A stretch of DNA of 64,000 bases from Bacteroidales bacterium (GTDB lineage Bacteria > Bacteroidota > Bacteroidia > Bacteroidales > FEN-979): assembly GCA_038212325.1 (NCBI GenBank), contig JBBQUQ010000001.1:8339-72338 (forward strand). The letters run 5' to 3'. The notes beneath the pieces are model-generated. The model had not been told where the DNA came from. It worked only from the letters and a program-made list of their open reading frames with translations, and did not search any database. The position numbers and the translations under genes are program-made. This document shows, piece after piece, positions 1-64,000 of the stretch. How positions within the stretch are numbered: position 1 is the first letter of the stretch; every line of letters begins with the position of its first letter.

Positions 1-142
1 GTTTCCAGTTGGCGATGGGGTTGAAATCCTTTACCACAAACTGGTCACTCTCCACCTCCGGAGACCTTGGGGGCTGTCCGCAGGAATTGAGAAAAACGGG
101 TAGAAACAGAATGAGGAGAAAATACCTGGGCGAAAAGTTCAT
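1..142 (-). CDS. lipoprotein, N-terminal fragment (gene runs off the window start)
   Basis: The minus-strand ATG at 142-140 opens MNFSPRYFLLILFLPVFLNSCGQPP..., a hydrophobic signal plus lipobox L-N-S-C. It lies 10 nt downstream of the stop of the 153-1934 gene and stays open to position 1. It is too short for the ORF track. Confidence 0.45.
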   Translation of the reverse strand, partial: MNFSPRYFLLILFLPVFLNSCGQPPRSPEVESDQFVVKDFNPIANWK

Positions 143-152
143 GAAACAGCAG

Positions 153-1934
153 TTATTTGTTAACCGGAAGCGCATAGATTTGGACAAAATCGGGAAGCAA
201 CGACTGGTACTGCCTCGATTTTGACACATGGCCGATGGCAATTATTGAAACTTCGGAAGCATTCAGGAAACACCCCGGAACGAGCTTCAGCGATTCATAA
301 TACTTGGGGTTCTGGTCCTTCGCATAGCCGTGAAAATCAACTCCCGACAGGATGGTGAACGCAGTGTCGCTGAACCTGATCTCTTTCAGGTCGAAGCGCC
401 AATCACGGTTATAGCGGAATATGGCCGTTTTGTTGTCATTCCCCGGTACCGCGAAAAACTGGTCAGTTGGTTTCAGGGTGTCGAGTCCATGTGTTTTTCC
501 GACGTACCCCTGCTTTTCATTGAACAAGGGGTCCCATTTGTTCGCGGCAGCGTTCAATTTCCGCAGAGAGTAAGCATATCTCCCGTCGGATTTGTTCCTT
601 GTTACCGTCAAAACCACATCCATTGCCTGTGATGGATAAAACCGTCCCACCGAAATGCCAATTTCCTGTTTTCCCCGGTCCCACTCGTTGAGGGGGCTGC
701 CTTCGTCCCGTGATATAACTTTCCAGGCACCGCCCGATTTCCTGTCAGGTTCAAATGACATCACTTTCCACGAACCGTTGCCGGCAACGGAGAGGATTTC
801 GGAACGACCGTCGCCATTGAAATCGCCTGCAAAGAGAGAACCTTCAGGGATTTCTGATTTCCATAAGAATTGCAGACTGGCTTGCAGGTTGCCGGCGCCG
901 GTGCAAAGTTTTTCAGGCAAACTGACCACACCAACCGCCCAGCCCTTGTCACCTGCCAGGATCAGCTGATCCTCCCGGCTGGTGAGAAAGTTGCCCTTCA
1001 GGATTTTCTTCACGGTGCCAACGGCCGTCAATCCGGCCGGGTTACTCAGCGTGGCCTTCAGGAACTTGCGAAGCTCGGTGCAATAGGCGTAGGAGGTCAG
1101 CCTTCCATCTTTCCCGATAACGACGAGCCCATCTTTGCCTGTTCCGAAAAAATTTCCTGCAATGAAGAGATCACCGGGGCCAATATCCGCGGGATTAATC
1201 GGTTTGTCTGTCGGTTGCATTTCAAGCATTGAGACCGGAAACGGCGGATAATTCAATTTCGCGACATAGCCGGCAGGCTTGGTCATGTCAACCCGGGCCG
1301 AGTCGCCGCGGCGGTCGACTGCTCCGCCAAATGCGATGAAATAATCATCGATCAGGATATCGGTGCTGCTGTTGTTCCAGAAATAGACCTGGATTTTATA
1401 CCCTGGCTTAAATGCGACAGGTGTAAGGTCGAGGTATTTGCTTATTTTAAACCATTTTCCGCGGGGAACTTCAGGCTCAACCACTGCGGCGCTCTCCCAG
1501 CATACATTGACGCCAACTTGATTGGACGCGGTAAAAACAAGATGCCCTTTCACCTCCGTGGTTGTCGGGAACACATAAATCCAGGCACTGATCGCAACAG
1601 CTTTCAGGTTTTCGAGGCCGATCTCACTGGCTGTCCGCTCAACGGCCACACTGAAACTGTTCTGGCCAAACGCCTTTACCGAGTACTGACCCGAGTGCGC
1701 CAGCCCTTTGTAGAACCTGGCAGGCACCTCCTTACCGGCGGCAACCTCGAAATCATAATAGAGGGTATGCGGCGACTGGTTGTGGACCTTTTCAGGGTCT
1801 GAAAACTCCTTTTCAGGTGCTGCCGGCATTTTCACCACCCGGGCAAAGGGGAAGTATTTCAGCCCCACGGCAAGGATGACAATGGAAAAAAACAACATCA
1901 GGCTGAAGAGCAGCCTCTTATTTCTTTTACTCAT
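153..1934 (-). CDS. membrane-anchored FG-GAP/VCBS-repeat protein with an N-terminal beta-sandwich (CBM-like) domain
   Basis: 593-aa ORF. The N-terminal TM anchor is LLFSLMLFFSIVILAVGL. FG-GAP-like repeats include FAGDFNGDGRSEILSV and FIAGNFFGTGKDGLVVIG. Residues ~55-205 resemble domains in the 12766-14550 and 14560-15138 products. Confidence 0.7.
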   Translation of the reverse strand: MSKRNKRLLFSLMLFFSIVILAVGLKYFPFARVVKMPAAPEKEFSDPEKVHNQSPHTLYYDFEVAAGKEVPARFYKGLAHSGQYSVKAFGQNSFSVAVERTASEIGLENLKAVAISAWIYVFPTTTEVKGHLVFTASNQVGVNVCWESAAVVEPEVPRGKWFKISKYLDLTPVAFKPGYKIQVYFWNNSSTDILIDDYFIAFGGAVDRRGDSARVDMTKPAGYVAKLNYPPFPVSMLEMQPTDKPINPADIGPGDLFIAGNFFGTGKDGLVVIGKDGRLTSYAYCTELRKFLKATLSNPAGLTAVGTVKKILKGNFLTSREDQLILAGDKGWAVGVVSLPEKLCTGAGNLQASLQFLWKSEIPEGSLFAGDFNGDGRSEILSVAGNGSWKVMSFEPDRKSGGAWKVISRDEGSPLNEWDRGKQEIGISVGRFYPSQAMDVVLTVTRNKSDGRYAYSLRKLNAAANKWDPLFNEKQGYVGKTHGLDTLKPTDQFFAVPGNDNKTAIFRYNRDWRFDLKEIRFSDTAFTILSGVDFHGYAKDQNPKYYESLKLVPGCFLNASEVSIIAIGHVSKSRQYQSLLPDFVQIYALPVNK

Positions 1935-1944
1935 GCTTCAGCGG

Positions 1945-4900
1945 TTAGCGGATCACGATCATTTTCAGGCTCCCCGCGTAATCACCCGCCTTCATGCGGC
2001 AGGTGTAAACGCCGGCAGGAACCCGCCGCCCCCCGTTATCATTTCCATCCCACGTCTGCAGATGCGATCCTGGCTTCACGGCGTCGAGTTTCCAGGAACG
2101 AAGCATTGATCCCTGGAGGGAATAGATTTCCATGGTCACGTCAGCAACCGACGACAGATCATACTGAATCTGTGTTTCAGCAGAAAACGGGTTAGGAAAA
2201 ATGCCACGGAGACCGGTCGCCGTATTGGGTTCGAGGTCGCCGGCATCAACCGGGAAGGTGACATGCAGCGTTACAGGGATCACAAATTTGTTGTTGTATG
2301 AATCGCGCGCAACCAGGCTGCAGTGGTAGGTGTCGGGCACCAGGCCGGCCGCACTGATATTTACGAGGACGGTTCCTGTTTGGTTGTTCATCAGGCTTCC
2401 GGTGCTTCCTGATAACGAAACCCAGGAGTTTGCCAGGCCGTAATTCATGATCTTCACACTGCCGGGCAGCGCATGGGTCAAGGCTCCGATACTGTCGCCA
2501 CGCAATTGGTAAACCACAAAAATATCATTCATGAAGGCTTCGCCAATGGTACCTGTCAGGGTGGCAGTAGCAGTTTCTCCCGGTTTCAGCACACCCCTGC
2601 CCCCGGGGGTTTCGCCATGCCAGTTGAGGGATGCACCGTTGCCGGGAGTACCCTGGAAGGATAACTCCCCCAGTGAGCCTCCCGAAAAATTGGTGGCACC
2701 GGCAACCTCCACGCCGGGAGGAAAATCAAATTTGATGTGTTTGATGTATTCATTGTCGCCACTCAGGTTATGCACGCTGAAATTCCAGCTGAAAGCCTGC
2801 CCGGGCACGAACCCCTCGTTGCTGCAGGTAACGGTCGATCCCATGAGGTTATCGGTGCCGTAATCCTTTTTATTGGCGGTGGTATCAAAAACAAGCACCG
2901 AGTAATTCATGATCCCGCCTCCCAGGTTGGTGATATACAGCGGTTCTGTAGTGTCATGTCCGGTAACCAACGTTTTTTCAAACGAAAGCGGCGTAACCGA
3001 CAGCACAGGAACAGCGCCATCCATCAGCGGCAGCCTGATAAAATCGAGCAAGCATCCGTCCCACCCTGCGGCTACCGAGTAGTCTTTATGATATACCCAT
3101 GAAAACCGGTGAATGCCTGCTGTAACTGGAAAGGTCTCTTTGCTCCATGTTATTACGCCGTCCCATCTGCCCATTTCAAACCCATCGATAAAAAATGCCA
3201 GGTAGTCATAATTTTTACTGCCGCTGGGATCATATTCGCAGGATACATATTTATAGAAACTGATTTCGCCATCGGCCAGTATCCTGGCCGAAATGTTCAG
3301 GATGCTTTCGGCATTGTCGGTCACGGTGCCCGACCGTGAGCTGTAGGAACCCTCATACTTCACGCCGGTTTCAATGATCCAGGGCCACTGGCCTGTGCCG
3401 AACCAGGGGAACTTATTGAAATTGCCTGTTTCAAAATCCTCCACAATCTCCCCCGAAAACAGGTAGAGGGTGTCGGTATCGGCAAAGTTATTGTTTGCCG
3501 CAAGGTCTGACTTGATTTCAAAAATATGTTCCATCGGGGCCGAGCTGCCCGCCGTTGCATGAAAGACAACAGTCTTTGATGAATCCGGCTTCAGCTGGCT
3601 GATATTTGCTGAGTTCACGGTGAAGTTCAGGTTGGTGTCGAGCGATGTCAGCATGATGTTGATGGACGAAGCTTTTGCACTTCCTGAATTTTTATAGGTA
3701 AGGAGCATGTCGGCGCTCTCGCCCGGATCGGGTCTTCCGTTGTCGCCATCGGCAAACTCGGTACGGGTGATCCGGAAAACCGGTGCATGGGCCAACATTT
3801 CAATCGGCCGTTGAAACGTCTGCTCCTGCGACTGAACATGGAGCATCACGATAAACGAGTGGTTATCGGGCACGTCTGGCGACACCATAAATGCAAAAGC
3901 GTTCGCCAGCGCCAGGGTTTGACCGCCTGCGATCGAAGCCACGGTTTCCAAACTGTCGAGCAGTGTGATATACGGATCTGTTTCAGTTATCGAGAAACTG
4001 AGATTATTCATCGCCTGGCTGCCAATATTGTTGAGGCTGAGGGAGATGTTGGCAGTTTCACCGAATTCGATGAGGCTGTCGCCGCCGGATGTGACGGTTT
4101 GATTGACCAGCAAGCCAACCGTATTGAATAGCAGCACCTTGGTTGAGGAAATATTGTTGTTGTCGGTTACCCTGAATTTAACCGGCAGGTTCTGGTATGA
4201 ATAGGTAGGCGTGCCGGTGAAATGTCCATCTTCAGTGATTTGCATTTCGGGAGGAAACCCGCAGGTGGAAAATTTATCAAGGGTGTTGGATGTGATGGAA
4301 GGTGCATTATGGAGACCAGAAAACTGGTAGTTTTTGTTATCTCCTGACGAGAGCCCCCCGGTCCAGGCGGTGCCTGGCGGATAGGTCATATCGCCGTAAT
4401 AATACTCGATGGTTCCGTTGGGATAGAGCTTCACGGCAAAATTCAGGGTGGTACTGGTTTGCATGCCCGCCAGGGAGGCTTTCCACCTGAAAATCGCGTA
4501 ATTTGCATTGCCTTCATACCAGACCCCCTGCGACGACGAAGGGTAAATGGTGAGATCGGTCATGAAGGGCGAAATAATGCCGGTCTGCTTGAACAACAGC
4601 ATTTTATCAACCAGGTAAGGCCAGGTATAGGGCTGATCGTCGAACACGATGTAGCCATCGGCATAGACATAGACCTTATTGATGCTTTTTTGATAGTACG
4701 GGAAGTTGAACCCAAGGGTCTTGATGGCGAAACCGCTGTTATTGCTGGTAAGTGTCAACTGCTGGGCCGTAACCGCAGGGAATGCGGCGGGAAGGCTCAT
4801 TTCGGGATATTCGAGCTTGACATCCCAGAGGTATGGCGGGGTTCCGCTTGTTGCATTAAGTGTGGCATTATAAGGCTGGTACAATTGGGCCGGCGGCAAT

Positions 4901-6369
4901 GCAGCATTGGTGATGGATGGTTTGACAATGTTCAGCGTGTAGTTCTGGCTCAGGCGCGTCAGGCTGTTATTCTGCAGCGGCACGTTTGATGACGGGTAAT
5001 TGGTTGTGACTGCCGGGGTAACGGTATAATCAATGATCGCCCAGTTGACGATCTCCCCCGGTGCATTTCCCACTGGATCGGTTTCCTGCACCTGCAGAAA
5101 ATATTTCGCCGGCTGACCGCTGGTGATCTGGCTGATGAGCGGCGCCAGGTCAAGTCCGAACTCAATGGTTTTGTCGGCTTCCGTCGATCCGCCCTGCATA
5201 TACTGGTCGCCTCCCTGGTTATTGAAAATCGGAAATTCCAGGACATAGGAAGGCACGGTGGCGGCCATGTCGGTGTTCACGCCGGCCGTGACTTTGATCT
5301 TGTTCCTCGATGTATGCTTCAGTGTGACCTTCATGGTTAGCTGCGGGGTGCAGGTGGTTTTCACATCGAGCACATAGATGGTATGGTTCCAAATGCCGCC
5401 ATACCCCATGTTGTCGGCCAGGTTTTTATACATCGTGTAGCAAAAGCCGCTGTTGCACCAGCCTGTTCCGGCATAGCCATTGGCAAATTTCAACCCGCCC
5501 TTTTCCCAGTCGTGCATGTCGACAACGCCGTCGCTGTTGATGTCGATGTTGTTGGTGTACTGGCCATCGCCGTTGAAATCGTAACGGATGGAATCGTTGT
5601 ACCCGCAGATGGTCCAGCCATGCGAAGGACTTCCGCCCCAAAACGTCTGTACATATTTCCCGGCTTCCGGGGTGCCGGCAGGCAACAGTGCGACCGGTGG
5701 TCCGAAGTATTGTGCGTATATGTTGCCGACTCCGCCAACCGGCGATCCTTCAAGATGGTCGAGCAGCCAATATTTCAGCGTTTGCAATCCCTCGGGGGTA
5801 TCCACGCGGATACCCTTCACCGAATTCAACCGGTTGAACATCCCGTTGTAGTAAACATTGTAGCCCGAAATCCATCTTTTATACCCCCCGGTGTTGAGTC
5901 CCCCGCCGTAATCGACCACATTCATGTTTCCGCATGCCTTCACGATTTCCCAGGAGTCGAAAAAGCTGGCCCCGGTGTAGTTGTCGGCATTGTTCAGGAA
6001 ATCCCAGGTAAAATGGGTCGGATACTGGTTCGCGGGCAGGTTGGCAGCGAGCCCGCGCCGGCGGTCAACCTCATAGGTGAAATTGAAGGCAATGCCCGAC
6101 GATTGGCCGCATTCATAGCCCGATTGCGAAGTAATCGGCCTGAAAAACGGATTGGTGGAGTTGTCAACGCTTGTTGGCAGCAGCGGGGCATCAGCGCCCT
6201 GGTACGAGGCGGGCAACTTCAGTTCGGGGATGTTCGACAGCACAAAAAGTTCGTCGGGGGTGAGCGAAACCGGTTCAAGTCCCTTCTGGTAGGGCAGGTT
6301 CTGCGAAAAACTTACAGATCCGTAAAAAAAACTGAATCCAAGAATGAAACAAACGGCGATGTTTTTCAT
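1945..6369 (-). CDS. 1474-aa T9SS-secreted multidomain protein with an N-terminal papain-like (clan CA, C1-like) cysteine peptidase domain
   Basis: Signal peptide MKNIAVCFILGFSFFYGSVSFS. Papain-like residue order: Q82/C87 (SQSGYECGQSSGIAF), H250 (SHGWTICGYND), N297 (ANGYAGTGWCNSGF, compare papain NSWGTGWGENGY). An internal DFETGNF...LLDFIRLP jelly-roll domain is present. The last ~85 aa form a T9SS C-terminal sorting domain (FPNPFSAETQIQYDL...GVYTCRMKAG...KMIVIR). Confidence 0.8.
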   Translation of the reverse strand: MKNIAVCFILGFSFFYGSVSFSQNLPYQKGLEPVSLTPDELFVLSNIPELKLPASYQGADAPLLPTSVDNSTNPFFRPITSQSGYECGQSSGIAFNFTYEVDRRRGLAANLPANQYPTHFTWDFLNNADNYTGASFFDSWEIVKACGNMNVVDYGGGLNTGGYKRWISGYNVYYNGMFNRLNSVKGIRVDTPEGLQTLKYWLLDHLEGSPVGGVGNIYAQYFGPPVALLPAGTPEAGKYVQTFWGGSPSHGWTICGYNDSIRYDFNGDGQYTNNIDINSDGVVDMHDWEKGGLKFANGYAGTGWCNSGFCYTMYKNLADNMGYGGIWNHTIYVLDVKTTCTPQLTMKVTLKHTSRNKIKVTAGVNTDMAATVPSYVLEFPIFNNQGGDQYMQGGSTEADKTIEFGLDLAPLISQITSGQPAKYFLQVQETDPVGNAPGEIVNWAIIDYTVTPAVTTNYPSSNVPLQNNSLTRLSQNYTLNIVKPSITNAALPPAQLYQPYNATLNATSGTPPYLWDVKLEYPEMSLPAAFPAVTAQQLTLTSNNSGFAIKTLGFNFPYYQKSINKVYVYADGYIVFDDQPYTWPYLVDKMLLFKQTGIISPFMTDLTIYPSSSQGVWYEGNANYAIFRWKASLAGMQTSTTLNFAVKLYPNGTIEYYYGDMTYPPGTAWTGGLSSGDNKNYQFSGLHNAPSITSNTLDKFSTCGFPPEMQITEDGHFTGTPTYSYQNLPVKFRVTDNNNISSTKVLLFNTVGLLVNQTVTSGGDSLIEFGETANISLSLNNIGSQAMNNLSFSITETDPYITLLDSLETVASIAGGQTLALANAFAFMVSPDVPDNHSFIVMLHVQSQEQTFQRPIEMLAHAPVFRITRTEFADGDNGRPDPGESADMLLTYKNSGSAKASSINIMLTSLDTNLNFTVNSANISQLKPDSSKTVVFHATAGSSAPMEHIFEIKSDLAANNNFADTDTLYLFSGEIVEDFETGNFNKFPWFGTGQWPWIIETGVKYEGSYSSRSGTVTDNAESILNISARILADGEISFYKYVSCEYDPSGSKNYDYLAFFIDGFEMGRWDGVITWSKETFPVTAGIHRFSWVYHKDYSVAAGWDGCLLDFIRLPLMDGAVPVLSVTPLSFEKTLVTGHDTTEPLYITNLGGGIMNYSVLVFDTTANKKDYGTDNLMGSTVTCSNEGFVPGQAFSWNFSVHNLSGDNEYIKHIKFDFPPGVEVAGATNFSGGSLGELSFQGTPGNGASLNWHGETPGGRGVLKPGETATATLTGTIGEAFMNDIFVVYQLRGDSIGALTHALPGSVKIMNYGLANSWVSLSGSTGSLMNNQTGTVLVNISAAGLVPDTYHCSLVARDSYNNKFVIPVTLHVTFPVDAGDLEPNTATGLRGIFPNPFSAETQIQYDLSSVADVTMEIYSLQGSMLRSWKLDAVKPGSHLQTWDGNDNGGRRVPAGVYTCRMKAGDYAGSLKMIVIR

Positions 6370-6398
6370 GGTGCTGATGTTATTGAGGCATTACAAAT

Positions 6399-7862
6399 TT
6401 AGCGATTCTTTTTATACTGATCGTAAGAATAGATGGCATCCAGCAAAAGCATCGAATCGAGGCTGATCTTCAGCCTGTCAGCCTTTTTTCTGACCTGGTC
6501 CAGCCAATCCGCATTGTTTTTTATATCGAAGGTGAGATGGTACACGGTATCCCAGTAATTTTTACCCTGGTAACTATCGAAATTTGTATAAAAAGAGTAC
6601 CCTGCGTCCCCCCGAATCATTTCCTCGAGGGTTCTGCCCTCAAGTTTTGCCTTATTTACCATGAACCGGAACCATTCGCGGTCGTTCCTCATCTCGTTTT
6701 CAATTCCGTAGATCACCGGATCTTTGATTTCGGGGTGAAAGGCCAGGAACGCCTCATCGGCGAAATTCCAGAAACCGCAGTGAAGGTTTATCTCCGAGAC
6801 CATCAGAAGGACTACATCGAACTTTCCCAGTTTTTCGCGGAGATTGGATTTGTCGACATACTGTGGGGGGTTGTTATTGTGGTAGGGATAGACTTTTTTG
6901 TTGTAATACCAGTAATCCTGCGATTTAAACAGGTGCCGGCCATATTTCTCCACAATGTTGATGTAGTAGCTGTCGGCAATCACCAGGGCCGCCAGGGAAG
7001 CGGTTTTCGAGGTGTCGAATGAAATTGCCGGGTAACCGCCCGCGGTCGGTTTGAGAGGACATGCAAGGTTCAGCAACTCCCCAATGTCGTTGTCGGTGCC
7101 GACCGGCGTTGGAGAGCTGATGATTTTGCCCGTCACAAACCCGGGAACAATCTGACCTGTCGCTGCTTCTATGGTCTTCCGGAGGGTATCCACCGCATAT
7201 GGCACACCGTAAATGCTCCAGTGCATGCCGTATCGCGGAAAAAGAGGATATCGCGACGTATCTTTCATCTGAAGGAACCAACTGTTCAGATCGAGGAAAG
7301 GGATTCCCAGGTCGCGGCAATGCTGCACAAAATAGTCGTAATTCGTTACGGTACGCTTAACCGGGTGAAAACGGGCGGGAATGAATTCAGGATAAAAACT
7401 CGCTTTGCCGGGCTCAAAAACAAGCAGCAGGGGAATATGATGCGCCTTCAGGCTGTCCATCACATTCTGCAGGCGCGACAGTTTCCTGTCGATGACCGAC
7501 TTCCCGATGTAATAATCACCGGTATATTCATGAATGTAATCCTCCTCGTACAAGTACCGGTGCTTTCCCTGGATGAATCCTTCGGCATGGATCATCCGGA
7601 AGAGGCTGTAGTCAAATTGGTTGCTGAGGCGGATGAGCGAATTGCGGAAACCTGCGCCGGCATTGATGCGCCGGGTGAATTCATCCTGGAAACCGGCAGA
7701 AAACCACCTTCGCCAGGTAAACAGCTTCAGCGAAGGAGGTTCAGCCTTTGTGTAGAAGCCCTTCAACCGGGGTTCTTTGATAACGTTAACCGCCAACTGC
7801 AGGGCTGGTGCAGAAAGTATAACAAGGATCAGTACAACAAGTATGATCTTTGACGTTCGCAT
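6399..7862 (-). CDS. AlgX/AlgJ-like (SGNH-like) putative O-acyltransferase partner, membrane-anchored
   Basis: The ORF-track start at 7910 is GTG. The ATG at 7862 gives MRTSKIILVVLILVILSAP, a TM anchor like its paralog. An H-W motif (YGMHWSIYG) precedes an ADSYY motif, the same order as DxHW...GDS in AlgX/AlgJ. It is a paralog of 11390-12688 and sits beside an MBOAT gene. Confidence 0.6.
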   Translation of the reverse strand: MRTSKIILVVLILVILSAPALQLAVNVIKEPRLKGFYTKAEPPSLKLFTWRRWFSAGFQDEFTRRINAGAGFRNSLIRLSNQFDYSLFRMIHAEGFIQGKHRYLYEEDYIHEYTGDYYIGKSVIDRKLSRLQNVMDSLKAHHIPLLLVFEPGKASFYPEFIPARFHPVKRTVTNYDYFVQHCRDLGIPFLDLNSWFLQMKDTSRYPLFPRYGMHWSIYGVPYAVDTLRKTIEAATGQIVPGFVTGKIISSPTPVGTDNDIGELLNLACPLKPTAGGYPAISFDTSKTASLAALVIADSYYINIVEKYGRHLFKSQDYWYYNKKVYPYHNNNPPQYVDKSNLREKLGKFDVVLLMVSEINLHCGFWNFADEAFLAFHPEIKDPVIYGIENEMRNDREWFRFMVNKAKLEGRTLEEMIRGDAGYSFYTNFDSYQGKNYWDTVYHLTFDIKNNADWLDQVRKKADRLKISLDSMLLLDAIYSYDQYKKNR

Positions 7863-7927
7863 AAACCCGGGAAGGTTGTTGAATTCTCTCACAAAGTTAA
7901 AATATTTCACTGCCCGCCTGTTTTCCG

Positions 7928-9868
7928 TTAAAGGTAAAACACCTCCAGGCTGGTATTGATAAAATTTGACACATGAATGCTTTCTATGATCATCGGCGGA
8001 CCTTCGATGGTGAAAATTGTTGCAGGGTCGTTCAATTTCAGGTTATAGACCACAAATTCCACATATTCGCCGGGATCAAATTCGCCATGAATGTGGTTTA
8101 TTTTCAACTTGTTTTTCTCAAGCGGGTTAACCGGCTTTACTTTTAAGGTAACCGTAAAGTACTTGTACTTCGAATAGTACTCAACCAGTATTTTTTCGGA
8201 AACAGAATCGATCCGGGTATCGTTTGCGCCGGGCTGCTTCAACTGAGCGATGGCCAGCAGGGCATCGTCCGATTTATCAGCCTGGTTGTACATGATCCGA
8301 TAGCAGGGTTGCTGCGATTGTTTCGCCTGGCTCAGGAAAGCGCTGTCATTATAAAAAATGAACTGTGAAATGCCGGATTTGGCGGCAACGTAATGACTCC
8401 ATTCAAAGTTCTGTACCGTCAACCCACTGGCCTGGGTCGACGGATTATACCACAAATCTGCTCCGTACATCAGCGATGGCTGCGGAATGATTTTAAATTT
8501 ATCCGACTTCACCATTTCATCCATCGCATATAACCGGGTGCTGGCACGGTCAATGTCGCGGGTCACATAATAATTCGAAAAATCGGTGAGAAAGCTGCAC
8601 AGAACAAATCCGGCGGAAAGCACCAGCGCTGTTGCATGCCGCACGAGGGTGAAGGTTCCGGTAAAATTAAGCAAAAATGCCGTCAGGAGGGTGAGGAAAA
8701 GCACCACCCCGAACAAGGAAAAGAAGGTGGTTACATATCCCAGCATGTTTTGGGTTGTTACGTAAAAAGTGTATTTCACCGTTAATGCCAGGGGGATATG
8801 GGGGAAAAAGGTCATCATTGCTGCGAGTAAAGCCCCGGCCAGCAATGTTCTCCAGGCGATTTTCGGCATCCTGACCAGCAGGTACCAGCTCATGCCGAAA
8901 ACCAGGACGCCCTTGACGATCCATTCGACCCGGGCACGGGCAACGAGGTACGGTACGATGTTATGATAGCCGCCGATCATCTCGGATGTTTTCGCGAACA
9001 GGTCGTGGGTTGCATCATAAACCGTCAATGGGATCGCGGTGTACGATAATTTCCATAAAACAGTGAAAAATGAGTTAAGGATCGTGGCGGTGTCGGCCAT
9101 CTTATTCCCTTCATAACGCGTCGGGTGGGCATGGCTGTAGAGGATATACACGGTTAAATAAGAGATCGCGACTACCAGGAAAGGCAGGATTTGCCAGGCA
9201 ACCTTCTTCACCAACGGCAACCCTCGGTTTCCGCCGGTGAAGCTGTTATAGATGACAGCAAGGAAGACGAACACGATAAACAGGATGTACATCTCAAAAA
9301 ACAGCAAGCCCAGGGCAAACAGCATGGCAGAGCCCGCCAGTGCCCAATAATTTTTCGTTCGCTGAAAACGATGAAGCAGCAGGTACGAGAGCAGGAGGAT
9401 GGAGAACGAAAAAGAAAAGAAAAACGGGTAGTTGACAAACAGGCTGGTATGACGCGAAACCTGCGCCGTTACAAAAAACAACATCACGAAAAAGGCCGAC
9501 AGATCCTTCGATTTTGTAAGGATCAGCACCACACGGTAAAACAGGCAGAGCGATACCAGGATAGGGACGACCTGGAATAGTTTTATCACGAAAATATTAT
9601 CCCAGGCAAAAGGGATGCTTTGAATGGGAAGGGTGATGATGTATTGAAACCGGCCATGCATTTCGGCGAGGAGCACTGCATTTGTAAAAACCTTGTCAAG
9701 CCGTGTCACCAGGTAGCTGGCCATGTCGTCGCCACACGCCAGTCCGGTGTTAAACAACGGGTAAACGGAAATGATCGCAATGGTGATGAAGGCAAGATAA
9801 TAGAAAACGCTGGTGTTCCAGGTTATTTTGTCTTTGAGAAGAAACCGGCCTGCTTTTTTTATATCCAT
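7928..9868 (-). CDS. polytopic membrane protein, GT-C-like (YfhO/ArnT/PMT-style) putative glycosyltransferase with a C-terminal soluble domain
   Basis: The first ~430 aa are highly hydrophobic with many predicted TM helices. The first loop after TM1 carries the acidic motif CGDDMASY. A ~200-aa C-terminal non-membrane domain follows. ATG at 9868 (the track start at 9874 is TTG). Confidence 0.55.
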   Translation of the reverse strand: MDIKKAGRFLLKDKITWNTSVFYYLAFITIAIISVYPLFNTGLACGDDMASYLVTRLDKVFTNAVLLAEMHGRFQYIITLPIQSIPFAWDNIFVIKLFQVVPILVSLCLFYRVVLILTKSKDLSAFFVMLFFVTAQVSRHTSLFVNYPFFFSFSFSILLLSYLLLHRFQRTKNYWALAGSAMLFALGLLFFEMYILFIVFVFLAVIYNSFTGGNRGLPLVKKVAWQILPFLVVAISYLTVYILYSHAHPTRYEGNKMADTATILNSFFTVLWKLSYTAIPLTVYDATHDLFAKTSEMIGGYHNIVPYLVARARVEWIVKGVLVFGMSWYLLVRMPKIAWRTLLAGALLAAMMTFFPHIPLALTVKYTFYVTTQNMLGYVTTFFSLFGVVLFLTLLTAFLLNFTGTFTLVRHATALVLSAGFVLCSFLTDFSNYYVTRDIDRASTRLYAMDEMVKSDKFKIIPQPSLMYGADLWYNPSTQASGLTVQNFEWSHYVAAKSGISQFIFYNDSAFLSQAKQSQQPCYRIMYNQADKSDDALLAIAQLKQPGANDTRIDSVSEKILVEYYSKYKYFTVTLKVKPVNPLEKNKLKINHIHGEFDPGEYVEFVVYNLKLNDPATIFTIEGPPMIIESIHVSNFINTSLEVFYL

Positions 9869-9928
9869 GATCAAATTGGTTTAATTTCAGGTTTTAAAAA
9901 TCGTTGGATTCATTCATTCCATATACGG

Positions 9929-11386
9929 TTAAAACCTGAAATAGATGAACGGACTGAATCCGGAGGAGGTGATGGTTGCCTCGCCAAGGATGAACAGTAA
10001 AATTGCGATCACAGCGCATGCGATCATCAGACCTTTTCCCGGGTTGAAATAGAGCTTCCCGATCCATGATTCCACCTTTTTGAACCCGCCCCAGAACGAG
10101 AATAAGACGGCGATCGCCATCATGGTCCAGAATTTCGGGTTCAGCCAAACATCGCTCTCTCCTCCCTGGAAGGTAAACAGCCGGCGGATGAAAAACCAGG
10201 CTTCATCGATGGTTGCCGACCGGAAAATCAGCCAGCCGATCATCAGCAGGAAAAAGGTGAGTGCAATAGATGGCACTTTGCCTGCTTTTTTCAGGTATTT
10301 GAGCAGGAAGAGCCTGTCGGCGATGATGAAAACCCCCATGTACGCGCCCCAGATGATGAAGGTCCAGGCAGCCCCATGCCAGAAACCACACAGTAGAAAA
10401 GTTATGGTGGTGGCAATGAGGTAGATCACCTTATCGGCACGAAGTCCCAGGTATCGCTCCCTGGGAAGCTTGCGCGAAGTGGCATAGGCCAGCGGGAGAA
10501 AAACATAGTCGCGGAACCACAGAGACAGGGTCATGTGCCACCGGCGCCAGAATTCGGTGATGCTTTGCGAAACATAGGGGGAGTTGAAATTTTCGGGCAG
10601 TCTGAATCCCAGCATCCGTGCAAGCCCGATGGCCATATCGGTGTAGCCGGAGAAGTCAAAATAGATCTGGAAGGTAAAGGCCACGGCTCCGATCCAGGCC
10701 ATGCTGGTTGACAATTCGGCGGAGGAGAGCTGAAATATCTCATTGACTGTAACACCCAGCACGTCAGCGATCAGTACTTTTTTCGACAGCCCGATGATGA
10801 AACGGAAAAAACCGGTCAGCCGGAAGTCGAGCGTCTCCTGCTCCGACCGGTCGGCGATCTGCGATGCGATTTGCCCGGGCCTCACAATCGGCCCGGATAA
10901 CAGTTGTGGAAACATGAAAATATACAGTGCGTAATCCTGCAATTTTTCAAAAACCGGATACTGCTTTTTATACACATCGAAGGTGTAGGCCAGTTTCTGA
11001 AAGGTAATGAAGGAGATCCCTACCGGCAGGGCAATCTTCGTCCATCCGGCAGGTTTTGATCCGAAAACACCGAGGAGCGTGTCAAACTGGTCGACAAAGA
11101 AATTCATATATTTAAAATAGAGGAGCAGCGCCAGGTTCATCAGCACAGAAAGCCAGAACAATATCCTGCGCGCCGAACCGGTTTTCAGGGTCATCCGGCG
11201 GATGATTAAAAAATCAATGACGACCGATCCCGCCACGATAAAAACGAATTTCGGAGCTCCCCAGGCGTAGAAGAGGAGGCTGGCAATAAGGAGAAAGCCG
11301 TTTTTGTAACTGCGGTCGATCAGGAAATAAACAATCAGGATGAACGGAAGGAAGTATAGCAAAAATAAGCTGCTGTTGAATATCAT
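9929..11386 (-). CDS. MBOAT family membrane-bound O-acyltransferase (AlgI/DltB/PatA-like)
   Basis: 485 aa and polytopic. Hallmark motifs are FWRRWHMTLSLWFRDYVFLPL and LLCGFWHGAAW (the MBOAT conserved His). Confidence 0.9.
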   Translation of the reverse strand: MIFNSSLFLLYFLPFILIVYFLIDRSYKNGFLLIASLLFYAWGAPKFVFIVAGSVVIDFLIIRRMTLKTGSARRILFWLSVLMNLALLLYFKYMNFFVDQFDTLLGVFGSKPAGWTKIALPVGISFITFQKLAYTFDVYKKQYPVFEKLQDYALYIFMFPQLLSGPIVRPGQIASQIADRSEQETLDFRLTGFFRFIIGLSKKVLIADVLGVTVNEIFQLSSAELSTSMAWIGAVAFTFQIYFDFSGYTDMAIGLARMLGFRLPENFNSPYVSQSITEFWRRWHMTLSLWFRDYVFLPLAYATSRKLPRERYLGLRADKVIYLIATTITFLLCGFWHGAAWTFIIWGAYMGVFIIADRLFLLKYLKKAGKVPSIALTFFLLMIGWLIFRSATIDEAWFFIRRLFTFQGGESDVWLNPKFWTMMAIAVLFSFWGGFKKVESWIGKLYFNPGKGLMIACAVIAILLFILGEATITSSGFSPFIYFRF

Positions 11387-11389
11387 AGG

Positions 11390-12688
11390 CTACCTGAATT
11401 TTGACAAGCGTTTCAACTCATTATTGTACAAATATATCGCATCGTTCCTTACCATGGCATCCAGCGGAAGATTCTGCTCCTTCGCCTTTTTTTTCATCTC
11501 CTCCATCCATCCCGGGCTCATCCTGAAGTTCTCCTCGATCATCCTGATCCTCGTCTTTCCGGGATAATATTGCTCGTAAGCCCTGTCGACAAATCCATAA
11601 CCGATGTTGCCATAACCGGCATTGGTCTGCATCAGAATCACCACCTCCTGCCGGTCGAGTGCGCTGTCGAGGTTGATCCGGGCAGTATTTGTCGGCCTGG
11701 TATTCTGATCGGGATAAACCTCCTTGTCGTAATACCACATATCCTCCCGCAGGAACGTGTTTTTGATGATCCCGTTAAAATGCCAATACCAGTAATAGCT
11801 GTCGCTGACAAACAGTACGGCGGGTTTCGGGGCATCGCCGGCATAGGTGTGATGAAAAACAGGGTAGGTCATCTGCGGCACCGGGTTCTTCCAAACCAGG
11901 TTCAGCACGCGGTCCATGTCGTCGTCCTCCTTGCGGGCTTCAGGTTCAAGCATCAGGCTGTCGAGCACCATGTGGGGAAGTTCCCGGTTCAGGCTCTTTT
12001 CGAGATACCTGATGAGGGAATCGGCGCCTAAGTAAGCCCCGTAGCAACTCCAGTGCGCCCCGCTGAATGGGTAGAGGTTGTGACGGGAAGTGTCTTTCAG
12101 TTGCACAAGCCATGTGTTAAAATCGATCAGGTTGACCCCCGCATCTTTGAGCTTGCGCGAATAATAATCGTTATTTGTGGGTCCCCGCCCTCCTTCGAGA
12201 AAGCGGTCGGGAATGCTTTCGGGATAGTAAAAGCCTTTCCCAGGTGCCAGGATCACCAGGAGATGTATCTTCTTTTTTGTCCAGAAGTAATCCTGGAGAT
12301 ACTTGATGCGGGAAACCTTGTCGTCGAGAAACCTGGTGCCTGCGAAATCCCTGCCCAGGCATGCATCAATATGGGAATCGATTTGCATGATACCGTTCTT
12401 TCCAACAACAATGCGGGCCGCATGCGGAAGAGAAAACAACGTGTAATCGACCTGGTTGAATATCCTTGTGAATGCATTGTGGAACCCGACTGTCAGGTCG
12501 AGGTGCGGGGTAATTTTAGCCTGGTACTCGCCATTCCTGAGGTCTGCCATGCTGAATTCCGGCCGCTGCCGTTCTTCAAAATAACCTTCAAGCGGCCTGT
12601 CGGGAAAGATGGTAAGCACCTTTTGCACCGTAGGAAAAGCGAGCACCACCATGATCAAAAAAAAGATTGTGCTTTTTATCCACATCAT
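11390..12688 (-). CDS. AlgX/AlgJ-like (SGNH-like) putative O-acyltransferase partner, paralog of 6399-7862
   Basis: Its stop is 3 nt upstream of the MBOAT start. Motifs SGAHWSCYG and FVSDSYY align with YGMHWSIYG and VIADSYY of the paralog. The track start at 12742 is a TTG lying inside a -7 box. ATG at 12688 gives MMWIKSTIFFLIMVVLAF (TM anchor). Confidence 0.6.
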   Translation of the reverse strand: MMWIKSTIFFLIMVVLAFPTVQKVLTIFPDRPLEGYFEERQRPEFSMADLRNGEYQAKITPHLDLTVGFHNAFTRIFNQVDYTLFSLPHAARIVVGKNGIMQIDSHIDACLGRDFAGTRFLDDKVSRIKYLQDYFWTKKKIHLLVILAPGKGFYYPESIPDRFLEGGRGPTNNDYYSRKLKDAGVNLIDFNTWLVQLKDTSRHNLYPFSGAHWSCYGAYLGADSLIRYLEKSLNRELPHMVLDSLMLEPEARKEDDDMDRVLNLVWKNPVPQMTYPVFHHTYAGDAPKPAVLFVSDSYYWYWHFNGIIKNTFLREDMWYYDKEVYPDQNTRPTNTARINLDSALDRQEVVILMQTNAGYGNIGYGFVDRAYEQYYPGKTRIRMIEENFRMSPGWMEEMKKKAKEQNLPLDAMVRNDAIYLYNNELKRLSKFR

Positions 12689-12739
12689 CAGGCAACCATT
12701 AGTCAATCGCAGTAAAAAGGAGGATTTGCAGAACGCCGG

Positions 12740-12747
12740 CAAAGGTA
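12740..12747 (-). promoter_or_regulatory. candidate Bacteroidota -7 box (TACCTTTG on the minus strand)
   Basis: Matches TAnnTTTG. It lies 52 nt upstream of the ATG at 12688, in the 77-nt gap after the GT-C gene. Confidence 0.3.
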
Positions 12748-12765
12748 GTATTTTTCAACAGAATC

Positions 12766-14550
12766 TCAATGCCACCCATAGCGGTAACTCAGTTGCAAAT
12801 CATCCATGTATAAGCTGGCTTGCCTCGGGTTGCGGATGAAAAGGTCGATCTGCAGGCTTGAATCGTTTACATCGGGAATGATGAAGGTTTTTCGCACCTC
12901 AAACCAGGTTCCCTGGCTTCCTTCCACCTTGTCGAGTGGCTGTTCGTCGCCGAAAAGGGTTTTGTTCCCCTTGGCAACGGAGTATCCAAGCGATGCGCCG
13001 GTTGGCTTGCCGCTGTTTTTTAACATCCACACTGCCACTTCGATGGTTTTCGGATATGGATAGCCGAACAGGTCGGTATTGATCGAATAGAGCGGGGTGA
13101 TCCCTCCTTTCTCATTGGCAGCAATGCTGTATTGCCCCGAATGGGTAAAAATGGCCGAAGGCTTCTTTACCGGTGACAGCGCAAGGTTTTCAAAATCATT
13201 TTTATACGAGCCCATCCTGTGCAGCGGTGAAACAACCCCGGAGCGTTCGAACGAGCGCCGGAAGTGGTCCCAATCCCAGGTTGAACCATAATAGCACCGC
13301 TCGAAACGGTAGAGGGCAACGGTATAGCGGATGTTGGAATAAGCCAGTAAAAAAAGAAGGAACAGCATGATGGTTTTCACCAGGAACAGCCGGTGGCCGA
13401 ACACCCAGGTTGCCAGCCACCCGAATGGCACAGCAATGATCGCGTAATACTCGATGAATGAACGCTGGCCATAGCTGCACCCGAAGTACCACATTTTCCA
13501 TGAGGCAAAAACCAGGGTGATCAGCAGGAAAACCGATGCAATTAGCCAGCCGTTTAACCTCCTTTGAAAAATCATCATCGCGATCCCGGCCAGGAAGAAC
13601 AGAACCAGCGGCGTGTAGGTGAGCAGCCCGTTCACCGGGGAAAAAAGCACTTCGGCCACCGCAGGATGGCCCAGGTTGGTGAATCCTTCATTACTATAAG
13701 AAAAATAGAGCCATTTTCCCGACAGGTATTTCCAGTAGATCATCTGCGGAAGAAAAATAAGGAACAGGATTGCAAGGAAGGCCAGGAGACGCGACGGTTT
13801 CAGGAATTGCCTGGTGCGTTTCAGCCATTCGGCAGGGCCGGCAGCATCCCAGGTAAAGAACAGCAGTCCCAGGACGATGCTGGTGGGCCTGACCAGGATG
13901 GCCAATGACAGGATCACGCTGATCAGCAAAAAGTACTTGTATGTTGGCGAAGCATGGTATCGCTTCAAGGCAAACAGAAAAAGAGCGAATAGAAAAAACG
14001 AATAAACATGCGACATCATGCCGTCGATGAGCGAATAGTAAAACAGGTTGGTCCCCAGGAATATCATGGTGACGACAAAAAAGCTGACAGCAGGCCGGAA
14101 ATAGTGGTCGAGGAATCTTTTCAGGAACCAGAGCCCCAGCAACAGGTATACAATGGCGGCAAGGCTCATCATCCGCATGTAGAGCATGGAAAAACCGCTT
14201 TCGCTGTTGAGGCCGGCTATGCGCGAAACCAGTTCGGAGGCGAAAAAGAACGGCGATGCCAGCAAGGCAACGCCATAGGTGTATTTTGTATCGAGCTTGT
14301 TTTTCAGGGTATCTGTGCTGAAACCTCCGCCCGTGCGGATGTCGAGGTCGGCCGGCATCTTATGTGTATCGAACCGGTAAAAAAAGGTGGCAGGAAGATA
14401 AATGTAATACCCTGCCCGGTCGGACCATAGTTCGCTGCGATCGGAAAACCGTGTTGCATCCTTGTGGAAATACCAGGAAAGCGCCAGTGAGACACAAAAC
14501 AGCACATAAAAAAACCACTGCTGCCCCAGACTATTTCGCCATTTTACCAT
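12766..14550 (-). CDS. GT-C fold membrane glycosyltransferase (GT39/GT83-like, PMT/ArnT-style) with a C-terminal beta-sandwich domain
   Basis: 594 aa with about 11-13 TM helices. The loop after TM1 carries WSDRAGYY (acidic residue plus aromatic, as in the loop-1 motif of PMT/ArnT). The C-terminal ~150 aa are soluble (THSGQYSIAAN...LYMDDLQLSY). The start codon lies inside the 8-mer repeat array. Confidence 0.7.
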   Translation of the reverse strand: MVKWRNSLGQQWFFYVLFCVSLALSWYFHKDATRFSDRSELWSDRAGYYIYLPATFFYRFDTHKMPADLDIRTGGGFSTDTLKNKLDTKYTYGVALLASPFFFASELVSRIAGLNSESGFSMLYMRMMSLAAIVYLLLGLWFLKRFLDHYFRPAVSFFVVTMIFLGTNLFYYSLIDGMMSHVYSFFLFALFLFALKRYHASPTYKYFLLISVILSLAILVRPTSIVLGLLFFTWDAAGPAEWLKRTRQFLKPSRLLAFLAILFLIFLPQMIYWKYLSGKWLYFSYSNEGFTNLGHPAVAEVLFSPVNGLLTYTPLVLFFLAGIAMMIFQRRLNGWLIASVFLLITLVFASWKMWYFGCSYGQRSFIEYYAIIAVPFGWLATWVFGHRLFLVKTIMLFLLFLLAYSNIRYTVALYRFERCYYGSTWDWDHFRRSFERSGVVSPLHRMGSYKNDFENLALSPVKKPSAIFTHSGQYSIAANEKGGITPLYSINTDLFGYPYPKTIEVAVWMLKNSGKPTGASLGYSVAKGNKTLFGDEQPLDKVEGSQGTWFEVRKTFIIPDVNDSSLQIDLFIRNPRQASLYMDDLQLSYRYGWH

Positions 14551-14564
14551 TTTACCATTTTATT
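14533..14564. repeat. 8-bp tandem array (4 units: atttcgcc attttacc attttacc attttatt), the complement of the AAATGGYG family
   Basis: Read directly from the sequence. It spans the stop codon of 14560-15138 and the start codon of 12766-14550 (MVKWRNS...). Confidence 0.85.
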
Positions 14565-15138
14565 TGAAGCGTCCCCCCCCTTCATAACGTGTTACCTCCA
14601 CACTGTCAACCAGCATCTCCCCCTTTCCCCGGTACCAGAAATAGGCCTGCAGCACATCCTCGCCATCAGGGGCCTGCGGTACGTGATAATCGTTGCTTAC
14701 CCGGTTCCATTGGTTTGGTTCCAGGTTTTCATGTTCCAGCGCAACAAACATATACTTGAAATTGACTCCCTGGTGGTTGCAGGTAGCCACGAGGCTGCAC
14801 TTTGCCTCCGACACCGGGCATGAGAACCATACCTTTCCGGTAACCCGGATCCACGAAGCGTCGGACGGATTGAGATCCTTGAATTTTATCCATAGTCCGG
14901 GAGAAAACGCAACAGCCGGGCCCATTTTCAGCGGTTCAAGATCATAAAAAGCCAGACGATTTCCTTTATCTTCAAGGTGTGCCGGCAGATGTTCCCGCTC
15001 CGCCAGCGCCAACGGATCAATGATTTGATGCGTATCCCGGTAGTCAAGGTAATGGTTCACACATATGAAAATCCCCACCAGTAAAACTGCAGAAAATCCT
15101 GCAAACAAATTTCCCCGGAACAGACCCTTTTCACTCAT
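14560..15138 (-). CDS. small membrane-anchored protein with a beta-sandwich (CBM-like) domain
   Basis: 192 aa. TM anchor LFAGFSAVLLVGIFICV. The C-terminal part (WIRVTGKVWF...QWNRVSNDY...LQAYFWYRG...LVDSVEVTRY) resembles domains in the 153-1934 and 12766-14550 products. Confidence 0.55.
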   Translation of the reverse strand: MSEKGLFRGNLFAGFSAVLLVGIFICVNHYLDYRDTHQIIDPLALAEREHLPAHLEDKGNRLAFYDLEPLKMGPAVAFSPGLWIKFKDLNPSDASWIRVTGKVWFSCPVSEAKCSLVATCNHQGVNFKYMFVALEHENLEPNQWNRVSNDYHVPQAPDGEDVLQAYFWYRGKGEMLVDSVEVTRYEGGGRFK

Positions 15139-15175
15139 AAAAACACACGTTATGGTAAATTCCTGCCCATCCGGA

Positions 15176-15246
15176 CCTGCATTGTATGCATTGCCTGCAT
15201 TACCTGCATTGCCTGCATTTTTGCATTACCTGCATTGCCTGCATTC
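15176..15246. repeat. 9-bp tandem array, 8 units (cctgcattg consensus)
   Basis: The units read cctgcattg tatgcattg cctgcatta cctgcattg cctgcattt ttgcatta cctgcattg cctgcattc. It is intergenic between 14560-15138 and 15251-15985. Confidence 0.9.
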
Positions 15247-15250
15247 CAAA

Positions 15251-15985
15251 CTATTTAAGGTATCTCCTGTCCCACACATTGTATTTCAGCAAGCACCATA
15301 TCGCCCGGAAAGCATCCTTCATCCCGATTTTTTTTCCCTCCTCATAGGTTCGTCCGTAGTATGAAATGCCAACTTCGTAAATCCTGATTTTAGGAAATCT
15401 GGTGATCTTCGAGGTGACCTCAGGTTCAAACCCAAACCGCCTCTCCCTGAAGTATATCTTTTTCAGGATTTCGGCGCGGAAAAGCTTGTAGCAGGTCTCC
15501 ATGTCGGTGAGATTCAGGTTCGTGAACATGTTGGATACAAACGTAAGGAACTTGTTGCCGATCGAGTGCCAGAAAAAGAGGATCCGGTGCGGCCTTCCCC
15601 CCATGAACCGTGAACCGTACACCACATCGGCAAAGCCGTCGAGGAGCGGTTTCAGCAAAATATTGTATTCGGCAGGATCGTATTCAAGATCGGCATCCTG
15701 GATGATGATAAAATCGCCGGTTGCCTCCTCGATGCCGCGATGCAGGGCAGCTCCTTTGCCCAGGTTCACCGGCTGGTTGAACAGCCTGATGTCGCTGGCC
15801 GGGTGCGCGGCAATATACCGTTCCACCACGCCGATGGTTTCGTCGCGGCTGAAATCATTGACAATGATGATCTCTTTCGTCACCGCTTCCAACAATTCAA
15901 CGGCAAGAACTTTATCGAGAATAAGGTGGATGGTTGCCGCCTCGTTGTAAGCGGGAATTAAGATGCTGAGCTTTCGGGATTCCAT
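15251..15985 (-). CDS. family 2 glycosyltransferase, polyprenyl-phosphate sugar synthase type (Ppm1/DPM1/GtrB/ArnC-like)
   Basis: 244 aa and soluble. Motifs: [26 protein letters not shown] (DxD). Confidence 0.85.
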
Positions 15986-16002
15986 ATAACCGGTTCAAAG
16001 GG

Positions 16003-16010
16003 CAAAAATA
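16003..16010 (-). promoter_or_regulatory. candidate -7 box (TATTTTTG on the minus strand)
   Basis: Matches TAnnTTTG, 18 nt upstream of the ATG at 15985. Confidence 0.35.
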
Positions 16011-16032
16011 AGAGAAAATATCAAGGAATATG

Positions 16033-18570
16033 CTATTCGTAGTAATAGATGCGCTTAACCCTCCGCGAAATGCCCGTTAAAACCTCATACGGTATCGTCC
16101 CGAGTTCCTTCGCCAGGTCAGCAACAGGATGAAGGTCGCCGAAAATGACCACCTCGTCGCCTTCACGTATTTCGGTGAAATCGTGACGGGCGATGGGTGG
16201 CAGGTGACGGGTGATGTCGACCATTGTCAGGTCCATGCATATGTTCCCGATGATCGGGGCCGGTTTGCCGTGCACATAAAGGCACCCCCTGCCGTTTCCC
16301 AGCCTGCGGTTCAGCCCGTCGGCGTAGCCCACAGGCACAATGGCGATCACTGCATCTGTTTCGCTCCTGCCTTTCCGGTTATACCCGACGGTTTCACCTG
16401 CAGGGACATGCTTGATCTGGGTGATCACCGATTTCAGGGTGCTTACATTTCTCAGCATTTGCTGTTCTTCGGGGCTGCTGCCTACCCCGTACAAGCCGAT
16501 CCCAAGCCTTACCATGTCGAACTGCGCCCCGGGAAACCGGCTGATGCCGGCGGAGTTAAGGATATGAAGCAGGACGGGGTAATCCAGGATCCGGGTTATC
16601 CTGGTGCTCATTTCTTTAAAAAGCCTGACCTGCCGGTGTGTGAAGTCATCTTCTTCCGGATCTTCGCTGGCTGCCAGGTGTGAAAACACCGATTGAACCC
16701 TCAGGCCAGGATTCAGCTTCAGTCGTTCAATCAGTGGTTCAAGTTCATCCCGGGTAAATCCCAGGCGGTGCATGCCTGTATCAAGCTTGATATGGACCCG
16801 CACCTCCTGCTGGATGGAGGTCTGGTTGCGTTCAATGGCTTTCTCAAGAAGATGGAGAATGTGCAGGTTGTAAATCTCCGGCTCCAGGTTGTATTTCAAC
16901 AGGGTGTCGAGGCTCTGCTGCTCGGGGCTCATCACCATAATGGGCAGGTGAATCGCGGCCTTTCGCAACTCCACCCCTTCATCGGCATAAGCCACGGCCA
17001 GGTAATCGACACGGTGAAACTGCAGCAGGTTGGCAATTTCAAAGCTGCCGCTGCCGTAGGAAAATGCTTTGACCATCGCCATGGTTTTCGTGCCGGGGTG
17101 CAGTCCTGCCCTGAAATGGTTCAGGTTGTGGATCAGCGCATCCAGGTTGATCTCCATCACCGTTTCATGGGCTTTTTGCTGCAAGGCCTGGCTGATTTTT
17201 TCAAACTCGAACAGGCGCGCACCTTTCAGCAGGATGATCTCATTTTGAAACGAGGAAACAGGGAAATGCTCCAGGAATTCATCGGTGGTCGTAAAAAAAT
17301 CACTTTGCATGGTGAATGTACCGGCGTGTTTCATAAGGTCGCGGCCGATGCCGATGATGCGGCTGATGTTTCGGGATGCCAGCATCGAGGCTACCTCCCG
17401 GTACAATTCAGCCTTGTCGCGCCCTGTTTGAAGAATATCCGACAGGATGACTGTTTTTTTGTGCTGCTGGTTCTGCTGGTTCAGAAAATCGAGGGCGATG
17501 CTGAACGAATTGATGTCGGAATTGTAGCTGTCGTTGATCAGGGAACAGTGATTGATGGCCTCTTTGAGCTCGAGGCGCATGGCGATCGGAGCCAGGGAGG
17601 AATAGCGTGACAGGTGACGCGTGATGCGTGACATGCCTCCAAGGACAATATCGGTGGCGATGCAGTGAATGGAATTTTCTATCGAGGCCTCATCGGTAAA
17701 GGGGATGGTTACTTTAAAAGTTTCCGACCGCGACTCTCCGTGAATATGGGTTTGAGTCATTTCTTTTGTGACCCTGAAAATTTTCAGGTCGGCTTCGTGA
17801 TGCCGGCTCCAGGTGAATGTTTCCAGGTGTTTAAAGGCCGGGTCTGCCTTCAAACACTCTTTAATCAGCGAATAATCAGAACAGTAAACCAGGGTTTTTG
17901 CATTTGTGAACAGTTTCAGCTTTTCATTGACCTTCAGGCGCTGGCTATCAAAATACTCATCATGGGCATGACCGATGTTGGTGAAAATGCCGATCGTGGG
18001 GCTGATGATGGGTGCAATGCGCACCATTTCGCCCGGGCAGGATATGCCTGCTTCAAAGATGGCCAGGTTGTGGCCCGGCGCCATCTTCCACACCGAAAGC
18101 GGAACACCGGTCTGCGAATTATAGCTTTTGGGGCTGCGAATGATCCGGTAGTCGCCGCTCATCAGTTGAAAGAGCCACTCCTTGACAATGGTTTTGCCGT
18201 TGCTGCCGGTGATCCCAATAACGGGAATGGCGAACCGGCTCCGGTGGAATGCGCCAAGGGTTTGCAAGGCTGAGAGGGTGTCGGGGACAAGGATGAACGT
18301 TGCCAGGGGAAAAAGGCGGGCAGGCTGAAGGGCTGACGGGCAGACTGAAACCAGAAATGTTCGTACTCCCTTTTCATAGAGTTCGTCAATATATTTATGC
18401 CCGTCGTTGCGATCGGAAACCAGGGCAACAAAGAGGCAATTTTCGGGGTGGATGAGCCGCCGGCTGTCGATCAGCAGGTCGACGATTACAGGATCATCGC
18501 TGCCTGCGGAATAAACAGTACCGCCGCATATGGAGGCAATTTTCGAGACCGTGATGGCCTGGTCTGTCAT
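16033..18570 (-). CDS. murF/alr: bifunctional UDP-N-acetylmuramoyl-tripeptide--D-alanyl-D-alanine ligase / alanine racemase
   Basis: 845 aa. The N-terminal half is Mur ligase (GITGSNGKT P-loop). The C-terminal half is alanine racemase (AMVKAFSYGSGS PLP-lysine motif, LGIGLYG, CMDLTMVD). This fusion is common in Bacteroidota. Confidence 0.9.
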   Translation of the reverse strand: MTDQAITVSKIASICGGTVYSAGSDDPVIVDLLIDSRRLIHPENCLFVALVSDRNDGHKYIDELYEKGVRTFLVSVCPSALQPARLFPLATFILVPDTLSALQTLGAFHRSRFAIPVIGITGSNGKTIVKEWLFQLMSGDYRIIRSPKSYNSQTGVPLSVWKMAPGHNLAIFEAGISCPGEMVRIAPIISPTIGIFTNIGHAHDEYFDSQRLKVNEKLKLFTNAKTLVYCSDYSLIKECLKADPAFKHLETFTWSRHHEADLKIFRVTKEMTQTHIHGESRSETFKVTIPFTDEASIENSIHCIATDIVLGGMSRITRHLSRYSSLAPIAMRLELKEAINHCSLINDSYNSDINSFSIALDFLNQQNQQHKKTVILSDILQTGRDKAELYREVASMLASRNISRIIGIGRDLMKHAGTFTMQSDFFTTTDEFLEHFPVSSFQNEIILLKGARLFEFEKISQALQQKAHETVMEINLDALIHNLNHFRAGLHPGTKTMAMVKAFSYGSGSFEIANLLQFHRVDYLAVAYADEGVELRKAAIHLPIMVMSPEQQSLDTLLKYNLEPEIYNLHILHLLEKAIERNQTSIQQEVRVHIKLDTGMHRLGFTRDELEPLIERLKLNPGLRVQSVFSHLAASEDPEEDDFTHRQVRLFKEMSTRITRILDYPVLLHILNSAGISRFPGAQFDMVRLGIGLYGVGSSPEEQQMLRNVSTLKSVITQIKHVPAGETVGYNRKGRSETDAVIAIVPVGYADGLNRRLGNGRGCLYVHGKPAPIIGNICMDLTMVDITRHLPPIARHDFTEIREGDEVVIFGDLHPVADLAKELGTIPYEVLTGISRRVKRIYYYE
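16183..16217. repeat. degenerate 7-bp tandem array (gtgacgg gcgatgg gtggcag gtgacgg gtgatgt) inside the alr coding region
   Basis: Read directly. It translates on the minus strand to DITRHLPPIARHDF. Confidence 0.6.
17605..17632. repeat. 7-bp tandem array (gcgtgac aggtgac gcgtgat gcgtgac) inside the murF coding region
   Basis: Read directly. It translates on the minus strand to MSRITRHLSRY. Confidence 0.8.
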
Positions 18571-19646
18571 GAACGGCTGTTATCGGGTTGGGCTCCTGCA
18601 GACCCTAATTGATTTGCATGGAGTTCGTCGTATTCAAGGCGGTGCATGAAAATATCGCCGGCCATGTATAAGGCATTCCGGAACGCTTCGGGCGAGGCTT
18701 CGTTTTTTCCTGCCAGATCATACGCAGTGCCATGTGCAGGCGAAGTGCGGATAACAGGCAGCCCGGCAGTGAAATTCACGCCTTCGTCGAACGACATCAG
18801 CTTAAACGGCAGCATGCCCTGGTCGTGGTACATGGCCAGGATGCCATCAAAAGTCCTGAAACCCGTCGCTCCGAAAAATCCGTCGGCCGGGTATGGCCCG
18901 AAAGCAAGGATGTTCTGGCTATAGGCCTTTTCAATTGCCGGGATAATGATTGTTTTCTCCTCATTCCCGATTAACCCGTCGTCGCCGGCATGCGGATTCA
19001 GCGACAGAACGGCGATCCGAGGCTTGACAATCCCGAAATCACGCATAAGCGATTGGTTCATCACCTGGATCTTGCTGAGGATCAATTGCTCGGTGAGTAC
19101 CTCTTTGACCTTGCTCAATGGGATATGCCCGGTTACCACCCCGATACGCAGCACATTGTTGATCATCAGCATGAGGTAGCTGTCTGACTTGAATTTCTGT
19201 GCAAAGTACTCGGTATGGCCCGGGAAGTCGAATCCGGGTGCCTGGATATTCTTTTTATTAATGGGAGCAGTTACAACTACATCTATCAGGTTTTTCTGTA
19301 AATCTTCACAGGCAGTTTCAAGGGAAAGCAGGGCCAGTTCTCCTGCGACCGGGGTCGATTTCCCGAGATCCATTTTTATCTCCTCATCATGTATATTCAC
19401 AAGGTTTGGCCTCCGCGGGTGAGCCTGGTCGGCCTTTTTGACAATGTTAAAATTAAAATCATTGATATTCAAAACTTTTCTGTGGTAGGAGGCAACCTTC
19501 GACGAACCATAAACCATGATGGTGTACAATTCCATCAGCCGTTGATCCTGCAATGTTTTAATAATAACCTCGTAACCAATGCCATTCACATCGCCATGGG
19601 TAATCCCGATGCGCACACGCCTTTCTTTATCAACAGGTTGTTCCAT
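18567..19646 (-). CDS. pdxA: 4-hydroxythreonine-4-phosphate dehydrogenase
   Basis: 359 aa. Motifs: GITHGDVNGIGYEVI, GHTEYF, TSPAHGTAYDLAGKN. It has a 4-nt ATGA overlap with murF/alr. Confidence 0.9.
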   Translation of the reverse strand: MEQPVDKERRVRIGITHGDVNGIGYEVIIKTLQDQRLMELYTIMVYGSSKVASYHRKVLNINDFNFNIVKKADQAHPRRPNLVNIHDEEIKMDLGKSTPVAGELALLSLETACEDLQKNLIDVVVTAPINKKNIQAPGFDFPGHTEYFAQKFKSDSYLMLMINNVLRIGVVTGHIPLSKVKEVLTEQLILSKIQVMNQSLMRDFGIVKPRIAVLSLNPHAGDDGLIGNEEKTIIIPAIEKAYSQNILAFGPYPADGFFGATGFRTFDGILAMYHDQGMLPFKLMSFDEGVNFTAGLPVIRTSPAHGTAYDLAGKNEASPEAFRNALYMAGDIFMHRLEYDELHANQLGSAGAQPDNSRS

Positions 19647-19663
19647 ATGTTACAATTGGGGTG

Positions 19664-19671
19664 CAAATATA
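19664..19671 (-). promoter_or_regulatory. candidate -7 box (TATATTTG on the minus strand)
   Basis: Matches TAnnTTTG, 18 nt upstream of the pdxA ATG. Confidence 0.35.
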
Positions 19672-19679
19672 TTTAAAAA

Positions 19680-19711
19680 AAATGGCGAAATGGTCAAATG
19701 GCGAAATGGCG
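19680..19711. repeat. 8-bp tandem array, 4 units (aaatggcg aaatggtc aaatggcg aaatggcg)
   Basis: Read directly. It overlaps the last codons and the stop of pepA (...FRHFAI*). Confidence 0.85.
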
Positions 19712-21166
19712 AAAAACAAAATCAAACAACAACCTCACCCCGAACCCGGTGCCGCCCTGCCCGCGGTAGGAATCGTGTTTTTCAAGGAATGCCGGCCCGG
19801 CAATGTCGAGATGGATATAGGGATAGTCTGTGAATTTCTCCAGGAATTTGCCGGCGGTGATCATCCCGGCTTCCGGGGGCCCCAGGTTTTTCAGGTCGGC
19901 CAGCTCCGATTTGATCTGCTCGCCATATTCGCTCCACATGGGGAATTCTGCCAGACGTTCATAGACATCGCATCCTGAAATTTTTAATTTTTCGATTTCC
20001 GCTGTGGCATTCACCTGCATGGCCACAGCCCCGAACTTTCCAATGGCGCGCACGGCTGCACCGGTGAGCGTAGCCAGGTCGATTACCAGCGCCGGGTCAT
20101 ACTTTTTTGCATAGCTCAGGGCATCTGCCAGGATCAGCCTTCCTTCGGCGTCGGTATTCAGTACCTCCACGGTCATGCCATTGTGCATGGTGATGATATC
20201 GCCCGAAACCAGGGCTTTCACCCCCGGGCGGTTATCGGTTGCCGGCATGAGGCCCACCACGTGAACCGGCAGCTTCGCCATCGCGATGGCGTAAACTGCG
20301 CAGGCAACTGCAGCAGCCCCCGACATGTCGTCTTTCATGTTCAGCATCGAATCGCCCGGTTTGAGATTCATCCCGCCCGTATCGTACACAACCCCCTTGC
20401 CTACGAATACAACCGGTTTTTTGTTTTTCGCATTGGCAGGTTTCCATTCCATCACGGTAAAAGTGGGCGGCTCATGGCTGCCCTGGTTTACGCCAAGCAA
20501 TCCGCCCATCTTAAGCGCTGCAATCTTCTGCTTGTTCAGAACCTCGGCATCTGCACCCGATTCCCTGGCCATCTGTTCCACCTCCCTGGCGAAGATGGCT
20601 GCTGTAAGATGTGAATTGGGTTCGTTGATGAGATCGCGGCAGCGGGCGACGGCGTGGAGAAGAATGTTAAGCCGCGTGACGCGTGACGCGTGACGCGCGA
20701 CAGGTTTTAAGCCGGCATCCTCTTCCAGTGCTTTGGAGTAGATTTCGATCTCCGAAAGGGTATTTAAGTTATCCTTCTCGCTTTTATGTTTCAGGAACTG
20801 GTACGACCCAAGTGCAAGGCCTTCGGTGAATGCAATTACTTCATCTCCCATCCCTTCTGCATCAAACACAGCAACACGGCTGGCTTTCTGCGCGTTGAGA
20901 AATCCGGCGACCTTATCTCCTGCCTTACGCGAAGCCTCCAGCCGTTTCGACCCCTCTTTTTCGTCCCTTACATAATAGACATATACCCAGTAGGTTAACC
21001 GGTTAAACCCTGTCAAATCCTGTTTTAGGGTCTCGACCTGCTGCTTAAGGTAGTTCTTTTCTGCCGCATTGAGAATGCCTGCCGGCAATTTTGAGAGCTT
21101 TGACACAATTACAGCCAGGTGGCCGAGTTCCTGCTCTTTATGGGTGAGGGTGATGGATGGGATCAT
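19694..21166 (-). CDS. pepA: leucyl aminopeptidase (M17)
   Basis: Motifs NTDAEGRLILAD and VGKGVVYDTGG. The track start at 21211 is a TTG overlapping two -7 boxes. The ATG at 21166 (MIPSITLTHKE) is preferred. Confidence 0.85.
   Translation of the reverse strand: MIPSITLTHKEQELGHLAVIVSKLSKLPAGILNAAEKNYLKQQVETLKQDLTGFNRLTYWVYVYYVRDEKEGSKRLEASRKAGDKVAGFLNAQKASRVAVFDAEGMGDEVIAFTEGLALGSYQFLKHKSEKDNLNTLSEIEIYSKALEEDAGLKPVARHASRVTRLNILLHAVARCRDLINEPNSHLTAAIFAREVEQMARESGADAEVLNKQKIAALKMGGLLGVNQGSHEPPTFTVMEWKPANAKNKKPVVFVGKGVVYDTGGMNLKPGDSMLNMKDDMSGAAAVACAVYAIAMAKLPVHVVGLMPATDNRPGVKALVSGDIITMHNGMTVEVLNTDAEGRLILADALSYAKKYDPALVIDLATLTGAAVRAIGKFGAVAMQVNATAEIEKLKISGCDVYERLAEFPMWSEYGEQIKSELADLKNLGPPEAGMITAGKFLEKFTDYPYIHLDIAGPAFLEKHDSYRGQGGTGFGVRLLFDFVFRHFAI
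20674..20701. repeat. 7-bp tandem array (gcgtgac x3 plus gcgcgac) inside the pepA coding region
   Basis: Read directly. It translates on the minus strand to VARHASRVTR. Confidence 0.85.
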
Positions 21167-21199
21167 GTTTTTAAGTACTTTTGAAGCGGATTTGAAATA

Positions 21200-21216
21200 C
21201 AAAATTAACAAAATTA
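21200..21216 (-). promoter_or_regulatory. two overlapping candidate -7 boxes (TAATTTTG x2 on the minus strand)
   Basis: caaaatta occurs at 21200-21207 and again at 21209-21216, 33-42 nt upstream of the ATG at 21166. Confidence 0.3.
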
Positions 21217-21272
21217 CCCGTGGGCGATTTGTTTAAGTTCAAATCCAAAATGCAACATGCAAAAATGAAATA

Positions 21273-22352
21273 ATGACGACAGCAAACCTTATATATAAAT
21301 CACTACAATCTGAATTCCTGACCATCGAAGAGGGCAAATTCCTTTACGAAACCCTTCCGCTGGCCGACTTGATGCTGATAGGCAATGAACTGCGAAAAAA
21401 ACTACATCCTGAAGGCACAGTTTCCTGGATCATCGACCGCAATGTAAACATCACCAATGTCTGCATCTCCGGGTGCAAATTCTGTAATTTCTACCGCACC
21501 TCAGGCAGCAGAGATGCTTACATCACCTCAATTCCTGAATACTGCAACAAGATCGAGGAGATGAAGCGGTTGGGAGGCAGTCAGTTACTGCTCCAGGGCG
21601 GGTTGCATCCCAAATTGAGCCTCGATTTTTACGAAAATCTGTTTGCCGACCTCAAAAGCAGGTATCCCGAGGTGCGGCTGCATGCCCTTGGGCCCCCTGA
21701 AATTGCATGGCTGGCGAAAAAGGAGAACCTCTCATTTAAAACTGTCCTGGAACGGCTTGTCGCCGCAGGTCTCGACAGTTTGCCAGGGGCCGGAGCGGAA
21801 ATACTGGCCAACAGGGTGCGAAAAGTACTATCCCCGGCCAAATGTTCGAAGCAGTCATGGCTCGACGTAATGCGGGCAGCCCATGAACTGAACCTGACCA
21901 CCTCGGCAACCATGATGTTCGGGCATATCGAAACCATCGAAGAGCGGTTTGAACACCTGTGCGCGCTTCGTGAACTTCAATCGCAGAAACCTGATGGAAA
22001 CAAGGGTTTCCTGTCGTTCATCCCCTGGCCTTTCCAGGATGACAGGACCGTGCTGAAGGAAAAATCAGGGGTCGTTAACAAGGTTACGCCCGAAGAATAT
22101 ATCCGCATGATCGCCATCAGCCGGATTATGCTGCCCAACATCCCGAACATCCAGGCTTCGTGGCTCACGGTTGGGAAAGATACTGCCCAGCTGTGCCTCC
22201 ATGCCGGCGCCAATGATTTTGGCAGCATCATGATCGAGGAAAATGTTGTGAGTGTTGCCGGCGCCAACCACAAATTTGACGCGGCAGGCATCCAGAAGGC
22301 TATCAGGGATGCAGGATTCGAGCCACGGCTGAGGGACCAGGACTTTAACTGA
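21273..22352 (+). CDS. radical SAM enzyme of the MqnC/MqnE/CofH family (futalosine-pathway menaquinone biosynthesis type)
   Basis: 359 aa. It has the CX3CX2C cluster CISGCKFC within IDRNVNITNVCISGCKFCNFYR, and the overall layout is typical of MqnC/MqnE/CofH. I cannot separate the subfamilies by eye. Confidence 0.75.
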   Translation: MTTANLIYKSLQSEFLTIEEGKFLYETLPLADLMLIGNELRKKLHPEGTVSWIIDRNVNITNVCISGCKFCNFYRTSGSRDAYITSIPEYCNKIEEMKRLGGSQLLLQGGLHPKLSLDFYENLFADLKSRYPEVRLHALGPPEIAWLAKKENLSFKTVLERLVAAGLDSLPGAGAEILANRVRKVLSPAKCSKQSWLDVMRAAHELNLTTSATMMFGHIETIEERFEHLCALRELQSQKPDGNKGFLSFIPWPFQDDRTVLKEKSGVVNKVTPEEYIRMIAISRIMLPNIPNIQASWLTVGKDTAQLCLHAGANDFGSIMIEENVVSVAGANHKFDAAGIQKAIRDAGFEPRLRDQDFN

Positions 22353-22496
22353 GAAAATTCGCCCGGCCTCTGCCGTGCGAGATCACGGGGTTTTAAAACA
22401 CGGCCACGTTTTTTTTCCGTTTTAAGGCGGAAATATATCCCGTAAAATCCGGAAATATCTCTTCCCTGTGTTTTGTCCGGATCGGGTGAAGTGATA

Positions 22497-22504
22497 TACT
22501 TTTG
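22497..22504 (+). promoter_or_regulatory. candidate -7 box TACTTTTG with a TTTG -33-like element at 22472-22475
   Basis: Matches TAnnTTTG, 62 nt upstream of the ATG at 22567. Confidence 0.3.
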
Positions 22505-22566
22505 TTTGGTTTAGATATGCCAGGTATCAGCCGGCGATTAATTACATAATATATAAACCAAACAAA

Positions 22567-25500
22567 ATGAAAAAAAATTACTTATTATCTCTTCCCATAA
22601 TTGCGGTTTTATTGCTGGGACAATTGTTATTTTTCCAGCATACAGCCTATTCCCAAGCCACTGAACCAGTTTCTATCGGGACTGAGAGCCATGTGGTAAA
22701 TTTTGATAACGCCCTGCATCAAAAACCAGTGCAGCATCACTTAACCAGAGCCCTCACTCCGCAGGAAATGCATGTTCTGGGCGAGTTAACCCCTGCAGAA
22801 AGAACCTTGATCGAGGGATACGTTGAACCACTCGCTGTAGGTGTTGTGCGTGATCTGAAAGAACCCATCCGGTTTTCCCTGAGCGAAATTAACATACCAG
22901 CCCAGGGCGAAGTATCGGTTTCCGGTGGCAGACTTGCAAGGATCAACGAAGATACCATCGTCTGGACGACCTGTATCAAGTCGGCAAAGGCAGATGAACT
23001 CCGGATCTTTTTCTCAGAAGGCAATTTTCCGGATGGCGTAAAAGTAAATTTCTTCAGCAAAGATGGCTATGCATTTAACCAGTTTGACCTGAGGGGAATG
23101 CTGAAAGAGGATGGTTTTTACACTACCACAACCTTTGCCGATTATGTTTTTATGGAAGTAGTGATCCCGGTCAGGTTGATCACGGAGAATTTGTATTTTG
23201 TCGTACCAAAGGTGGTCCACTCCGACAGCCGATACATGCCTGACGCTCCTCTTGACTGCTATCAGGATGTAAATTGTTCTTATGCAAATGGTTATGGCGA
23301 TATTGGTTCCTTGAAAGCGAGTACAGCCAAACTATCGTTCGTCGTTAGCGGCGTAAACTATATTTGTTCGGGCGGCCTGCTGAATGATGCAAGAGGTATT
23401 GATTGGCAGCCATTTTTATTAACAGCCAACCATTGTTTCAGCTCACAGGCTTCGGCAACCTCGCTCGAAGCCCGTTTCGACCTTTTCTCCACCTCATGCA
23501 ATGGGGGAACCAACCCAAATGTAGTCCTGGTCAACGGGTCGAGCCTTATTGCAACCAATAGTGGAAGTGATTTTACAATGGTGCTTCTTAACCAATTTCC
23601 TTCAGGATACAGAGCCTTTTTGGGATGGACAACGGGTGCCGTGGCAGACAATGAAACGATGCATTCGGTAAACCATCCTGCCGGGATGCCACAGAAATAT
23701 GTACGGGTGGCGAACGATTACTCTCCGGCATACAACTGCACAGGTTTCAGCACCTCAAATTTTCACTATACCAATGTGCTCGGCGGTCAAACCACCGGAG
23801 GCAGCTCAGGCGGGCTGATCGTCAATTCCGGTGGAGGGGTGGTCGGTCAGTTATACGGCACTTGCCATGGGACAACCTGGGGCGAATGTAATTATGGATC
23901 CTTTAATAACATGTGGGGCCGGTTCAATGTATCGTATAACAACAACAACTTACAATACTGGCTGAATGGTGGCGGGTCAAGCGTTTACATGTCAACCTCC
24001 ACTTCATCGCTCTCCTACGCGACACTCAACGTGGGTTCTTACCAGGATTTGACCGTAACCGTTTATAATGACGGATATATTCCATACTATTTGAACCTCG
24101 AAGCAGGAAATGCATACATTTCCGGTGCCGATGCGAGCCAGTTTTCCATCATAGGCACTTCGTACCTTTATCTGTCGCCGAGCACATCGGGCACTTTCAC
24201 CGTGCGCTTTGCACCAACCTCTTCCGGTGCAAAATCGGCGTCATTGAATATACCCCACAACGCAAATAACATTGTCAGCCCGAAAGTGATCTCACTTTCC
24301 GGCGCCGCAGAACCATGTTCAAATATCATTTCACTCGGAACCGGCGGGACGGCCAATGCAAAGACTTATTCTAAAAGCGGATCAGGCATATGGTATACAA
24401 CTTTTTCACCGTGCGGCAGTTGGTCTTGTCCGGGCAATGAGCAAATTTACAGTTTTACAGCTCCGTACACGGGTTACTACAGCATTGCAGTCTCTGCATC
24501 AAATTCGCACTGGATCGACTATATGTGGAAAACAAGCTGCGACGGAGGTGTATGGACCTGCATAGATGATGCTTATTATCCAGGCACCTATGGTTCCATT
24601 TACTGGACTGCCGGCAGCACCTATTATATCCTGGCGGATGCTGAATCGACCGCTCTTACCACGCAAACGTTCTACGTCTTCCTGAACCCTTGCCTGAACA
24701 CTGTTTCCATCGGCGGAACCGGACCTGATTACAGCCAGACCTATAACGGGGGCGGAACCGGGGGATGGAATTCAAATATTGCAGGCCCCTGCAGTTGGCT
24801 CTGTCCCGGAGTTGAGAGTGTGTACAGTTTTGTAGCACCTTATACCGGATATTATAGTCTGAATGTTTCCAGCACGACAGAATACTATGTTGACTACGCA
24901 TGGAGTACCTCGTGTGGATCAACCGGATGGAACTGTATCCAGGATGTTTTGAGCCCCGGCAATTACGGCAACATGTTCTGGACGGCCGGTACAACCTACT
25001 ACATCCTGCTTGATGATGAAAATGGAGTTGTAGGGCCGCAAACATTTTATATAAACGAACCAAACCCCTGTCAGGGCATCATCTCCCTGGCATGCAACCA
25101 GTCGGTTGCATTTGCAGGGGGCGGACCGGGTGTGTGGGGTTACAACCCATGTTATTCCTCGCCCGGCTTTGAACAAATCTACAGCTTCGTAGCACCCACA
25201 ACGGGCCAGTACAGCATCGAGGTCAATGCCGCAGGAAGTTGGGTTGATTACCTATGGAAAGCAGGATCCTGCTCTGCCGGCGACTGGAATTGCATATCTT
25301 ACGTTCAAAGCCCCGGACAATATGGCTCCATGGAATGGACTGCCGGCACCACCTATTATATCATGCTGGATGATGAAGACACATATGCCGGAATACATAG
25401 TTTCAAGATCATTTGTCCTGAGCTGTGCCATACTTGCCCGGTTTATGATTATCAGATATCTCCCAATGAAACCTGGCAGCTTTCCTCCTCATCCATTGAC

Positions 25501-26568
25501 AGTTACGGATGTAAAAACTACAAGTTTTATGCTTACACCGGGTATTCATATACGTTCAAGACCGGTTGCGGCGACGGGGCTACTGCAAATTATGACAGTT
25601 ACCTGCAAGTGCTTGATGCAAGCTGTGCAGAGGTTGCCTACAATGACGACGGTTGCGACGGCACATTGTCAAAGATCGAATGGACCCCGGTCGCCAGTGG
25701 ATATTACACGCTTAAAGTGCTTGGATATTCAAGCAATTTCGGCTCCTACACCCTTGCATACAATATGTGTTATACGGCACCGGCAATGCCTGACCTGATC
25801 TCGGGCCCGGCAGTGATTGGTGAAGGTACCGAACAGTCCTACAGCATTCCTGAGGTATACGGAGCAACATCCTACACCTGGTCATTCAGCGGTACGGGGA
25901 TTATTACCGGAAGCGGAACCAGCATCATCCTGTCGGCAACAAGCGACGGAGTGTTGAGTGTTACAGCGAACAACCTCTGCGGAAGCAGTTCTCCTTACCA
26001 GTTAGGCATAACCGTCATCCCGCAATTCGTTTACCCTGCCAATATTGTCATAACACCGGGGTCGACCGTATGCTATGCTGCCACGCAAACCATCACGGTG
26101 GCCGGCGGTGGATCCTACTACTATGTTCTGAATGGCGGCAGCGCCGAATTTGTTGCCGGGCAAAATATCTTTTTCATGCCCGGGTTAACGGTATACAGCG
26201 GAGGTCATCTCCTTGGCCGGATCACAACCACCGATACCTATTGTACGCCGGTTGTTGCAAAATCTGTCGAGAATGGCATTGCCGGAACTGCCGGGAATGA
26301 GATGCCTGCAATAATCGCAGGGGATTCATTCTTCAAAGTTTACCCAAATCCAACGTCCGGTGCCTTCACGCTTGAATTATCCGCCGAACCCGAAGGAGAA
26401 CTGGTGAAGGTGCAATGTTACAACCTTTTAGGGGCTTTGATCATTGAGAAGGAGTTCGAAACAGGAAAGCGCCATGAATTCACACTGGCCAACCAGGCAC
26501 CCGGGCTCTACGTATTAAAGGTTACGCAAAATAACCGGGCTGGCATGCAGAAGATTGTCAGGCAATAG
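22567..26568 (+). CDS. T9SS-secreted trypsin-like (S1, lysyl/glutamyl-endopeptidase-like) serine peptidase with three tandem Cys-rich repeats, a PPC-like domain and a sorting domain
   Basis: 1333 aa with a signal peptide. Catalytic-triad motifs: LLTANHCF (His), SDFTMVLL (Asp), TTGGSSGGLIV (Ser). Three ~125-aa repeats span aa 584-950, followed by a PPC-like domain. The T9SS tail is KVYPNPTSGAFTLEL...GLYVLKV. Confidence 0.85.
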   Translation: MKKNYLLSLPIIAVLLLGQLLFFQHTAYSQATEPVSIGTESHVVNFDNALHQKPVQHHLTRALTPQEMHVLGELTPAERTLIEGYVEPLAVGVVRDLKEPIRFSLSEINIPAQGEVSVSGGRLARINEDTIVWTTCIKSAKADELRIFFSEGNFPDGVKVNFFSKDGYAFNQFDLRGMLKEDGFYTTTTFADYVFMEVVIPVRLITENLYFVVPKVVHSDSRYMPDAPLDCYQDVNCSYANGYGDIGSLKASTAKLSFVVSGVNYICSGGLLNDARGIDWQPFLLTANHCFSSQASATSLEARFDLFSTSCNGGTNPNVVLVNGSSLIATNSGSDFTMVLLNQFPSGYRAFLGWTTGAVADNETMHSVNHPAGMPQKYVRVANDYSPAYNCTGFSTSNFHYTNVLGGQTTGGSSGGLIVNSGGGVVGQLYGTCHGTTWGECNYGSFNNMWGRFNVSYNNNNLQYWLNGGGSSVYMSTSTSSLSYATLNVGSYQDLTVTVYNDGYIPYYLNLEAGNAYISGADASQFSIIGTSYLYLSPSTSGTFTVRFAPTSSGAKSASLNIPHNANNIVSPKVISLSGAAEPCSNIISLGTGGTANAKTYSKSGSGIWYTTFSPCGSWSCPGNEQIYSFTAPYTGYYSIAVSASNSHWIDYMWKTSCDGGVWTCIDDAYYPGTYGSIYWTAGSTYYILADAESTALTTQTFYVFLNPCLNTVSIGGTGPDYSQTYNGGGTGGWNSNIAGPCSWLCPGVESVYSFVAPYTGYYSLNVSSTTEYYVDYAWSTSCGSTGWNCIQDVLSPGNYGNMFWTAGTTYYILLDDENGVVGPQTFYINEPNPCQGIISLACNQSVAFAGGGPGVWGYNPCYSSPGFEQIYSFVAPTTGQYSIEVNAAGSWVDYLWKAGSCSAGDWNCISYVQSPGQYGSMEWTAGTTYYIMLDDEDTYAGIHSFKIICPELCHTCPVYDYQISPNETWQLSSSSIDSYGCKNYKFYAYTGYSYTFKTGCGDGATANYDSYLQVLDASCAEVAYNDDGCDGTLSKIEWTPVASGYYTLKVLGYSSNFGSYTLAYNMCYTAPAMPDLISGPAVIGEGTEQSYSIPEVYGATSYTWSFSGTGIITGSGTSIILSATSDGVLSVTANNLCGSSSPYQLGITVIPQFVYPANIVITPGSTVCYAATQTITVAGGGSYYYVLNGGSAEFVAGQNIFFMPGLTVYSGGHLLGRITTTDTYCTPVVAKSVENGIAGTAGNEMPAIIAGDSFFKVYPNPTSGAFTLELSAEPEGELVKVQCYNLLGALIIEKEFETGKRHEFTLANQAPGLYVLKVTQNNRAGMQKIVRQ

Positions 26569-26607
26569 AGCAAGTTCCCGGTATCGGGTTAAATATTTTA
26601 CCGGCAG

Positions 26608-26648
26608 AAAAGCCATTTACGGGGTCACCCCCTGTAAATGGCTTTTTT
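26608..26648 (+). terminator. rho-independent terminator
   Basis: The hairpin is aaagccatttacgggg / ccctgtaaatggcttt with a short loop, followed by a T-run (gcTTTTTTga), 40 nt after the stop at 26568. Confidence 0.7.
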
Positions 26649-26715
26649 GAACCCCTGATCATGGCTTAACTTTTAAGCCAAAATATCTGTTTCTTAACCT
26701 GTAAAACCTTCAGCT

Positions 26716-29700
26716 ATGAATAAAAAAATAACTCACCTGAGCATTCTGCTGCCAATCATCATGATGTTGATCTTATTCACATCCATATCACAATCTTTCG
26801 CACAAAATGAACAGTCGGCAGGAACTCCATTGGTGGTTCATCCTGCCAGGGCAGAAACTGTTTCTGAAATTATGGACCGGGCAAAAAGAAATCCCGAACC
26901 GCAGATGCACGTGCGGCCTGAAATGGAAAATCCCGATCGCTCGAACCTGCCTCAAAATCCTGAATCCAGGCCTGCCGCAGGTTTTCCAGAATATGACCAG
27001 TCTGCCAATGCTTATCGGGGCCAGGCTTCTGACCAGCCTCAGACAATTGGCCTTTCCTTCAGCGGATTTACCAGTTCATCCGCATTCGGGCCTTTTCCCC
27101 CTGACGATATGGGAGCCATCGGCCCCACTCAGTATATCGTGGCAGTTAACGGAATCATCAGGTCATTTAATTCAACCACCGGGGTGGCTGATGGGGTTTT
27201 GAATGCAACCCCCGAAGCCTTCTTCGCCTCGGTCATGACCCCGATCGGAGGCGCAATAACATCCAATTTTACTTCGGATCCGCGGGTTCGGTACGACCGG
27301 CTTTCGGGCAAATGGATCCTGATCATTATTGACGTGCCAAATAATGGTGCTGCTGCAAACAGGTTGTTAATCGCCGTAAGCAATACATCAACCATCACTG
27401 GCGGTACTGTGTGGACATTCACCCAGTTTACCAGTGAGGCAAATACGTTCTTTGACTACCCTACCATCGGGATCGATGTAAACGCCGTTTATATCGGGGG
27501 AAATATGTTTTCGCTGGCCGGGAATTTTGTTCACACAAACGGCTATGTGATTAACCGGCTGAACCTGGAATCAGGCGGCGCATATACGGTGTATCCTTTC
27601 CTCAACCTGGCACTGGGAGCCGGCGCTGGTCCGTATACGCCGCAAGGCGTTGATAATTTTGACATTTCGGCCACCCAGGGATATTTTATCGGCGTGGATA
27701 ACGCTACCTATGGCACCCTCATGTTGCGCAGGGTGAGTACGCCGGCTGGCGTGCCAACTATTTCATCAAATATTCCCGTCACAGTTAATTCCACCTCTGG
27801 TCCTCATATCGTTCCCCATTCAGGCAATACCGGGGGCACCAATGGGAACCTCGACGCCATTGATGACAGGCTTTACGCCGCCATGATCAGGGGCGGACAT
27901 TTGTGGACCGCGCAAACTATTTACGTGAATGCATCGGGCACCACCACTTCGGCAAATCGCAACGGAGTGCGCTGGTATGATCTGATGAACCTGGCCACTA
28001 CACCGGCAGTAAACCAGTCAGGAACTGTTTTCGACCCTGCAGCCTCCAACCCCAGGTGGTACTTCTTCCCGTCGGTTATGGTCTCCGGACAAGGTCACGC
28101 TGCATTCGGTTTAACTGCCGGTGGTAACGCCGACCATGCCAATGCCGCCACAACCGGCCGTTTATCCGTTGATCCGGCAGGGACCACGCAGTCCATCGCC
28201 TTGACCACCGCAAGCGCCACAGCCTATAATCCTTCCGGCGACCCCGGAGGTGCCGGCGGAAGGAGATGGGGAGATTACTCTTATGTTTCGCTTGATCCGC
28301 TTGATGATATGACGATGTGGATGGTAAACCAATATTGTTCAGGGGCCAATGTTTATGGCTGCAATGTCACCAAACTGATCGCACCGCCGCCTGCTACCCC
28401 CGCAACCTGCAGTCCCGCTGTGGCATCAGCCGGACAGTCTTCGGTCAATATTGTGGTAACCGGCAATTCGGTCAGCGGCAGCGGATTTTATGATCCGGGC
28501 TCCAATCTTCCGGCGCCGGCATTGGCTTTTCATCATATTACAGCCACCGTTACAGGAGGTGTTGTGGTTAACAGCGTAACCTATACCAATCCTACACATA
28601 TTACGTTGAATATCAATACAAATGCTGCCACTGGCGGTTTGCAGACAGTTACGGTTTTCAATCCCGACGGACAATCCGTTGCCGGCATCGGGATCCTGAG
28701 GATCTGCCCGCTGATCACGGTTATAAATCCAACACCTGCGACCGGTACGGCAGGAACTGTTTTCAGCAAGACTTTTACCTCTTCCGGAGGAGCGCCGGCA
28801 GTCACCTATAGTACTGCAAGCGTGTTACCAAATGGCCTGGCACTGGCCGCCAATGGTGTGTTGAGCGGAGTTCCAGCCCAAACAGGCACCTTCCCTGTCG
28901 TTGTCGTTGCCACCGATGTTAATGGTTGTACCGGTACAGGTTCTCCTTATAACCTGGTGATAAGCTGTCCGGTTGTGAATCCTTCAATTTTCGCAAACGG
29001 ACCCACCGCATTTTGTCCGGGAGGATCGGTGCAATTATCTTCCAGCGGTGGCAATGCCTTGCAATTCAATGGCACCTCAAGTTATGTGACCATTCCTTCG
29101 GGCATCAATTCGGCCTTCAGCAGCAGCCGGGTTACCGTTGAAGGCTGGTTTTACCAGACCGCTGCAACCGTTGCCACCCCGGCCCTTGTCACAGAAGCGT
29201 ACCTCGGCGACGGAAAAGTGACATTTTCGATGTATTTAAGCGGACAGCAGATCATCGCCGGATTCTTTTCCGGTGCCTGGATCACCGCCGGCAGCACTTC
29301 AAACCTGCCGCTGAACGTATGGACCCATGTTGCAGCCACTTATGATCAAACGGCCATCAGGATTTATATCAACGGCGTAGCTGCGGGCTCTTTTGCAACT
29401 GCCTCTGTGTTGCCAGCCGGCACCGAAGAATGGAGAATAGGCAGGAGATGGGATAATGCCGAATATTTCCAAGGCAGAATGGATGAAATACGTATTTGGA
29501 ATATAGCCAGGTCGCAGGCCCAGATCCAGGCAGGCATGAGCATGGTCCTTCCGCCAAATACAAACGGTTTGACTGCCTGCTACAGGCTCGATGAAGGAGC
29601 AGGAACATCGGCCGCAGACCTTACCGGACATGGATATAATGGCACCATCGTGAGCAGTCCGACATGGGTAATTCCATCAACAGCACCACTGGCAGGTTAT

Positions 29701-30636
29701 TCCGGCTACCTGTGGTCGAACGGCGCTGCCACTTCCGGCATCAATGTAAATGCCACAGGAAGTTACACCGTTACCGTCACTGATCTTTATGGCTGTGCTG
29801 GTGCCAGTGCTGCAACTGCAGTCACCTTGAAGGGATTAACCGGTGCCGCCGGGGTGATTTCGGGTCCGGCCGTGACTGCCCAGGGACATACGGGACTTGT
29901 TTATACGGTTCCGGCCATTCCAAATGCGACCGGTTATGTGTGGGCTTTACCATCAGGGGCGACCCCTGCATCAGGGTCCAATACAAACAGCATCACAGTT
30001 GATTTTTCGGCAGCGGCTGTTTCAGGAAACATAAGTGTTTATGGGACGAATGATTGTGGAAACGGCGCGGTATCTCCGCAATTTGCCATCACCGTTATTG
30101 TCTCAACCTACAATACAGGGAATACCGTAGTGAACTCCGGAAATATACTATGTTATAACGCCATCCAGACCATTTTTGTTCCGGGGAACGGCAACACCTT
30201 TGCAGTGCTGAGTGGCGGAAGCGCCACCATGATCGCCGGTCAGAATATATTCTATCAGCCGGGGACAATGGCTGCATCCGGTGGATATCTGCACGGGTAC
30301 ATTACCACGAACAACCAGTATTGCGGCGGGATGGCACCCTCCATGCTTACAGTGGTTGCAGGGATTGAAACACTTCCGGTGGGTTCAGTTACCCCATTCT
30401 TAAAAATATACCCGAATCCCACCTCCGGAACCTTTACAATTGAACTGACCGGCGATACAGGATCACAGGATGCGAGGGTTGAAATTATGAATATGAACGG
30501 TGTCAAAGTGCTTGATGAACAGCTGAACGGTGACAGGAAATACAACTTATCCATCACAGCCATGCCACCGGGCCTCTATTTTATACATGTTGTTGCAGGA
30601 AACCTTGCTGAAACGGTTAAATTGGTAAAATTGTAA
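26716..30636 (+). CDS. T9SS-secreted multidomain protein with Ig-like and LamG (concanavalin-like) domains
   Basis: 1306 aa with a signal peptide. Putative-Ig domain: TFTSSGGAPAVTYS...LPNGLALAANGVLSGVP. LamG_3-like domain: LQFNGTSSYVTIP...WTHVAATYD...GRMDEIRIWNIARSQAQIQ. T9SS tail: KIYPNPTSGTFTIEL...GLYFIHV. The N-terminal ~550 aa are unrecognised. Confidence 0.85.
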   Translation: MNKKITHLSILLPIIMMLILFTSISQSFAQNEQSAGTPLVVHPARAETVSEIMDRAKRNPEPQMHVRPEMENPDRSNLPQNPESRPAAGFPEYDQSANAYRGQASDQPQTIGLSFSGFTSSSAFGPFPPDDMGAIGPTQYIVAVNGIIRSFNSTTGVADGVLNATPEAFFASVMTPIGGAITSNFTSDPRVRYDRLSGKWILIIIDVPNNGAAANRLLIAVSNTSTITGGTVWTFTQFTSEANTFFDYPTIGIDVNAVYIGGNMFSLAGNFVHTNGYVINRLNLESGGAYTVYPFLNLALGAGAGPYTPQGVDNFDISATQGYFIGVDNATYGTLMLRRVSTPAGVPTISSNIPVTVNSTSGPHIVPHSGNTGGTNGNLDAIDDRLYAAMIRGGHLWTAQTIYVNASGTTTSANRNGVRWYDLMNLATTPAVNQSGTVFDPAASNPRWYFFPSVMVSGQGHAAFGLTAGGNADHANAATTGRLSVDPAGTTQSIALTTASATAYNPSGDPGGAGGRRWGDYSYVSLDPLDDMTMWMVNQYCSGANVYGCNVTKLIAPPPATPATCSPAVASAGQSSVNIVVTGNSVSGSGFYDPGSNLPAPALAFHHITATVTGGVVVNSVTYTNPTHITLNINTNAATGGLQTVTVFNPDGQSVAGIGILRICPLITVINPTPATGTAGTVFSKTFTSSGGAPAVTYSTASVLPNGLALAANGVLSGVPAQTGTFPVVVVATDVNGCTGTGSPYNLVISCPVVNPSIFANGPTAFCPGGSVQLSSSGGNALQFNGTSSYVTIPSGINSAFSSSRVTVEGWFYQTAATVATPALVTEAYLGDGKVTFSMYLSGQQIIAGFFSGAWITAGSTSNLPLNVWTHVAATYDQTAIRIYINGVAAGSFATASVLPAGTEEWRIGRRWDNAEYFQGRMDEIRIWNIARSQAQIQAGMSMVLPPNTNGLTACYRLDEGAGTSAADLTGHGYNGTIVSSPTWVIPSTAPLAGYSGYLWSNGAATSGINVNATGSYTVTVTDLYGCAGASAATAVTLKGLTGAAGVISGPAVTAQGHTGLVYTVPAIPNATGYVWALPSGATPASGSNTNSITVDFSAAAVSGNISVYGTNDCGNGAVSPQFAITVIVSTYNTGNTVVNSGNILCYNAIQTIFVPGNGNTFAVLSGGSATMIAGQNIFYQPGTMAASGGYLHGYITTNNQYCGGMAPSMLTVVAGIETLPVGSVTPFLKIYPNPTSGTFTIELTGDTGSQDARVEIMNMNGVKVLDEQLNGDRKYNLSITAMPPGLYFIHVVAGNLAETVKLVKL

Positions 30637-30678
30637 CAGGAAACCTTGCACCCCGTCGGTGAAAGAATCGTGGCAACA

Positions 30679-31770
30679 TTACTTCATTTTGATCAATTTG
30701 AGTATTTCAGTTGAACCATCTGCCGTAACCATAACAAAATAAAGTCCATCTGAAAAATCAACCATGCTGAATTCGTGTTGTTTCTCTCCATGCAGCCTTT
30801 CATTCATCACCATTACCCCATCCATGGTATAAACCTTTACCTCAACATTTTCAAGGTCATGATCGCCCTTAAGTAACAGTGTGAAATTACCATTTGTGGG
30901 ATTGGGGTATATCAGCATGGAAGGTTTTTCAACTTCTCCTTCACTGATAAGTGTCGACTTTAAACCATTGTTCAACGATCTATCTTTGAGACAGCGAGTG
31001 GATAGTCCTGTCACTTTATAAAACTGGCCATTGGTTGAGGCGGCGATTGAATACGATGCTCCACGATAATATACATCAGTATTGGGATTATAACCTGGCG
31101 ACACAGTCCAGAAGATAGCATCCTTGCCCTTATAATAGAAATTTCCGTTACTCCAGCGTTCGCCGGCAGGTAAAGCCGTAAACCCCACGGAATTGGTGGC
31201 TGCAGTATTTGGAAACAGATAGTGAGTATATCCTTTTTCCTTAATCATTCCTCCGGCAACCCCCACCCCACCCAAATAAGTCACCAGTGCTCCCCATTCA
31301 CCATTGGTCGGTATATGCCATCCGCCCGGACAAATACCCTGAACATCGCCTGTAGGTATAGGATTCCAATTCGTTGTATTATTTGCTCCATTAAGATATT
31401 GAACCATTTCGCTCCATTGGTAGAGTCCACCGTAAACTTTACATAACGAATCTAAATCGTCGTAACAGTATTTTTCAATGATTCCGTTATCAGTTTGATT
31501 TTGATTACTGTTGATTTTTGTACCAACAGATAAATTATTTTTAAACCAGCATTGTGAACCTATTTCTACTGTGTAAAGTATATCTCCGCCATAAACTACT
31601 ATTGAAATTCCATTGCATGCACCACCCGGCAATGTGTCAGGTATGGCGATAAACCGTTTATGAAGAATTGTGCTTGGTGGTTTGATTTGAATATCAATTC
31701 CAATATATGTTTGTGCTGATGCAGTGAACACAGACAACCCGAATAACAATAATAAACTAAAATTTTTCAT
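30679..31770 (-). CDS. T9SS-secreted protein with a Fibrobacter succinogenes major paralogous (Fib_succ_major) domain
   Basis: Motifs YGGLYQWSEM and CPGGWHIPTNGEW. T9SS tail: IYPNPTNGNFTLLL...GLYFVMV. ATG at 31770 gives the signal peptide MKNFSLLLLFGLSVFTASAQ. The track start at 31869 would lie upstream of the -7 box. Confidence 0.8.
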   Translation of the reverse strand: MKNFSLLLLFGLSVFTASAQTYIGIDIQIKPPSTILHKRFIAIPDTLPGGACNGISIVVYGGDILYTVEIGSQCWFKNNLSVGTKINSNQNQTDNGIIEKYCYDDLDSLCKVYGGLYQWSEMVQYLNGANNTTNWNPIPTGDVQGICPGGWHIPTNGEWGALVTYLGGVGVAGGMIKEKGYTHYLFPNTAATNSVGFTALPAGERWSNGNFYYKGKDAIFWTVSPGYNPNTDVYYRGASYSIAASTNGQFYKVTGLSTRCLKDRSLNNGLKSTLISEGEVEKPSMLIYPNPTNGNFTLLLKGDHDLENVEVKVYTMDGVMVMNERLHGEKQHEFSMVDFSDGLYFVMVTADGSTEILKLIKMK

Positions 31771-31805
31771 TTTCTCGTTTTTTAAATTACCGGAATTCAA
31801 CTGCG

Positions 31806-31813
31806 CAAAGGTA
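31806..31813 (-). promoter_or_regulatory. candidate -7 box (TACCTTTG on the minus strand)
   Basis: Matches TAnnTTTG, 36 nt upstream of the ATG at 31770. Confidence 0.35.
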
Positions 31814-32082
31814 AATACCCTTTTAATCACAGGTATTACACAAATTTGAAATAATGTTGTATGTTTCACACGTTTTCCAGAGAAATGGGTTTTCTCTTTG
31901 CAATCCCGTAATTGCCACTACGCAAAAGCTTCCTTATCTCCTCCATGATTTTAATATGGTCAATCCGGACTCATGGAGTGTTTTTTCATCGGGGTACAAC
32001 GACAACAGTAACCTGGTAGCTCCGCACCCACTGATTGAAAATCTCACGGTTCATATTAATGGGCATTGTTCAGGAAGTAATT

Positions 32083-32110
32083 TAAAAACCACCCTTTACG
32101 AGTGGTGGTT
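32083..32110 (-). terminator. rho-independent terminator of the 32118-33980 gene
   Basis: The minus-strand RNA has the stem aaccacc/ggtggtt with a 10-nt loop, followed by TTTTT, 8 nt after the stop. Confidence 0.5.
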
Positions 32111-32117
32111 ACAGCAA

Positions 32118-33980
32118 TTAATATTTCTTAATGATTTTAGCGTTAGATGACCTGTCTCCCATCGTCACATGAATAAAATAAATTCCGGGTTGCATGTTAT
32201 TGATGGAAAATTCTTTTGACTTATTACCTGTCATGTCCTCTTCAATGACCTTTGCTCCAAGCATGCTGTAAATCTGCACCACCGGGCGAGATAATTGTTC
32301 TGAGGCTAACAATTCGAGCGTAAATTTTCCTTCTGTGGGGTTGGGATAAACTCTGAAGAGGTTCGACTTATCGCCTATAATCGGTTTATTCTCATTTACA
32401 GTGGTAGTCAACATCGAAAGAGGTTGCATCCCGCAGGGGGATTCGCTGATATATCCATGTAAGTAACCTCCGCTCAGAACAGTGGTTCCCGGCATATAGT
32501 GGATCTCTTGTCCCGCAATCATACTAACATTACCACCAGGCTGTACGATAAAGTAGGTTCCATTTCCCGCCACGGTAATGGTTTGCATGGCATTATACAC
32601 TCTGGTATCTGCAACAATGATATTGGTCAGGTAAAGATTGGCAGGAACCACAGGATTGGTACTATTGACAGTTATTGCAACGGTAGTCAATGCCCCGGTA
32701 GTTGTAAGCGCTCTGCCGTCAAGTATAACTCCGGTATTCAGCCCCAGAGCACCGTTGTTACAAATTATTGTTCCGCAGAAAACTGAATAATTATTTATGC
32801 TCACTGCACCTTCAATTTTCCAAAACACATTTCTTGCCATCGCTCCGTTTGTCAAAATGACTTTTGAATAGGTACTTGTTGAAAGTGCACCGTTTATCTT
32901 GATAACAAATACTGCATCGGGGTTACCTTGCGCATCGAGGTAAAGACTATCTGTTAATACTGTAGCAGCATCAAGGAGATACGTATGCGGAGTCAGATTC
33001 AGGTTGTTTCCAAACTGTGCAGGATATAACAGGTTGATATCATAAGGCAGGAGATTGAGATAATTATATACATTGAGTAAATCGGCTGCGCAGGTTGCTG
33101 TGGAGATATCCGGAATGGGATGTATGGTACCGGTTACGAGTAAAGGATCAAAGCCTGTGGTTAAACCTACATTCGTTCCAATATCCCCAACAACATGCGT
33201 GATGCCGCTGTTTGAAACAGCTCCGTCAGCAGAAAATAATGCATAGCATGCTGTTGAAGCAAGGGCAGGAGCATCGGGTCCGGTGAGCACAGGACTTCCG
33301 CAACCGACCGGGGTAAATGCCTTCACTCCGTGAACAGTAACTGCTCCTGCAATAGAAAGGGCTCTTCCATTAAGTCTGCTGCCTGAGAATATTTCTATTG
33401 CAGCATTGTGGGCGATGATAGTTCCCTTCATCTTGGTACCAGCGGCCAGACTCACTAAACCTTCTACTTTCCAGTATACATTACATGCTTGCGCACCATT
33501 AAGCAAAAGTATCCGGGAAGAGGGGCCGGAGGAGAATGCACCCTGGATTTGGAAAATAAATACAGCATTTGCATTTCCCTGCCCGTCTAAATATAGGTCC
33601 AGGTTCAGCGATGCAGCCGCGGAAATTGAATAAACACCTTCGTTAAGTGTGTCGCCATTACCTAAAAGAGGCGCAGGAAAGAACATAGGTGTTGTCCCAT
33701 TCAGCAGGTTATATGCAGTGAGCAAATCAGCGGAAGCTGATGCACTCACGCCATCACCATCGTGCATCTGCCCGTTCACATTGCCAAACCCGGTGCTGGA
33801 ACCTGAGTTTGTGCCTACATTTCCTGTGATGTGCGAAATTCCGGTGTTGGTTACAGCTCCCGCAGAAGAGAAAAGCACAAAACTGCCCACAGTGCCCAAA
33901 TTGGGAGCCTGGGCAAAATTCATAATCGGGAATAATAACAAAGTACCGGATGTCAAAATATACAGAATTTTTGCTTTCAT
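32118..33980 (-). CDS. T9SS-secreted protein with two tandem ice-binding-like (DUF3494) beta-helix domains
   Basis: 620 aa with a signal peptide. The DUF3494-type openings LGTVGSFVLFSSAGAVTNTGISHITGNVGTNSGSSTGF and ACYALFSADGAVSNSGITHVVGDIGTNVGLTTGF each precede ...NGRALS/DGRALT. T9SS tail: RVYPNPTEGKFTLEL...GIYFIHV. Confidence 0.8.
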   Translation of the reverse strand: MKAKILYILTSGTLLLFPIMNFAQAPNLGTVGSFVLFSSAGAVTNTGISHITGNVGTNSGSSTGFGNVNGQMHDGDGVSASASADLLTAYNLLNGTTPMFFPAPLLGNGDTLNEGVYSISAAASLNLDLYLDGQGNANAVFIFQIQGAFSSGPSSRILLLNGAQACNVYWKVEGLVSLAAGTKMKGTIIAHNAAIEIFSGSRLNGRALSIAGAVTVHGVKAFTPVGCGSPVLTGPDAPALASTACYALFSADGAVSNSGITHVVGDIGTNVGLTTGFDPLLVTGTIHPIPDISTATCAADLLNVYNYLNLLPYDINLLYPAQFGNNLNLTPHTYLLDAATVLTDSLYLDAQGNPDAVFVIKINGALSTSTYSKVILTNGAMARNVFWKIEGAVSINNYSVFCGTIICNNGALGLNTGVILDGRALTTTGALTTVAITVNSTNPVVPANLYLTNIIVADTRVYNAMQTITVAGNGTYFIVQPGGNVSMIAGQEIHYMPGTTVLSGGYLHGYISESPCGMQPLSMLTTTVNENKPIIGDKSNLFRVYPNPTEGKFTLELLASEQLSRPVVQIYSMLGAKVIEEDMTGNKSKEFSINNMQPGIYFIHVTMGDRSSNAKIIKKY

Positions 33981-34470
33981 GTGGTTTGTTTTTAAGATTA
34001 AACTTATTAATGATTTACTCCTTCTTTTTTGTATTTTTTGACGTTATATTCCTACGTATTCATTGTAATTAAGTCCTATTTTTCATTAAAAGACATTCGA
34101 CTCTAAACTGAAGGCCATCTTCGACAACAAATGCCGGTTTACTTATAGTGTTTATGTACTGACTGACTGTTGCAAAAATTACAATTCAAAGATGATTATG
34201 TTTTAACGGAAAAGTGTTATATAATCTTGGAAATTTATTACATAATTCTCACATTTTCTGTCGTGTAGCGTTTTTCAACCTTGAGACAGCCATCCATCTG
34301 GTATTCCCATGCGTCCGCATCGAGTGGCAAACCGTGACTGAAAATGGAGGGCTGCCCTGAACCCCGCCTGAAATAAATTTGGGTATTGTCTTTCGTGATA
34401 AATCACCTGAATAGAATGGTCATCAAAGGCGAATAACTATAACCCTGTGTTTGCCGTTGTATGTGCCAAA

Positions 34471-34506
34471 AGAAAAAACCACTTACAAAAAACGTTGTAA
34501 GTGGTT
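34471..34506 (-). terminator. rho-independent terminator downstream of the tRNA
   Basis: A 12-bp perfect stem (34477-34488 pairs with 34495-34506, aaccacttacaa/ttgtaagtggtt) is followed on the minus strand by TTTTTTCT. Confidence 0.7.
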
Positions 34507-34516
34507 GATTTTGCTG

Positions 34517-34590
34517 TGGGCCCAACAGGACTTGAACCTGTGGCCAGCTGATTATGAGTCAGCTGCTCTAACCGTCTGAGCTATGGGCCC
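34517..34590 (-). tRNA. tRNA with CAT anticodon (elongator type: tRNA-Met or lysidine-dependent tRNA-Ile2)
   Basis: The 74-nt minus-strand sequence is GGGCCCATAGCTCAGACGGTTAGAGCAGCTGACTCATAATCAGCTGGCCACAGGTTCAAGTCCTGTTGGGCCCA. It folds as a cloverleaf with a 7-bp acceptor stem, anticodon loop CTCATAA and T-loop GGTTCAAGTCC. CCA is not encoded. It lacks the initiator features (1:72 mismatch, GGG/CCC anticodon stem). Confidence 0.9.
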
Positions 34591-34595
34591 GTCTC

Positions 34596-34631
34596 GAATG
34601 ACGAAAATGCGAATGACGAATATGCGAATTG
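34596..34631. repeat. 15-bp tandem repeat, 2.4 units (gaatgacgaaWatgc)
   Basis: It reads gaatgacgaaaatgc gaatgacgaatatgc gaattg and begins 5 nt upstream of the tRNA 5' end. Confidence 0.85.
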
Positions 34632-34757
34632 AGGGGTGCAAAGATAGAAAAATATTACAATTTCTGCAAACAGGTATCTATGGCGCCCGAAAGCGATATT
34701 TTTGACTATGCGCATAGCCTATCTGTAAAAAACCTTGACAATCATGAAAAAAAACTG

Positions 34758-34765
34758 TACCTTTG
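34758..34765 (+). promoter_or_regulatory. candidate -7 box TACCTTTG
   Basis: Matches TAnnTTTG, 26 nt upstream of the queA ATG. Confidence 0.35.
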
Positions 34766-34791
34766 CCGCCCTTTGAAACAGGCAGAAAATC

Positions 34792-35841
34792 ATGAAATTA
34801 TCCCAGTTCCGCTTCCACTTACCGCCCGATTTGATCGCCAACGAACCTTCGAAAAATCGTGACGATGTTCCCATGCTGATTCTTGATCGTAAAACGCAAA
34901 CCATTGAACACGGGCAATTTAAGGACATCCTTACCTATTTTGGCGAAGGTGATGTTTTTATCATCAACAATACAAAAGTATTCCCGGCACGGCTTTTCGG
35001 GGAAAAGGAGAAAACAGGGGCCAAGATCGAAGTGTTCCTGCTTCGCGAACTGAACCGTGAATCGCGCCTCTGGGACGTTCTGGTTGACCCTGCCCGCAAG
35101 ATCAGGATCGGCAACAAACTCTATTTCGGTGAAGACGACTCGCTGGTTGCAGAGGTCATCGACAATACCACTTCACGTGGCCGCACCATCCGGTTCCTTT
35201 TTGACGGACCCTACGAAGAGTTTAAAAAAACCATCCAGCGACTGGGTGAAACCCCTTTGCCTAAAATTCATAACCGCCAGGCCAACTCAGAAGATGAGGA
35301 GCGGTACCAAACTATTTTTGCCAAGCACGAAGGCGCCGTCGCAGCCCCGATCGCCGGGCTTCATTTCAGCCGCGAGATCATGAAACGCCTCGAATTGCAG
35401 GGGGTTTCCTTCGCAGAGATCACGTTGCACCTCGGGCTCGGAAACTTCCGCACCATCGATGTGGAGGATTTAACCAAGCATAAAATGGATTCAGAGGAGA
35501 TGATCATCGAACCTGAAGCCTCCGAAATGGTGAATCGCACCATGCAACACAAAGGACGGATCGTGGCAGTTGGAACTACCACCATGAAAGCCATCGAATC
35601 GTCGGTGACCGTTGCAGGCACCCTCAAACCTTACAGGGGCTGGACCAATAAATTCATCTTCCCCCCCTATGAATTCAGCATCGCCAACGCCATGATCACC
35701 AACCTGCATATGCCGCAGTCGCCGATGATGATGATGGTCGCCGCGTTTGCCGGCTATGACCTCCTCATGAAAGCCTACGAGGTTGCCATCGATAAAAAAT
35801 ATAAGTTCTTCACCTACGGCAACCCGATGCTGATCCTTTGA
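34792..35841 (+). CDS. queA: S-adenosylmethionine:tRNA ribosyltransferase-isomerase
   Basis: 349 aa. The N-terminus [19 protein letters not shown] and the motif [10 protein letters not shown] are typical of QueA. Confidence 0.9.
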
Positions 35842-35842
35842 C

Positions 35843-36004
35843 AAATGTAAAATGGTAAAATGGTAAAATGGTAAAATAGTGCTTAGTTTACCATTTTACC
35901 ATTTTGCCATTTTGCCATTTTGCCATTTTGCCATTTTACCATTTTGCCATTTTACCATTTTTGATTTGCTTTTCCGAATTTTACCATTTTTAATTTCACC
36001 ATTT
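35843..36004. repeat. composite 8-bp tandem array: ~4.7 units aaaatggt (35843-35880), then 9 inverted units [ag]ccatttt (35890-35961) and a degenerate tail to 36004
   Basis: Read directly. It fills the whole queA-ispD intergenic space, and the ispD TTG start lies in the degenerate tail. Confidence 0.9.
35849..35913 (+). terminator. long hairpin formed by the inverted 8-mer arrays (putative queA terminator)
   Basis: 35849-35875 pairs with 35887-35913, giving 27 contiguous pairs with one G-U and an 11-nt loop. It starts 8 nt after the queA stop and is followed by T-rich repeat units. Confidence 0.5.
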
Positions 36005-36755
36005 GTTGAAAAAGTCGGCGGTCATTGTGGCGGGAGGTTCAGGGAGCCGGATGGATGCAGGGATCCCGAAGCAATTCCTCCTGCTTGGTGGAATACCGTT
36101 GCTGATGCACAGCATGAATTCTTTTCACCTCGCCTATCCTGACATTTCACTGACGATTGCATTACCGGCCGGCCAGTTCTCCAGATGGAGTCAACTCTGT
36201 GCCGAGCATAATTTTGTCCTGACGCACCAGGTTGTGGAGGGGGGCAAAACCCGCTTTCATTCGGTTAAAAATGCACTGTCATGCCTTGACGGCGACGGAT
36301 TGGTTGCGGTTCATGACGGCGCACGGCCCCTGATTACTGCATCGCTTATCAGGAATGCCTTCCTCACAGCTGAGCAACTTGGAAACTGCATCCCTGTTAT
36401 ACCGCTCAACGAATCGCTGAGGAGGGTTTCAGGTAACACTGACCGCCTGGTAAGCCATGCGGTTGACCGCCTGGAGTACCGTGTGGTTCAAACACCCCAG
36501 GTTTTTCATGCCGCCACCCTTCAAAAAGCCTATGAACAGGAATACCGCGACAGTTTTACCGACGATGCCATGGTGGCCGAAAGTTTCGGAGAAACCATAC
36601 ACCTCATCGAAGGCGACCCGGTAAACCTGAAAATCACCCACCCATCCGACCTTGCTGCAGCCGCTAACTTCTTCTCCCTTTCCACCGGTACGGAAGAAAC
36701 AGCCCCAGCAAGCCCGCCAGCGGAACATAGACCAATTGCCAGGCCTGCGCGATAA
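36003..36755 (+). CDS. ispD: 2-C-methyl-D-erythritol 4-phosphate cytidylyltransferase
   Basis: The N-terminal motif is AVIVAGGSGSRMDAGIPKQFL, with VHDGARP further in. It has a TTG start (no nearby ATG). The 3' end overlaps the convergent GT2 gene by 92 nt. Confidence 0.85.
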   Translation: MLKKSAVIVAGGSGSRMDAGIPKQFLLLGGIPLLMHSMNSFHLAYPDISLTIALPAGQFSRWSQLCAEHNFVLTHQVVEGGKTRFHSVKNALSCLDGDGLVAVHDGARPLITASLIRNAFLTAEQLGNCIPVIPLNESLRRVSGNTDRLVSHAVDRLEYRVVQTPQVFHAATLQKAYEQEYRDSFTDDAMVAESFGETIHLIEGDPVNLKITHPSDLAAAANFFSLSTGTEETAPASPPAEHRPIARPAR

Positions 36756-37818
36756 AATAATACCCTGCCAGCTCCCTCTTCCCGAAAAACCGCATCATGA
36801 GCCAGACAATCGGGAATTCCAGCAGAATTTTCGCAAGCCAGAGGACGAATGCAACCGGGAAAATCACCGGGAACCAGATGCCCGCAACAATGCCAGTCAA
36901 CAGCAGCAGGTGAGTTAACCAGGTAAACATCCCGACCAGTATCACAGCTGGGTCGCGATATCCCCGGCTTTTGGAAACCCAGCGGATACGCTGATTAATA
37001 AAGCCTCCCAGGGTCGCTTCGGGCACAGTGCTGACCCCCGACACCGGTTCGGTATTAAAAACCACGGATCCCTTCCCATAATGCTTCCTGATCGCGCTCA
37101 TCATAAACTGATCATCCCCGGAACTGTACCGGAGGTTTCCGCTAAAACCCCCGCATTGATAAAATGCTTCGCGCCTGTAGGCCAGGTTGGCGCCGTTGCA
37201 CATCACCGGATATCCCAGTGCGGAGCTTCCGGCAGTAGTGCCCATCAGCCCGAGAAATTCCAGCGATTGTACCCTTTGTAGCAGGTTTTTCTCCCGGGTG
37301 AACGAAACAGGACCCAGCACCATTTTGGTTGCAGGGAATGCAAAGCAGGAAACCATGGATGAGATCCAGCCTGTCCCCCGGCAGGTATCGGCATCCGTAA
37401 ACAACAGGATATCTCCTCTTGCGATGGCAACAGCCCGCTCAATCGCCCGCTTTTTTCCTGTCCCCACAGGCTCATTGCCCGGGGGAAAGACCGTGACAAG
37501 GGGAAAGCCGGGATGTTCCCTGGCAAACTGCTTTACAAATTCCATGGTGGCGTCGTCGCTGTAATCATCGGCCACGATCACCTCAAGGCTCTGAGCCGGG
37601 TAATCCTGTTCGTGCATCTCTGCCAGGATCCGGACGATGTTGCCCTCCTCATTGCGGACAGGTATGATAACCGTAACAAACCCAGCCGGCTGAGCCGATT
37701 GCAGCGGATGCCGTTTAAGCGTCCGTATCAACCCGGCGGTGACGGAGCCGATCATCAATGCATAGACTGCCATCACAGTCAACATAAGCGTTGCGCAGAT
37801 TTCAAGGATCCCCATCAT
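36664..37818 (-). CDS. membrane-integrated family 2 glycosyltransferase with a processive-type Q(R)xRW motif
   Basis: Motifs VIIPVRNEEGNI, VADDYSDD, LFTDADT, QRIRW, plus TM helices at both ends. The ATG at 37818 overlaps the upstream stop (ATGA). The track N-terminal extension to 37965 overlaps the upstream gene. Confidence 0.8.
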   Translation of the reverse strand: MMGILEICATLMLTVMAVYALMIGSVTAGLIRTLKRHPLQSAQPAGFVTVIIPVRNEEGNIVRILAEMHEQDYPAQSLEVIVADDYSDDATMEFVKQFAREHPGFPLVTVFPPGNEPVGTGKKRAIERAVAIARGDILLFTDADTCRGTGWISSMVSCFAFPATKMVLGPVSFTREKNLLQRVQSLEFLGLMGTTAGSSALGYPVMCNGANLAYRREAFYQCGGFSGNLRYSSGDDQFMMSAIRKHYGKGSVVFNTEPVSGVSTVPEATLGGFINQRIRWVSKSRGYRDPAVILVGMFTWLTHLLLLTGIVAGIWFPVIFPVAFVLWLAKILLEFPIVWLMMRFFGKRELAGYYFIAQAWQLVYVPLAGLLGLFLPYRWKGRRS

Positions 37819-38837
37819 GCAACCGTTTTTCTGAAAAATTGCAGGCGAAAAACAAATATTGTTCCGGCCAGGGCCGGCAGCCCCAGGTTGATCATCCACA
37901 AAAGCGTTGATGCAGCAAATACGCCCATGGTGATTTTGCCCGACGTGGCAGCCTGGCCAAACCAAAGCCCGAAAATATAAATCGCCACAGAACCCCTTAC
38001 GCCCAGTTCGGTGAGGGTAATTGTCGGAATGATTGCCATAATCAGGTAAACAAGGGCGATCAGGGCCAGTGCAACAAAGTAAGGGATCGTTACATCGAAC
38101 AACACCAGGAGGATGTAAAACTGCGTCGAGAAGACAAGATACCTGGAAAGGCTCAAAAACAAGACCGTGGCCATTTCCCGGTTATGATAGAATGCAAATA
38201 TTCTGAAAAATTTCCTCAGCCTCTTCAACCTGTTTTGTAAGATCCGCTCCTTCAGGGTGGCCAGGAACGAGAGTTTGAAAAACAGGGCAACCAGCAATAA
38301 ATCAAGGGCAATAAGAAGCGTGGCAAGGCAGAAGTAGAGATACCCATAGCTGAAAGCGGCGTCGGGCAGGAACCGCGGCATGAGCATCAGCAGGGCCATT
38401 GAACCTGCAAGCACCGTGATCAGGAGCTGGCTCAGGCTTCCTACCATCGTGATCAGGATGCCTTCAATGCGGCTTGCCGTTTTAAGGATGTAAATCCTCC
38501 CGAAGAACTCTCCTACCCGGTTGGGAATAAACGAACTAACGGTAAGGCCGGCCAGAACAGCCTGGAAAGATCTAAAAAAACTTACATCCTCAACTTTCCC
38601 GATCAGGTACTGCCATTTAACTGCTTCAATACTCCAGTTGAGGGCCATCATTAAAACAACAAACAAAAGCCCGGTTTTAAACTCGGGCTTCCACAGATGC
38701 TCATCAAGTGCAGAAAGAAGTCCCGGGAGGTCGGTCTTTTGAAAAACCTGCCGGTAAATGAAAAAGCAAGTCACCAGGAAAATCGCCAGCTGGATCAGCA
38801 AGTTCATTATTTTCTGTACTTTTGAAAGCTTTTTCAT
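37815..38837 (-). CDS. UPF0104 / lysylphosphatidylglycerol-synthase-TM-region-like (flippase-like) membrane protein
   Basis: The protein is polytopic and hydrophobic, with Arg/Lys-rich loops ([12 protein letters not shown]). It is translationally coupled to the downstream GT2. The start is uncertain (ATG at 38837 or 38807; the track start is 38888). Confidence 0.6.
38817..38824 (+). promoter_or_regulatory. candidate -7 box TACTTTTG
   Basis: Matches TAnnTTTG, 20 nt upstream of the ruvC ATG at 38845. Confidence 0.35.
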
Positions 38838-38844
38838 TTTGCTT

Positions 38845-39396
38845 ATGGCCGTCGAACGCATTATTCTGGGAATTGATCCGGGTACCACCGTGATGGGTTA
38901 CGGCATTATCAGCATTGCCGGGAACAAGATCAGCGTGCTCGCTTTAGGCGTGCTAAAATTAAACAAATACGACGACCATCCTTTACGGCTTAAAATTATT
39001 TTTGAGCGCATGATCTCACTGATCGAACAATACCACCCGGATGAACTGTCGATCGAAGCTCCTTTTTTCGGAAAGAATGTTCAGTCGATGTTAAAACTCG
39101 GGAGGGCACAAGGTGTTGCGATTGCCGCGGCCCTGTCGCGGTCGATTCCCATTTTCGAATATTCGCCGCGCAAGATCAAGCAATCCATCACCGGTAAAGG
39201 CGCAGCTTCGAAAGAGCAGGTCGCCGCCATGCTGGTTCATCTCCTGAAGATCACCGAATTACCCGAAACCATGGATGCCACCGACGGACTTGCCGCCGCA
39301 GTTTGCCATTATTTTCAGAACGGGCGACCCGAAACCGGGAAAAAATTCACAGGGTGGAAGAGTTTTTTAAGTGAGAACCCCGGGCGGCTGGGATAA
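38845..39396 (+). CDS. ruvC: crossover junction endodeoxyribonuclease RuvC
   Basis: [22 protein letters not shown] is the canonical RuvC N-terminus. The track start at 38758 adds 29 non-homologous hydrophobic residues. Confidence 0.9.
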
Positions 39397-40575
39397 TTAC
39401 ATCAATTTCTGGTAAACCATCCACCAGCGGTCGGGGATGTCGTTTTCACAGGCAATCTGGTAATCCTTATAGGAGCATGGAACGAGGTAGTGCCGTTCAT
39501 ATTTGATGCGCTGCTCGGCAGGCAGGGGAATTTCCAGCCACCAACGGTCGGTTCGCTTGCTTTTGTAAAAAACGATCTCCTCCTTGTGATCCCTGATACT
39601 GACGCGGTATTTCAGGTAATCATCTTCGTTTTTAAAGGGAAAATCGTGGGCGCGGTTATAATAGCCGTCGATGAAATACCAGATCATCTGGGCAACAAGG
39701 TGGGCCGTTTGCCCGGTTTTATCGAACTTTGGATTTACCTCGTAAAATCCGATGGATGTCAGCTTGTCGCTTAAGCCGGCATACCGTGCGATCTGGCAGG
39801 CTTCTTCGCCGTAAAATCCATTCGGCGTGGCATTTGCATTTCCCGGGGCATCGGAAATCCGTATCGCTGATACATCAAAAGTAAGCATGTCGGCATTGCG
39901 CACGATGGGCTCGACATCTTCAAGGGTATCGCGCACGATTCCCAGGCGGAATGTGTCGAAAAACAGGTTTCTCATCAGCTTGAGGGCCTCCTGGTCGATG
40001 AAATAGGTCTGGTATCCTATGTTTGCGAAATTGAACAGGTAGTTGGGCTGATGCAGAATAATACTGCTTAGGTATGACCGCGCATTGAGCTCCTCTTCTG
40101 ATTTTCCCAGGTCAAACATGGGATCGACCGCAACAATGTTGATGATCTGGCCAAGGCTCTGGTAGGCCTGGTAGTTGGCAAAGGTATGATCCTGGCTTCC
40201 ACCGAGTATCACCGGAAGAACATTGTTCTCGATCATTTCAGCGATGGCTGAGCTTAACGCAAAATAGGTGTCGGAAACGGAAAAACCATTTTTAACATTC
40301 CCGAGGTCGACCATTTTTATCGGATAGGGTCCGATGTTAAGCGCGTAAAGGTACTTCCTGATGGCATTGGGAGCCAATCCGCATCCTTCGTTGCCAATCG
40401 CCCTCCTGTCGTCGGTGACACCGATCAGGGCGATGTTCGAGCCTCCATAATCAGGCAGGCCGCCCGCTTCGGTATGGATGCCTATGATGTTGCCAAGCCG
40501 GCCTTGCCCGGAAGTATCTCCGAAATATTGGAATTCGTCCGGGTTGAGCGGTTCAAAAAAAGGGGAAATATCCAT
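39397..40575 (-). CDS. arginase/formimidoylglutamase-fold (ureohydrolase family) protein with atypical metal-ligand motifs
   Basis: 392 aa. The family-like motifs appear in canonical order: LGGSQDHT (compare GGDHS), AVDPMFDL (compare DAHxD), FDVSAIRISDAPG (compare SxDxDxxDPxxAPG). Confidence 0.6.
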   Translation of the reverse strand: MDISPFFEPLNPDEFQYFGDTSGQGRLGNIIGIHTEAGGLPDYGGSNIALIGVTDDRRAIGNEGCGLAPNAIRKYLYALNIGPYPIKMVDLGNVKNGFSVSDTYFALSSAIAEMIENNVLPVILGGSQDHTFANYQAYQSLGQIINIVAVDPMFDLGKSEEELNARSYLSSIILHQPNYLFNFANIGYQTYFIDQEALKLMRNLFFDTFRLGIVRDTLEDVEPIVRNADMLTFDVSAIRISDAPGNANATPNGFYGEEACQIARYAGLSDKLTSIGFYEVNPKFDKTGQTAHLVAQMIWYFIDGYYNRAHDFPFKNEDDYLKYRVSIRDHKEEIVFYKSKRTDRWWLEIPLPAEQRIKYERHYLVPCSYKDYQIACENDIPDRWWMVYQKLM

Positions 40576-40581
40576 GGGACA

Positions 40582-42903
40582 TTACTTTTTCTTCTTCGAT
40601 TTTGACTTTGAAGGTTGTGTTTCTGCGATGATGGCCTTGCATTCTTCCAGGGTCAGCGCCTTGGCATCTTTCCCTCTGGGTATCTTGTAATTTTCCTTGT
40701 TGCAGGCAACATATGGTCCAAAACGGCCATTAAGCACCTGGATCAGGGTTTTATTGTCCGTGAATTCCCTCAGGATCTTCTGGCTGTTGGACTGCCGTTT
40801 GGCCAGGATTATCTCAATGGCCCGTTCAAGTTCGACGGTAAGAGGATCGATCTCCTTCGGGAGAGAATAAAAGAGCGATTTATGGCGAATATAGGGGCCA
40901 AACCGACCGGTTGCAACCACCACCTCGGCTTCTTCAAATTCTCCCACTGTGCGTGGAAGTTTAAAAAGGTCAAGGGCTTCTTCAAGGGTGAGGGTCTCAA
41001 TGCTCTGGCCTTTTTTCAGGGAGGCAAATTTCGGTTTTGCCTCAGCATCGGCATCTCCCATCTGAACCATCGGCCCGTAACGGCCAATCTTCACAAATAC
41101 ATTCTCGCCGCTTTTGGGATCTTTTCCGAGGAGTTTCTCCCCGCTCACCTTCCCGGTGTTTTCAAGGGTGCCTTCAACCTGCTTGTGAAAAGGGAAATAG
41201 AATTCTTTGATCATCTGGTTCCAGACAATTTTTCCTTCAGCGATTTCGTCAAATTCCTCCTCCACGCTGGCCGTGAAATTATAGTCAAGGATGTTGTCAA
41301 AATGCTGGATCAGGAAACTGTTCACCAGGGTTCCGATATCGGTGGGAAACAGCTTTGACTTTTCCGAACCGACCGTTTCGCTTTTTATCTCCTCGGTGAT
41401 GGTTGATTTTTTCAGGGTCACCAAGGCAAATTCACGCTGAACGCCGGGGCGGTCTTCCTTGACCACATACTCCCTTTTCTGGATGGTGGAAATGGTGGGG
41501 GCATAGGTGGATGGCCGGCCAATACCAAGTTCTTCCAGCTTTTTTACCAGCATGGCTTCCGTATACCGGAACGGCTGCTGGGTGAATTTTTGCTGGGCTG
41601 TCATTTCAACCAGCCCGAGCTGTTCGCCGGCATTCATGGGGGGAAGCATGCCCTCTTCGCCGCCCTGTTCATCATCGTCTGTCGACTCCATGTAGACTTT
41701 AAGGAATCCGTCGAACCTGATCACTTCGCCTTTGGCAATAAATTTTTCAGCAGTGGCCGAAACACCAATGGTGACAGTAGTTTTTTCAAGTTCGGCATCC
41801 GCCATCTGCGAGGCGATGGTGCGTTTCCAGATCAGCTCATACAGCCTTTTATGCGACTTGTCCCCTTCAATGGTTTTGTTGGTCATGTAGGTCGGGCGAA
41901 TGGCTTCATGGGCTTCCTGAGCACCCTTGGTTTTGGTTGCGAATTTTCGTGTTTTCACATATTCAGCCCCGAAGGAGGCCGTAATTTCAGTCCGCGACAT
42001 TGCGAGCGCCATATCGGAAAGGTTCACCGAGTCGGTACGCATGTAGGTGATAAACCCCGATTCGTAGAGTTCCTGGGCCACACGCATGGTATTGGCCACG
42101 GAGAAGCCGAGTTTTCTGGAGGCCTCCTGCTGCAGGGTGGATGTGGTGAATGGCGGGGCGGGGGTTTTTTTTGCAGGCTTGGTATCTACATCTTCAATTG
42201 TATATTGTGCATCGATGCATTTCTGCAGGAAGGCTGTTGCTTCTTCTTTTTTCACAAAGCGCTTGTTCAGTTCGGCCTTCACGGAACTGCCTTTTTCATT
42301 TGTTTTGAGGATGAAGTCGCCGACAATCCGGAAGGCAGAAGTGCTGAGGAAATTTTTGATCTCTTCTTCCCTTTCAACGATCAGCCGCACTGCCACAGAT
42401 TGAACCCTGCCGGCAGATAGCGACGGCTTAATCTTCTTCCAGAGCAATGGCGACAGTTCAAATCCCACGAGGCGGTCGAGCACCCTGCGCGCCTGTTGTG
42501 CGTCGACAAGGTTTTTATCGATGCTGCGCGGATGTTCAATGGCCTGCTGTATCGCAGTTTTGGTGATTTCATGAAAGGCGATGCGCTTGGTTTTGCTTTC
42601 ATCCAGTCCCAGGGCTTCGATGAGATGCCATGAGATGGCTTCTCCTTCGCGGTCCTCGTCAGATGCCAGCCATACCCATTCCGCATCTTTGGCAAGCCGG
42701 GTAAGTTCGGCAACCACTTTTTTCTTCTCAGGTGAAATGATATACCTGGGAATAAACCCATTTTCAATATCAACGCCTAGATCTTTCTTCGACAGATCGA
42801 CAACGTGTCCCATACAGGACTTCACCGTAAAATCCTTTCCCAGAAACCCGCCAATGGTTTTGGCCTTGGCCGGAGACTCAACAATCACTAAGTTCTTTGT
42901 CAT
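40582..42903 (-). CDS. topA: DNA topoisomerase I
   Basis: It has the Toprim N-terminus MTKNLVIVESPAKAKTI and the YMRTDS active-site Tyr motif, with GRFGPY repeats near the C-terminus. ATG at 42903. The track GTG at 42933 sits 3 nt from the -7 box. Confidence 0.92.
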   Translation of the reverse strand: MTKNLVIVESPAKAKTIGGFLGKDFTVKSCMGHVVDLSKKDLGVDIENGFIPRYIISPEKKKVVAELTRLAKDAEWVWLASDEDREGEAISWHLIEALGLDESKTKRIAFHEITKTAIQQAIEHPRSIDKNLVDAQQARRVLDRLVGFELSPLLWKKIKPSLSAGRVQSVAVRLIVEREEEIKNFLSTSAFRIVGDFILKTNEKGSSVKAELNKRFVKKEEATAFLQKCIDAQYTIEDVDTKPAKKTPAPPFTTSTLQQEASRKLGFSVANTMRVAQELYESGFITYMRTDSVNLSDMALAMSRTEITASFGAEYVKTRKFATKTKGAQEAHEAIRPTYMTNKTIEGDKSHKRLYELIWKRTIASQMADAELEKTTVTIGVSATAEKFIAKGEVIRFDGFLKVYMESTDDDEQGGEEGMLPPMNAGEQLGLVEMTAQQKFTQQPFRYTEAMLVKKLEELGIGRPSTYAPTISTIQKREYVVKEDRPGVQREFALVTLKKSTITEEIKSETVGSEKSKLFPTDIGTLVNSFLIQHFDNILDYNFTASVEEEFDEIAEGKIVWNQMIKEFYFPFHKQVEGTLENTGKVSGEKLLGKDPKSGENVFVKIGRYGPMVQMGDADAEAKPKFASLKKGQSIETLTLEEALDLFKLPRTVGEFEEAEVVVATGRFGPYIRHKSLFYSLPKEIDPLTVELERAIEIILAKRQSNSQKILREFTDNKTLIQVLNGRFGPYVACNKENYKIPRGKDAKALTLEECKAIIAETQPSKSKSKKKK

Positions 42904-42935
42904 TCGGATACCTTGTTTGGTGCTCAAATCCACTG

Positions 42936-42943
42936 CAAAAGTA
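42936..42943 (-). promoter_or_regulatory. candidate -7 box (TACTTTTG on the minus strand)
   Basis: Matches TAnnTTTG, 33 nt upstream of the topA ATG at 42903. Confidence 0.35.
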
Positions 42944-42962
42944 AGACAATAAACTTAATCCA

Positions 42963-42970
42963 TACCTTTG
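42963..42970 (+). promoter_or_regulatory. candidate -7 box TACCTTTG
   Basis: Matches TAnnTTTG, 52 nt upstream of the miaB GTG. Confidence 0.3.
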
Positions 42971-43022
42971 CACCTCATTTTTATGCTTAATCGGCTTTGC
43001 CGCCAAAAGGTAATACATCAAC

Positions 43023-44357
43023 GTGAAAAAAAATAAAAATATATATATCGAGACCTACGGGTGCCAGATGAATTTTTCTGACAGTGAGATTGTTGCATCC
43101 ATTTTAACAGAAAGCGGCTACGCGTATACCGACGATGTGATGATGGCGGGGATTATTTTTGTCAACACCTGTTCAATCCGTGAAAATGCAGAGGACCGGG
43201 TGAGAAAACGCCTTCAATATTTTAAATCGCTGCGCAAAAAAAATCCGGAATTGGTGATCGGATTGCTTGGATGCATGGCCGACCGCACCAAAACAGCACT
43301 GATGGAAGAGGAGCAACTGCTCGACCTGGTTGCAGGGCCTGATGCTTACCGGCATCTGCCACAACTTCTTGAGCAGGTCGGAACCGGCCAGCGGGCCATC
43401 GACACTATTCTATCGGTTGATGAAACCTATGCCGACATTACCCCGGTAAGGCTTGATTCGAACGGGGTTTCTGCCTTTATCTCCATCATGCGCGGCTGTG
43501 AAAACTACTGCTCCTATTGTGTGGTGCCATCAACACGCGGGCAGGAGCGCAGCCGGGATGCAGCCTCAATTGTACGTGAAACCCGCGACCTGTTTGAAAA
43601 AGGCTACCGGGAGGTGACCCTGCTCGGACAAAATGTCAACTCCTATTCATGGGAGGCGGGAGGCCGTATCATCACTTTTTCAGATCTGCTCGGGCAGGTT
43701 GCCGCAGTGAACCCGCTGATGCGCATCCGGTTTGCCACCTCGCACCCGAAAGACATCTCCGACACGCTGCTCAAGACCATTGCACAGCATGATAATTTAT
43801 GCAAAGCCATTCATTTGCCGGTTCAGTCGGGGAGCAACCACATGCTCGACCTGATGAACCGCAAATACACCCGTGAGGAATACCAGGAACGTATAACAGC
43901 CATCAGGGAGATCATTCCGGGTTGCGCCATTTCCACCGATATCATCGCCGGGTTTTGCGATGAAACCGAAGAGGACCACCAGGATACGCTTTCGCTGATG
44001 ACATGGGTGGGCTATGACGCCGCATTCATGTTCAAATATTCAGAACGGCCTCAAACACTGGCCGCAGAAACCCTTACCGACAATGTGCCTGAAGAGGTAA
44101 AAGATCGTAGGCTGAGAGAGATCATAGACCTTCAGCAGCAATTGTCGCTCGAAAACAACAAGAAAGATGTTGGAACAATATTCGATATTTTGGTCGAGGG
44201 AAAGTCTAAAAGATCAGACAACCAGTACTTTGGAAGGAATTCCCAAAACAAGGTCGCTGTTTTCACCAAAACGCAATCGGGCCCGGGAGCGTATGTAAGG
44301 GTGCATGTCACAGGCGCAACTTCTGCTACATTACTGGGGGAAGTTGTTGAAAAATAA
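43023..44357 (+). CDS. miaB: tRNA-2-methylthio-N6-dimethylallyladenosine synthase
   Basis: Motifs: YIETYGCQMN (UPF0004 domain), radical SAM CENYCSYCVVP, and a C-terminal TRAM domain. GTG start. Confidence 0.9.
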   Translation: MKKNKNIYIETYGCQMNFSDSEIVASILTESGYAYTDDVMMAGIIFVNTCSIRENAEDRVRKRLQYFKSLRKKNPELVIGLLGCMADRTKTALMEEEQLLDLVAGPDAYRHLPQLLEQVGTGQRAIDTILSVDETYADITPVRLDSNGVSAFISIMRGCENYCSYCVVPSTRGQERSRDAASIVRETRDLFEKGYREVTLLGQNVNSYSWEAGGRIITFSDLLGQVAAVNPLMRIRFATSHPKDISDTLLKTIAQHDNLCKAIHLPVQSGSNHMLDLMNRKYTREEYQERITAIREIIPGCAISTDIIAGFCDETEEDHQDTLSLMTWVGYDAAFMFKYSERPQTLAAETLTDNVPEEVKDRRLREIIDLQQQLSLENNKKDVGTIFDILVEGKSKRSDNQYFGRNSQNKVAVFTKTQSGPGAYVRVHVTGATSATLLGEVVEK

Positions 44358-44359
44358 CT

Positions 44360-44367
44360 TACTTTTG
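44360..44367 (+). promoter_or_regulatory. candidate -7 box TACTTTTG
   Basis: Matches TAnnTTTG, 21 nt upstream of the ATG at 44389. Confidence 0.35.
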
Positions 44368-44388
44368 CCCGTTCAACTTCAGGCTTAT

Positions 44389-45183
44389 ATGAAAAAAATA
44401 CTGACGCCGGTCGCAAAATCTGCCTTGATATTCCTTTTATCAGCAGTATTTTTGTCCTCCTGCGTGCCCCAGAAAAAGATCAAATACCTTCAGCGGGAGC
44501 AGGCAAAGGACACCACCTCCTACTATCCCGGCAAACTAAAGTCGAATTATAAGATCCAGATCAAAGACAACCTCTACATCCGCGTATACGCGCTGGACGA
44601 GAAGGCCTACCAGTTCTTCAACCGCCAGGGGGGCACCAGTTCGTTCAACGATTATGCCAACGACGCCTCGGTTTACCTGAACAGCTACGGCGTGAACGCC
44701 GAAGGCTATATCGACTTCCCGGTGGTGGGTAAAGTTTTGGTGAAGGGGCTTACCGTTGACCAGGCGAAAACGGTGCTGCAGGAGGCCATCGGCGAGTACC
44801 TGAAGGAGACCACCGTAGTGGTTAAAATGGTCAATTTCAAGGTGACCCTGATTGGCGAAGTATCGCGTCCCGGACAATTTACCATTTACCAGGACGATAT
44901 GAACCTGTTTGAAGCGATTTCGCTGGCGGGCGACATGACCGAGTTTGCCAACCGCAACAAGGTGGCGCTGATTCGCATAGAGAAGGGCGGTTCCCGGGTG
45001 CATTACATCGATCTCACGAGTGATCAGATCCTCACCTCGCCCTACTATCACCTGCAGCCGAACGACATTATTTACATATCGCCGCTGGGCTACAAGCGCT
45101 GGGGGCTGGGCTCCGTTTTTCCATGGGCGCTGGTGATGGCCTCCATCTCCACCACACTTCTGCTGATCAACTATTTCCAATAA
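44389..45183 (+). CDS. wza: polysaccharide export outer-membrane lipoprotein (Wza-like, Poly_export + SLBB)
   Basis: MKKILTPVAKSALIFLLSAVFLSSC is a lipoprotein signal. Motifs: YKIQIKDNLYIRVY, GYIDFPVVGKVLVKGLT, PNDIIYI. The track start at 44305 overlaps miaB. Confidence 0.8.
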   Translation: MKKILTPVAKSALIFLLSAVFLSSCVPQKKIKYLQREQAKDTTSYYPGKLKSNYKIQIKDNLYIRVYALDEKAYQFFNRQGGTSSFNDYANDASVYLNSYGVNAEGYIDFPVVGKVLVKGLTVDQAKTVLQEAIGEYLKETTVVVKMVNFKVTLIGEVSRPGQFTIYQDDMNLFEAISLAGDMTEFANRNKVALIRIEKGGSRVHYIDLTSDQILTSPYYHLQPNDIIYISPLGYKRWGLGSVFPWALVMASISTTLLLINYFQ

Positions 45184-45193
45184 TATATTTATC

Positions 45194-47680
45194 ATGAACG
45201 GAAATATCAGTAACGCGCCCCAGCAACAGCAAACAGTTGATTACAAAATCATTCTGTTCAAATTTTACCGTTTCTGGTATTTTTTCGCTCTGACCATTTT
45301 TATCGCACTCATTGTCGCGTTCATCTTCAATAAATACACCAAGTCCGTTTATGAGGTGAAAACCACCGTGCTGATCAAAGACAAGTCGGAAAATAAATTA
45401 AACCCGCAGGATCTTCTGGGCATGGGACTGTTCAACAACATGCAGAACCTGCAGAATGAAATCGGCATTTTAACCTCCTATACGCTTACCTACCGCACCG
45501 TCACCAAGATCGGGTTCGAGGTCTCGTACTACGTGGAGGATAATTTTGTGACCAGGGAGTTATATCACGACAGCCCCTTCAAGGTTATCATGGACACCTC
45601 CGTTCCCCAACCTGTAAACATGTTCTTCAATATCAAGTTCCTGTCGGGGAGCAAATTCAGGTTGGAAACGAGCGATGAGGCGATCAGGTTTTACAACTTT
45701 TCAACCAGGAAAATGGTTGATGGCAGGAAAGATAATGTAGTGGCCGATCAAATATACACGATCGGGCAGGAGGTGCAGTCCAAGCATTTTAAATTCCGCG
45801 TGGTTCTGAATGAAATACCACATGAGGAGCAGGATATGACGAAATCATATTCGTTCATGTTCAAGAATTACGACGCCCTGGTCACGGAGTTCAAATTGTT
45901 CAACATCGAGCCTATCAATAAGGAGGCTTCGATCGTTGAGATTAAACTTAAAGGCGGAAATGTCGACAAACTGGTCGACTTCCTGAATAACCTTACCAAG
46001 GAGTATCTTGCAAAGGGGCTGGAGAAGAAGAACATTGTAGCTTCACGAACGATTGCTTTCATCGACAATGAGTTGCGGGGAATTACCGATTCGCTGAATG
46101 CTTCAGAAAAAGCGCTTATGCTCTTCAGAACCAACAAGGAAATCATGAACCTGAACGATGAAGCAAAGCAGGTTTTTGAAAAAATGATGCAGCTTCAGGA
46201 TGAAAAAGCAATTCTGATGGTAAAAACAAGATACCTTCAGAATATGAAAGAGTACATTGAAAAAAATCAGAAATTCGACGAACTCATCGTGCCTGCATCA
46301 ATGGGTATCGAAAACACGGTTTTAAACGACCTTACCATGCAGTTAACCACGCTCTACATGAAGCGTACGGAGACCTCGCAGTTTTCGAAATCAAAGAATC
46401 CGAGCCTTATGGCGATTGACCTGCAGATTGCAACCACAAAAAACGCCCTGTATGAAAATGTAAAGAGTGCGATCAATTCCAACACCATCGCCTTGCAGGA
46501 GGTGAACAGCAGGGTGGCGGCGATCAACAGCCGAATCAGCAATCTTCCTGAAACCCAGCGTGTGCTATTTGGAATTGAACGGAAATTCAAACTCACCGAC
46601 GCAATATACACCTACCTTCTGCAGAAGCGCTCTGAAGCCCAGATCTCACAGGCTGCCAATCTTTCGGACAATGAGGTTGTTGACGAAGCTTCATCCATCG
46701 GGCTGACGCCGGTATTCCCCAAAAAGTCCCTGAATTATATCATTGCACTGATCCTGGGGATCCTTGTTCCCATCCTCTACATCCTCGGAAAAGACTATTT
46801 CAATGATAAGATCATGGAGCGGGAGGATGTTGAAAAACTCACAAAACTCCCTATCGTCGGCCATGTCATACACAGCGACAAACCCAGCACAGTGGTTGTG
46901 ATCGATTCCCCGAAATCGACCATTGCCGAGTCGTTCCGGTCGGTCAGAACCAACATAAATTACCTGGTTCAGGGTAAAGAAAAACAAACGATCCTGATCA
47001 CAGCCGACATGGTCAGCGCCGGCAAGACCTATGTTTCCATCAACCTTGCCCTGATTTTTGCCTTATATGGCAAAAAAACACTTCTGATGGGATTTGACCT
47101 GCGAAAGCCAAAAATATTCGAGGACTTCGGGCTGACGAATGCAGCAGGAATCAGTTCCTTCATGATCGGTAAAAGCAAGCTGGAGGAGATCATTCAGTTT
47201 TCGGGCATCGAAAATCTTGACATCATCGCGTCCGGCCCTGTACCGCCGAACCCTGCCGAATTAATTGCCTCGCTGAAGTGTACTGAAATGTTTGCCCGCC
47301 TGAAGGAGATTTACGATTACATCATCATCGACACCCCGCCCGTCGGACTTGTCACTGATGCGTTTCTCCTGATGAAGCATGTTGATGCTACGCTGTTCCT
47401 GGTTCGCCAGGGTTTTACACATAAAAAGATATTCGGATCCATTATTCACGACATGGAAACACGCAACATTTCAAACCTGGCAATTTTAATCAATGATGTT
47501 AAGCTGAACCGGAGTTCATATGGCTACGGGTATGGCTACGGCTATGGCTATGGGTACGGTTACGGATATGGTTACGGATCGGGATACGGTTATGGCTATG
47601 GTTATGGTTACTACTCAGATGACAAAGAAAAAGCAAAAAAAAGCAAGACATTTCTTCAGCGTTTATTTTCCAAATCTTAG
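45194..47680 (+). CDS. wzc: polysaccharide co-polymerase / BY-kinase (Wzc/GumC-like tyrosine autokinase) with a (YG)n C-terminal tail
   Basis: 828 aa. It has an N-terminal Wzz-like TM pair with a coiled-coil periplasmic domain. Kinase motifs: Walker A MVSAGKT, A' LLMGFDLRKP, B IIIDTPPV. The C-terminal Tyr cluster is YGYGYG... Confidence 0.8.
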   Translation: MNGNISNAPQQQQTVDYKIILFKFYRFWYFFALTIFIALIVAFIFNKYTKSVYEVKTTVLIKDKSENKLNPQDLLGMGLFNNMQNLQNEIGILTSYTLTYRTVTKIGFEVSYYVEDNFVTRELYHDSPFKVIMDTSVPQPVNMFFNIKFLSGSKFRLETSDEAIRFYNFSTRKMVDGRKDNVVADQIYTIGQEVQSKHFKFRVVLNEIPHEEQDMTKSYSFMFKNYDALVTEFKLFNIEPINKEASIVEIKLKGGNVDKLVDFLNNLTKEYLAKGLEKKNIVASRTIAFIDNELRGITDSLNASEKALMLFRTNKEIMNLNDEAKQVFEKMMQLQDEKAILMVKTRYLQNMKEYIEKNQKFDELIVPASMGIENTVLNDLTMQLTTLYMKRTETSQFSKSKNPSLMAIDLQIATTKNALYENVKSAINSNTIALQEVNSRVAAINSRISNLPETQRVLFGIERKFKLTDAIYTYLLQKRSEAQISQAANLSDNEVVDEASSIGLTPVFPKKSLNYIIALILGILVPILYILGKDYFNDKIMEREDVEKLTKLPIVGHVIHSDKPSTVVVIDSPKSTIAESFRSVRTNINYLVQGKEKQTILITADMVSAGKTYVSINLALIFALYGKKTLLMGFDLRKPKIFEDFGLTNAAGISSFMIGKSKLEEIIQFSGIENLDIIASGPVPPNPAELIASLKCTEMFARLKEIYDYIIIDTPPVGLVTDAFLLMKHVDATLFLVRQGFTHKKIFGSIIHDMETRNISNLAILINDVKLNRSSYGYGYGYGYGYGYGYGYGYGSGYGYGYGYGYYSDDKEKAKKSKTFLQRLFSKS

Positions 47681-47693
47681 GAGGTAAAAGGGA

Positions 47694-48599
47694 ATGAACA
47701 ACCATCATTTGACTCACCTGAAAGAGCTGGAGTCTGAAGCAATTTACGTATTAAGAGAGGTGGCCGCCCAATTTGAGCGCCCGGTACTGCTCTTTTCCGG
47801 TGGCAAGGACTCTATTGTTCTTGTTCATCTTTCGCTCAAGGCCTTTTTTCCGGCAAAAATCCCCTTTCCACTGCTGCATATTGATACCGGGCACAATTTC
47901 GTGGAGACCCTTGAATTCCGCGATAGCCTGGCCAGCAACGTGAATGCACGGCTCCTTATCGGTTCGGTTCAGGAGAGCATCGACAAAGGAAGGGCCGTGG
48001 AGGAAAAAGGGATCAATGCAAGCCGGAATGTATTGCAAACGGTTACCCTGCTCGACGCGATAGAGACATACAAATTCGATGCCGCCATCGGAGGAGCCCG
48101 CCGTGATGAAGAAAAGGCCCGGGCAAAAGAGCGGTTCTTTTCCCACCGCGATGAATTTGGCCAATGGGATCCCAAAAATCAGCGGCCTGAACTGTGGTAT
48201 ATGTTCAACGGGAAAAAGAGGATGGGAGAACATTTCAGGGTGTTCCCGATCAGCAATTGGACCGAAATGGATGTGTGGCAGTATATTCTTGCCGAAAACA
48301 TCGACCTTCCAAGCATCTATTTCACCCATGAGCGGGATGTGTTTTTCCGCGACGGAGTGTGGCTGGCATCAGCCCCTTTCATGGAAATGAAACCTTCGGA
48401 GAAGGTGGAGTACCGGAGAGTTCGCTGCCGTACCGTGGGCGACATCTCCTGCACCGGGCTTACCTTGTCAACGGCTGACACCGTTGAAGACATCATTCAG
48501 GAAATTGCTGCCACCCGGGTTACCGAACGGGGCGGCAGGTATGACGACAAACGGTCGGAAGCGGCCATGGAAGACCGCAAAAAAGAGGGCTATTTTTAA
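47694..48599 (+). CDS. cysD: sulfate adenylyltransferase subunit 2
   Basis: 301 aa. Motif LLFSGGKDSIVL (PAPS-reductase-like fold), and the ending ...RKKEGYF is typical of CysD. An AGGAGG lies 9 nt upstream. Confidence 0.9.
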   Translation: MNNHHLTHLKELESEAIYVLREVAAQFERPVLLFSGGKDSIVLVHLSLKAFFPAKIPFPLLHIDTGHNFVETLEFRDSLASNVNARLLIGSVQESIDKGRAVEEKGINASRNVLQTVTLLDAIETYKFDAAIGGARRDEEKARAKERFFSHRDEFGQWDPKNQRPELWYMFNGKKRMGEHFRVFPISNWTEMDVWQYILAENIDLPSIYFTHERDVFFRDGVWLASAPFMEMKPSEKVEYRRVRCRTVGDISCTGLTLSTADTVEDIIQEIAATRVTERGGRYDDKRSEAAMEDRKKEGYF

Positions 48600-49879
48600 T
48601 GGAACGGACATTTTCTTCAAAAGCCTATCTCGGCATGGAACTTCTGCGGTTTACAACTGCAGGAAGTGTTGACGATGGGAAAAGCACCCTGATAGGGCGG
48701 CTGTTATACGACAGCAAATCGATATTCGAAGACCAGCTTGATGCCGTAAAGCGGGCAAGCGTTCAAAAAGGAAGCGAACACCTCAACCTGGCCTTGTTTA
48801 CCGACGGCCTTCGCGCCGAAAGAGAACAGGGAATTACCATCGATGTGGCTTACCGTTATTTTGCAACGCCAAACCGAAAGTTCATCATTGCCGACACGCC
48901 CGGCCATATCCAGTATACCCGGAACATGGTTACCGGCGCCTCTACCGCGAACGCGGCCATCGTGCTGATCGATGCCCGTAACGGAGTGATCGAACAAACC
49001 CACCGCCATGCTTTTATTGCATCCCTTCTCGGGATACCCCACATCATCGTTTGCATCAATAAGATGGACCTGATGGATTACCAGGAGCAGGTTTATACAT
49101 CCATTTTGAATGATTTTCAGGCATTTGCCGAACAGATATTTCCGGGAAAGGACATGCGGTTCATCCCGATCAGCGCCCTGAAAGGCGACAATGTGGTAAA
49201 ACCCTCGGAAAATATGCCGTGGTACACCGGTGGAACACTGCTGCACCACCTTGAAACCATTCCCATCAGCCAGGACCATGACCTCACCCATAAACGGTTC
49301 CCGGTGCAATACGTGATCAGGCCGGAATCAGATGAATTTCACGACTACCGCGGGTATGCAGGCAGGGTTGCAGGCGGATTTTTTCATCCCGGTGATAAAA
49401 TTGTTGTATTGCCTTCAAATATTGAGAGTGAAATCATTTCGGTCGATACCCTTTCGGGCCCGCTCGCCGAAGCACATCCTCCCATGTCGGTAACCCTTAC
49501 CCTGAGGGATGATGTCGATCTGAGCCGCGGCGATATGATCGCAGGAAAAGACGATGCTCCAAGCGAAAGCTGTGATATCACGGCCATGATTTGCTGGATG
49601 AACCAGAAGCCGCTGCAAATTAACGGGAAATATGCGCTTAAGCATACGACCAAAGATACCCGCTGCATGATCAAAGAAGTCGATTACGTGCTGAATATTA
49701 GTACACTGGATAAGGTCGGGGAAAACAAAACCGTCAGGATGAATGACATTGCACACATACAACTGCGAACCACCAAGCCCCTGTTCTTCGACCCTTACAC
49801 CATAAATCGTATCACCGGCAGCCTGATCCTTATTGATGAAGCAACCAATGAGACAGTTGCAGCCGGCATGATCGTCTGA
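48599..49879 (+). CDS. cysN: sulfate adenylyltransferase subunit 1 (GTPase), without a fused APS kinase
   Basis: G-domain motifs: AGSVDDGKST, DTPGH, NKMD. Its start overlaps the cysD stop (TAATG). Confidence 0.9.
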   Translation: MERTFSSKAYLGMELLRFTTAGSVDDGKSTLIGRLLYDSKSIFEDQLDAVKRASVQKGSEHLNLALFTDGLRAEREQGITIDVAYRYFATPNRKFIIADTPGHIQYTRNMVTGASTANAAIVLIDARNGVIEQTHRHAFIASLLGIPHIIVCINKMDLMDYQEQVYTSILNDFQAFAEQIFPGKDMRFIPISALKGDNVVKPSENMPWYTGGTLLHHLETIPISQDHDLTHKRFPVQYVIRPESDEFHDYRGYAGRVAGGFFHPGDKIVVLPSNIESEIISVDTLSGPLAEAHPPMSVTLTLRDDVDLSRGDMIAGKDDAPSESCDITAMICWMNQKPLQINGKYALKHTTKDTRCMIKEVDYVLNISTLDKVGENKTVRMNDIAHIQLRTTKPLFFDPYTINRITGSLILIDEATNETVAAGMIV

Positions 49880-49988
49880 TGTCACGGTTGCGCCCGATAA
49901 ACCGCTTTTCTGCTGGCTATCTGCAATAAATGCCGAAAAAATCAGTTATTTGTAATGTTCCATCGTTTATTTCAGAAAACCATTATCC

Positions 49989-52304
49989 ATGAAGCCTTTA
50001 CGCTATATTTTCGCATGCTTGCTCATCTTTTCAGGATTTCAGGGAGTCTTTGCCCAGCAGGTCCCCATCGGCCAGTGGCGCGATGAACTCCCGTATACCC
50101 TTGTCAACTCCCTGACTGAGGCAGGCACCCGTATTTATGCCTCCACGCCCTACGCCGTTTTCTATTTTGACAAGGAAGATAACACCGTAGTGCGCATCAC
50201 AAAGATTTCGGGGTTATCAGACATCGGCATCAGCTGCATCAGTTATAACAATGAGTATAAAACCCTTGTGATCGCTTACAGCAATGCCAATATCGACCTG
50301 ATCAAGGACAACACTGTCATCAATTTATCAGACATCAAGCGCAAGCCCATTCTTGGGAATAAAACCATAAACGACATCTTTTTTATCGGGAAAGATGCCT
50401 ATCTCTCCTGCGGATTCGGCATCGTCGTGCTTGACATCGACAAGGAGGAGATTCGCGACACCTATTATATCGGACAGGAAGGCAGCCAGGTGAATGTGCT
50501 CGCCATGACGAAAGATGACCACGACACACTTTTTGCTGCCACGGAAAAGGGGATCTACAAGGCCTGGTACCTCGATCCGAACCTTGCAAATTTCGCATCA
50601 TGGCACAAGGATCTTCAAATAGATTCAACCGCGACCTATAATACGATCACTTTGTTTTCAGGCAAGGTCTTCGTGAATAAACAGGTTGCTTCGGTTACAG
50701 CGGATACGATATATACGCATGCAAACGGAGCCTGGAGCCGGTGGAACCCGAATGCCGGCAATGAAGTGATGCATCTTGCATCAAATGATAAATACCTGGT
50801 TATTGCCAATAAATATAATATTAAGACATTCAATGCCGGGTTGAATTTTTTCACCAATGTTCCCGGCTCACCTTATCCGCAGGTCGCCATTCCCGATAAA
50901 GACGGGTTATTCTGGGCGGGAGACACTTACCTGGGATTATCGAGTTATAATCCAAACGATAATACGGTAAACCGCATCAACCTGAGCGGCCCGTCGACCG
51001 CATTGGCCTTCAGCATGGCATGCAGGGCCAACGACCTTTACATTGCACCCGGAGGCAGAGATGGCACGTTTGCACCTATCTATACCAAGCCTGAGGTTTA
51101 CCACTTCAACGATTCCGACTGGAAGAACATGGCTGAATTCAATAATCCCATGATGATCCAGACGCATGACATTGTATGCATCGCCATCGATCCGGATGAC
51201 AGCAAACATGTTTTTGCCGGAACGTATGGTTCGGGATTGCTCGAAATATACAATGATTCGGTTATCAAGAGATTCACAAACAGCAACAGCACCCTCGGCA
51301 ATTACTCAGGTTCCGACCCGTCCGATATTCGCGTTGGAGGAGTTGCATACGACCCCGAAGGCAATTTATGGGTGGCTTGCTCACATACCAACCAGTCCTT
51401 CTCTATGTATAAGAGCGGGACATGGACCCCGTTCACAATTCCGGTGGAGATCGACATGGGGCAGATGATGATTACCCACACCGGACAGAAGTGGGTTCAA
51501 TTGCGCTACGGCACGATGAATTCCAATTCGGTGATGGTCTTTACCGACAACGGCACTCCCGGGAATTCTGCCGATGACCAGTACCGGCTCTTAAATTCAA
51601 CAGAGGGAAATGGCAACATCCCCGGAACGACTGTTTTTGCCATGGCTGAAGATCATAACGGCGAGGTATGGGTCGGGACCGAAAAAGGCGTTGGCGTGTT
51701 CTATTCGACGGAGAATATTTTTACCGGCCAGAATTTCGATGCACAGCAAATCCTCGTAACACAGGGGAGCCACGTTCAATACCTGCTCGAAAACGAAACA
51801 GTTACGGCAATTGCTGTCGACGGAGCCAACCAGAAATGGATCGGCACCGACCGCGGCGGCGTTTTCCTGTTCTCACCCGACGGAACAAAAGAAATTTATC
51901 ACTTTACTGCCGAAAACAGTCCGTTGCTCTCCAACCGCATAACCTGCATTGCCCTGAGCCAGAATGGGGAGGTTTATTATGGAACCGACCAGGGAGTTGT
52001 CTCCTTCAGGGCTTCTGCCACACCCGGAGGCGATAGCAACGAAAATGTATATGCCTTTCCAAACCCGGTAAAGGAGGATTATGAAGGAACCATCGCGGTA
52101 AAAGGGCTGGTTAACAATGCAGCAGTCAGAATTACCGATGTTGCAGGAAACCTGGTCTATTCCACGCAGGCCGAAGGCGGCCAGGCGGTTTGGAATGGAA
52201 AAAATTTCGCCGGAAAAAAGGCCCGCACCGGGGTCTACCTGGTATATGCCGCCAATGATGACGGAAGTGAGAAAATTGTCACGAAAATTCTCATCATCAA
52301 CTGA
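49989..52304 (+). CDS. porZ: double beta-propeller (two-component-regulator-propeller repeats) protein with a T9SS C-terminal domain; PorZ-like
   Basis: 771 aa with a signal peptide. It has repeated W.GT..G..F blades (EVWVGTEKGVGVF, KWIGTDRGGVFLF, VYYGTDQGVVSF). C-terminal domain: AFPNPVKEDYEGTIAVKGL...ITDVAGNLVY...GGQAVWNGKN...TGVYLVYAA...KILIIN. The size and architecture match PorZ. The PorZ assignment is from memory of the family, not from a search. Confidence 0.55.
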   Translation: MKPLRYIFACLLIFSGFQGVFAQQVPIGQWRDELPYTLVNSLTEAGTRIYASTPYAVFYFDKEDNTVVRITKISGLSDIGISCISYNNEYKTLVIAYSNANIDLIKDNTVINLSDIKRKPILGNKTINDIFFIGKDAYLSCGFGIVVLDIDKEEIRDTYYIGQEGSQVNVLAMTKDDHDTLFAATEKGIYKAWYLDPNLANFASWHKDLQIDSTATYNTITLFSGKVFVNKQVASVTADTIYTHANGAWSRWNPNAGNEVMHLASNDKYLVIANKYNIKTFNAGLNFFTNVPGSPYPQVAIPDKDGLFWAGDTYLGLSSYNPNDNTVNRINLSGPSTALAFSMACRANDLYIAPGGRDGTFAPIYTKPEVYHFNDSDWKNMAEFNNPMMIQTHDIVCIAIDPDDSKHVFAGTYGSGLLEIYNDSVIKRFTNSNSTLGNYSGSDPSDIRVGGVAYDPEGNLWVACSHTNQSFSMYKSGTWTPFTIPVEIDMGQMMITHTGQKWVQLRYGTMNSNSVMVFTDNGTPGNSADDQYRLLNSTEGNGNIPGTTVFAMAEDHNGEVWVGTEKGVGVFYSTENIFTGQNFDAQQILVTQGSHVQYLLENETVTAIAVDGANQKWIGTDRGGVFLFSPDGTKEIYHFTAENSPLLSNRITCIALSQNGEVYYGTDQGVVSFRASATPGGDSNENVYAFPNPVKEDYEGTIAVKGLVNNAAVRITDVAGNLVYSTQAEGGQAVWNGKNFAGKKARTGVYLVYAANDDGSEKIVTKILIIN

Positions 52305-53062
52305 TGCTTTATTCAACAAAGGGCATTGTTTTTCATTCTATCAAATATTCAGAGACCAGTGTAATCGTTAAAATTTACACCGGGATGTTCGGAATTCAAT
52401 CCTACCTTTTCAAAGGCATCCGCGTTTCAAAATCAAAAATCAAGCCCGGGCTTTTTCAATCCATGACTCTGCTTGACCTGGTGGTGTATCATCGGGAAAA
52501 ACATTCGCTGCAATCGGTGAAGGAGGTGCGTATTGCCCATCCGTTTAAAACCATCCCGTTCGATATCCGGAAAAGTTCTGTGGTTCTGTTTATCAATGAG
52601 TTGGCTTATAAGGCCATCCGTGAAGAAGAGCCCAACCCCGACCTTTTTGAATTTCTCTGGCAAACATGTCTCGACCTGGACGGAACGGAAGAAAGCGTGT
52701 CAGGTTTCCACATCCGCTTTGCGCTTGAGCTGATGCATCACCTTGGCATCTTCCCGCAAAACAACTATTCATCGGCATTTCCGGTGTTCAACCTGCGCGA
52801 AGGGCTTTTCCAGGCCTCCATCCCGGTCCATCCGAATTATCTCGACCAGGAGTACAGCCGGATGATGTCGGGGGTGCTCGAAAAATGCCAGGTGGAGGCA
52901 AACCAAAATGGTGAAATTGTGAAATGGCGGAATGGTGAAATGTTCCAGGATGCAGGAGCAAGGAACAAGCTGCTTGAAATCATTCTTCTTTATTATCAGC
53001 TGCATCTTCCCGGGTTCAGGGAAGTACAGTCGCATCATATCCTCCATGAAGTTTTGGCCTAA
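52304..53062 (+). CDS. recO: DNA repair protein RecO
   Basis: 252 aa. The OB-fold N-terminus is [22 protein letters not shown]. Its start overlaps the upstream stop (TGATG). Confidence 0.85.
52906..52945. repeat. 8-bp tandem array, 5 units (aaatggtg aaattgtg aaatggcg gaatggtg aaatgttc) inside recO
   Basis: Read directly. It is translated in frame as [13 protein letters not shown]. Confidence 0.8.
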
Positions 53063-53067
53063 ATCTG

Positions 53068-53075
53068 TATCTTTG
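53068..53075 (+). promoter_or_regulatory. candidate -7 box TATCTTTG
   Basis: Matches TAnnTTTG, 16 nt upstream of the lysS ATG. Confidence 0.35.
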
Positions 53076-53091
53076 CCGAAAATTTGGCAAT

Positions 53092-54627
53092 ATGACGACA
53101 GGATTAACCGAACAGGAAACCATACGCAGAAATTCACTGAATGAGCTTACCAGGCTTGGCATCGACCCGTATCCCCCGGAAACGTTTGAGGTCAATGTAA
53201 AATCGTCTGATATAAAAAATAATTTCCCCGCCGACCACACCCTTTTCCAGCAGGCAAGCATCGCCGGGCGCATCATGAGCAGGCGCATCATGGGGGCTGC
53301 ATCCTTTGTGGAGCTCCAGGATGAAAGCGGCCGCATCCAGCTGTATATGAAGCGGGATGACATATGCCCGGGAGAAGATAAAACACTGTACAACACCGTA
53401 TTCAAAAAATTGCTCGATATCGGCGACATCATTGGTGTGACAGGCTTTGTCTTCATCACCCAGATGGGAGAAATCACCATCCATGTCCAGTCGCTGAAGC
53501 TGCTCTGCAAATCCCTCCGGCCGCTGCCCATCGTGAAGGAAAAGGAGGACGAGGTTTTTGATGCATTCACCGATCCGGAACAACGGTATCGCCAGCGCTA
53601 TGTCGACATGATCGTAAACCCTGAGGTGCGCGAGGTATTTGTAAAACGAAATATCCTGTTAAATTCGATGCGCAATTACCTGAATGCCAAATCGTACCTT
53701 GAAGTTGAGACCCCGATTTTGCAACCCCTTTACGGAGGCGCGGCCGCCAGACCATTTAAAACCTTCCACAACACGCTGGATATGACGCTCTATCTCCGCA
53801 TTGCGAATGAGCTTTACCTGAAAAGGCTGATCGTAGGCGGATATGACGGCGTTTATGAATTTTCAAAGGATTTTCGCAACGAGGGGATGGACCGTTTTCA
53901 CAATCCCGAATTCACCCAGATGGAGTTGTATGTTGCCTATAAAGACTATGAGTGGATGATGGATCTCGTGGAGGAGATGGTGGAAAAGATCGCCATGGAC
54001 CTGCACGGGAAAACACAGGTACAGGTGGGCGAAAACATGGTCGATTTCAAACGGCCATGGAAACGGTTTAGCATGTTCGAAGCTATCCAACATTTTACCG
54101 GGATCAGCATTGACGGAAAATCGGAGGAGGAACTCGGCGAAATCGCCAAAGAGCTGGATGTGCCCATCGATCGCACCATGGCCAAGGGAAAGATCATCGA
54201 CCAGATATTTGGTGAAAAATGCGAACCGTTCCTCATCCAGCCGACGTTCATCACCGATTACCCGGTGGAGATGTCGCCGCTTGCCAAGAAGCATCGCAGC
54301 AAACCCGGTTTGGTTGAACGGTTTGAAGCCATTTGCAATGGGAAAGAGCTCTGCAACTCCTTCTCCGAGTTAAACGATCCCATCGACCAGCGCGAGCGGT
54401 TTGCATCGCAGCTTGAACTGGGAAAACGCGGCGACGATGAGTCGATGGTGCTCGACGAAGATTTTCTGCGGGCGCTTGAATTCGGCATGCCGCCCACCGC
54501 CGGGCTCGGTATCGGCATTGACCGTTTGACCATGATCATGACCAATTCCCAATCCATCCAGGATGTGCTTTTCTTCCCGCAGATGCGGCCGGAGAAGAGG
54601 CCAAATAGTGAAATGGCGAAATGGTGA
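53092..54627 (+). CDS. lysS: lysine--tRNA ligase (class II)
   Basis: 511 aa. Motifs: [21 protein letters not shown]. The last residues, NSEMAKW, come from the 8-mer array. Confidence 0.92.
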
Positions 54628-54630
54628 AAT
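54603..54630. repeat. 8-bp tandem array, 3.5 units (aaatagtg aaatggcg aaatggtg aaat)
   Basis: Read directly. It contains the lysS stop and abuts the stop of the convergent 54630-56666 gene. Confidence 0.85.
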
Positions 54631-56666
54631 CAACGGATCAATGCGATCCGGATTGTTTCTACATTGTTTTTAGTTCTGAGCATGCACAGATAAATTCCTC
54701 CAGGAAGTTTGTCGCCGCCGTTATCGGTTCCATCCCATTGAACCTTGAAAGATCCCGGTTCAAGTACCTGCGAAACCAGTGATTTGACCCTGACTCCATT
54801 GACATCCAGTATTTCCATTGAAACCTCTCCGCGCATTGTTATTTCCAGCGGAATGGTTGTAACAAAACTAAACGGATTGGGGTAACTGTCTCCAATGCCA
54901 GCATGATTTACAGGTTCGCCAACAGAGGTCAGTAAAGCTGCATTGACCATGATAATCAAGTGAAAGCTGCCGGCAGAGGTGGTCACTCTCAGGCTATCCA
55001 TCAAATAGACAATAGAGGGATTCAAATTAAGCAGAAAAGCAATCGATACCCGGAAGGCAACGCTGTCGCCTGGGTTGACCTGGTGAGGCAACGCTACTGA
55101 AATGGAATCAACAGACCATCCAAAAGCTGTTCCCTGCTGCTGAATTGCAGTCAGACTGATCGGATTTGGTGTGTAGTTATGCAACTGGACGATTTGCCTG
55201 CCTTCGCTGGTCGTATTAACCCAGATGGTATCCGGAACAGGTGTTAAGTTGGTATAAACCGTCTGGAAAGAAAACGGGTCGGCAGCCCCGATGAGCGGGG
55301 CAGATGCATGGCGACCCGACTCGTCGGCAGCGGTAAGATAGTATTTTACCACACTTCCGGCAGGCTGTTTGGGAATTGTGCCGGTGTAATTTTTGCCTGC
55401 CGTGTTCAACATCAGTGCCGTGTGATAGGATCCGCCATTCACCTGGTAATGAATCAGCACCGAATCGGCCTTAACCGGCTGATGGCTGCTGGCAATGATC
55501 TCGGCACTCACCGGGTAATCAGATTCGCAAGGCTGGTTGCCAAAGATGGGGATATGCTTAATCTGAAGCAGGCCAATGTCGGAAATCCCCATCACCCGGC
55601 AGTGCAGGGCATCAGTCGATACCCAGGGAGTTGATGGATTCCCGATAAAGCCAATCACCTGGTACCCGGGCATGGCGGCTTCATAAACCGCCTTAGCGCT
55701 GTCGTCCCACACGGAATTCATGAAGGGCACCAGCACTTTGTTGTTGAGGATCACCGAATTGGAGTAGGGCTGGTCCTGTGGCGTCTTCACCCGATAAACC
55801 TTGTAGTTGTAACCATATGAAGAGGTTTGCGAGGCCCAGTATGCGGCTGCCGATTCAAGTGCACTGTATTCGGGATCGTTTGTGAGCACCTGCCTGATCA
55901 ATATTTTACCAGGAGCAAGAAATTTCCCCCAGCAATCGATGTGATCGATGGTCGACTGCGTGTTCGGATCGGGTACGACATGAAAATTGGTAATACCCAG
56001 GTAATCACTCATCTTCTGGGCAATCTGCTCGTGGGTCTGGGTTGGGTTCTCCACCCAAACCAGGTCGGTGGAGGCCGATATCCCGAATCCGTCGGTCATG
56101 TAATCGCCCCCGGTGGAGATAACGTTCATGCCGTACCACGGGATACCCAGCATTTGCGCCATTTTCTTAGGTATTTCATCATCGTTCGGACGCGGACGGT
56201 TATAGGGGAAGTCGACAATTCCGATCTGGTCGGCGCTGTCCGACTCAAACCAGGGGCCATAATCCCGTGTCCAGTAGCTGTCGGTTGGCGCGATCAGGAA
56301 ATTGCAATGACTCGTATCCACGCCATTTGCGACGTACTGGCTTATGACCGTGTTCTTCTGTGAAATTGAGGCGACGATGGTTGTAACCGTGACATCAGTG
56401 GCCATCTCCTTAATGAGGGATATCGGGATGCCAAAAGGGTATCGAACCAGGGCTCCCTGCATGCGGTCAAATTCGGCAACATTCCGCATCGGGGCTGAAG
56501 GCGGATCTGTTTCGACAAAACCCCTTCCGATTTCACTCCTGCGCAACAATTCATCGGGCGACATTTCGTGTCGAAGCACCGGCCGGCTGAACCGGGAGGT
56601 GTCTTGTGCCATGCTATTGGTGGCAATCATTATTACCAGGATCAGGATGGTGGAGATCTTTTTCAT
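54630..56666 (-). CDS. T9SS-secreted agmatine deiminase / Porphyromonas-type peptidylarginine deiminase family protein
   Basis: 678 aa with a signal peptide. Motifs: WTRDYGPWF, and DALHCRVMG as the putative catalytic Cys motif. Ig-like middle domains are present. T9SS tail: YPNPFSFVTTIPLEI...GIYLCMLRT...IALIR. Confidence 0.8.
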   Translation of the reverse strand: MKKISTILILVIMIATNSMAQDTSRFSRPVLRHEMSPDELLRRSEIGRGFVETDPPSAPMRNVAEFDRMQGALVRYPFGIPISLIKEMATDVTVTTIVASISQKNTVISQYVANGVDTSHCNFLIAPTDSYWTRDYGPWFESDSADQIGIVDFPYNRPRPNDDEIPKKMAQMLGIPWYGMNVISTGGDYMTDGFGISASTDLVWVENPTQTHEQIAQKMSDYLGITNFHVVPDPNTQSTIDHIDCWGKFLAPGKILIRQVLTNDPEYSALESAAAYWASQTSSYGYNYKVYRVKTPQDQPYSNSVILNNKVLVPFMNSVWDDSAKAVYEAAMPGYQVIGFIGNPSTPWVSTDALHCRVMGISDIGLLQIKHIPIFGNQPCESDYPVSAEIIASSHQPVKADSVLIHYQVNGGSYHTALMLNTAGKNYTGTIPKQPAGSVVKYYLTAADESGRHASAPLIGAADPFSFQTVYTNLTPVPDTIWVNTTSEGRQIVQLHNYTPNPISLTAIQQQGTAFGWSVDSISVALPHQVNPGDSVAFRVSIAFLLNLNPSIVYLMDSLRVTTSAGSFHLIIMVNAALLTSVGEPVNHAGIGDSYPNPFSFVTTIPLEITMRGEVSMEILDVNGVRVKSLVSQVLEPGSFKVQWDGTDNGGDKLPGGIYLCMLRTKNNVETIRIALIR

Positions 56667-56696
56667 TCAAAAAGGATATGACTATGAATACTTTTA

Positions 56697-56704
56697 CAAA
56701 AGTA
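56697..56704 (-). promoter_or_regulatory. candidate -7 box (TACTTTTG on the minus strand)
   Basis: Matches TAnnTTTG, 31 nt upstream of the ATG at 56666. Confidence 0.35.
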
Positions 56705-56743
56705 GCAATTTCGCTGTTTTCCCAAAATCTAAAAATAAAACCC

Positions 56744-56751
56744 TATTTTTG
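56744..56751 (+). promoter_or_regulatory. candidate -7 box TATTTTTG
   Basis: Matches TAnnTTTG, 41 nt upstream of the ATG at 56793. Confidence 0.35.
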
Positions 56752-56792
56752 CAGTTATTCTATAACCTGTTATCGATTAAAAAGTTATCTGC

Positions 56793-58589
56793 ATGGCTTT
56801 AAAAAAAATCCTTCCTGTCATCCTTTCTCTCTTACTGTTCCATTTTTGCCTGCCTGCACAGGTGCCCATCCGTCCCGATTCACTTACCAGTAAAAAGCCA
56901 TTTATCGAAGATGACCAGGTTGTACTCATGCTTGACAGCCTCGCCAATCTTAAAATTTTTGAAGACACTCAATTTCCGAATGCAAACCAATATCAAAACT
57001 GGGCCACCTATTCTGACAATGATATTCCCACCTTCCCCGATTCTGTTTATTCGGAGCGCATTGCACTCATGAATGATCAGTCGCCCTTTGAATTTGTATA
57101 TAACGGGGAGGTGAAAAAATTCATTGAACTTTATGGCGTCAGAAAACGCAAACTGACCGCCCGGATCCTTGGGCTGACCCAGATATATTTTCCGTTGTTT
57201 GAAGAGCATCTCGATAAATTCAACATGCCGCTGGAACTCAAATACCTTGCTGTTATTGAATCGGCGCTAAACCCGATCGCCAATTCACCCGCCGGCGCCA
57301 AGGGGTTGTGGCAATTCATGTACGGCACCGGGAAGGTTTACGGGCTTAAGGTAAGCACCTATGTCGACGACCGGTTCGACCCCTACAAGTCAACCATTGC
57401 AGCATGCGAACACCTGACAGATTTGTACGACATCTACGGAAGCTGGTCATTGGCCCTGGCTGCTTATAATTCCGGGGCTGGCAATGTGAACAAAGCTATT
57501 CGCAGGGCAGGGGGTATCAAAAATTTCTGGGCCATAAAAAAGTTTCTTCCGAAAGAAACCGCCTCTTATGTTCCTGCTTTTATTGCGGCAAGTTATGTTC
57601 TGACCTATGCCAATGAACACAAGATTTACCCGGTTGATCCGGGCATTCTATATTATGAAGTAGACACGGTAACGGTTCATAACCCATTGTCGTTCGACCA
57701 GATTTCTGAAATGCTGAATATCCCGATGGATGAAATTGCCTTTCTCAATCCCTCCTTTAAGCGGCGGATAATCCCGGCTTCTGCGGAAAATCCATATAAA
57801 CTTCGGTTGCGGAAAAAGTACATCGGCAATTTTATCAACAATGAAGCGGCGCTTTATGCCTACAGAACAAAAGATGGCCTGGCCAGCGACGCAATGGCAC
57901 AAATGGTTTATACCAGCTACCGTGATTCTGAACTCTACACGGTCAAGAGTGGTGAAACGGTTACCTCGATAGCCAAAAAATTCCATATGACCCCCGGAGA
58001 ACTGAAATCCCTCAACGGGTTGAAGAAAAACACCATCAAGCCTAAGAAAAAAATCCTGGTGTACACCAATTCGGCCAAAGGCAACAACCAGGGTAATGGG
58101 GTCGCCTCCACCTATGTTCCGCAGACTGTTCCCAGGGATACCGCGGCAAAAACGACTTCTTTAAACAAGGATTCGGAACCGGTTGCCTCCAAAACCATTA
58201 CCCCTGATCATAATCCCCAAACCATTCACGTAGTCAAAAGCGGGGAAAACCTCGGAAAGATCGCTGCAAAATATCATTGTACAACAGCGGAACTGATGAA
58301 ATGGAACAACATGAGCAGCCAGAAAATACTGGTTGGCCAGAAAATAAAAGTAGCTTCGGTAGGCATCGCAAGCACCTCAGCGACCAGAACTGAATCGGGG
58401 AATCCCAAGCCGAAAACCACCTCCACTACAGGCTCCCAGCGGTTTACCTATTATACCATCGTGTCAGGCGACAACCTTTGGGATATTGCCGATAAATTTG
58501 ATGTAACCGTGTCGCAGCTCAAGTCGGTCAACAACCTGAAAAATAACAGCCGACTCAAACCGGGCCAGAAGATAAAAATCCCGAAATAA
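56793..58589 (+). CDS. lytic transglycosylase (SLT domain) with three LysM domains (MltD-like)
   Basis: SLT motif: [23 protein letters not shown]...AYNSG. LysM repeats: [48 protein letters not shown]. Confidence 0.85.
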
Positions 58590-58725
58590 TTATTGTATCT
58601 TTCTCCGGTTATTGCAAACCCTGTCATTCATACAATATTTGGTTTTTCCGATGAAACCTTCCACAGTTCCTAACCCGTAAGAGAAAAAGTGGTGCCGGAA
58701 TTCATTATAAATGCATTGCAAGGCC

Positions 58726-60033
58726 ATGAAAATAATCCCGTCAATTAGCCGCAGCCGGATCATTTCAGCAGCAATTGTGCTGTTGCTCCTCTTGCACGCT
58801 GTCGCGGAGGCACAGGACTCCATCACCCTGGATTATTGCTACCGGCAGGCTGAAAAGAACTATCCGCTGCACCGGCAGCTTGAATTGCTGGGAAACTCCA
58901 ATACCTTTAAGGTTCAGACCCTGAACAAGAATTACCTGCCGCAATTCAATGTCAACGCAAGCGCCTCCCTGCAATCGGATGTGACCGAGGTAGCCATTGA
59001 CTTTCCGTCGGGCATGTCGGTGCCCATCATGCCCACGCTGAGCAAGGACTGGTACAAGCTGACACTCGACGTAAACCAGGTAATCTACGACGGCCATGTG
59101 ACCGAGTACCAGAAAAAAGCAGAAGCCTTCAACCTGCAGGCCGACCGGAAAGGCGTGGAGATTGAACTTTACAAACTCAAAGAGAGGATCAACCAGGTGT
59201 TCTTCAGCATTATCCTGGTTCAGCAGAATGAATTGCTGCTGATAAGCAACCGGGAACGCCTCGAAGCAAAACTGGCCGAAGTGCAGTCGGGAATCAGGAA
59301 TGGAGCCATCCTTGAGATGAATGCCGACATTCTCAGGGCTGAACTCGTGCGCATCGATCAGCAACTCACCGAAAGCCGAATGGACCGGAGCACCTCTTAT
59401 AACATGCTGTCAGAGCTGATTTCATTCAAGGTCTCAGAAAATTCGACTTTTGCCATACCTATTGTAAACCTCGCGGGAACGGTTTTTGAAAACAGGCGGT
59501 TTGAAAACGAGCTGTACAACATCCAGCGTTCGAAAGTGGACCTGATGCGGAACATGATCACCACCAGATGGAACCCGAAGTTATTCGCTTATGGGCAGGT
59601 CGGATACGGAAGGCCGAGCCTGAACATGCTGGATGACAACTTTATGCCATGGTGGTTGTTTGGGGCAAAACTGACCTGGTCACCCTGGAACTGGAACCAG
59701 AATAAAAATGAAAAGCAGATTCTCAACATTCAGAACGACATCTTGCGGACTCAGCAAGAAACATTCGATAAAAATCTGAAAATCAGCTCACAAAAAGACC
59801 TGGGTGAAATCATGAAATTCACCGGGATGCTATCACAAGACGACCAGATAATCGGTTTGAGGGAAAAGATCTCCAAAACGGCCTCTTCTCAGCTGGATAA
59901 CGGGGTAATCACCTCAAGTGATTACATTGCCCGGATGAATGAGGAGACGCTTTCGCGGTTGAACCTGGAAATCCATAAAATTCAATTAATTAAAGCAAAA
60001 CTATCGTATCTGTATACCCTGGGAAAACTTTGA
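58726..60033 (+). CDS. TolC-family outer membrane efflux protein
   Basis: Signal peptide MKIIPSISRSRIISAAIVLLLLLHAVAEAQ. It shows the two-repeat coiled-coil pattern typical of OEP/TolC and heads a HlyD/ABC operon. Confidence 0.75.
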   Translation: MKIIPSISRSRIISAAIVLLLLLHAVAEAQDSITLDYCYRQAEKNYPLHRQLELLGNSNTFKVQTLNKNYLPQFNVNASASLQSDVTEVAIDFPSGMSVPIMPTLSKDWYKLTLDVNQVIYDGHVTEYQKKAEAFNLQADRKGVEIELYKLKERINQVFFSIILVQQNELLLISNRERLEAKLAEVQSGIRNGAILEMNADILRAELVRIDQQLTESRMDRSTSYNMLSELISFKVSENSTFAIPIVNLAGTVFENRRFENELYNIQRSKVDLMRNMITTRWNPKLFAYGQVGYGRPSLNMLDDNFMPWWLFGAKLTWSPWNWNQNKNEKQILNIQNDILRTQQETFDKNLKISSQKDLGEIMKFTGMLSQDDQIIGLREKISKTASSQLDNGVITSSDYIARMNEETLSRLNLEIHKIQLIKAKLSYLYTLGKL

Positions 60034-60069
60034 GAAATGGTTGTGACTCTCCGTGAAATTAACCAAATA

Positions 60070-60966
60070 ATGAATATGAGAACGAGTCTGATAACAGCAG
60101 TGATTACACTGGCCTTACTGGGGTCCTGCAACAATGACAAAGACAAACCGGATGCCTACGGTTCATTCGAAGCCACAGAGATCACGGTGTCATCGTTGGC
60201 CAATGGAAAAATCATGCAGTTTAACCTTGAAGAAGGGCAGTTGCTCGATTCGAACCAGGTGGTTGGCTTTGTCGACTCCACCGATCTGCATTTGAAAAAA
60301 CTGCAGCTCTCGGAACAAAAAAGTGCGACAGGCTCACGAAGGGATGATCTTACGTCGCAAATTGCCATCCAGGAGCAGAGCCGTGAAAACATGCTGGTTG
60401 AAAAAAACCGGTTGGTCAGACTGTTTAAAGACGGAGCCGCAACACAAAAGCAGCTTGACGACATCAACTCCGCCCTGAACCTGGTCGACAAGCAGATCGC
60501 TTCGATCAAAACTCAGTTCAAGGGTGTCGATGACCAAACCGGCAGCGCCGAACAGCAGATTGCTCAGGTGCGCGAATCCATCAAAAATGCACGCATTGTC
60601 AACCCGGTAAAAGGGACTGTGCTCACAAAATTCGCAGAGAACAACGAAGTGACTGCTTTTGGAAAGCCCTTGTACAAGATTGCTGATCTGCGTGAAATGC
60701 AGCTTCGGGTCTACATCAGCGGAGCGCAGTTGCCGCATGTCACCATTGGCGACAAGGTGGAAGTTCGCATTGATAAAGATGAAAAGACCAATTCAACCAT
60801 GGAGGGCTTCGTAAGCTGGATCTCACAAACCGCTGAGTTCACGCCAAAAACCATACAAACAAAAGAGGAGCGTGTCAACCTTGTGTACGCCGTGAAAGTT
60901 CGGGTCCCGAATGACGGCAGCCTGAAAATAGGGATGCCCGGCGAGATTAAACTGAAGTCAAAATAA
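60070..60966 (+). CDS. HlyD-family periplasmic adaptor (membrane fusion protein)
   Basis: Lipoprotein-type signal MNMRTSLITAVITLALLGSC. It has a long coiled-coil segment and the C-terminal beta-barrel motif EFTPKTIQTKEERVNLVYAVKV, typical of YbhG-like adaptors. Confidence 0.8.
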   Translation: MNMRTSLITAVITLALLGSCNNDKDKPDAYGSFEATEITVSSLANGKIMQFNLEEGQLLDSNQVVGFVDSTDLHLKKLQLSEQKSATGSRRDDLTSQIAIQEQSRENMLVEKNRLVRLFKDGAATQKQLDDINSALNLVDKQIASIKTQFKGVDDQTGSAEQQIAQVRESIKNARIVNPVKGTVLTKFAENNEVTAFGKPLYKIADLREMQLRVYISGAQLPHVTIGDKVEVRIDKDEKTNSTMEGFVSWISQTAEFTPKTIQTKEERVNLVYAVKVRVPNDGSLKIGMPGEIKLKSK

Positions 60967-60981
60967 CCTAAAACAACAACG

Positions 60982-61452
60982 ATGAAAAAAATCACCACAG
61001 TGTCTTTATTGCTCATGCTCCTTACCGTATGGTCAGGACTGACCGCTTCGGCGCAAACCCACAAAGCGGATGACATCCTTGGAACCTGGCTGAACCAGGA
61101 AGCCACCGGTAAGATTACCCTGTATAAAGAAAACGGCAAGTACTTTGGCAAGCTTGTATGGCTCAGGGAGCCGAATGACAAGGACTCTGGATTGCCTCGC
61201 ACCGACAGGTTTAACTCCGATCCCAAATTTCAAACGACCCCGCTGATCGGCATGGTCAACATGAAGAACTTCACCTTCGATGGCAGTGACGAATGGTTGG
61301 GCGGTACCATTTATGACCCGAAAAACGGAAAGACCTACAAATGCAGTATCCAGTTCGATGGTTCGGCCAAATTGAAAATCAGGGGATACATGGGTGTTTC
61401 ACTGCTCGGAAGAAACACATACTGGACCAAATCAACCCCTCCGCAGAAATAA
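60982..61452 (+). CDS. DUF2147 domain protein (secreted)
   Basis: It has a signal peptide and DILGTWLNQEATGKITLYKENGKYFGKLVWL...GGTIYDPKNGKTYKC...RGYMGVSLLGRNTYWTK, which matches the DUF2147 pattern. Confidence 0.75.
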   Translation: MKKITTVSLLLMLLTVWSGLTASAQTHKADDILGTWLNQEATGKITLYKENGKYFGKLVWLREPNDKDSGLPRTDRFNSDPKFQTTPLIGMVNMKNFTFDGSDEWLGGTIYDPKNGKTYKCSIQFDGSAKLKIRGYMGVSLLGRNTYWTKSTPPQK

Positions 61453-61455
61453 ATT

Positions 61456-62430
61456 ATGCCGGATAACTCCGTCCATGTTCAGCACCTGACCAAACGGTTT
61501 GGCGAAACCCTTGCCCTCGACGACGTAACCTTCGACGTGGCCAGGGGTGAGCTGTTCGGATTCATCGGGCCCGACGGGGCCGGCAAAACCACCCTTCTCC
61601 GCATCCTGACAACCCTGCTTCTTGCCGATTCAGGAATGTGCAGCGTTGAAGGCTATGATGTTGTGAAGGACCATAAGCAGATCAGAAAAATCTGTGGTTA
61701 CATGCCAGGCAAATTTTCGCTTTACCAGGACCTGACCGTAGAGGAGAACCTGAATTTTTTTGCAACCATCTTTGGAACCACCATTCGCGAAAACTACGAC
61801 CTGGTTAAGGAGGTGTACCAGCAGATTGAGCCCTTTAAAAACAGGAAGGCCGGAAAATTGTCGGGCGGAATGAAACAAAAACTGGCATTGTCATGCGCCA
61901 TGATCCACAAGCCGGATGTATTGTTCCTCGATGAACCCACCACGGGGGTGGATGCCGTTTCGCGGCTTGAGTTTTGGGAAATGCTTAAACGGTTAAAAGC
62001 GGCCGGTATCACCATCCTGGTCTCCACACCTTATATGGATGAGGCCGGCCTTTGCGACCGGGTCGCGCTGGTGCAAAACGGCCGCATCATGACCATCAGC
62101 ACGCCCCAGGAGGTTATCCGGAATTACCCCATGTCGCTGCTTTCGGTGAAGGCAGGCGATATTTATCATCTTTTGGGAGAACTCAGGCAATATCCCGGCG
62201 TGCATAGCGTGCATGCCTTCGGTCAATCGGCCCATGTGGCATTCAGGGAAGTGGAAATCGATCAAGATACCCTGGCGCGGTTTCTCAGGAAAAACAAACA
62301 TGAATCGGTTGAAATCACAACCATTGAGGCAACGATTGAAGATTGTTTCATGGAACTTATGACGACCCCACCCTTTACCCCACCCCTCCCTATTTGGGGA
62401 GAGGCCGGGGGTGGGGTCCAAAAACCTTGA
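61456..62430 (+). CDS. ABC transporter ATP-binding protein (YbhF N-half-like)
   Basis: Walker A GPDGAGKTT, signature LSGGMKQKL, Walker B VLFLDEPT. The last ~20 codons (PPFTPPLPIWGEAGGGVQKP) read through a GC-rich palindromic element. Confidence 0.88.
   Translation: MPDNSVHVQHLTKRFGETLALDDVTFDVARGELFGFIGPDGAGKTTLLRILTTLLLADSGMCSVEGYDVVKDHKQIRKICGYMPGKFSLYQDLTVEENLNFFATIFGTTIRENYDLVKEVYQQIEPFKNRKAGKLSGGMKQKLALSCAMIHKPDVLFLDEPTTGVDAVSRLEFWEMLKRLKAAGITILVSTPYMDEAGLCDRVALVQNGRIMTISTPQEVIRNYPMSLLSVKAGDIYHLLGELRQYPGVHSVHAFGQSAHVAFREVEIDQDTLARFLRKNKHESVEITTIEATIEDCFMELMTTPPFTPPLPIWGEAGGGVQKP
62364..62418. repeat. GC-rich imperfect palindromic element (gaccccaccc ... gggtggggtc)
   Basis: The 10-bp terminal inverted arms at 62364-62373 and 62409-62418 enclose ccccacccctccc/ggggagagg. 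The core GACCCCACCC is shared with the 63165-63236 element. Confidence 0.75.
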
Positions 62431-62437
62431 ATAACCC

Positions 62438-63172
62438 ATGCCCTCAGCCAGCGAAAATATCATCACCGTTAAAAACCTCGTCAAGAAGTTTGGCTCGTTT
62501 GTAGCCAATGATCACCTGACTTTCGACGTTAAAAAAGGGGAGATATTTGGTTTCCTGGGGGCCAACGGCGCGGGGAAAACGACGGCAATAAAAATTCTCT
62601 GCGGGCTCTCCTATCCTACCTCCGGTGAGCTGATGGTGGCGGGTTTTAACATTTACAAGGAGCGTGACAAGGTTAAACGGAACATCGGGTATATGAGCCA
62701 GCGGTTTTCATTGTACGATGACCTCACGGTTTATGAGAATATACGGTTTTACGGAGGGATTTACGGATTAAAAAAAAATGAGATTGATTCCCGTGCACAT
62801 GCCCTGATGGAGCGCCTGGGATTTGAATCGGCCCGTGATAAACTGATCAGGGACATCCCGCTGGGCTGGAAACAAAAGCTGGCTTTCTCCGTCGCAATGC
62901 TGCATAACCCGAAAATTGTTTTTCTTGACGAACCTACCGGCGGGGTCGACCCTGTTACCCGCAGGCAGTTCTGGGATATGATATTTGAAACGGCAAATAA
63001 TGGAATAACTGTGTTTGTTACAACGCATTATATGGATGAAGCGGAATACTGCGACCGCGTTTCGATCATGGTCGACGGGAAGATCGCGGCGCTTGACACG
63101 CCTGAAAAACTTAAACTTCAGTTCAATGCTGCTTCGATGAATGATGTGTTTATTAAACTGGCAAGGGGCTGA
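62438..63172 (+). CDS. ABC transporter ATP-binding protein (YbhF C-half-like)
   Basis: Walker A GANGAGKTT, signature (degenerate) PLGWKQKL, Walker B IVFLDEPT. Confidence 0.88.
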   Translation: MPSASENIITVKNLVKKFGSFVANDHLTFDVKKGEIFGFLGANGAGKTTAIKILCGLSYPTSGELMVAGFNIYKERDKVKRNIGYMSQRFSLYDDLTVYENIRFYGGIYGLKKNEIDSRAHALMERLGFESARDKLIRDIPLGWKQKLAFSVAMLHNPKIVFLDEPTGGVDPVTRRQFWDMIFETANNGITVFVTTHYMDEAEYCDRVSIMVDGKIAALDTPEKLKLQFNAASMNDVFIKLARG

Positions 63173-63236
63173 CCCCACCCCCGGAAAGGGAGGGGGCTGA
63201 CCCCACCCCCGGCCCCTCCCCAAAAAGGGAGGGGGA
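63165..63236. repeat. GC-rich repeat element: 20-bp direct repeat ggggctgaccccacccccgg x2 plus the hairpin cccctccc/gggagggg
   Basis: The direct repeats lie at 63165-63184 and 63193-63212. aaagggaggggg occurs at 63185-63196 and 63224-63235. A perfect 8-bp stem pairs 63213-63220 with 63227-63234. The stop codon of the ABC gene lies in the first repeat. Confidence 0.85.
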
Positions 63237-63256
63237 ACAGCAAACTTTATGAAATG

Positions 63257-63302
63257 AAAAAATCTGTGAAAATCTGCGATCTTTTCTGCGAAAATCTGCG
63301 AG
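63257..63302. repeat. 10-12-bp tandem repeat (aaaatctgYg) x4
   Basis: It reads aaaatctgtg aaaatctgcg atcttttctgcg aaaatctgcg and ends directly upstream of the ATG at 63307. Confidence 0.8.
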
Positions 63303-63306
63303 AAAC

Positions 63307-63753
63307 ATGATTCTCCTACAAAAATTCAAACCCTCAGTCAGCAAGCGCAACCTGCTGTTTATGGCCAGCCTGGCATGGATCACCGCAGGCGGAATTCTTG
63401 GCGGGCGTGGATTGGCCTACCTGGGTCAGCATGGCCAGTATTTTGGCTGGCGCCTGGCGGGGGGATTGATTTTTGGAGGCCTTTTTTACATCCTGCTTTT
63501 TGCAAAAATTTCACGAAAACACATCAAACGGATCAAGGGACTCAACATCCCCTACCCATGCGCGTTTTCATTTTTCAACCTGCGGGGCTATGTCATGATG
63601 GCCATGATGATCAGCGGGGGAATCGTGCTGCGAAGGTTCGATGTGATCAACAAAGAATGGCTCTACAATTTTTATATTGCCATGGCAGTGCCGTTGCTGA
63701 TATCGGCGTTGCGGTTTTTCTATTTCTGGGCAACAAACAAGGAGATCGCATGA
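63307..63753 (+). CDS. small integral membrane protein of unknown function
   Basis: 148 aa with four hydrophobic segments. Its stop overlaps the start of the downstream ABC-2 permease (ATGA). I recognise no family. Confidence 0.55.
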   Translation: MILLQKFKPSVSKRNLLFMASLAWITAGGILGGRGLAYLGQHGQYFGWRLAGGLIFGGLFYILLFAKISRKHIKRIKGLNIPYPCAFSFFNLRGYVMMAMMISGGIVLRRFDVINKEWLYNFYIAMAVPLLISALRFFYFWATNKEIA

Positions 63754-64000
63754 AAAGGTTCCGGGGATTTGTCGTCAAGGAGTTTTATCACATCTTCAGG
63801 GATTACCGCACCCTGCTGATCCTTTTTGGCATGCCTGCCGTGCAGTTGATGCTGTTCGGTTATGTGCTCACCAATGAGATCAGGGATGCTAAAATTGCCA
63901 TTTACGATCCATCCAAGGATGTAGTGACCCGCAAGATCAGTGACAAGATTCTCTCTTCTGGCTATTTTATCCTGGACCGGAACCTGGGCTCAGTGGCCGA
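63750..64000 (+). CDS. ABC-2 type transporter permease (YbhS/YbhR-like), N-terminal fragment running off the window end
   Basis: ATG at 63750 opens MKRFRGFVVKEFYHIFRDYRTLLILFGMPAVQLMLFGYVLTNEI..., a typical ABC-2 permease N-terminus. It stays open to position 64000 and is not in the ORF track because it is truncated. Confidence 0.7.
   Translation, partial: MKRFRGFVVKEFYHIFRDYRTLLILFGMPAVQLMLFGYVLTNEIRDAKIAIYDPSKDVVTRKISDKILSSGYFILDRNLGSVA

Follow-up and report, generated by a model that had tools for sequence, protein, structure and literature searches.

GT-C glycosyltransferases typically have 7-13 transmembrane helices, carry one or more conserved acidic residues in the first extracytoplasmic loop and use a polyprenyl-phosphate-linked sugar as donor. 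Annotation is difficult for those which decorate glycans of the envelope, and the way in which they recognize their acceptors is poorly understood. To our knowledge, few of the CBMs fused to GT-C enzymes have been studied, namely those of EmbC, AftD and the GT136 enzyme ORF12. Previous work has reported that the C-terminal CBM of ORF12 from Citrobacter youngae binds the acceptor O-polysaccharide, and that the CBMs of EmbC and AftD bind arabinan (PMC11127046, PMC3044687).

Here, we analyzed a stretch of 64,000 nucleotides (the window) from an uncultured Bacteroidales bacterium, in which one beta-sandwich domain of ~150 residues is common to three membrane proteins of a single cell-envelope sugar-modification gene cluster. 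The features of this cluster, with the evidence for each of them, are as follows.

153..1934, minus strand: 593-aa protein with a signal anchor, a CBM22-like domain and an FG-GAP-like repeat region of ~380 aa, last gene of the cluster (weak FG-GAP_3 matches, synteny)
1305..1772, minus strand: CBM22-like domain of the FG-GAP-like protein, ~residues 55-210, right behind the N-terminal signal anchor (HMM, hhalign, domain profile)
1945..6369, minus strand: T9SS cargo protein, 1474 aa (Por_Secre_tail)
6399..7910, minus strand: second AlgX-like SGNH protein, 503 aa (Pfam ALGX, 6.2e-12)
7928..9874, minus strand: polytopic protein, 648 aa (ortholog at the related locus L006 with a weak GtrII match)
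9929..11386, minus strand: MBOAT (AlgI/DltB-like) membrane O-acyltransferase, 485 aa (Pfam MBOAT, 2.4e-21; NCBIfam DltB, 171 bits, below cut-off)
11390..12742, minus strand: AlgX-like SGNH protein, 450 aa (Pfam ALGX, 5.6e-9)
12766..14550, minus strand: polytopic GT-C-like (PMT_2/ArnT-type) glycosyltransferase, 594 aa, ~11 transmembrane segments (hhalign to a PMT_2-positive paralog, ortholog alignment A6, crude transmembrane count)
12769..13224, minus strand: C-terminal CBM22-like jelly-roll domain of the GT-C-like protein, ~residues 443-594 (domain profile matches, AlphaFold, Foldseek)
14560..15138, minus strand: stand-alone anchored CBM-like protein, 192 aa (homologs, synteny)
14575..14967, minus strand: CBM22-like domain of the 192-aa protein, ~residues 58-188 (alignment A1, AlphaFold, Foldseek)
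15028..15129, minus strand: N-terminal transmembrane signal-anchor helix of the 192-aa protein, residues 4-37 (AlphaFold helix 4-37, single hydrophobic segment)
15251..15985, minus strand: GT2 of 244 aa resembling polyprenyl-phosphate sugar synthases (AglJ, PpgS, ArnC, Dol-P-hexose transferases) (Pfam Glycos_transf_2, 1.4e-30)

An earlier note on this DNA had proposed by eye that a CBM-like domain recurs in three, perhaps four, proteins. The three regions lie where that note placed them, all on the minus strand: nt 12769-13218 corresponds to the final 150 aa of the 594-aa ORF, nt 14569-14961 to the ectodomain of the 192-aa ORF and nt 1320-1772 to residues 55-205 of the 593-aa ORF. The motifs quoted for them are also present, although they had been listed in an order that differs from that of the regions: the FG-GAP-like protein is the one with YYDFE...AHSGQYSVKAFGQ, and NDFENL...THSGQYSIAANEK comes from the GT-C-like protein.

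The N-terminus of the FG-GAP-like protein was matched by BLASTP with both the GT-C C-terminus and the 192-aa protein (E 3e-5 in each case), and the direct BLASTP comparison of the latter two was not significant. Family HMMs were run against all six-frame ORFs of the window, a search space of 533 ORFs. With these HMMs, the FG-GAP-like protein was found by the 192-aa family (1.3e-12) and by the GT-C C-terminal family (2.4e-5), and the 192-aa protein by the FG-GAP family (1.3e-4); none of the three gave a further match below 0.07 among these ORFs. Profile-profile alignment with hhalign, the check that had been asked for, yielded two significant pairs (96.8% / E 2.9e-10 and 77.7% / E 1.9e-5). The weakest pair, GT-C versus 192-aa, reached 19% / E 1.2e-3 and is linked transitively, because 35 ORFs of related loci were matched by all three family HMMs. 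When the FG-GAP segment was shuffled 2,000 times, the top shuffled scores were 9.8 and 7.1 bits, compared with 44.4 and 22.3 bits for the real sequence. The merged alignment of the three families is co-linear with very few gaps and has conserved columns DFE, S, W and DD; identity between the three copies is 13-17% in this alignment, and 50-80% within the separate alignments of each family. As judged by these sequence comparisons, the three copies are homologous, and the proposal of one domain in three proteins is borne out by BLASTP, HMMs, hhalign, the shuffle control and the bridging ORFs together.

The suggested additional copies were not supported, being undetected by both hhalign and the HMMs. 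The C-terminus of the 648-aa product was rejected as a fourth copy (hhalign probability <1%, no HMM match); this protein and its L006 ortholog stop before the C-terminal half of the domain, which is present in the positional counterpart at locus L002. The jelly-roll of the T9SS cargo protein (DFETGNF...LLDFIRLP) was likewise rejected as a fifth copy (hhalign probability 0.4%, no HMM match).

The fold was read from two AlphaFold models, those of the GT-C C-terminal domain (pLDDT 84.7) and the 192-aa protein (pLDDT 87.1), and each of them is a jelly-roll sandwich of 8-9 strands. In Foldseek searches, both models matched CBM16, CBM22, CDTb/Ib RBD1 and BC2L-C at E 1e-5 to 1e-3, including the CBM16 structures 2ZEY/2ZEX (from ManA) and the CBM22 structures 4XUN/1H6X at E 6e-5 to 1e-3 with modest TM scores of 0.4-0.55. 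Foldseek also retrieved generic jelly rolls (for example, viral capsids, TNF-like lectins and MAM domains), chiefly for the 192-aa model. By sequence, the merged profiles A4 and A5 matched 4XUP, a CBM22-1/CBM22-2 tandem, with E-values of 2.6e-11 and 2.7e-10 and with both CBM22 modules covered, and they matched 4XUN with 5e-6 and 1.5e-4. The structures 4XUP and 4XUN are from CBM22 of Paenibacillus barcinonensis Xyn10C, and 1H6X is from CBM22 of C. thermocellum Xyn10B. CBM22 was reached by the merged profile only; the single-family profiles A1-A3 gave nothing significant against PDB sequences. The description of the domain as a CBM-like beta-sandwich thus agrees with the two models, their CBM matches and the match to 4XUP.

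No family for the domain was found by Pfam and NCBIfam searches of the three window proteins, 42 family members and 10 distant representatives. Among the 42 members, none of the Pfam CBM models reached its threshold, the best being PF02018 (CBM_4_9) with E 0.15 in one member. The domain is carried by ~2,600 protein clusters at 50% identity, and it represents a large unnamed family of which no sampled member was matched by Pfam. It is best explained as a divergent jelly-roll module of ~150 residues of the CBM4/9/16/22 superfamily, with CBM22 as its nearest relative by sequence. In CBMs of families 4/9/16/22, the ligand is bound in a cleft of the concave sheet by aromatic and polar residues. The columns kept across the three families here (DFE, W and DD) are of the type that holds a fold rather than lining a binding cleft, and invariant aromatic residues are present within each family. 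Elsewhere, one to three copies of the domain follow GT-C-like membrane domains, and one or two follow a signal anchor.

The 594-aa protein had been called a GT-C protein, and this assignment is supported indirectly. It has no Pfam, NCBIfam or PDB match of its own, and its similarity to the other polytopic protein of the window was not significant. It aligns over its full length (543 columns, hhalign E 1.1e-47) with a paralog, L006:12932-14791, which passes Pfam PMT_2 (38.5 bits versus a cut-off of 26.1). A crude hydropathy count on the ortholog alignment gave ~11 transmembrane segments, and E40 and D44 are invariant in six orthologs within E40-x-W-S-D44-R-A-G-Y-Y-I-Y-L-P, in the first loop right after the first transmembrane segment. 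The alignment with this paralog supports a relationship to GT-C enzymes. From the topology that this crude count suggests, its C-terminal domain would be periplasmic.

The 192-aa protein has 77 homologs, all of them without annotation. In all eight loci (8/8), including two tandem pairs on one contig, the next gene downstream of its gene is a GT-C-like one of 573-604 aa. The window copy lacks a 20-residue 'GH-x-GKQS' strand that is present in the rest of the family, a deletion unique to this one of 42 sequences; since one strand has been lost, the window's own 192-aa protein may be impaired. A small CBM protein beside a domain-less GT-C at locus L027 was considered as a 'split' that might support action in trans, and was rejected, as it consists of a frameshifted paralog and a gene truncated beside an IS-like transposase.

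For the 593-aa protein, the name FG-GAP is weakly supported. Weak matches to FG-GAP_3 were found in 12 of 17 family members (best E 7.5e-5), but the window protein itself scored below threshold for both FG-GAP_3 (17.0 bits, cut-off 26.9) and FG-GAP (15.1 bits, cut-off 22.1), and the profile of the whole family retrieved nothing informative from the PDB. The domain profile matched all 26 full-length FG-GAP-like orthologs.

The gene neighborhood is conserved. Of 26 loci with the FG-GAP-like gene, 22 have an AlgX-like gene and 18 have further domain-bearing polytopic genes within 10 kb of it, and in 19 a T9SS cargo gene is found directly upstream of it. In related clusters, as many as five or six genes encode the domain, which is attached to three or more unrelated membrane scaffolds. 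In the window cluster, the GT2 had best NCBIfam matches that all fell under their cut-offs, and it probably makes a lipid-linked donor, as its resemblance to polyprenyl-phosphate sugar synthases suggests.

Each of the three copies is joined to a preceding transmembrane helix by a short linker and lies directly outside the inner membrane (for the GT-C copy, according to the inferred topology). We consider it somewhat probable that the module binds the acceptor envelope glycan of the cluster at the membrane surface for the GT-C enzyme. In such a pathway, the adjacent GT2 would put a sugar onto polyprenyl phosphate, the lipid-linked sugar would be flipped over the membrane, and the GT-C enzyme would move it, on the periplasmic side, onto a glycan of the envelope. 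By keeping this acceptor at the membrane surface, the jelly-roll module may increase its concentration near the GT-C, in the way that CBMs serve EmbC, AftD and ORF12 (GT136). The stand-alone 192-aa protein would be a partner of this enzyme without catalytic activity of its own. The same polymer would also be acted on by the FG-GAP-like protein and perhaps by the MBOAT/AlgX-like pair for acylation. That the module binds glycan, which glycan this is, and that the proteins are physical partners are points which we infer. A single substrate for all three proteins, as the earlier note had argued, is plausible. This reading is reasonable because synteny is conserved and CBMs on GT-C enzymes have precedent; on the other hand, the copies could differ in specificity, because identity is so low between families that are each well conserved within.

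One alternative is that the module is a domain for protein-protein interaction or assembly, in which like domains join the GT-C, the small protein and the FG-GAP-like protein, or that the acceptor which it recognizes is a protein, for instance the neighboring T9SS cargo, comparable to PMT-type protein O-glycosylation. The strict pairing of the small protein with the GT-C would fit this, as would the occurrence of protein mannosyltransferases among PMT_2-type enzymes, the frequent position of a T9SS cargo gene directly upstream of the FG-GAP-like gene, the non-lectin jelly rolls among the Foldseek matches and the structural appearance of the residues conserved across families. However, a xylan-binding CBM22 is the sole solved structure that was matched significantly by sequence, CBMs and lectins dominate the nearest structural matches, and the characterized C-terminal beta-domains on such bacterial GT-Cs all bind glycan (PMC11127046, PMC3044687). 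We regard this alternative as rather unlikely.

A slightly less likely alternative is that the copies descend from one glycan-binding module as old paralogs and now have different ligands, either different epitopes or different maturation stages of the polymer, so that sharing of the domain says nothing about a common substrate. The gap between 13-17% identity across families and 50-80% within them is what such divergence would leave, and the number of domain-bearing genes and scaffolds per cluster, together with the two or three tandem copies in some proteins, points in the same direction. The tight synteny of the three genes in at least 26 genomes argues for one pathway, although one pathway need not mean one ligand. 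The remaining reading, that the three regions are unrelated sandwiches resembling each other by chance or by beta-strand-rich composition, could appeal to the non-significant direct comparison of the GT-C and 192-aa copies, but it has practically no probability left and is already refuted by HMM E-values down to 1e-12 among 533 ORFs, a top shuffled score of at most 9.8 versus 44.4 bits, the 35 bridging ORFs, the co-linear alignment with very few gaps and the single set of fold matches shared by both AlphaFold models.

Binding of the acceptor glycan by the module thus remains our preferred reading. A more far-reaching form of it, which we put forward tentatively and consider doubtful as a whole, is that the domain is the hallmark of a multi-protein periplasmic machine for glycan modification in Bacteroidales. 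The stand-alone copy would then be the obligate non-catalytic subunit of a 'two-piece' GT-C, a lectin subunit that passes on the acceptor, and the FG-GAP-like protein may hand the polymer on via the same module.

The finding does not overturn current views. A widespread CBM22-like family, invisible to the databases, marks GT-C enzymes and their partners in Bacteroidales, and the domain offers a simple sequence handle for locating whole clusters. As the module is found as a fusion, on its own and on a protein that is not an enzyme, it provides a natural test case for cis versus trans action of the CBMs of membrane glycosyltransferases.

Among known domains, both models gave their lowest Foldseek E-values with RBD1 of the toxin components CDTb and iota Ib (PDB 9MUI, 9JSK). 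This domain is a jelly roll of CBM-like type that binds Ca; it differs from the module described here in that no sequence similarity was detected and its context is toxin receptor binding. CBM22, CBM16 and CBM4/9 resemble the module in being jelly rolls of ~150 residues with an opening 'DFE-G', 'GH-x-x-x-SL', 'G-x-W-x-K/R-V' and closing acidic strands, but they are found on secreted glycoside hydrolases, whereas the module here is tethered by transmembrane segments to biosynthetic proteins of the inner membrane.

With regard to gene order, the cluster is reminiscent of the three-component Gtr system (GtrB-like GT2, GtrA flippase and GtrC GT-C): a GT2 resembling polyprenyl-phosphate sugar synthases is followed by a small membrane protein and a GT-C. 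However, in place of the four-helix GtrA flippase, the product of the middle gene has one transmembrane pass and a CBM-like ectodomain, and no GtrA-like multi-helix flippase was found between the GT2 and the GT-C. The cluster also differs in containing MBOAT/AlgX-like acylation genes.

Compared with ORF12 (GT136), EmbA/B/C and AftD, the GT-C-like protein has a PMT_2-like membrane domain, for which no similarity to solved GT-C chains was detected. The module also occurs on an FG-GAP-like protein and, beside the enzyme, as a separate anchored protein, two arrangements that are not known for those systems. What they would have in common is a polytopic GT-C domain (~11 transmembrane segments in ORF12) followed by a periplasmic beta-rich CBM for the acceptor polysaccharide, and a polyprenyl-phosphate sugar donor supplied by a separate enzyme, which in this cluster would be the putative role of the GT2 (PMC11127046, PMC3044687).

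Here, we found that one domain of ~150 residues recurs in three proteins of a gene cluster in which the minus strand holds every gene (window 153-18570).

Genes of the cluster in transcription order
16033-18570, minus strand: MurF-Alr fusion (first)
15251-15985, minus strand: 244-aa GT2 (second)
14560-15138, minus strand: 192-aa protein (third)
12766-14550, minus strand: 594-aa polytopic, GT-C-like protein (fourth)
11390-12742, minus strand: AlgX-like SGNH protein (fifth)
9929-11386, minus strand: MBOAT (sixth)
7928-9874, minus strand: 648-aa polytopic protein (seventh)
6399-7910, minus strand: second AlgX-like protein (eighth)
1945-6369, minus strand: 1474-aa T9SS cargo (ninth)
153-1934, minus strand: 593-aa protein with sub-threshold FG-GAP matches (last)

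Of the three ranges proposed by eye in an earlier note, one covers the final 150 residues of the 594-aa protein, another the 192-aa protein's ectodomain and the third residues 55-205 of the 593-aa protein. All motifs quoted there are present, but the first two strings had been assigned to the proteins in swapped order. In pairwise BLASTP, the 593-aa N-terminal segment matched each of the other two (E 3e-5), and the GT-C C-terminus versus the 192-aa protein was not significant. Homologs were gathered for the 192-aa protein (n=77), GT-C C-terminus (n=9) and FG-GAP N-terminus (n=5), and aligned as families A1, A2 and A3, respectively. Among 533 six-frame window ORFs, the family HMMs (best E 1.3e-12, 2.4e-5 and 1.3e-4) each matched the FG-GAP-like protein or the 192-aa protein alone, the next best being >0.07. 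The profile-profile comparison suggested in the earlier note, run with hhalign, gave a probability of 96.8% for A1-A3 (E 2.9e-10; 199 columns, TM anchor included), 77.7% for A2-A3 (E 1.9e-5; 152 columns) and only 19% for A1-A2 (E 1.2e-3). In related loci, 35 ORFs were matched by all three HMMs (e.g. L025:5968-7941; E 3e-15, 1.3e-6 and 1e-4), and the weak GT-C/192-aa pair is therefore closed via intermediates. Over 2,000 shuffles, the FG-GAP segment reached at best 9.8 and 7.1 bits, against 44.4 and 22.3 for the real segment. The merged MAFFT alignment was co-linear and nearly gapless; one Trp in it is invariant, and the D-F-E, Ser, Pro and D-D columns are nearly so. Thus, BLASTP, HMMs, hhalign, shuffles and bridging ORFs confirm one recurring domain, and the similarity among the three copies is real.

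Two further copies had been suggested in the C-terminus of the 7928-9874 product and in the T9SS cargo's DFETGNF domain; neither showed profile similarity (hhalign probability <1%, no HMM match). In locus L002 from a related genome, the domain does occur (E 8e-10) at the C-terminal end of the protein encoded after MBOAT. The 648-aa window protein is only 19% identical to that L002 protein, stopping short of the domain's second half, and 51% identical to the 646-aa protein of locus L006; the window and L002 proteins belong to different families. The slot of the window protein is taken in other genomes by a 630-aa domain-bearing protein. Weak matches were found to a LA_3751/LA_3752 putative-glycosyltransferase family and, for the L006 ortholog, to Pfam GtrII (E 2e-4). 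It may be a further GT-C-like enzyme whose C-terminal domain is different or degenerate.

The CBM-like sandwich fold was borne out by both models and profiles. The AlphaFold2 model built from the merged alignment, targeted at the GT-C C-terminus, was a sandwich of 8-9 strands (pLDDT 84.7); that of the 192-aa protein (pLDDT 87.1) placed a TM helix at residues 4-37, followed by a linker and the sandwich. Foldseek hit lists of the two models against PDB overlapped (E 1e-5 to 1e-3, TM-scores 0.4-0.55) and included CDTb/iota-Ib RBD1 (9MUI, 9JSK), CBM16 (2ZEY/2ZEX), CBM22 (4XUN, 1H6X), BC2L-C (2WQ4) and Vip4 (7MJR), with more generic jelly rolls from the 192-aa model. By sequence alone, the merged profile matched both modules of the P. 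barcinonensis Xyn10C CBM22-1/CBM22-2 tandem crystal structure (full alignment, E 2.6e-11; domain-only alignment, E 2.7e-10). Among profiles A1-A5 (A4 and A5 being merged) searched against PDB sequences, CBM22 was found by the merged three-family profile only (E about 1e-10); single-family profiles found nothing, the tandem included. Pooling diverged paralogs thus recovered a superfamily tie where single families fail. Pfam and NCBIfam models detected no member of the domain. Given the fold matches, the CBM22 match and this silence, the domain is a branch of the CBM4/9/16/22 superfamily that is both divergent and uncatalogued.

An exhaustive HMMER search over 1.84 billion representatives identified 2,637 clusters with the domain (E <= 1e-3), 932 of them passing E <= 1e-10. 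By a rough hand count over the best 150 of the 2,637, about half combine a signal anchor and 1-2 copies with a C-terminal FG-GAP-like region (590-780 aa). Polytopic proteins bearing one to three copies at the C-terminus make up about a fifth, and fragments or small anchored proteins about another fifth. The sequences of ten sampled members bear out these architectures, and a Pfam scan of them gave zero matches. Related gene clusters contain up to five or six domain-bearing genes on at least three polytopic scaffolds (L002:16580-18463; L002:18460-20436, minus strand; L006:6672-9958; L025; L027-L028 upstream regions). Of these scaffolds, one is a family of 650-700-aa proteins that carry a 'GGADN-x-x-HY' motif and are encoded on the opposite strand; no such gene is present in the window. 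On the minus strand of L027 (2320-5761 and 1161-2159), an IS630-like transposase ORF adjoins both a GT-C-like gene without the domain and a frameshifted duplicate of the polytopic gene whose 654-aa product bears it, which shows that duplication and decay continue inside such clusters. In L002, a PIN/DUF6364 toxin-antitoxin pair is inserted between GT-C-like and AlgX-like genes (12728-13380).

Scanning species-representative genomes with the FG-GAP-like protein gave 28 loci, all from Bacteroidales/Bacteroidota MAGs. Of the 26 full-length loci, 19 have a T9SS cargo gene directly upstream of the FG-GAP-like gene, 22 an AlgX-like gene no more than 10 kb away, and 18 one or more additional polytopic genes with the domain, some clusters reaching four or five copies. 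The window's own 1474-aa cargo shows, by eye, papain-like Cys/His motifs in its N-terminal region (GYECGQSSG ... HGWTICGYND) and a DFE-type jelly roll without profile similarity to the shared domain; Pfam covers neither. T9SS-related genes are abundant in the rest of the window (22567-30636, 45194-47680, 49989-52304, 54630-56666), which encodes two ~1,300-aa cargo proteins with PKD_6 domains and one Laminin_G_3 domain, a PorZ homolog, a PAD_porph protein with CBM56 and a Wzz/GNVR tyrosine-kinase-type polysaccharide co-polymerase. In the stretch 30000-36000, G+C falls to 0.42-0.44 versus about 0.50 elsewhere. The T9SS cargo proteins encoded there contain ice-binding-like (32118-33980) and Fib_succ_major (30679-31869) domains, and the stretch may have been acquired horizontally.

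The 594-aa protein had no direct match in Pfam, NCBIfam or PDB searches. Its ortholog profile could be aligned (543 columns, E 1.1e-47) to a neighbouring L006 paralog that scores above the Pfam PMT_2 cut-off and whose C-terminal domain looks like the 192-aa family. An E-x-W-S-D-R-A-G-Y-Y-I-Y-L-P motif directly after TM1 is invariant across the orthologs. With 11 TM segments by a crude hydropathy count, loop 1 and the C-terminal domain would both face outside. The 192-aa gene was directly upstream of a 573-604-aa GT-C-like gene in 8/8 loci examined; the pairing persists in loci without GT2 or acylation genes, and one contig carries two tandem pairs. In the window copy of the 192-aa protein, 20 residues are cleanly deleted in frame between positions 68 and 69, a gap unique among 42 aligned homologs (1/42). 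It takes out the conserved 'GNA-x-DTASHLA-x-x-GH-x-GKQS' strand, to which the HSGQYS motif corresponds in the other two proteins. The identical protein is recorded by NCBI and by an independent Logan assembly, and AlphaFold still predicts a confident sandwich. Further upstream, the 244-aa GT2 resembles polyprenyl-phosphate sugar synthases, among them AglJ, PpgS, ArnC and Dol-P-hexose transferases, every score being below the curated cut-off. The 845-aa MurF-Alr fusion, which joins a MurF-type Mur ligase to alanine racemase, is probably just a housekeeping neighbour, because its position upstream of GT2 is kept in several related loci, not all.

The best-supported reading is that the domain serves as a membrane-proximal, putatively glycan-binding module of a periplasmic glycan-modification pathway. 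The 192-aa protein would then likely be a non-catalytic partner of the GT-C, possibly in a physical complex, and the FG-GAP-like protein would be another factor working on the same, presumed polymer. A protein-binding or assembly role for the domain seems to us less likely than glycan binding. The earlier proposal that all copies act on one substrate is still a hypothesis and not a conclusion because they are only 13-17% identical. The three-protein observation is confirmed and its interpretation supported only in part.

Binding of the acceptor polysaccharide by a CBM at the C-terminus is a known theme of GT-C enzymes, as in EmbC (PMC3044687), AftD and the GT136 enzyme ORF12 of a three-component pentofuranose system (PMC11127046). 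The present variant is new, and is notable for family size, database invisibility and how strictly the small protein is paired with the GT-C. The GT2/small protein/GT-C trio mimics the gene order of three-component GT-C systems; however, the middle gene here encodes no flippase but a single-pass protein with the same CBM-like module.

Follow-up and report, generated by a model that had tools for sequence, protein, structure and literature searches.

Arrays of an 8-bp unit at gene boundaries in a Bacteroidales genome, and the association of such arrays with PF05635 genes

Results

Five arrays of an 8-base unit in the window

The DNA analysed here, a stretch of 64,000 nucleotides (hereafter the window), contains the 8-base unit AAATGGYR in five tandem arrays, which are located at gene boundaries. 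When the window was scanned for the motif AAATGGNRAAATGG allowing at most one mismatch, 22 matches were obtained compared to 0.66 expected from dinucleotide-preserving shuffles, in which the count never exceeded 2. The arrays are real and clearly enriched, and all five were found within 0-4 nt of the coordinates given in a preliminary description of this DNA. TRF analysis returned a period of 8, 3-9.4 copies and 75-100% matches, and the unit variants GGCG, GGTG, GGTA, GGCA and GGTC were, as described before, intermixed inside single arrays. The genes of the window include T9SS sorting domains and have homologs named Bacteroidales, indicating that the host belongs to the Bacteroidota. An Rfam search of the window identified a tRNA-Met only and no rRNA. 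As the 8-bp units are contiguous and lack spacers, a CRISPR array, in which repeats of 23-50 bp alternate with unique spacers, was rejected.

Array 1 (14531..14564) comprises about four units with AAATGG on the minus strand, where it reads AAATGGTA AAATGGTA AAATGGCG AAATAGTC, and occupies the 9 bp that separate the stop of a 192-aa gene (14560-15138, minus strand) from the ATG of a 594-aa gene (14550). Array 2 (19680..19714, plus strand; 4.4 units, AAATGGCG/TC) reads CGCCATTT.. on the minus strand, which is the sense strand of pepA, and is followed by the start of pdxA 33 bp downstream. Array 3 consists of two arms: the left arm (35843..35881, plus strand) has 4.5 copies of AAATGGTA and begins 1 nt past the queA stop, and the right arm (35891..35962, minus strand) is an inverted copy of the left with 9.4 units of TRCCATTT. 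A degenerate tail (35963..36002, minus strand) with two more ..ACCATTT.. units in irregular spacing follows and abuts the native TTG start of ispD (36003). Array 4 (52906..52945, plus strand) is made up of five degenerate units (79% matches by TRF) in frame inside recO, where they encode 12 residues of the hypervariable RecO linker. Array 5 (54599..54630, plus strand; about four units) is located where lysS and a PAD_porph gene converge. Arrays 1, 2, 4 and 5 are single arms, and an inverted pair occurs in array 3 only.

In line with the preliminary description, four arrays adjoin or overlap the end of a gene, and the remaining one, array 4, is in frame within recO. Across the window and 114 foreign loci, for which gene calls were crude longest-ORF calls, 130 of 145 arrays were not deep inside ORFs, a bias towards intergenic positions. 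Other MAGs harbor from 5 to at least 10 AAATGG array loci each.

Comparison with orthologous loci of relatives

At the orthologous sites of relatives (L196, L198, L213, L214 and contigs with QueA), four of the arrays were missing or different. The array at the lysS 3' end was missing in L198 and L196, whose LysS proteins end in ..QEK* and ..PEKRNG*, respectively. Between queA and ispD, a block of 161 bp (35842-36002) in the window takes the place of a spacer of 16 nt that 11 contigs from relatives (QueA identity 93%) have at this position. The pepA 3' end of L213 (GATTTT^TTAAATA) is array-less, and compared to it the window has gained about 41 bp by insertion, with ATTTT microhomologies on either side. 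The spacer of array 1 is occupied by a different array, CACTAAGG x4, in L214. In addition, the ruvC/arginase junction has no array in the window and heptamer arrays in relatives; in a sister lineage, the copy number of such heptamer arrays differs by 1-8 units between samples, and a second strain of the home species was not found. Sister lineages carry unrelated units at different sites. This insertion polymorphism shows that the arrays at the lysS 3' end, in the queA-ispD spacer, at the pepA 3' end and at the start of the 594-aa gene are lineage-specific insertions. No target-site duplication was found at the array junctions, which showed spacer replacement (array 3) or ATTTT microhomology (array 2) instead, and neither a transposase nor another mobility signature was found at the arrays.

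Short-read contigs often break at the arrays (L115 and many matches at contig ends), as might occur if these were assembly or sequencing artefacts. However, independent assemblies and samples give the same arrays, with identical sequences in L198 and L199, and dozens of independent homologs encode the recO array. Furthermore, an independent Logan assembly of the same sample has a contig that runs into the first units of array 3 before it ends there, which speaks against an artefact produced by one particular assembler. We regard the chance that the arrays are artefacts as negligible.

Codons and protein ends derived from the arrays

The arrays had been proposed to provide start, stop or terminal codons to the flanking genes, which was confirmed for pepA and lysS, is plausible for the 594-aa gene and does not hold for ispD. 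Comparison with the tails of PepA homologs showed that the end FRHFAI* is array-derived, with the stop located in a variant unit, GACC. Array 5 encodes the LysS tail PNSEMAKW and the stop, i.e., the end NSEMAKW*. At the 594-aa gene, the relative L214 has both a different array and a different N-terminus (LKRLRITDWFFY.. vs MVKWRNSLGQQWFFY.. in the window). Array 1 is therefore lineage-specific and probably supplied the ATG of MVKWRNS. In contrast, the ispD TTG and the following AAAAAGTCGGC are unchanged in relatives without array, and this start codon is therefore native and not array-supplied. RecO orthologs with 65-77% identity display NGE[MI][AV]KWRNGE or decayed versions at the position of array 4, and further orthologs have different repeat-derived peptides, or nothing, at this spot. 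Array 4 is an old in-frame insertion in the hypervariable linker.

Since the period of 8 bp is not a multiple of 3, gain or loss of units could switch the frame of flanking genes, and slippage-prone contingency loci had been considered as one possible function; the variable copy number of related heptamer arrays in a sister lineage would fit such a role. However, the tracts in the window are positioned at the last codons of the housekeeping genes pepA and lysS or in spacers, so that a frame change would alter a few terminal residues only. The sole internal tract, that in recO, is degenerate, old and in frame across species, and none of the genes concerned encodes a surface antigen or a restriction-modification system. 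A function as contingency loci is hence highly improbable.

Array 3 is an inverted pair with hairpin potential

The two arms of array 3 and the 9-nt loop between them give a hairpin of about 40 bp, with a predicted RNA folding energy of -47.4 kcal/mol (z = -7.6) that was reached by none of 200 shuffles. The G-rich arm comes first, which is also the order in the PF05635 cassettes described below, and empty pairs with the G-rich arm first are present in L016, L102, L107, L112 and L050 as well. Array 3 matches an 'empty' PF05635 cassette, in that it consists of inverted arrays of the same unit with no gene between them. A role as terminator or insulator, which had also been put forward, was not supported: four of the five arrays have a single orientation, so that hairpin formation is impossible for those, and a search for terminator-like sites at array 3 gave none. 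An intrinsic terminator, i.e., a short G+C-rich hairpin followed by a T-run, was rejected on these grounds.

Association of arrays with PF05635/TIGR02436 genes

Among 114 array-selected loci from other genomes, six carry a gene of the four-helix-bundle family PF05635/TIGR02436 that is directly flanked by AAATGG arrays. These six loci belong to Bacteroidota and Cloacimonas, and one of the genomes is that of an isolate, Hymenobacter gummosus. The G-rich array is located upstream of the gene and its complement downstream; inverted AAATGG / CCATTT arrays bracket the gene in L091, L029, L088 and L016, and in L091, another Bacteroidales MAG, the brackets are composed of GGCG/GGTG units. PF05635 was the sole specific small family recurring among 210 array-adjacent ORFs, and no transposase family was recurrent among these. 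When the 64-kb window was searched with a local HMM made from 85 sequences, neither a PF05635 gene nor a pseudogene was identified (best E = 2.4).

In a reciprocal test, the flanks of 80 metagenomic PF05635 genes were scanned for arrays of at least 3 copies. At these loci, which were retrieved by alignment with seed proteins that all came from array-associated loci, arrays occurred in 43/79 upstream and 40/71 downstream flanks, and 79 of these 83 arrays had a period of 7 or 8. By comparison, any array was present in 22 of 372 random windows, and the proportion of flanks with arrays was 55% for PF05635 vs 9.5% for other intergenic windows (7/74, 7/8-bp arrays). Arrays with a 7/8-bp unit were present on at least one side of 47 of 70 PF05635 loci and on both sides of 26. 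At 19 of the latter, the upstream and downstream units were reverse complements of each other (at most one mismatch), as opposed to 20 of 474 control pairings. The arrays also displayed a pronounced polarity, as in upstream-sense orientation G exceeded C in 64 of 79 arrays and C exceeded G in 3. Moreover, the unit co-varied with the protein: it was common to 7 of 13 protein pairs with at least 70% identity, and to 16/296 and 26/1067 pairs at lower identity. At three loci (L116, L126 and L162), ORF-less arrays matching the unit of the local cassette were found in nearby intergenic regions.

Discussion

Comparison with known repeat systems

The cyanobacterial STRR (short tandemly repeated repetitive heptamers) and the 'long simple sequence repeats' (LSSR) of prokaryotes are composed of head-to-tail units of 5-11 bp and are dispersed, mostly intergenic, lineage-specific and of unknown function. 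The arrays of the window are similar to these, as the same tandem unit recurs at five sites, far more often than by chance, mostly in intergenic regions and at gene ends, and in a lineage-specific manner. They differ from a strict STRR, a heptamer in a cyanobacterial host, by the 8-bp unit and by the host, which is a member of the Bacteroidota. This comparison is based on what Mazel et al. in 1990 and Mrazek et al. in 2007 (cited in PMC4679880) have reportedly described. The preliminary description did not recognize the arrays as a described repeat class. This remains valid for the octamer itself, which was not found in the literature, but not for its kind, for which TAACTGA, Geobacter and STRR repeats are described examples.

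Heptamers of the sequence TAACTGA occur in Beggiatoaceae, Cyanobacteria and some Bacteroidetes, with long arrays in some of the latter; the arrays are mostly forward and just upstream of start codons, and translational regulation has been proposed (MacGregor, 2015, PMC4679880). Both systems share intergenic tandem arrays that often touch start or stop codons, a patchy spread across phyla, contigs that break at arrays and array-less orthologous spacers in relatives (PMC4679880), whereas the window arrays have another unit and period and are located mostly at 3' ends in both orientations. In Geobacter metallireducens, sites with 3-5 tandem units of 7-9 bp (GTTGCTYN, TCTCCGTS[Y], MTYCTGA) form opposite-strand pairs at variable distance, are intergenic even within operons and missing from the sister species, and were interpreted as binding sites of the IHF/HU type (Aklujkar, 2009, PMC2700814). 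As occupants between or near the pairs, IS110 and IS481 elements are reported, and PF05635 genes are not mentioned (PMC2700814). The short tandem units, the intergenic position, the inverted pairs and the array-less relatives resemble our observations; however, the Geobacter family is Deltaproteobacterial and differs in its units and in having IS110/IS481 as occupants.

The stems of 23S rRNA intervening sequences (IVS) are excised by RNase III. We know of no catalytic activity of PF05635 proteins. PMC3936711 gives the name '23S rRNA intervening-sequence protein' for PF05635 and cites Ralph & McClelland (1993). As in the IVS, a four-helix-bundle ORF is located between inverted repeats able to pair into a long stem, but the array cassettes lie between protein-coding genes, their arms are tandem 7-8-bp arrays, and the window copies are without any ORF. 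An IVS was rejected for the window arrays, since the window lacks rRNA and the arrays are located between protein-coding genes. REP/BIME-RAYT systems and MITEs are similar in that many short, non-coding, intergenic copies stand against few gene-bearing ones, and also with respect to hairpin-forming pairs and absorption into coding ends. However, neither a palindromic REP unit nor terminal inverted repeats with target-site duplication are present, the protein found with the arrays is a small helical bundle, and no RAYT or other transposase was seen. Both were rejected, as the junctions lack target-site duplications and no transposase family recurs among the array-adjacent ORFs.

Possible origin of the arrays

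On balance, the arrays of the window probably represent ORF-less members of a lineage-specific STRR/LSSR-type family that derived from, or spread with, PF05635 cassettes. In the gene-bearing form, arrays of period 7/8 bracket a PF05635/TIGR02436 gene on both sides in inverted orientation and make up a small cassette with it, with the G-rich unit upstream on the sense strand and the complement downstream. The window would then contain gene-less derivatives only, array 3 being an 'empty' inverted pair and the other four single-arm copies. Arrays would be gained by insertion into very short intergenic spacers or right at gene ends, after which slippage would alter their length and point mutation erode the units. 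The paired arms may function as a long RNA stem, similar to the stems that RNase III processes in 23S rRNA IVS, and/or serve as putative binding sites of the four-helix-bundle protein. Among the possibilities named initially, the remnant or derivative of a small mobile element is best supported, by the insertions, the differing units in sister lineages and the inverted brackets around PF05635 genes. No published link between STRR/LSSR and PF05635 was found in the literature; the association of PF05635 with such arrays is a new finding and provides a first handle on the nature of such repeat families.

As only about 5% of the AAATGG array loci carry a PF05635 gene, cassettes may have given rise to orphan arrays, or arrays that existed before may have been used as landing pads. 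In the latter case, the arrays would be the primary, self-propagating simple-sequence elements. Template switching or slippage at A/T-rich microhomologies would have seeded them, and recombination would have spread them. PF05635 genes would be passengers that, as IS elements do, preferentially landed or were retained in array pairs, and the window arrays would owe nothing to cassettes. The roughly 95% of AAATGG loci without the gene, the ATTTT microhomology bordering array 2 without target-site duplication and the octamer pairs of G. metallireducens, which hold IS110 and IS481 at fixed distance, are consistent with this scenario. In addition, arrays of arbitrary octamers are frequent in viral contigs and have no PF05635 gene nearby: permuted control octamers yielded 30, at least 120 and 108 loci vs 27 for AAATGG, suggesting that the cross-phylum spread of the AAATGG octamer may in part be due to independent origin. 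However, a landing-pad model predicts neither the covariation of the unit with the PF05635 protein clade nor the strict polarity relative to the gene, unless each clade targets its own unit, which would itself be a specific protein-repeat relationship. Arrays as primary elements are a possibility to be taken seriously, but an unlikely one.

The arrays may also represent DNA or RNA binding sites of a global regulator or nucleoid protein of the host that tunes the neighboring genes. One unit at many gene boundaries and the start codon at array 1 would be in agreement with this, and there are precedents in the literature, albeit as hypotheses only (PMC2700814, PMC4679880); the covariation of unit and protein keeps the option of protein binding alive. 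On the other hand, the orthologous sites of close, syntenic relatives are without arrays, the arrays occur in both orientations and mainly at 3' ends, sister lineages have unrelated units, and the array-neighboring genes of the window have no functional theme in common. We consider such regulatory sites improbable. If, as we favor, the arrays are gene-less derivatives of cassettes, their visible effects on the host would be by-products, such as new stops and starts, short protein tails, the RecO linker peptide and, within the queA-ispD unit, a strong hairpin at the RNA or DNA level.

Octamer arrays at gene boundaries of the window

Direct reading of the window showed that all five arrays are built of 8-bp tandem units with an AAATGG core and a variable YR or YN tail, and Tandem Repeats Finder (TRF) assigned period 8 to each of them. 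With at most one mismatch, AAATGGNRAAATGG occurs 22 times in the window, compared to 0.66 expected from dinucleotide-preserving shuffles (maximum 2). The preliminary description of five 8-bp arrays at gene boundaries was borne out, apart from one detail that concerns the ispD start (see below). Genes were assigned by ORF listing and Pfam; T9SS sorting domains and close homologs named Bacteroidales at NCBI place the host within the Bacteroidota.

Array 1 (14531-14564, minus-strand units) sits at the junction of a 192-aa and a 594-aa gene, and array 2 (19680-19714), which precedes pdxA, forms the last codons of the PepA (M17) gene. Array 3 is located between queA and ispD and consists of plus-strand units (35843-35881), a 9-nt loop, 9.4 inverted units (35891-35962) and degenerate units up to 36002. 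Array 4 (52906-52945) is situated within recO, and array 5 (54599-54630) provides the last codons of lysS, which is convergent with a PAD_porph/T9SS gene.

Insertions were told from ancestral sequence by comparison with the orthologous loci in relatives whose gene order is conserved. In 11 contigs of relatives (93% QueA identity), queA ends in TAA, followed by a 16-nt spacer and then TTGAAAAAGTCGGC, whereas in the window the identical TTGAAAAAGTCGGC follows a TGA and 161 bp of arrays. This identifies array 3 as an insertion. The TTG start of ispD, previously attributed to the array, is native, as it and the sequence after it are unchanged in array-free relatives. At the 3' end of pepA, where a relative (L213) reads GATTTT^TTAAATACC, about 41 bp of array are inserted between two ATTTT stretches in the window. 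The PepA tail FRHFAI* does stem from the array, as had been proposed, a variant unit (GACC) giving the TGA stop; the identical tail occurs in one PepA homolog (75% identity) and a decayed tail in another. Similarly confirmed was the origin of the LysS tail and stop: the proteins of two relatives end differently and without array (..FPQMRQEK* in L198, ..PEKRNG* in L196), and array 5 therefore adds some 8 codons plus the stop. For array 1, the orthologous spacer in relative L214 holds another array, (CACTAAGG)x4, and the N-termini of the 594-aa gene differ (LKRLRITDWFFY.. compared to MVKWRNSLGQQWFFY..). Since both arrays and N-termini differ, array 1 probably supplies the ATG of this gene, so that the suggested start MVKWRNS is retained as probable only. 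An alternative in which arrays 1 and 2 represent the ends of a 5-kb composite element is contradicted by the enclosed genes, whose synteny is conserved in array-free relatives.

The converse case was found at the ruvC/arginase junction, which has no spacer in the window but carries (GACCAAT)4-5 and (TGCCTAT)8-16 in the relatives with 93% QueA identity (L200-L204, ~5360-5520), where samples differ from one another by 1 to 8 heptamer copies. TTGGTCA, the STRR2 unit of cyanobacteria, is a rotated form of the complement of GACCAAT. Arrays of differing units are thus gained at differing boundaries across sister lineages and then vary by slippage.

Array 4 sits in a hypervariable linker of RecO (window aa ~196-216) that precedes a conserved helix. 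Many orthologs (65-77% identity) encode NGE[MI][AV]KWRNGE or decayed forms of it, and others have peptides derived from different small repeats (RDVACNVS.., GAQNFEPL.., PSPKGEGG.., RIPNPESRIP..) or nothing at the same spot; the lengths of the RecO homologs (P0001-P0120) range from 231 to 317 aa. The recO array was inserted in frame long ago, at what is a hot spot for small repeats. For annotation, it matters that arrays of this type alter where proteins start and stop as well as their tails, here in PepA, LysS, RecO and the 594-aa envelope-type protein; they also break short-read assemblies and may confuse repeat finders.

Distribution of the octamer in genomes and viral contigs

Three AAATGGYN units in a row were searched for in 185,579 species genomes, giving at least 114 loci. 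Those listed belong mostly to Bacteroidota (Bacteroidales, Chitinophagales, Hymenobacter, Flavobacteriales), further to PVC bacteria (Phycisphaerales, Verrucomicrobiota, Kiritimatiellia) and, in a few cases, to other groups, and several MAGs contribute from 5 to at least 10 listed loci each. Each genome has its own eighth base (TG, TT/CT, TC/CC, TA/CA, CG), whereas the Y of position 7 alternates inside single arrays. By crude ORF calls, 130 of the 145 arrays of the window and the listed loci are not deep inside ORFs. Where inverted pairs occur, the G-rich arm comes first at five listed loci (L016, L102, L107, L112, L050) and in array 3 of the window; the opposite order was encountered once among the listed loci (L026).

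AAATGG-type arrays of 3-19 units were also present at 27 loci in putative viral contigs (IMG/VR, L217-L243), including giant-virus MAGs. However, three permuted control octamers gave 30, at least 120 and 108 loci in viral contigs and were thus equally or more frequent, which does not support a special status of AAATGG. As three-unit octamer arrays are generally common by these controls, the occurrence of AAATGG across phyla need not mean a single origin. Phages as vectors of the arrays were likewise not supported, as none of the 285 array loci in viral contigs has a gene of PF05635, the family associated with arrays in genomes (see below), in its vicinity.

PF05635 genes with brackets of inverted arrays

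At two loci, inverted arrays lie ~465 bp apart, each pair enclosing a small ORF. A local search of the 114 listed loci revealed six such ORFs, each directly adjoining arrays, and all six products belong to PF05635 (23S_rRNA_IVP) and TIGR02436 ("four helix bundle protein"); related structures are 2gsc, the pentameric XCC0516, and 2rld. The genome of Hymenobacter gummosus KCTC 52166 (L016, L045) holds arrays as well as a PF05635 gene. Four of the genes (L091, L029, L088, L016) are bracketed in the order (AAATGGYN)n, gene, (NRCCATTT)n; the remaining two (L072, L080) have related degenerate 8-mers on one side. Among 210 array-adjacent ORFs, PF05635 was the only recurring specific small family, and no transposase family recurred.

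The association was then determined reciprocally, starting from 80 PF05635 genes on metagenome contigs that were retrieved by alignment of five of the array-linked proteins. Of the 200-bp flanks, 43 of 79 on the upstream side and 40 of 71 on the downstream side had TRF arrays of at least three copies, 65 with period 7 and 14 with period 8, compared to 22 of 372 random windows of the PF05635 loci; a 7/8-bp array occurred in 7 of 74 other intergenic windows of the same loci. At least one side carried a 7/8-bp array in 47 of 70 loci, and both sides did in 26. The unit varies between loci. Within a locus, the upstream unit is the reverse complement of the downstream unit (at most one mismatch) in 19 of these 26 loci, compared to 20 of 474 mismatched control pairings. 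The arrays are also strictly polar: of 79, 64 have the G-rich version upstream on the sense strand of the gene and 3 show the opposite polarity. Protein pairs of at least 70% identity shared the unit in 7 of 13 cases, a proportion that was 5% and 2% at lower identity, and one protein clade has exclusively 8-mers with an AGGCA core. This covariation of unit and protein suggests that the protein may recognise its own repeat. Some of the intergenic arrays counted as controls (L116, L126, L162) share the unit of the nearby cassette; these are ORF-less copies close to one that bears the gene. RNA duplex energies between the flanks agreed with complementarity, lying below the 5th percentile of the control in 15 of 74 loci; pairing of G-rich with C-rich arrays that are unrelated made this control noisy, and the comparison of units was used instead. 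TGCCTAT-type units, as seen at the ruvC/arginase junction, flank PF05635 genes as well (e.g., L172).

We have high confidence that the arrays of the window are real, inserted and intergenic, and that the cassette-type architecture is present elsewhere.

Relation to known repeat families and possible origin of the window copies

In Bacteroidota and Cyanobacteria, PF05635 proteins rank with the most frequent small proteins that lack an explanation. STRR and LSSR are dispersed short tandem-repeat families of cyanobacteria and other prokaryotes, and the arrays of the window are of this kind; as objects they represent a new octamer within a known kind of repeat. Dispersed heptamer and octamer arrays have been known since about 1990 without, to our knowledge, an accepted origin or function. 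The reciprocal association, with its inverted symmetry, polarity and unit-protein covariation, joins these two unknowns into one testable system. Described repeat families of the same kind as the arrays include the TAACTGA heptamer repeats (PMC4679880) and paired octa- and heptanucleotide sites in Geobacter metallireducens, some of which are occupied by IS110 and IS481 (PMC2700814). So far, and without evidence, such families have been taken for regulator binding sites. Genes of PF05635 are on record as odd insertions, e.g., between cas genes (PMC3936711). In the open literature, the part covered here, no link between such arrays and PF05635, S23 or four-helix-bundle proteins was found, and searches for the octamer array sequences of the window returned only unrelated eukaryotic papers. 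The link is therefore probably new.

Neither a PF05635 gene nor a recognisable pseudogene is present in the 64-kb window. Array 3 has the same arrangement as a cassette minus the gene, and its two arms form a ~40-bp hairpin (-47.4 kcal/mol, z = -7.6); a promoter and terminator scan gave nothing at array 3, and no canonical terminator comes after the hairpin. Arrays 1, 2, 4 and 5 are single arms. Our preferred reading is that the five arrays are remnants or non-autonomous members within an array family of the type seen to bracket PF05635 cassettes. Insertion would be tolerated in spacers of a few bases, in last codons and in one permissive protein linker, and would be followed by slippage and decay. 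We hold a derivation of the window copies from such cassettes with moderate confidence, and our confidence in any specific molecular function of the arrays is low.

IVS terminal inverted repeats form a stem that is cut by RNase III, and by analogy with these 23S rRNA intervening sequences, from which the PF05635 family has its name (PMC3936711), the arms of a bracket might pair in the transcript. The IS110 and IS481 elements within paired octamer sites of G. metallireducens offer another analogy, by which array pairs may be general landing pads. A more far-reaching reading, which we regard as possible if leaning towards the improbable, is that PF05635 genes with their inverted 7-8-nt brackets constitute a new, very widespread class of selfish cassettes, in which the protein would specifically recognise its own unit as DNA or as the long RNA stem and ORF-less arrays, including the five of the window, would be non-autonomous progeny. 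If true, such cassettes would explain the origin of the STRR, heptamer and octamer repeat families in Cyanobacteria, Bacteroidota, PVC bacteria and others.

Several established categories did not fit. The arrays failed the tests for contingency loci, intrinsic terminators, CRISPR, REP/RAYT and MITEs. Stop codons in all frames are not a common property, as both strands of the GGCG unit are free of stops. Bacteroidetes promoters, sigma-54 sites, Chi, DNA-uptake sequences and G-quadruplexes, compared by eye, are unsuitable in spacing or composition, and none of them occurs as tandem arrays. Rfam identified only a tRNA-Met in the whole window.

Other repeats and neighboring features

This tRNA-Met (CAT; 34516-34590, minus strand) is directly followed by 2.3 copies of a 15-mer, CGAATGACGAAAATG (to 34629), seemingly made of alternating 7- and 8-nt units of GAA(A)ATG type. 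The surrounding 800 bp (33981-34791) contain no long ORF. A 620-aa protein encoded at 32118-33980 combines two Ice_binding-like domains with a C-terminal sorting domain of T9SS type; the 30-36 kb region around it has a G+C content of 0.42-0.44 compared to ~0.50 for the rest of the window.

A second repeat family is located at 15176-15245, where the spacer that separates a GT2 gene (15251-15985, minus strand) from the 192-aa gene (14560-15138, minus strand) is taken up by about eight copies of a 9-mer, CCTGCATTR; the orthologous spacer in L214 measures only 31 bp. A heptamer array, (AAATGCA) x3.4, occupies 21241-21264 in the divergent spacer of pepA and the gene at 21273. At 63173-63301, REP-like palindromes (GGGAGGGGGCTGACCCCACCCCC... 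/ CCCCTCCCC...GGGAGGGG) are followed by four copies of a 10-bp unit (AAAATCTGYG) just upstream of a 148-aa ORF at 63307, the palindrome type matching the PSPKGEGG peptides inserted in RecO homologs. A coding Gly-Tyr repeat (YGYGYG.., period 6/12/18) at 47518-47611, near the C-terminus of an 828-aa protein (45194-47680), is not related to the octamer. Outside the window, a Bacteroidales MAG (L005, Kiruna_bin-10044) carries ~49-bp tandem repeats (CTGCGGAACTGCTTCGCCTTTCCCCTGCACCCTTCAG..) between two AAATGGTG arrays at 4680-4930.

Follow-up and report, generated by a model that had tools for sequence, protein, structure and literature searches.

A probable lineage-specific cluster of four T9SS type A cargo genes at the mqnC/tRNA-Met breakpoint of an uncultured freshwater Bacteroidota

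Type A cargo of the T9SS, represented by RgpB of P. gingivalis and NucA/FspA of F. johnsoniae, ends in a sorting domain (CTD; TIGR04183/PF18962) that forms a C-terminal beta-sandwich of ~75 aa. A secreted protein with a YPNP-type T9SS tail, a signal peptide and two DUF3494 domains is IBPv of Flavobacteriaceae strain 3519-10. IBPv is a hyperactive antifreeze protein with a thermal hysteresis of 2.2 C at 53 uM, and in the crystal its final 88 residues show no order (PMC5673226). Here we describe four consecutive genes, P1 to P4, that were analysed within a stretch of 64,000 nucleotides (the window) and compare them with these systems.

Layout and flanks of the cluster

The ORF listing of the window resolves positions 22567-33980 into four ORFs with no gene in between, at exactly the coordinates of the original prediction, and an ORF scan of the same interval revealed no further ORF of at least 100 aa in the gaps. 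Two genes lie on each strand, and the middle pair, P2 and P3, converges at 30636/30679. The genes, hairpins and neighbouring features are the following:

21273-22352, + strand: left flank, MqnC (cyclic dehypoxanthinyl futalosine synthase; TIGR03699, 437 bits, cut-off 428.1)
22567-26568, + strand: P1, ORF of 1333 aa
26605-26649, + strand: terminator-like hairpin between P1 and P2 (inverted repeat I11, 20-nt arms, 90% complementary, 5-nt loop, then a T run)
26716-30636, + strand: P2, ORF of 1306 aa
30679-31869, - strand: P3, longest ORF, GTG at 31869
30679-31770, - strand: P3, likelier form, ATG at 31770, 363 aa
32088-32106, - strand: terminator-like hairpin just 3' of the P4 stop codon (7-bp stem, 4 GC pairs, then a T run)
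32118-33980, - strand: P4, ORF of 620 aa
34477-34506, - strand: 12-bp terminator-like hairpin beside tRNA-Met (hairpin search)
34516-34590, - strand: right flank, tRNA-Met(CAT) (ARAGORN; Rfam RF00005, 75 bits)
49989-52304, + strand: PorZ, component of the T9SS attachment complex (NF052228, 638.3 bits, cut-off 260; PorZ_N_b_propeller, E 1.1e-40)

The ATG at 31770 appears a likelier start for P3 than the GTG at 31869, because a gene call made separately for L081, an identical contig, begins there and because a TAnnTTTG motif lies 43 nt upstream; the same motif is found at 22497 for P1. Both flanks are those predicted. MqnC carries Radical_SAM and CofH_C domains and is the final gene of a conserved alr/murF-pdxA-pepA-mqnC block, and the 3' end of the tRNA-Met points towards the cluster. 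The hairpin at 26605-26649 suggests that P1 and P2 are transcribed separately, and separate units for all four genes are supported by the hairpins after P1 and P4 together with the convergence of P2 and P3. PorZ lies 16 kb from the cluster, so secretion/attachment machinery is encoded in the same genome.

Sorting tails, heads and domain X

Analysis of the C-termini placed all four above the curated cut-offs for T9SS sorting domains, with 45.9-55.6 bits against Pfam PF18962 (cut-off 27) and 39.9-48.7 bits against TIGR04183 (cut-off 23; P3, 42.7 bits). These scores support the classification of P1 to P4, whose heads are unrelated, as type A cargo of the T9SS. The motifs attributed to all the tails, (K/R)(V/I)YPNPT.G.FT(L/I)(E/L)L and G(L/I)Y(F/V)(I/L/V), are visible in the alignment, except that P3 has L instead of K/R before IYPNPT. 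The predicted model of the P4 CTD superposes on the substrate CTD in the translocon complex (8glk_D, TM 0.86, rmsd 2.0 A). An HMM built from the four tails gave no other strong match across the other 52 kb of the window, and in related Bacteroidota loci totalling 2.25 Mb it picked out 15 ORFs with such a tail, although this HMM is narrow, since one further ORF of the window, 1945-6369, passes TIGR04183. Because such tails are rare elsewhere in the window and in related loci by this HMM, the clustering of P1 to P4 exceeds chance; a run of cargo genes would be less surprising if the genome were cargo-rich. The parts of the four proteins, with signal peptides called by eye, are as follows:

P1 (22567-26568, + strand): signal peptide, pro-region, S1 peptidase aa 230-435, choice-of-anchor D aa 476-568, four PPC-like repeats about aa 586-1068, PKD_6 aa 1072-1145, domain X aa 1150-1226 (nt 26014-26244), linker, type A CTD aa 1258-1333
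P2 (26716-30636, + strand): signal peptide, conserved unannotated beta-propeller and Ig-like module about aa 110-665, LamG aa 785-938, PKD_6 aa 1045-1120, domain X aa 1128-1204 (nt 30097-30327), linker, type A CTD aa 1231-1305
P3 (30679-31770, - strand): signal peptide, FISUMP/Fib_succ_major domain, type A CTD; no domain X
P4 (32118-33980, - strand): signal peptide, ice-binding domain A aa 24-228, ice-binding domain B aa 229-441, domain X aa 444-516 (nt 32433-32651), disordered linker, type A CTD aa 544-617

The heads agree with those originally predicted. The S1 peptidase of P1 scores under its Pfam cut-off (25.8 against 27.6), though the region aligns to lysyl endopeptidase 9omd (E 5e-13) with His289/Asp335/Ser414 in register, and the head is thus predicted to be an S1 peptidase resembling lysyl endopeptidase, its triad intact in the alignment. 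P1 also contains three internal 93-nt repeats (D2). In P2, the predicted LamG domain scores 106.6 bits. The AF2 model of aa 1-700 is all-beta (pLDDT 79.9, pTM 0.83), and the propeller matches that Foldseek gave for it were all weak (E about 1e-5) and fell on sialidase, GH43 and paramyxovirus attachment proteins. The head recurs at 50-67% identity in more than 1,600 proteins. P2 is a propeller and LamG protein that probably binds glycans. The P3 head matches PF09603 (Fib_succ_major) with 102.8 bits and TIGR02145 with 105 bits. The tandem DUF3494 head of P4 matches PF11999 (Ice_binding/DUF3494) with 261.6 bits over two stretches and is 60.5% identical to IBPv (PDB 5UYT) over 418 ungapped aa, so that P4 is a predicted two-domain ice-binding (antifreeze) protein of the IBPv type. 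Of the 120 homologues closest to P4, about 100 share the short architecture of IBPv and 20 contain X, and in a neighbour-joining tree the P4 head separates from the other X-bearing ice-binding proteins.

The shared cassette is larger than the original prediction described, since P1, P2 and P4 have in common a domain of ~75 aa directly before the tail, which we call X and which P3 lacks, and P1 and P2 also share PKD_6. The resulting C-terminal PKD_6-X-CTD module of P1 and P2 spans 264 aa (38% identity, E 1e-40), and X plus CTD of P4 is 41-45% identical to both. At E <= 1e-3, X was recognised in at least 1,865 protein clusters; it is followed by a CTD in 149 of the 150 top clusters, with a median gap of 24 aa, and its heads are diverse (45 Pfam head families among 63 members). 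In the predicted model, X consists of short beta-strands that stack compactly (pLDDT >90); in the P4 tail, X and CTD both exceed 90 and the linker falls below 50. X is matched by neither a Pfam model nor a solved structure. Among the library models, NF045639 GCX_COOH ('3-coathanger stack') alone touches it, at the same stretch each time; its weak but consistent matches are found in all three copies of the window (18.1, 10.6 and 18.0 bits, where the curated cut-off is 26 bits) and in 15 of 32 members of the family (best E 2.4e-5), covering only about 35 of the ~75 residues. X may at best be a divergent, currently unlabelled relative of GCX_COOH.

The block is accessory at about genus or family depth

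The surroundings of MqnC were compared in 160 loci of related genomes and metagenomes, and orthologues of P1 to P4 adjoin MqnC in none of them, so the block varies among relatives and its gene order is not a family-wide core. The synteny of the left flank persists to about 69% identity and is kept in L001-L004 and L082-L085, then breaks straight after mqnC, and the gene content 3' of mqnC differs in every relative, for example:

L001, downstream of mqnC: kdtA and other genes
L002, downstream of mqnC: aspartate kinase/lysA
L003, downstream of mqnC: a different large X-domain protein
L085, downstream of mqnC: a FISUMP-CTD gene, 33% identity

Full-length orthologues of P2 (71-74%), orthologues of P4 and a P1-like fragment occur elsewhere in unrelated contexts. 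The P4 orthologues have a conserved neighbourhood of their own (MlaEFD, OmpA, DUF6600, CsbD), which is absent at this locus, and the orthologues of P1, P2 and P4 never adjoin one another in other loci. These data show that the block is accessory at about genus or family depth. The closest available relative is only 85% identical in MqnC, and synteny loss, common at that depth, is weak evidence of recent gain. The isolate names of the nearest-relative MAGs (ELA, Loclat and similar) we take to be lake sampling sites.

The comparison of codon usage with the flanks revealed a deviation in all four genes, which form the minimum of the window for GC3 and for synonymous-codon likelihood. GC3 is 0.521 in P1, 0.52 in P2, 0.347 in P3 and 0.413 in P4, against 0.611 +/- 0.040 in the flanks. 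The deviation is strong in P3 (z -6.6) and P4 (z -5.0) and reaches only about 2.3 sd in P1 and P2 (P1, z -2.25). Other CTD-type genes of the window (1945-6369, PorZ and 54630-56666) have normal GC3 and codon likelihood, and heads and tails do not differ in composition in any of P1 to P4. The low GC3 could come from low expression or from amino-acid or repeat content instead of foreign origin.

Assembly of the cluster and comparison with known systems

We consider it probable, taking the explanation as a whole, that the four T9SS type A cargo genes form a cluster specific to this lineage, are transcribed independently and have gathered at the mqnC/tRNA-Met synteny breakpoint of an uncultured freshwater Bacteroidota, and that P1, P2 and P4 are members of a large X-bearing subclass within type A cargo. 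Each product would begin with a Sec signal peptide, continue with a functional head and end in a type A sorting domain. Sec would carry the proteins over the inner membrane, they would fold in the periplasm, the SprA/Sov translocon with the PorV shuttle would recognise the CTD, and the PorU sortase would cut within the disordered linker, so that the mature proteins would be freed to the medium or bound to anionic LPS aided by PorZ; this route, including where PorU cuts and what becomes of the mature proteins, is extrapolated from established T9SS knowledge (PMC10202324, PMC12618676). X, about 24 residues ahead of the CTD, would become the C-terminal, membrane-proximal end once the CTD is removed. 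The four heads, judged from their sequences, would provide four unrelated extracellular activities (protease, glycan-binding candidate, FISUMP and ice binding).

The position beside a tRNA had been read as a classic accessory site, and the block does share with tRNA-associated genomic islands the adjacency to a tRNA 3' end, an atypical composition, strongest at the tRNA-proximal P4 and P3, and absence from the site in relatives. Insertion of one integrative island at the tRNA-Met 3' end, with the four cargo genes as passengers, is nevertheless highly improbable. In contrast to such islands, the interval 22567-33980 is occupied by the four cargo ORFs, and genes for an integrase, a recombinase, a transposase or conjugation are absent from it; the block is not bracketed by direct repeats, and a search of the window with up to 3 mismatches allowed found the tRNA-Met 3' end only once. 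The two halves differ in GC3 (0.52 in P1/P2, 0.35-0.41 in P3/P4), which argues against a single imported unit, and the orthologues of the individual genes are unlinked elsewhere. The tRNA-side position thus does not indicate an integrative island.

The original prediction also proposed that heads were shuffled onto a common export cassette, here copied between neighbours. Modularity stands as an old, family-wide property, and the module shared by P1 and P2, the resemblance of X plus CTD in P4 to both, and the isolated position of the P4 head among X-bearing ice-binding proteins are in line with exchange, as is a P4 tail no closer to those of its X-bearing orthologues (41-44%) than to those of its neighbours (about 42%). 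No sign of shuffling appears at this locus, however. The four tails are 37-42% identical pairwise, so any exchange would be ancient, while the P1 tail is 71% and the P2 tail 54-70% identical to the tails of their own orthologues, which argues that tail and head were inherited jointly. Heads and tails are compositionally alike in every gene, P3 lacks X, and an X-CTD unit present in so many clusters and lineages need not be of local origin when shared. We regard local shuffling as highly improbable.

Just as doubtful is a co-selected module, for example a cold-season or ice-surface toolkit whose products act jointly outside the cell, for which the common export route, the homology of P4 to a hyperactive antifreeze protein, the presumed lake sites and the FISUMP-CTD gene just past mqnC in L085 speak, and against which stand the convergent strands with their own terminator-like hairpins, the lack of a regulator gene in the block, the orthologues of P1, P2 and P4 that are never side by side and the missing neighbourhood of P4.

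Under the preferred explanation of a lineage-specific cluster, separate insertions or rearrangements would have assembled the genes, which would not have been made on site by head swaps onto one tail; P3 and P4, with the most foreign composition, would probably be the latest arrivals. The grouping is real and lineage-specific, yet it is an ordinary kind of gene cluster.

Compared with known systems, P1 aa 230-435 and lysyl endopeptidase (S1; PDB 9omd) share the catalytic His, Asp and Ser (TANHC, SDFTMVLL, GGSSGG), but their identity is low, the P1 region is below the Pfam Trypsin_2 cut-off, and P1 adds choice-of-anchor D, four PPC-like repeats, PKD_6, X and the T9SS tail. P4 has the two DUF3494 domains, signal peptide and YPNP-type tail of IBPv and keeps its domain-A disulfide cysteines (C166/C227 in P4), whereas it has no cysteine at the position aligned with C443 of IBPv; the IBPv tail begins about 19 residues past domain B, and P4 interposes X of ~75 aa and a disordered linker. 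Like studied type A cargo, P1 to P4 have Sec signal peptides, recognised by eye, and PorZ in the same genome, and the P4 CTD model matches the NucA CTD of the translocon complex as well as the CTDs of mirolase and RgpB. P1 to P4 do not differ in kind from the studied model cargo; they carry other heads, and three of the four add the pre-CTD domain X.

Four consecutive T9SS cargo genes between mqnC and a tRNA gene

The interval 22567-33980 carries exactly four long open reading frames in succession and no other gene, in agreement with the original prediction, and beyond these four cargo genes no non-overlapping ORF of at least 100 aa was found between mqnC and the tRNA gene. The features are as follows:

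22567-26568, plus strand: P1, long ORF of 1333 aa, S1 peptidase-like protein
26716-30636, plus strand: P2, long ORF of 1306 aa, propeller and LamG protein
30679-31869 (longest ORF), minus strand: P3, FISUMP protein, likelier start at ATG 31770 (363 aa)
32118-33980, minus strand: P4, long ORF of 620 aa, tandem DUF3494 protein of predicted ice-binding type
34516-34590, minus strand: tRNA-Met(CAT), right flank

The predicted flanks were recovered on both sides, with MqnC on the left (TIGR03699, 437 bits against a cut-off of 428.1) and tRNA-Met(CAT), the sole match of the Rfam scan, on the right. Housekeeping genes lie on both sides; those on the left are an alr/murF fusion, pdxA and pepA, and those on the right are queA and ispD. 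P2 and P3 converge across a 42-bp gap. The ATG at 31770 is the likelier start of P3 because a typical signal peptide opens there, because the same start is called on an identical public contig (L081) and because a Bacteroidota-type TAnnTTTG motif lies 43 nt upstream. Scans for sigma-70 promoters and terminators gave results at or below the shuffled expectation, and individual hairpins alone were taken forward from them. Since hairpins are located 3' of P1 and of P4 and the layout is convergent, the arrangement suggests four separate transcription units.

We also observed that a 19-nt stretch formed by the last P2 codons (TTGTTGCAGGAAACCTTGC) recurs 41 nt downstream at 89% identity (window 30590-30649), the second copy being placed just beyond the stop codon, inside the 42-bp gap to P3; this repeat may be the trace of a small duplication. 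Another repeat, an array of 8-nt units at 35843-35961 between queA and ispD, consists of (AAATGGTA) x4.5 followed by the near-complement (TTTGCCAT) x9.4. This array forms a long, perfect-looking hairpin (-45.7 kcal/mol, z = -6.8 relative to shuffles) and may act as a terminator or be a repeat prone to slippage.

All four proteins end in the same type of C-terminal T9SS type A sorting domain (CTD, or tail), and the motifs from which this was originally predicted are present. The scores of P1 to P4 exceed the curated cut-offs of both TIGR04183 (39.9, 48.0, 42.7 and 48.7 bits; cut-off 23) and PF18962 (47.8, 55.6, 45.9 and 52.1 bits; cut-off 27), and each sorting domain ends at most 3 residues from the stop codon. 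By inspection, all four N-termini look like putative Sec signal peptides, having a K-rich n-region and a hydrophobic core and ending in AQ, SQ or AQA (e.g. MKKNYLLSLPIIAVLLLGQLLFFQHTAYSQ, MKAKILYILTSGTLLLFPIMNFAQA). For P4 only, the CTD was examined in an AF2 model of the tail, in which it has a pLDDT above 90 and agrees with a seven-stranded Ig-like beta-sandwich. Its top Foldseek matches were 8glk_D (NucA CTD, TM 0.86, rmsd 2.0), the mirolase CTD 8qb1 and the RgpB CTD 5ag8. In this model a confident stack of short strands (domain X, a pre-tail domain of about 75 aa) is followed by a disordered linker and then by the CTD, which superposes on substrate CTDs whose structures were determined within the T9SS translocon. 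A full-length gene for PorZ, the anionic-LPS delivery protein of the T9SS, is located at 49989-52304 (NF052228, 638.3 bits against a cut-off of 260), 16 kb from the cargo cluster; a component of the secretion machinery is therefore encoded in the same genome, within the window. Beyond the domain organisation, the CTD fold and the PorZ gene, we infer the remaining route from established T9SS biology (PMC10202324, PMC12618676): the four proteins would be exported by Sec, their CTDs would be recognised by the translocon and PorV, PorU would cut within the linker, and the mature proteins would be either released or attached to anionic LPS.

The clustering of these genes is real, because an HMM built from the four tails found no further strong match in the window and, across 2.25 Mb from related loci, only 15 ORFs with such a tail, although this HMM is narrow, since another ORF of the window (1945-6369) passes TIGR04183. 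The latter, on the minus strand, encodes a protein of 1474 aa scoring 32.3 bits and is therefore a fifth type A cargo gene in the window. It adjoins a block of AlgX-like SGNH, MBOAT and AlgX-like genes (region 1945-12742, minus strand) that looks like a polysaccharide O-acetylation set. At 54630-56666, also on the minus strand, we observed a protein resembling Porphyromonas-type peptidylarginine or agmatine deiminases, which contains CBM_56 and, at its C-terminus, an FlgD_ig domain of weak resemblance to the tail of PorU; the protein probably represents a further T9SS substrate, whose CTD has diverged.

Domain and homology matches also bore out the proposal that the four heads (the functional parts preceding the tails) are unrelated, being S1 peptidase-like, LamG, FISUMP and tandem DUF3494, respectively. 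P1 falls under the Trypsin_2 cut-off of Pfam (25.8 against 27.6 bits) and matches lysyl endopeptidase 9omd with an E value of 5.3e-13, with H289 (TANHC), D335 and S414 (GGSSG) at the catalytic positions; it is thus a predicted S1 serine peptidase of lysyl endopeptidase-like type. The remainder of P1 is composed of a choice-of-anchor D domain, four PPC-like repeats, a PKD_6 domain, also found in P2, and the tail. P3 consists of a FISUMP domain (TIGR02145, 105 bits against 41.65; PF09603, 102.8 bits against 33.9) and the tail.

In P2, LamG and PKD_6 precede the tail, and residues 1-665 (window 26716-28710) form a module of about 650 aa to which neither Pfam nor NCBIfam had a match. More than 1,600 secreted proteins whose C-terminal parts vary share this head at 50-67% identity, and it displays invariant motifs such as RRWGDYSY and GPTQY. 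Its AlphaFold model (pLDDT 79.9, pTM 0.83) comprises an all-beta propeller and, C-terminal to it, an Ig-like domain, and for this model Foldseek returned weak, generic propeller matches (TM 0.3-0.5) to sialidases, GH43 enzymes and paramyxovirus attachment proteins. Because these relatives are weak and generic, we go no further than to describe the modelled protein as probably glycan-binding or glycan-acting.

Accessory status and origin of the block

We compared the MqnC neighbourhoods of 80 genomes and 80 metagenome contigs. The alr/murF-pdxA-pepA-mqnC block is retained down to about 69% MqnC identity, and the content 3' of mqnC varies in every relative: kdtA and a C69 peptidase in locus L001, aspartate kinase and lysA in L002, a different large X-domain protein in L003 and a distant FISUMP-CTD gene in L085. 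Orthologues of P1-P4 were found beside mqnC in none of the 160 related loci. These data support the accessory position that had been proposed, as a genus- or family-level statement, since MqnC identity to the closest relative reaches only 85%; a metagenome scan with MqnC retrieved nothing closer than 78%. Neither a family-wide conservation of the gene order nor a failure of the tails against TIGR04183-type HMMs was found. Elsewhere, full-length P2 orthologues (71-74% identity) occur in three unrelated contexts, and the gene downstream of a P1-like fragment is unrelated and convergently oriented.

When composition was compared with the flanks, as had been suggested, the four genes deviated, with GC3 values of 0.52, 0.52, 0.35 and 0.41 for P1 to P4 against 0.611 +/- 0.040 (z = -2.3, -2.3, -6.6 and -5.0). 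These are the lowest values among the 38 genes of the window, in which other CTD-type genes are normal.

The tRNA-adjacent position had been read as the sign of an accessory island, and the block does have in common with tRNA-associated genomic islands an atypical composition and an absence from the corresponding site of relatives. The position itself does not point to an integrative island. We found no integrase, recombinase or other mobility gene between mqnC and the tRNA gene, where the four cargo ORFs matched secretion and head domains only (Pfam, NCBIfam); no direct repeat of at least 14 nt brackets the block, and the 24-mer at the tRNA 3' end occurs once, with no duplicate when up to 3 mismatches are allowed. 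Since the two halves of the block differ in composition, the evidence favours separate arrivals at a rearrangement-prone junction rather than one mobile island.

At the same junction in L003 (80% MqnC identity), we observed an open frame of more than 1346 aa 3' of mqnC (3375-7412) that runs off the contig end and contains BNR/YCF48-like and Kre9-like domains and two tandem X copies. This secreted-protein gene hints at a recurrent landing site.

Domain X and the proposed exchange of heads and tails

Domain X is located directly N-terminal to the tail in P1, P2 and P4, with 47-49% identity among the three. When 1.84 billion representatives were searched exhaustively with an HMM, X was detected in at least 1,865 clusters at E <= 1e-3. 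In 149 of the 150 best matches a type A CTD follows, with a median gap of 24 residues and a median of 104 residues from the end of X to the C-terminus. Among 63 members, 45 different Pfam families serve as heads, and no Pfam model covers X itself. The only library model touching X is NF045639 (GCX_COOH, "3-coathanger stack"), which scored 18.1, 10.6 and 18.0 bits on the X of P1, P2 and P4, all under its 26-bit cut-off, and reached E <= 0.01 on 15 of 32 X-bearing tails (best 2.4e-5). The AF2 model of the P4 tail gives X nine short strands with a pLDDT above 90, compatible with a three-rung beta-stack. No sequence related to X was found in the PDB, and the fold search with the X and CTD model was dominated by the CTD, which alone is covered by the Foldseek matches.

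Within a single protein family the domain may come and go. Among 120 homologues of the tandem ice-binding protein, 20 have X, in several separate clades, and 100 do not; on the head tree its presence requires about 6 changes, compared with about 19 if random, a count to be taken as indicative, since this neighbour-joining tree carries no support values and its sequences are 72-79% identical. Inside single families such as this one, X seems to have been repeatedly acquired and lost. Similarly, P3-related FISUMP heads elsewhere carry X, which P3 lacks.

Modular shuffling of heads onto a common export cassette had been proposed for the block. At the family level modularity is evident from the sequences, the same heads occurring with and without X; as recent exchange between the four neighbours the proposal did not hold. 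Their tails are mutually only 37-42% identical. Because the P1 and P2 tails are closer to those of their own orthologues (71% and 54-70%, respectively) and the GC3 of head and tail, compared in each gene as a check for chimeras, did not differ significantly, the sequences argue against recent tail exchange between neighbours. The tail of P4 is 41-44% identical to those of its own orthologues, being equally distant from its neighbours' tails, while in other ice-binding pairs whose heads are equally similar the tails are on average 51% identical. These values would fit a separate gain of X-CTD in the lineage of P4.

X is very widespread, has no Pfam label, is missed by the NCBIfam threshold and keeps a near-constant distance to the type A CTD. 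We consider it rather improbable that X, instead of serving as a passive spacer, contributes actively to the signal by which a distinct type A cargo subclass is exported or anchored. In such a role it could determine whether the mature protein leaves the cell or stays fixed at the surface, or could form a membrane-proximal stalk after PorU cleavage; it offers a concrete handle on the question of release versus surface attachment.

Significance of the block and its predicted ice-binding protein

Taken as a whole, the original observation was confirmed and its interpretation was supported in part: the T9SS cargo genes form an unremarkable cluster that is specific to this lineage. The cluster as such is of little importance, because Bacteroidota genomes have tens to hundreds of T9SS cargo genes, the modular head-plus-tail design is textbook knowledge and ice-binding proteins with T9SS tails have already been characterised. 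Its most interesting content is incidental, namely the common unlabelled domain X, the conserved propeller head of about 650 aa, which over 1,600 secreted proteins share and which lacks annotation, and a relocated gene of the type of IBPv, a two-domain antifreeze protein (PDB 5UYT).

This gene, P4, matched PF11999 with 261.6 bits in two stretches, and its product is 60.5% identical to IBPv over 418 residues without gaps (aa 24-441), which identifies it by homology as a predicted two-domain DUF3494 ice-binding protein of the IBPv type. NF045625 (IBP_CFB) was also considered; P4 scored 96.3 bits against a cut-off of 400 and is therefore not that equivalog. More than 3,700 homologues were found; most of them come from Bacteroidota MAGs, where they are annotated as ice-binding family proteins.

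The P4 orthologues have a conserved MlaEFD/OmpA/DUF6600/CsbD neighbourhood elsewhere, so that a predicted IBPv-type antifreeze gene is present here, in a freshwater lineage, in a genomic context unlike that of its orthologues. This difference fits a horizontal spread of ice-binding genes. We also observed that P4-related tandem ice-binding genes recur in several unrelated MAGs (L162, L163, L164 and contigs with P0186) next to genes for MlaE/ABC/MlaD, OmpA-family, DUF6600 and CsbD proteins and an AI-2E transporter, which may represent a conserved cold- or envelope-stress neighbourhood; L162 has one more ice-binding gene, which carries PKD_6.

IBPv itself is secreted and shows a thermal hysteresis of 2.2 C, and the last 88 residues are invisible in its crystal (PMC5673226). 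Compared with IBPv, P4 keeps the disulfide pair of domain A (C166/C227) and the equivalent of C244 (C245 in P4), whereas an equivalent of IBPv C443 is absent from the aligned position and P4 has instead two additional cysteines, C402 and C407, and a further one where X ends.
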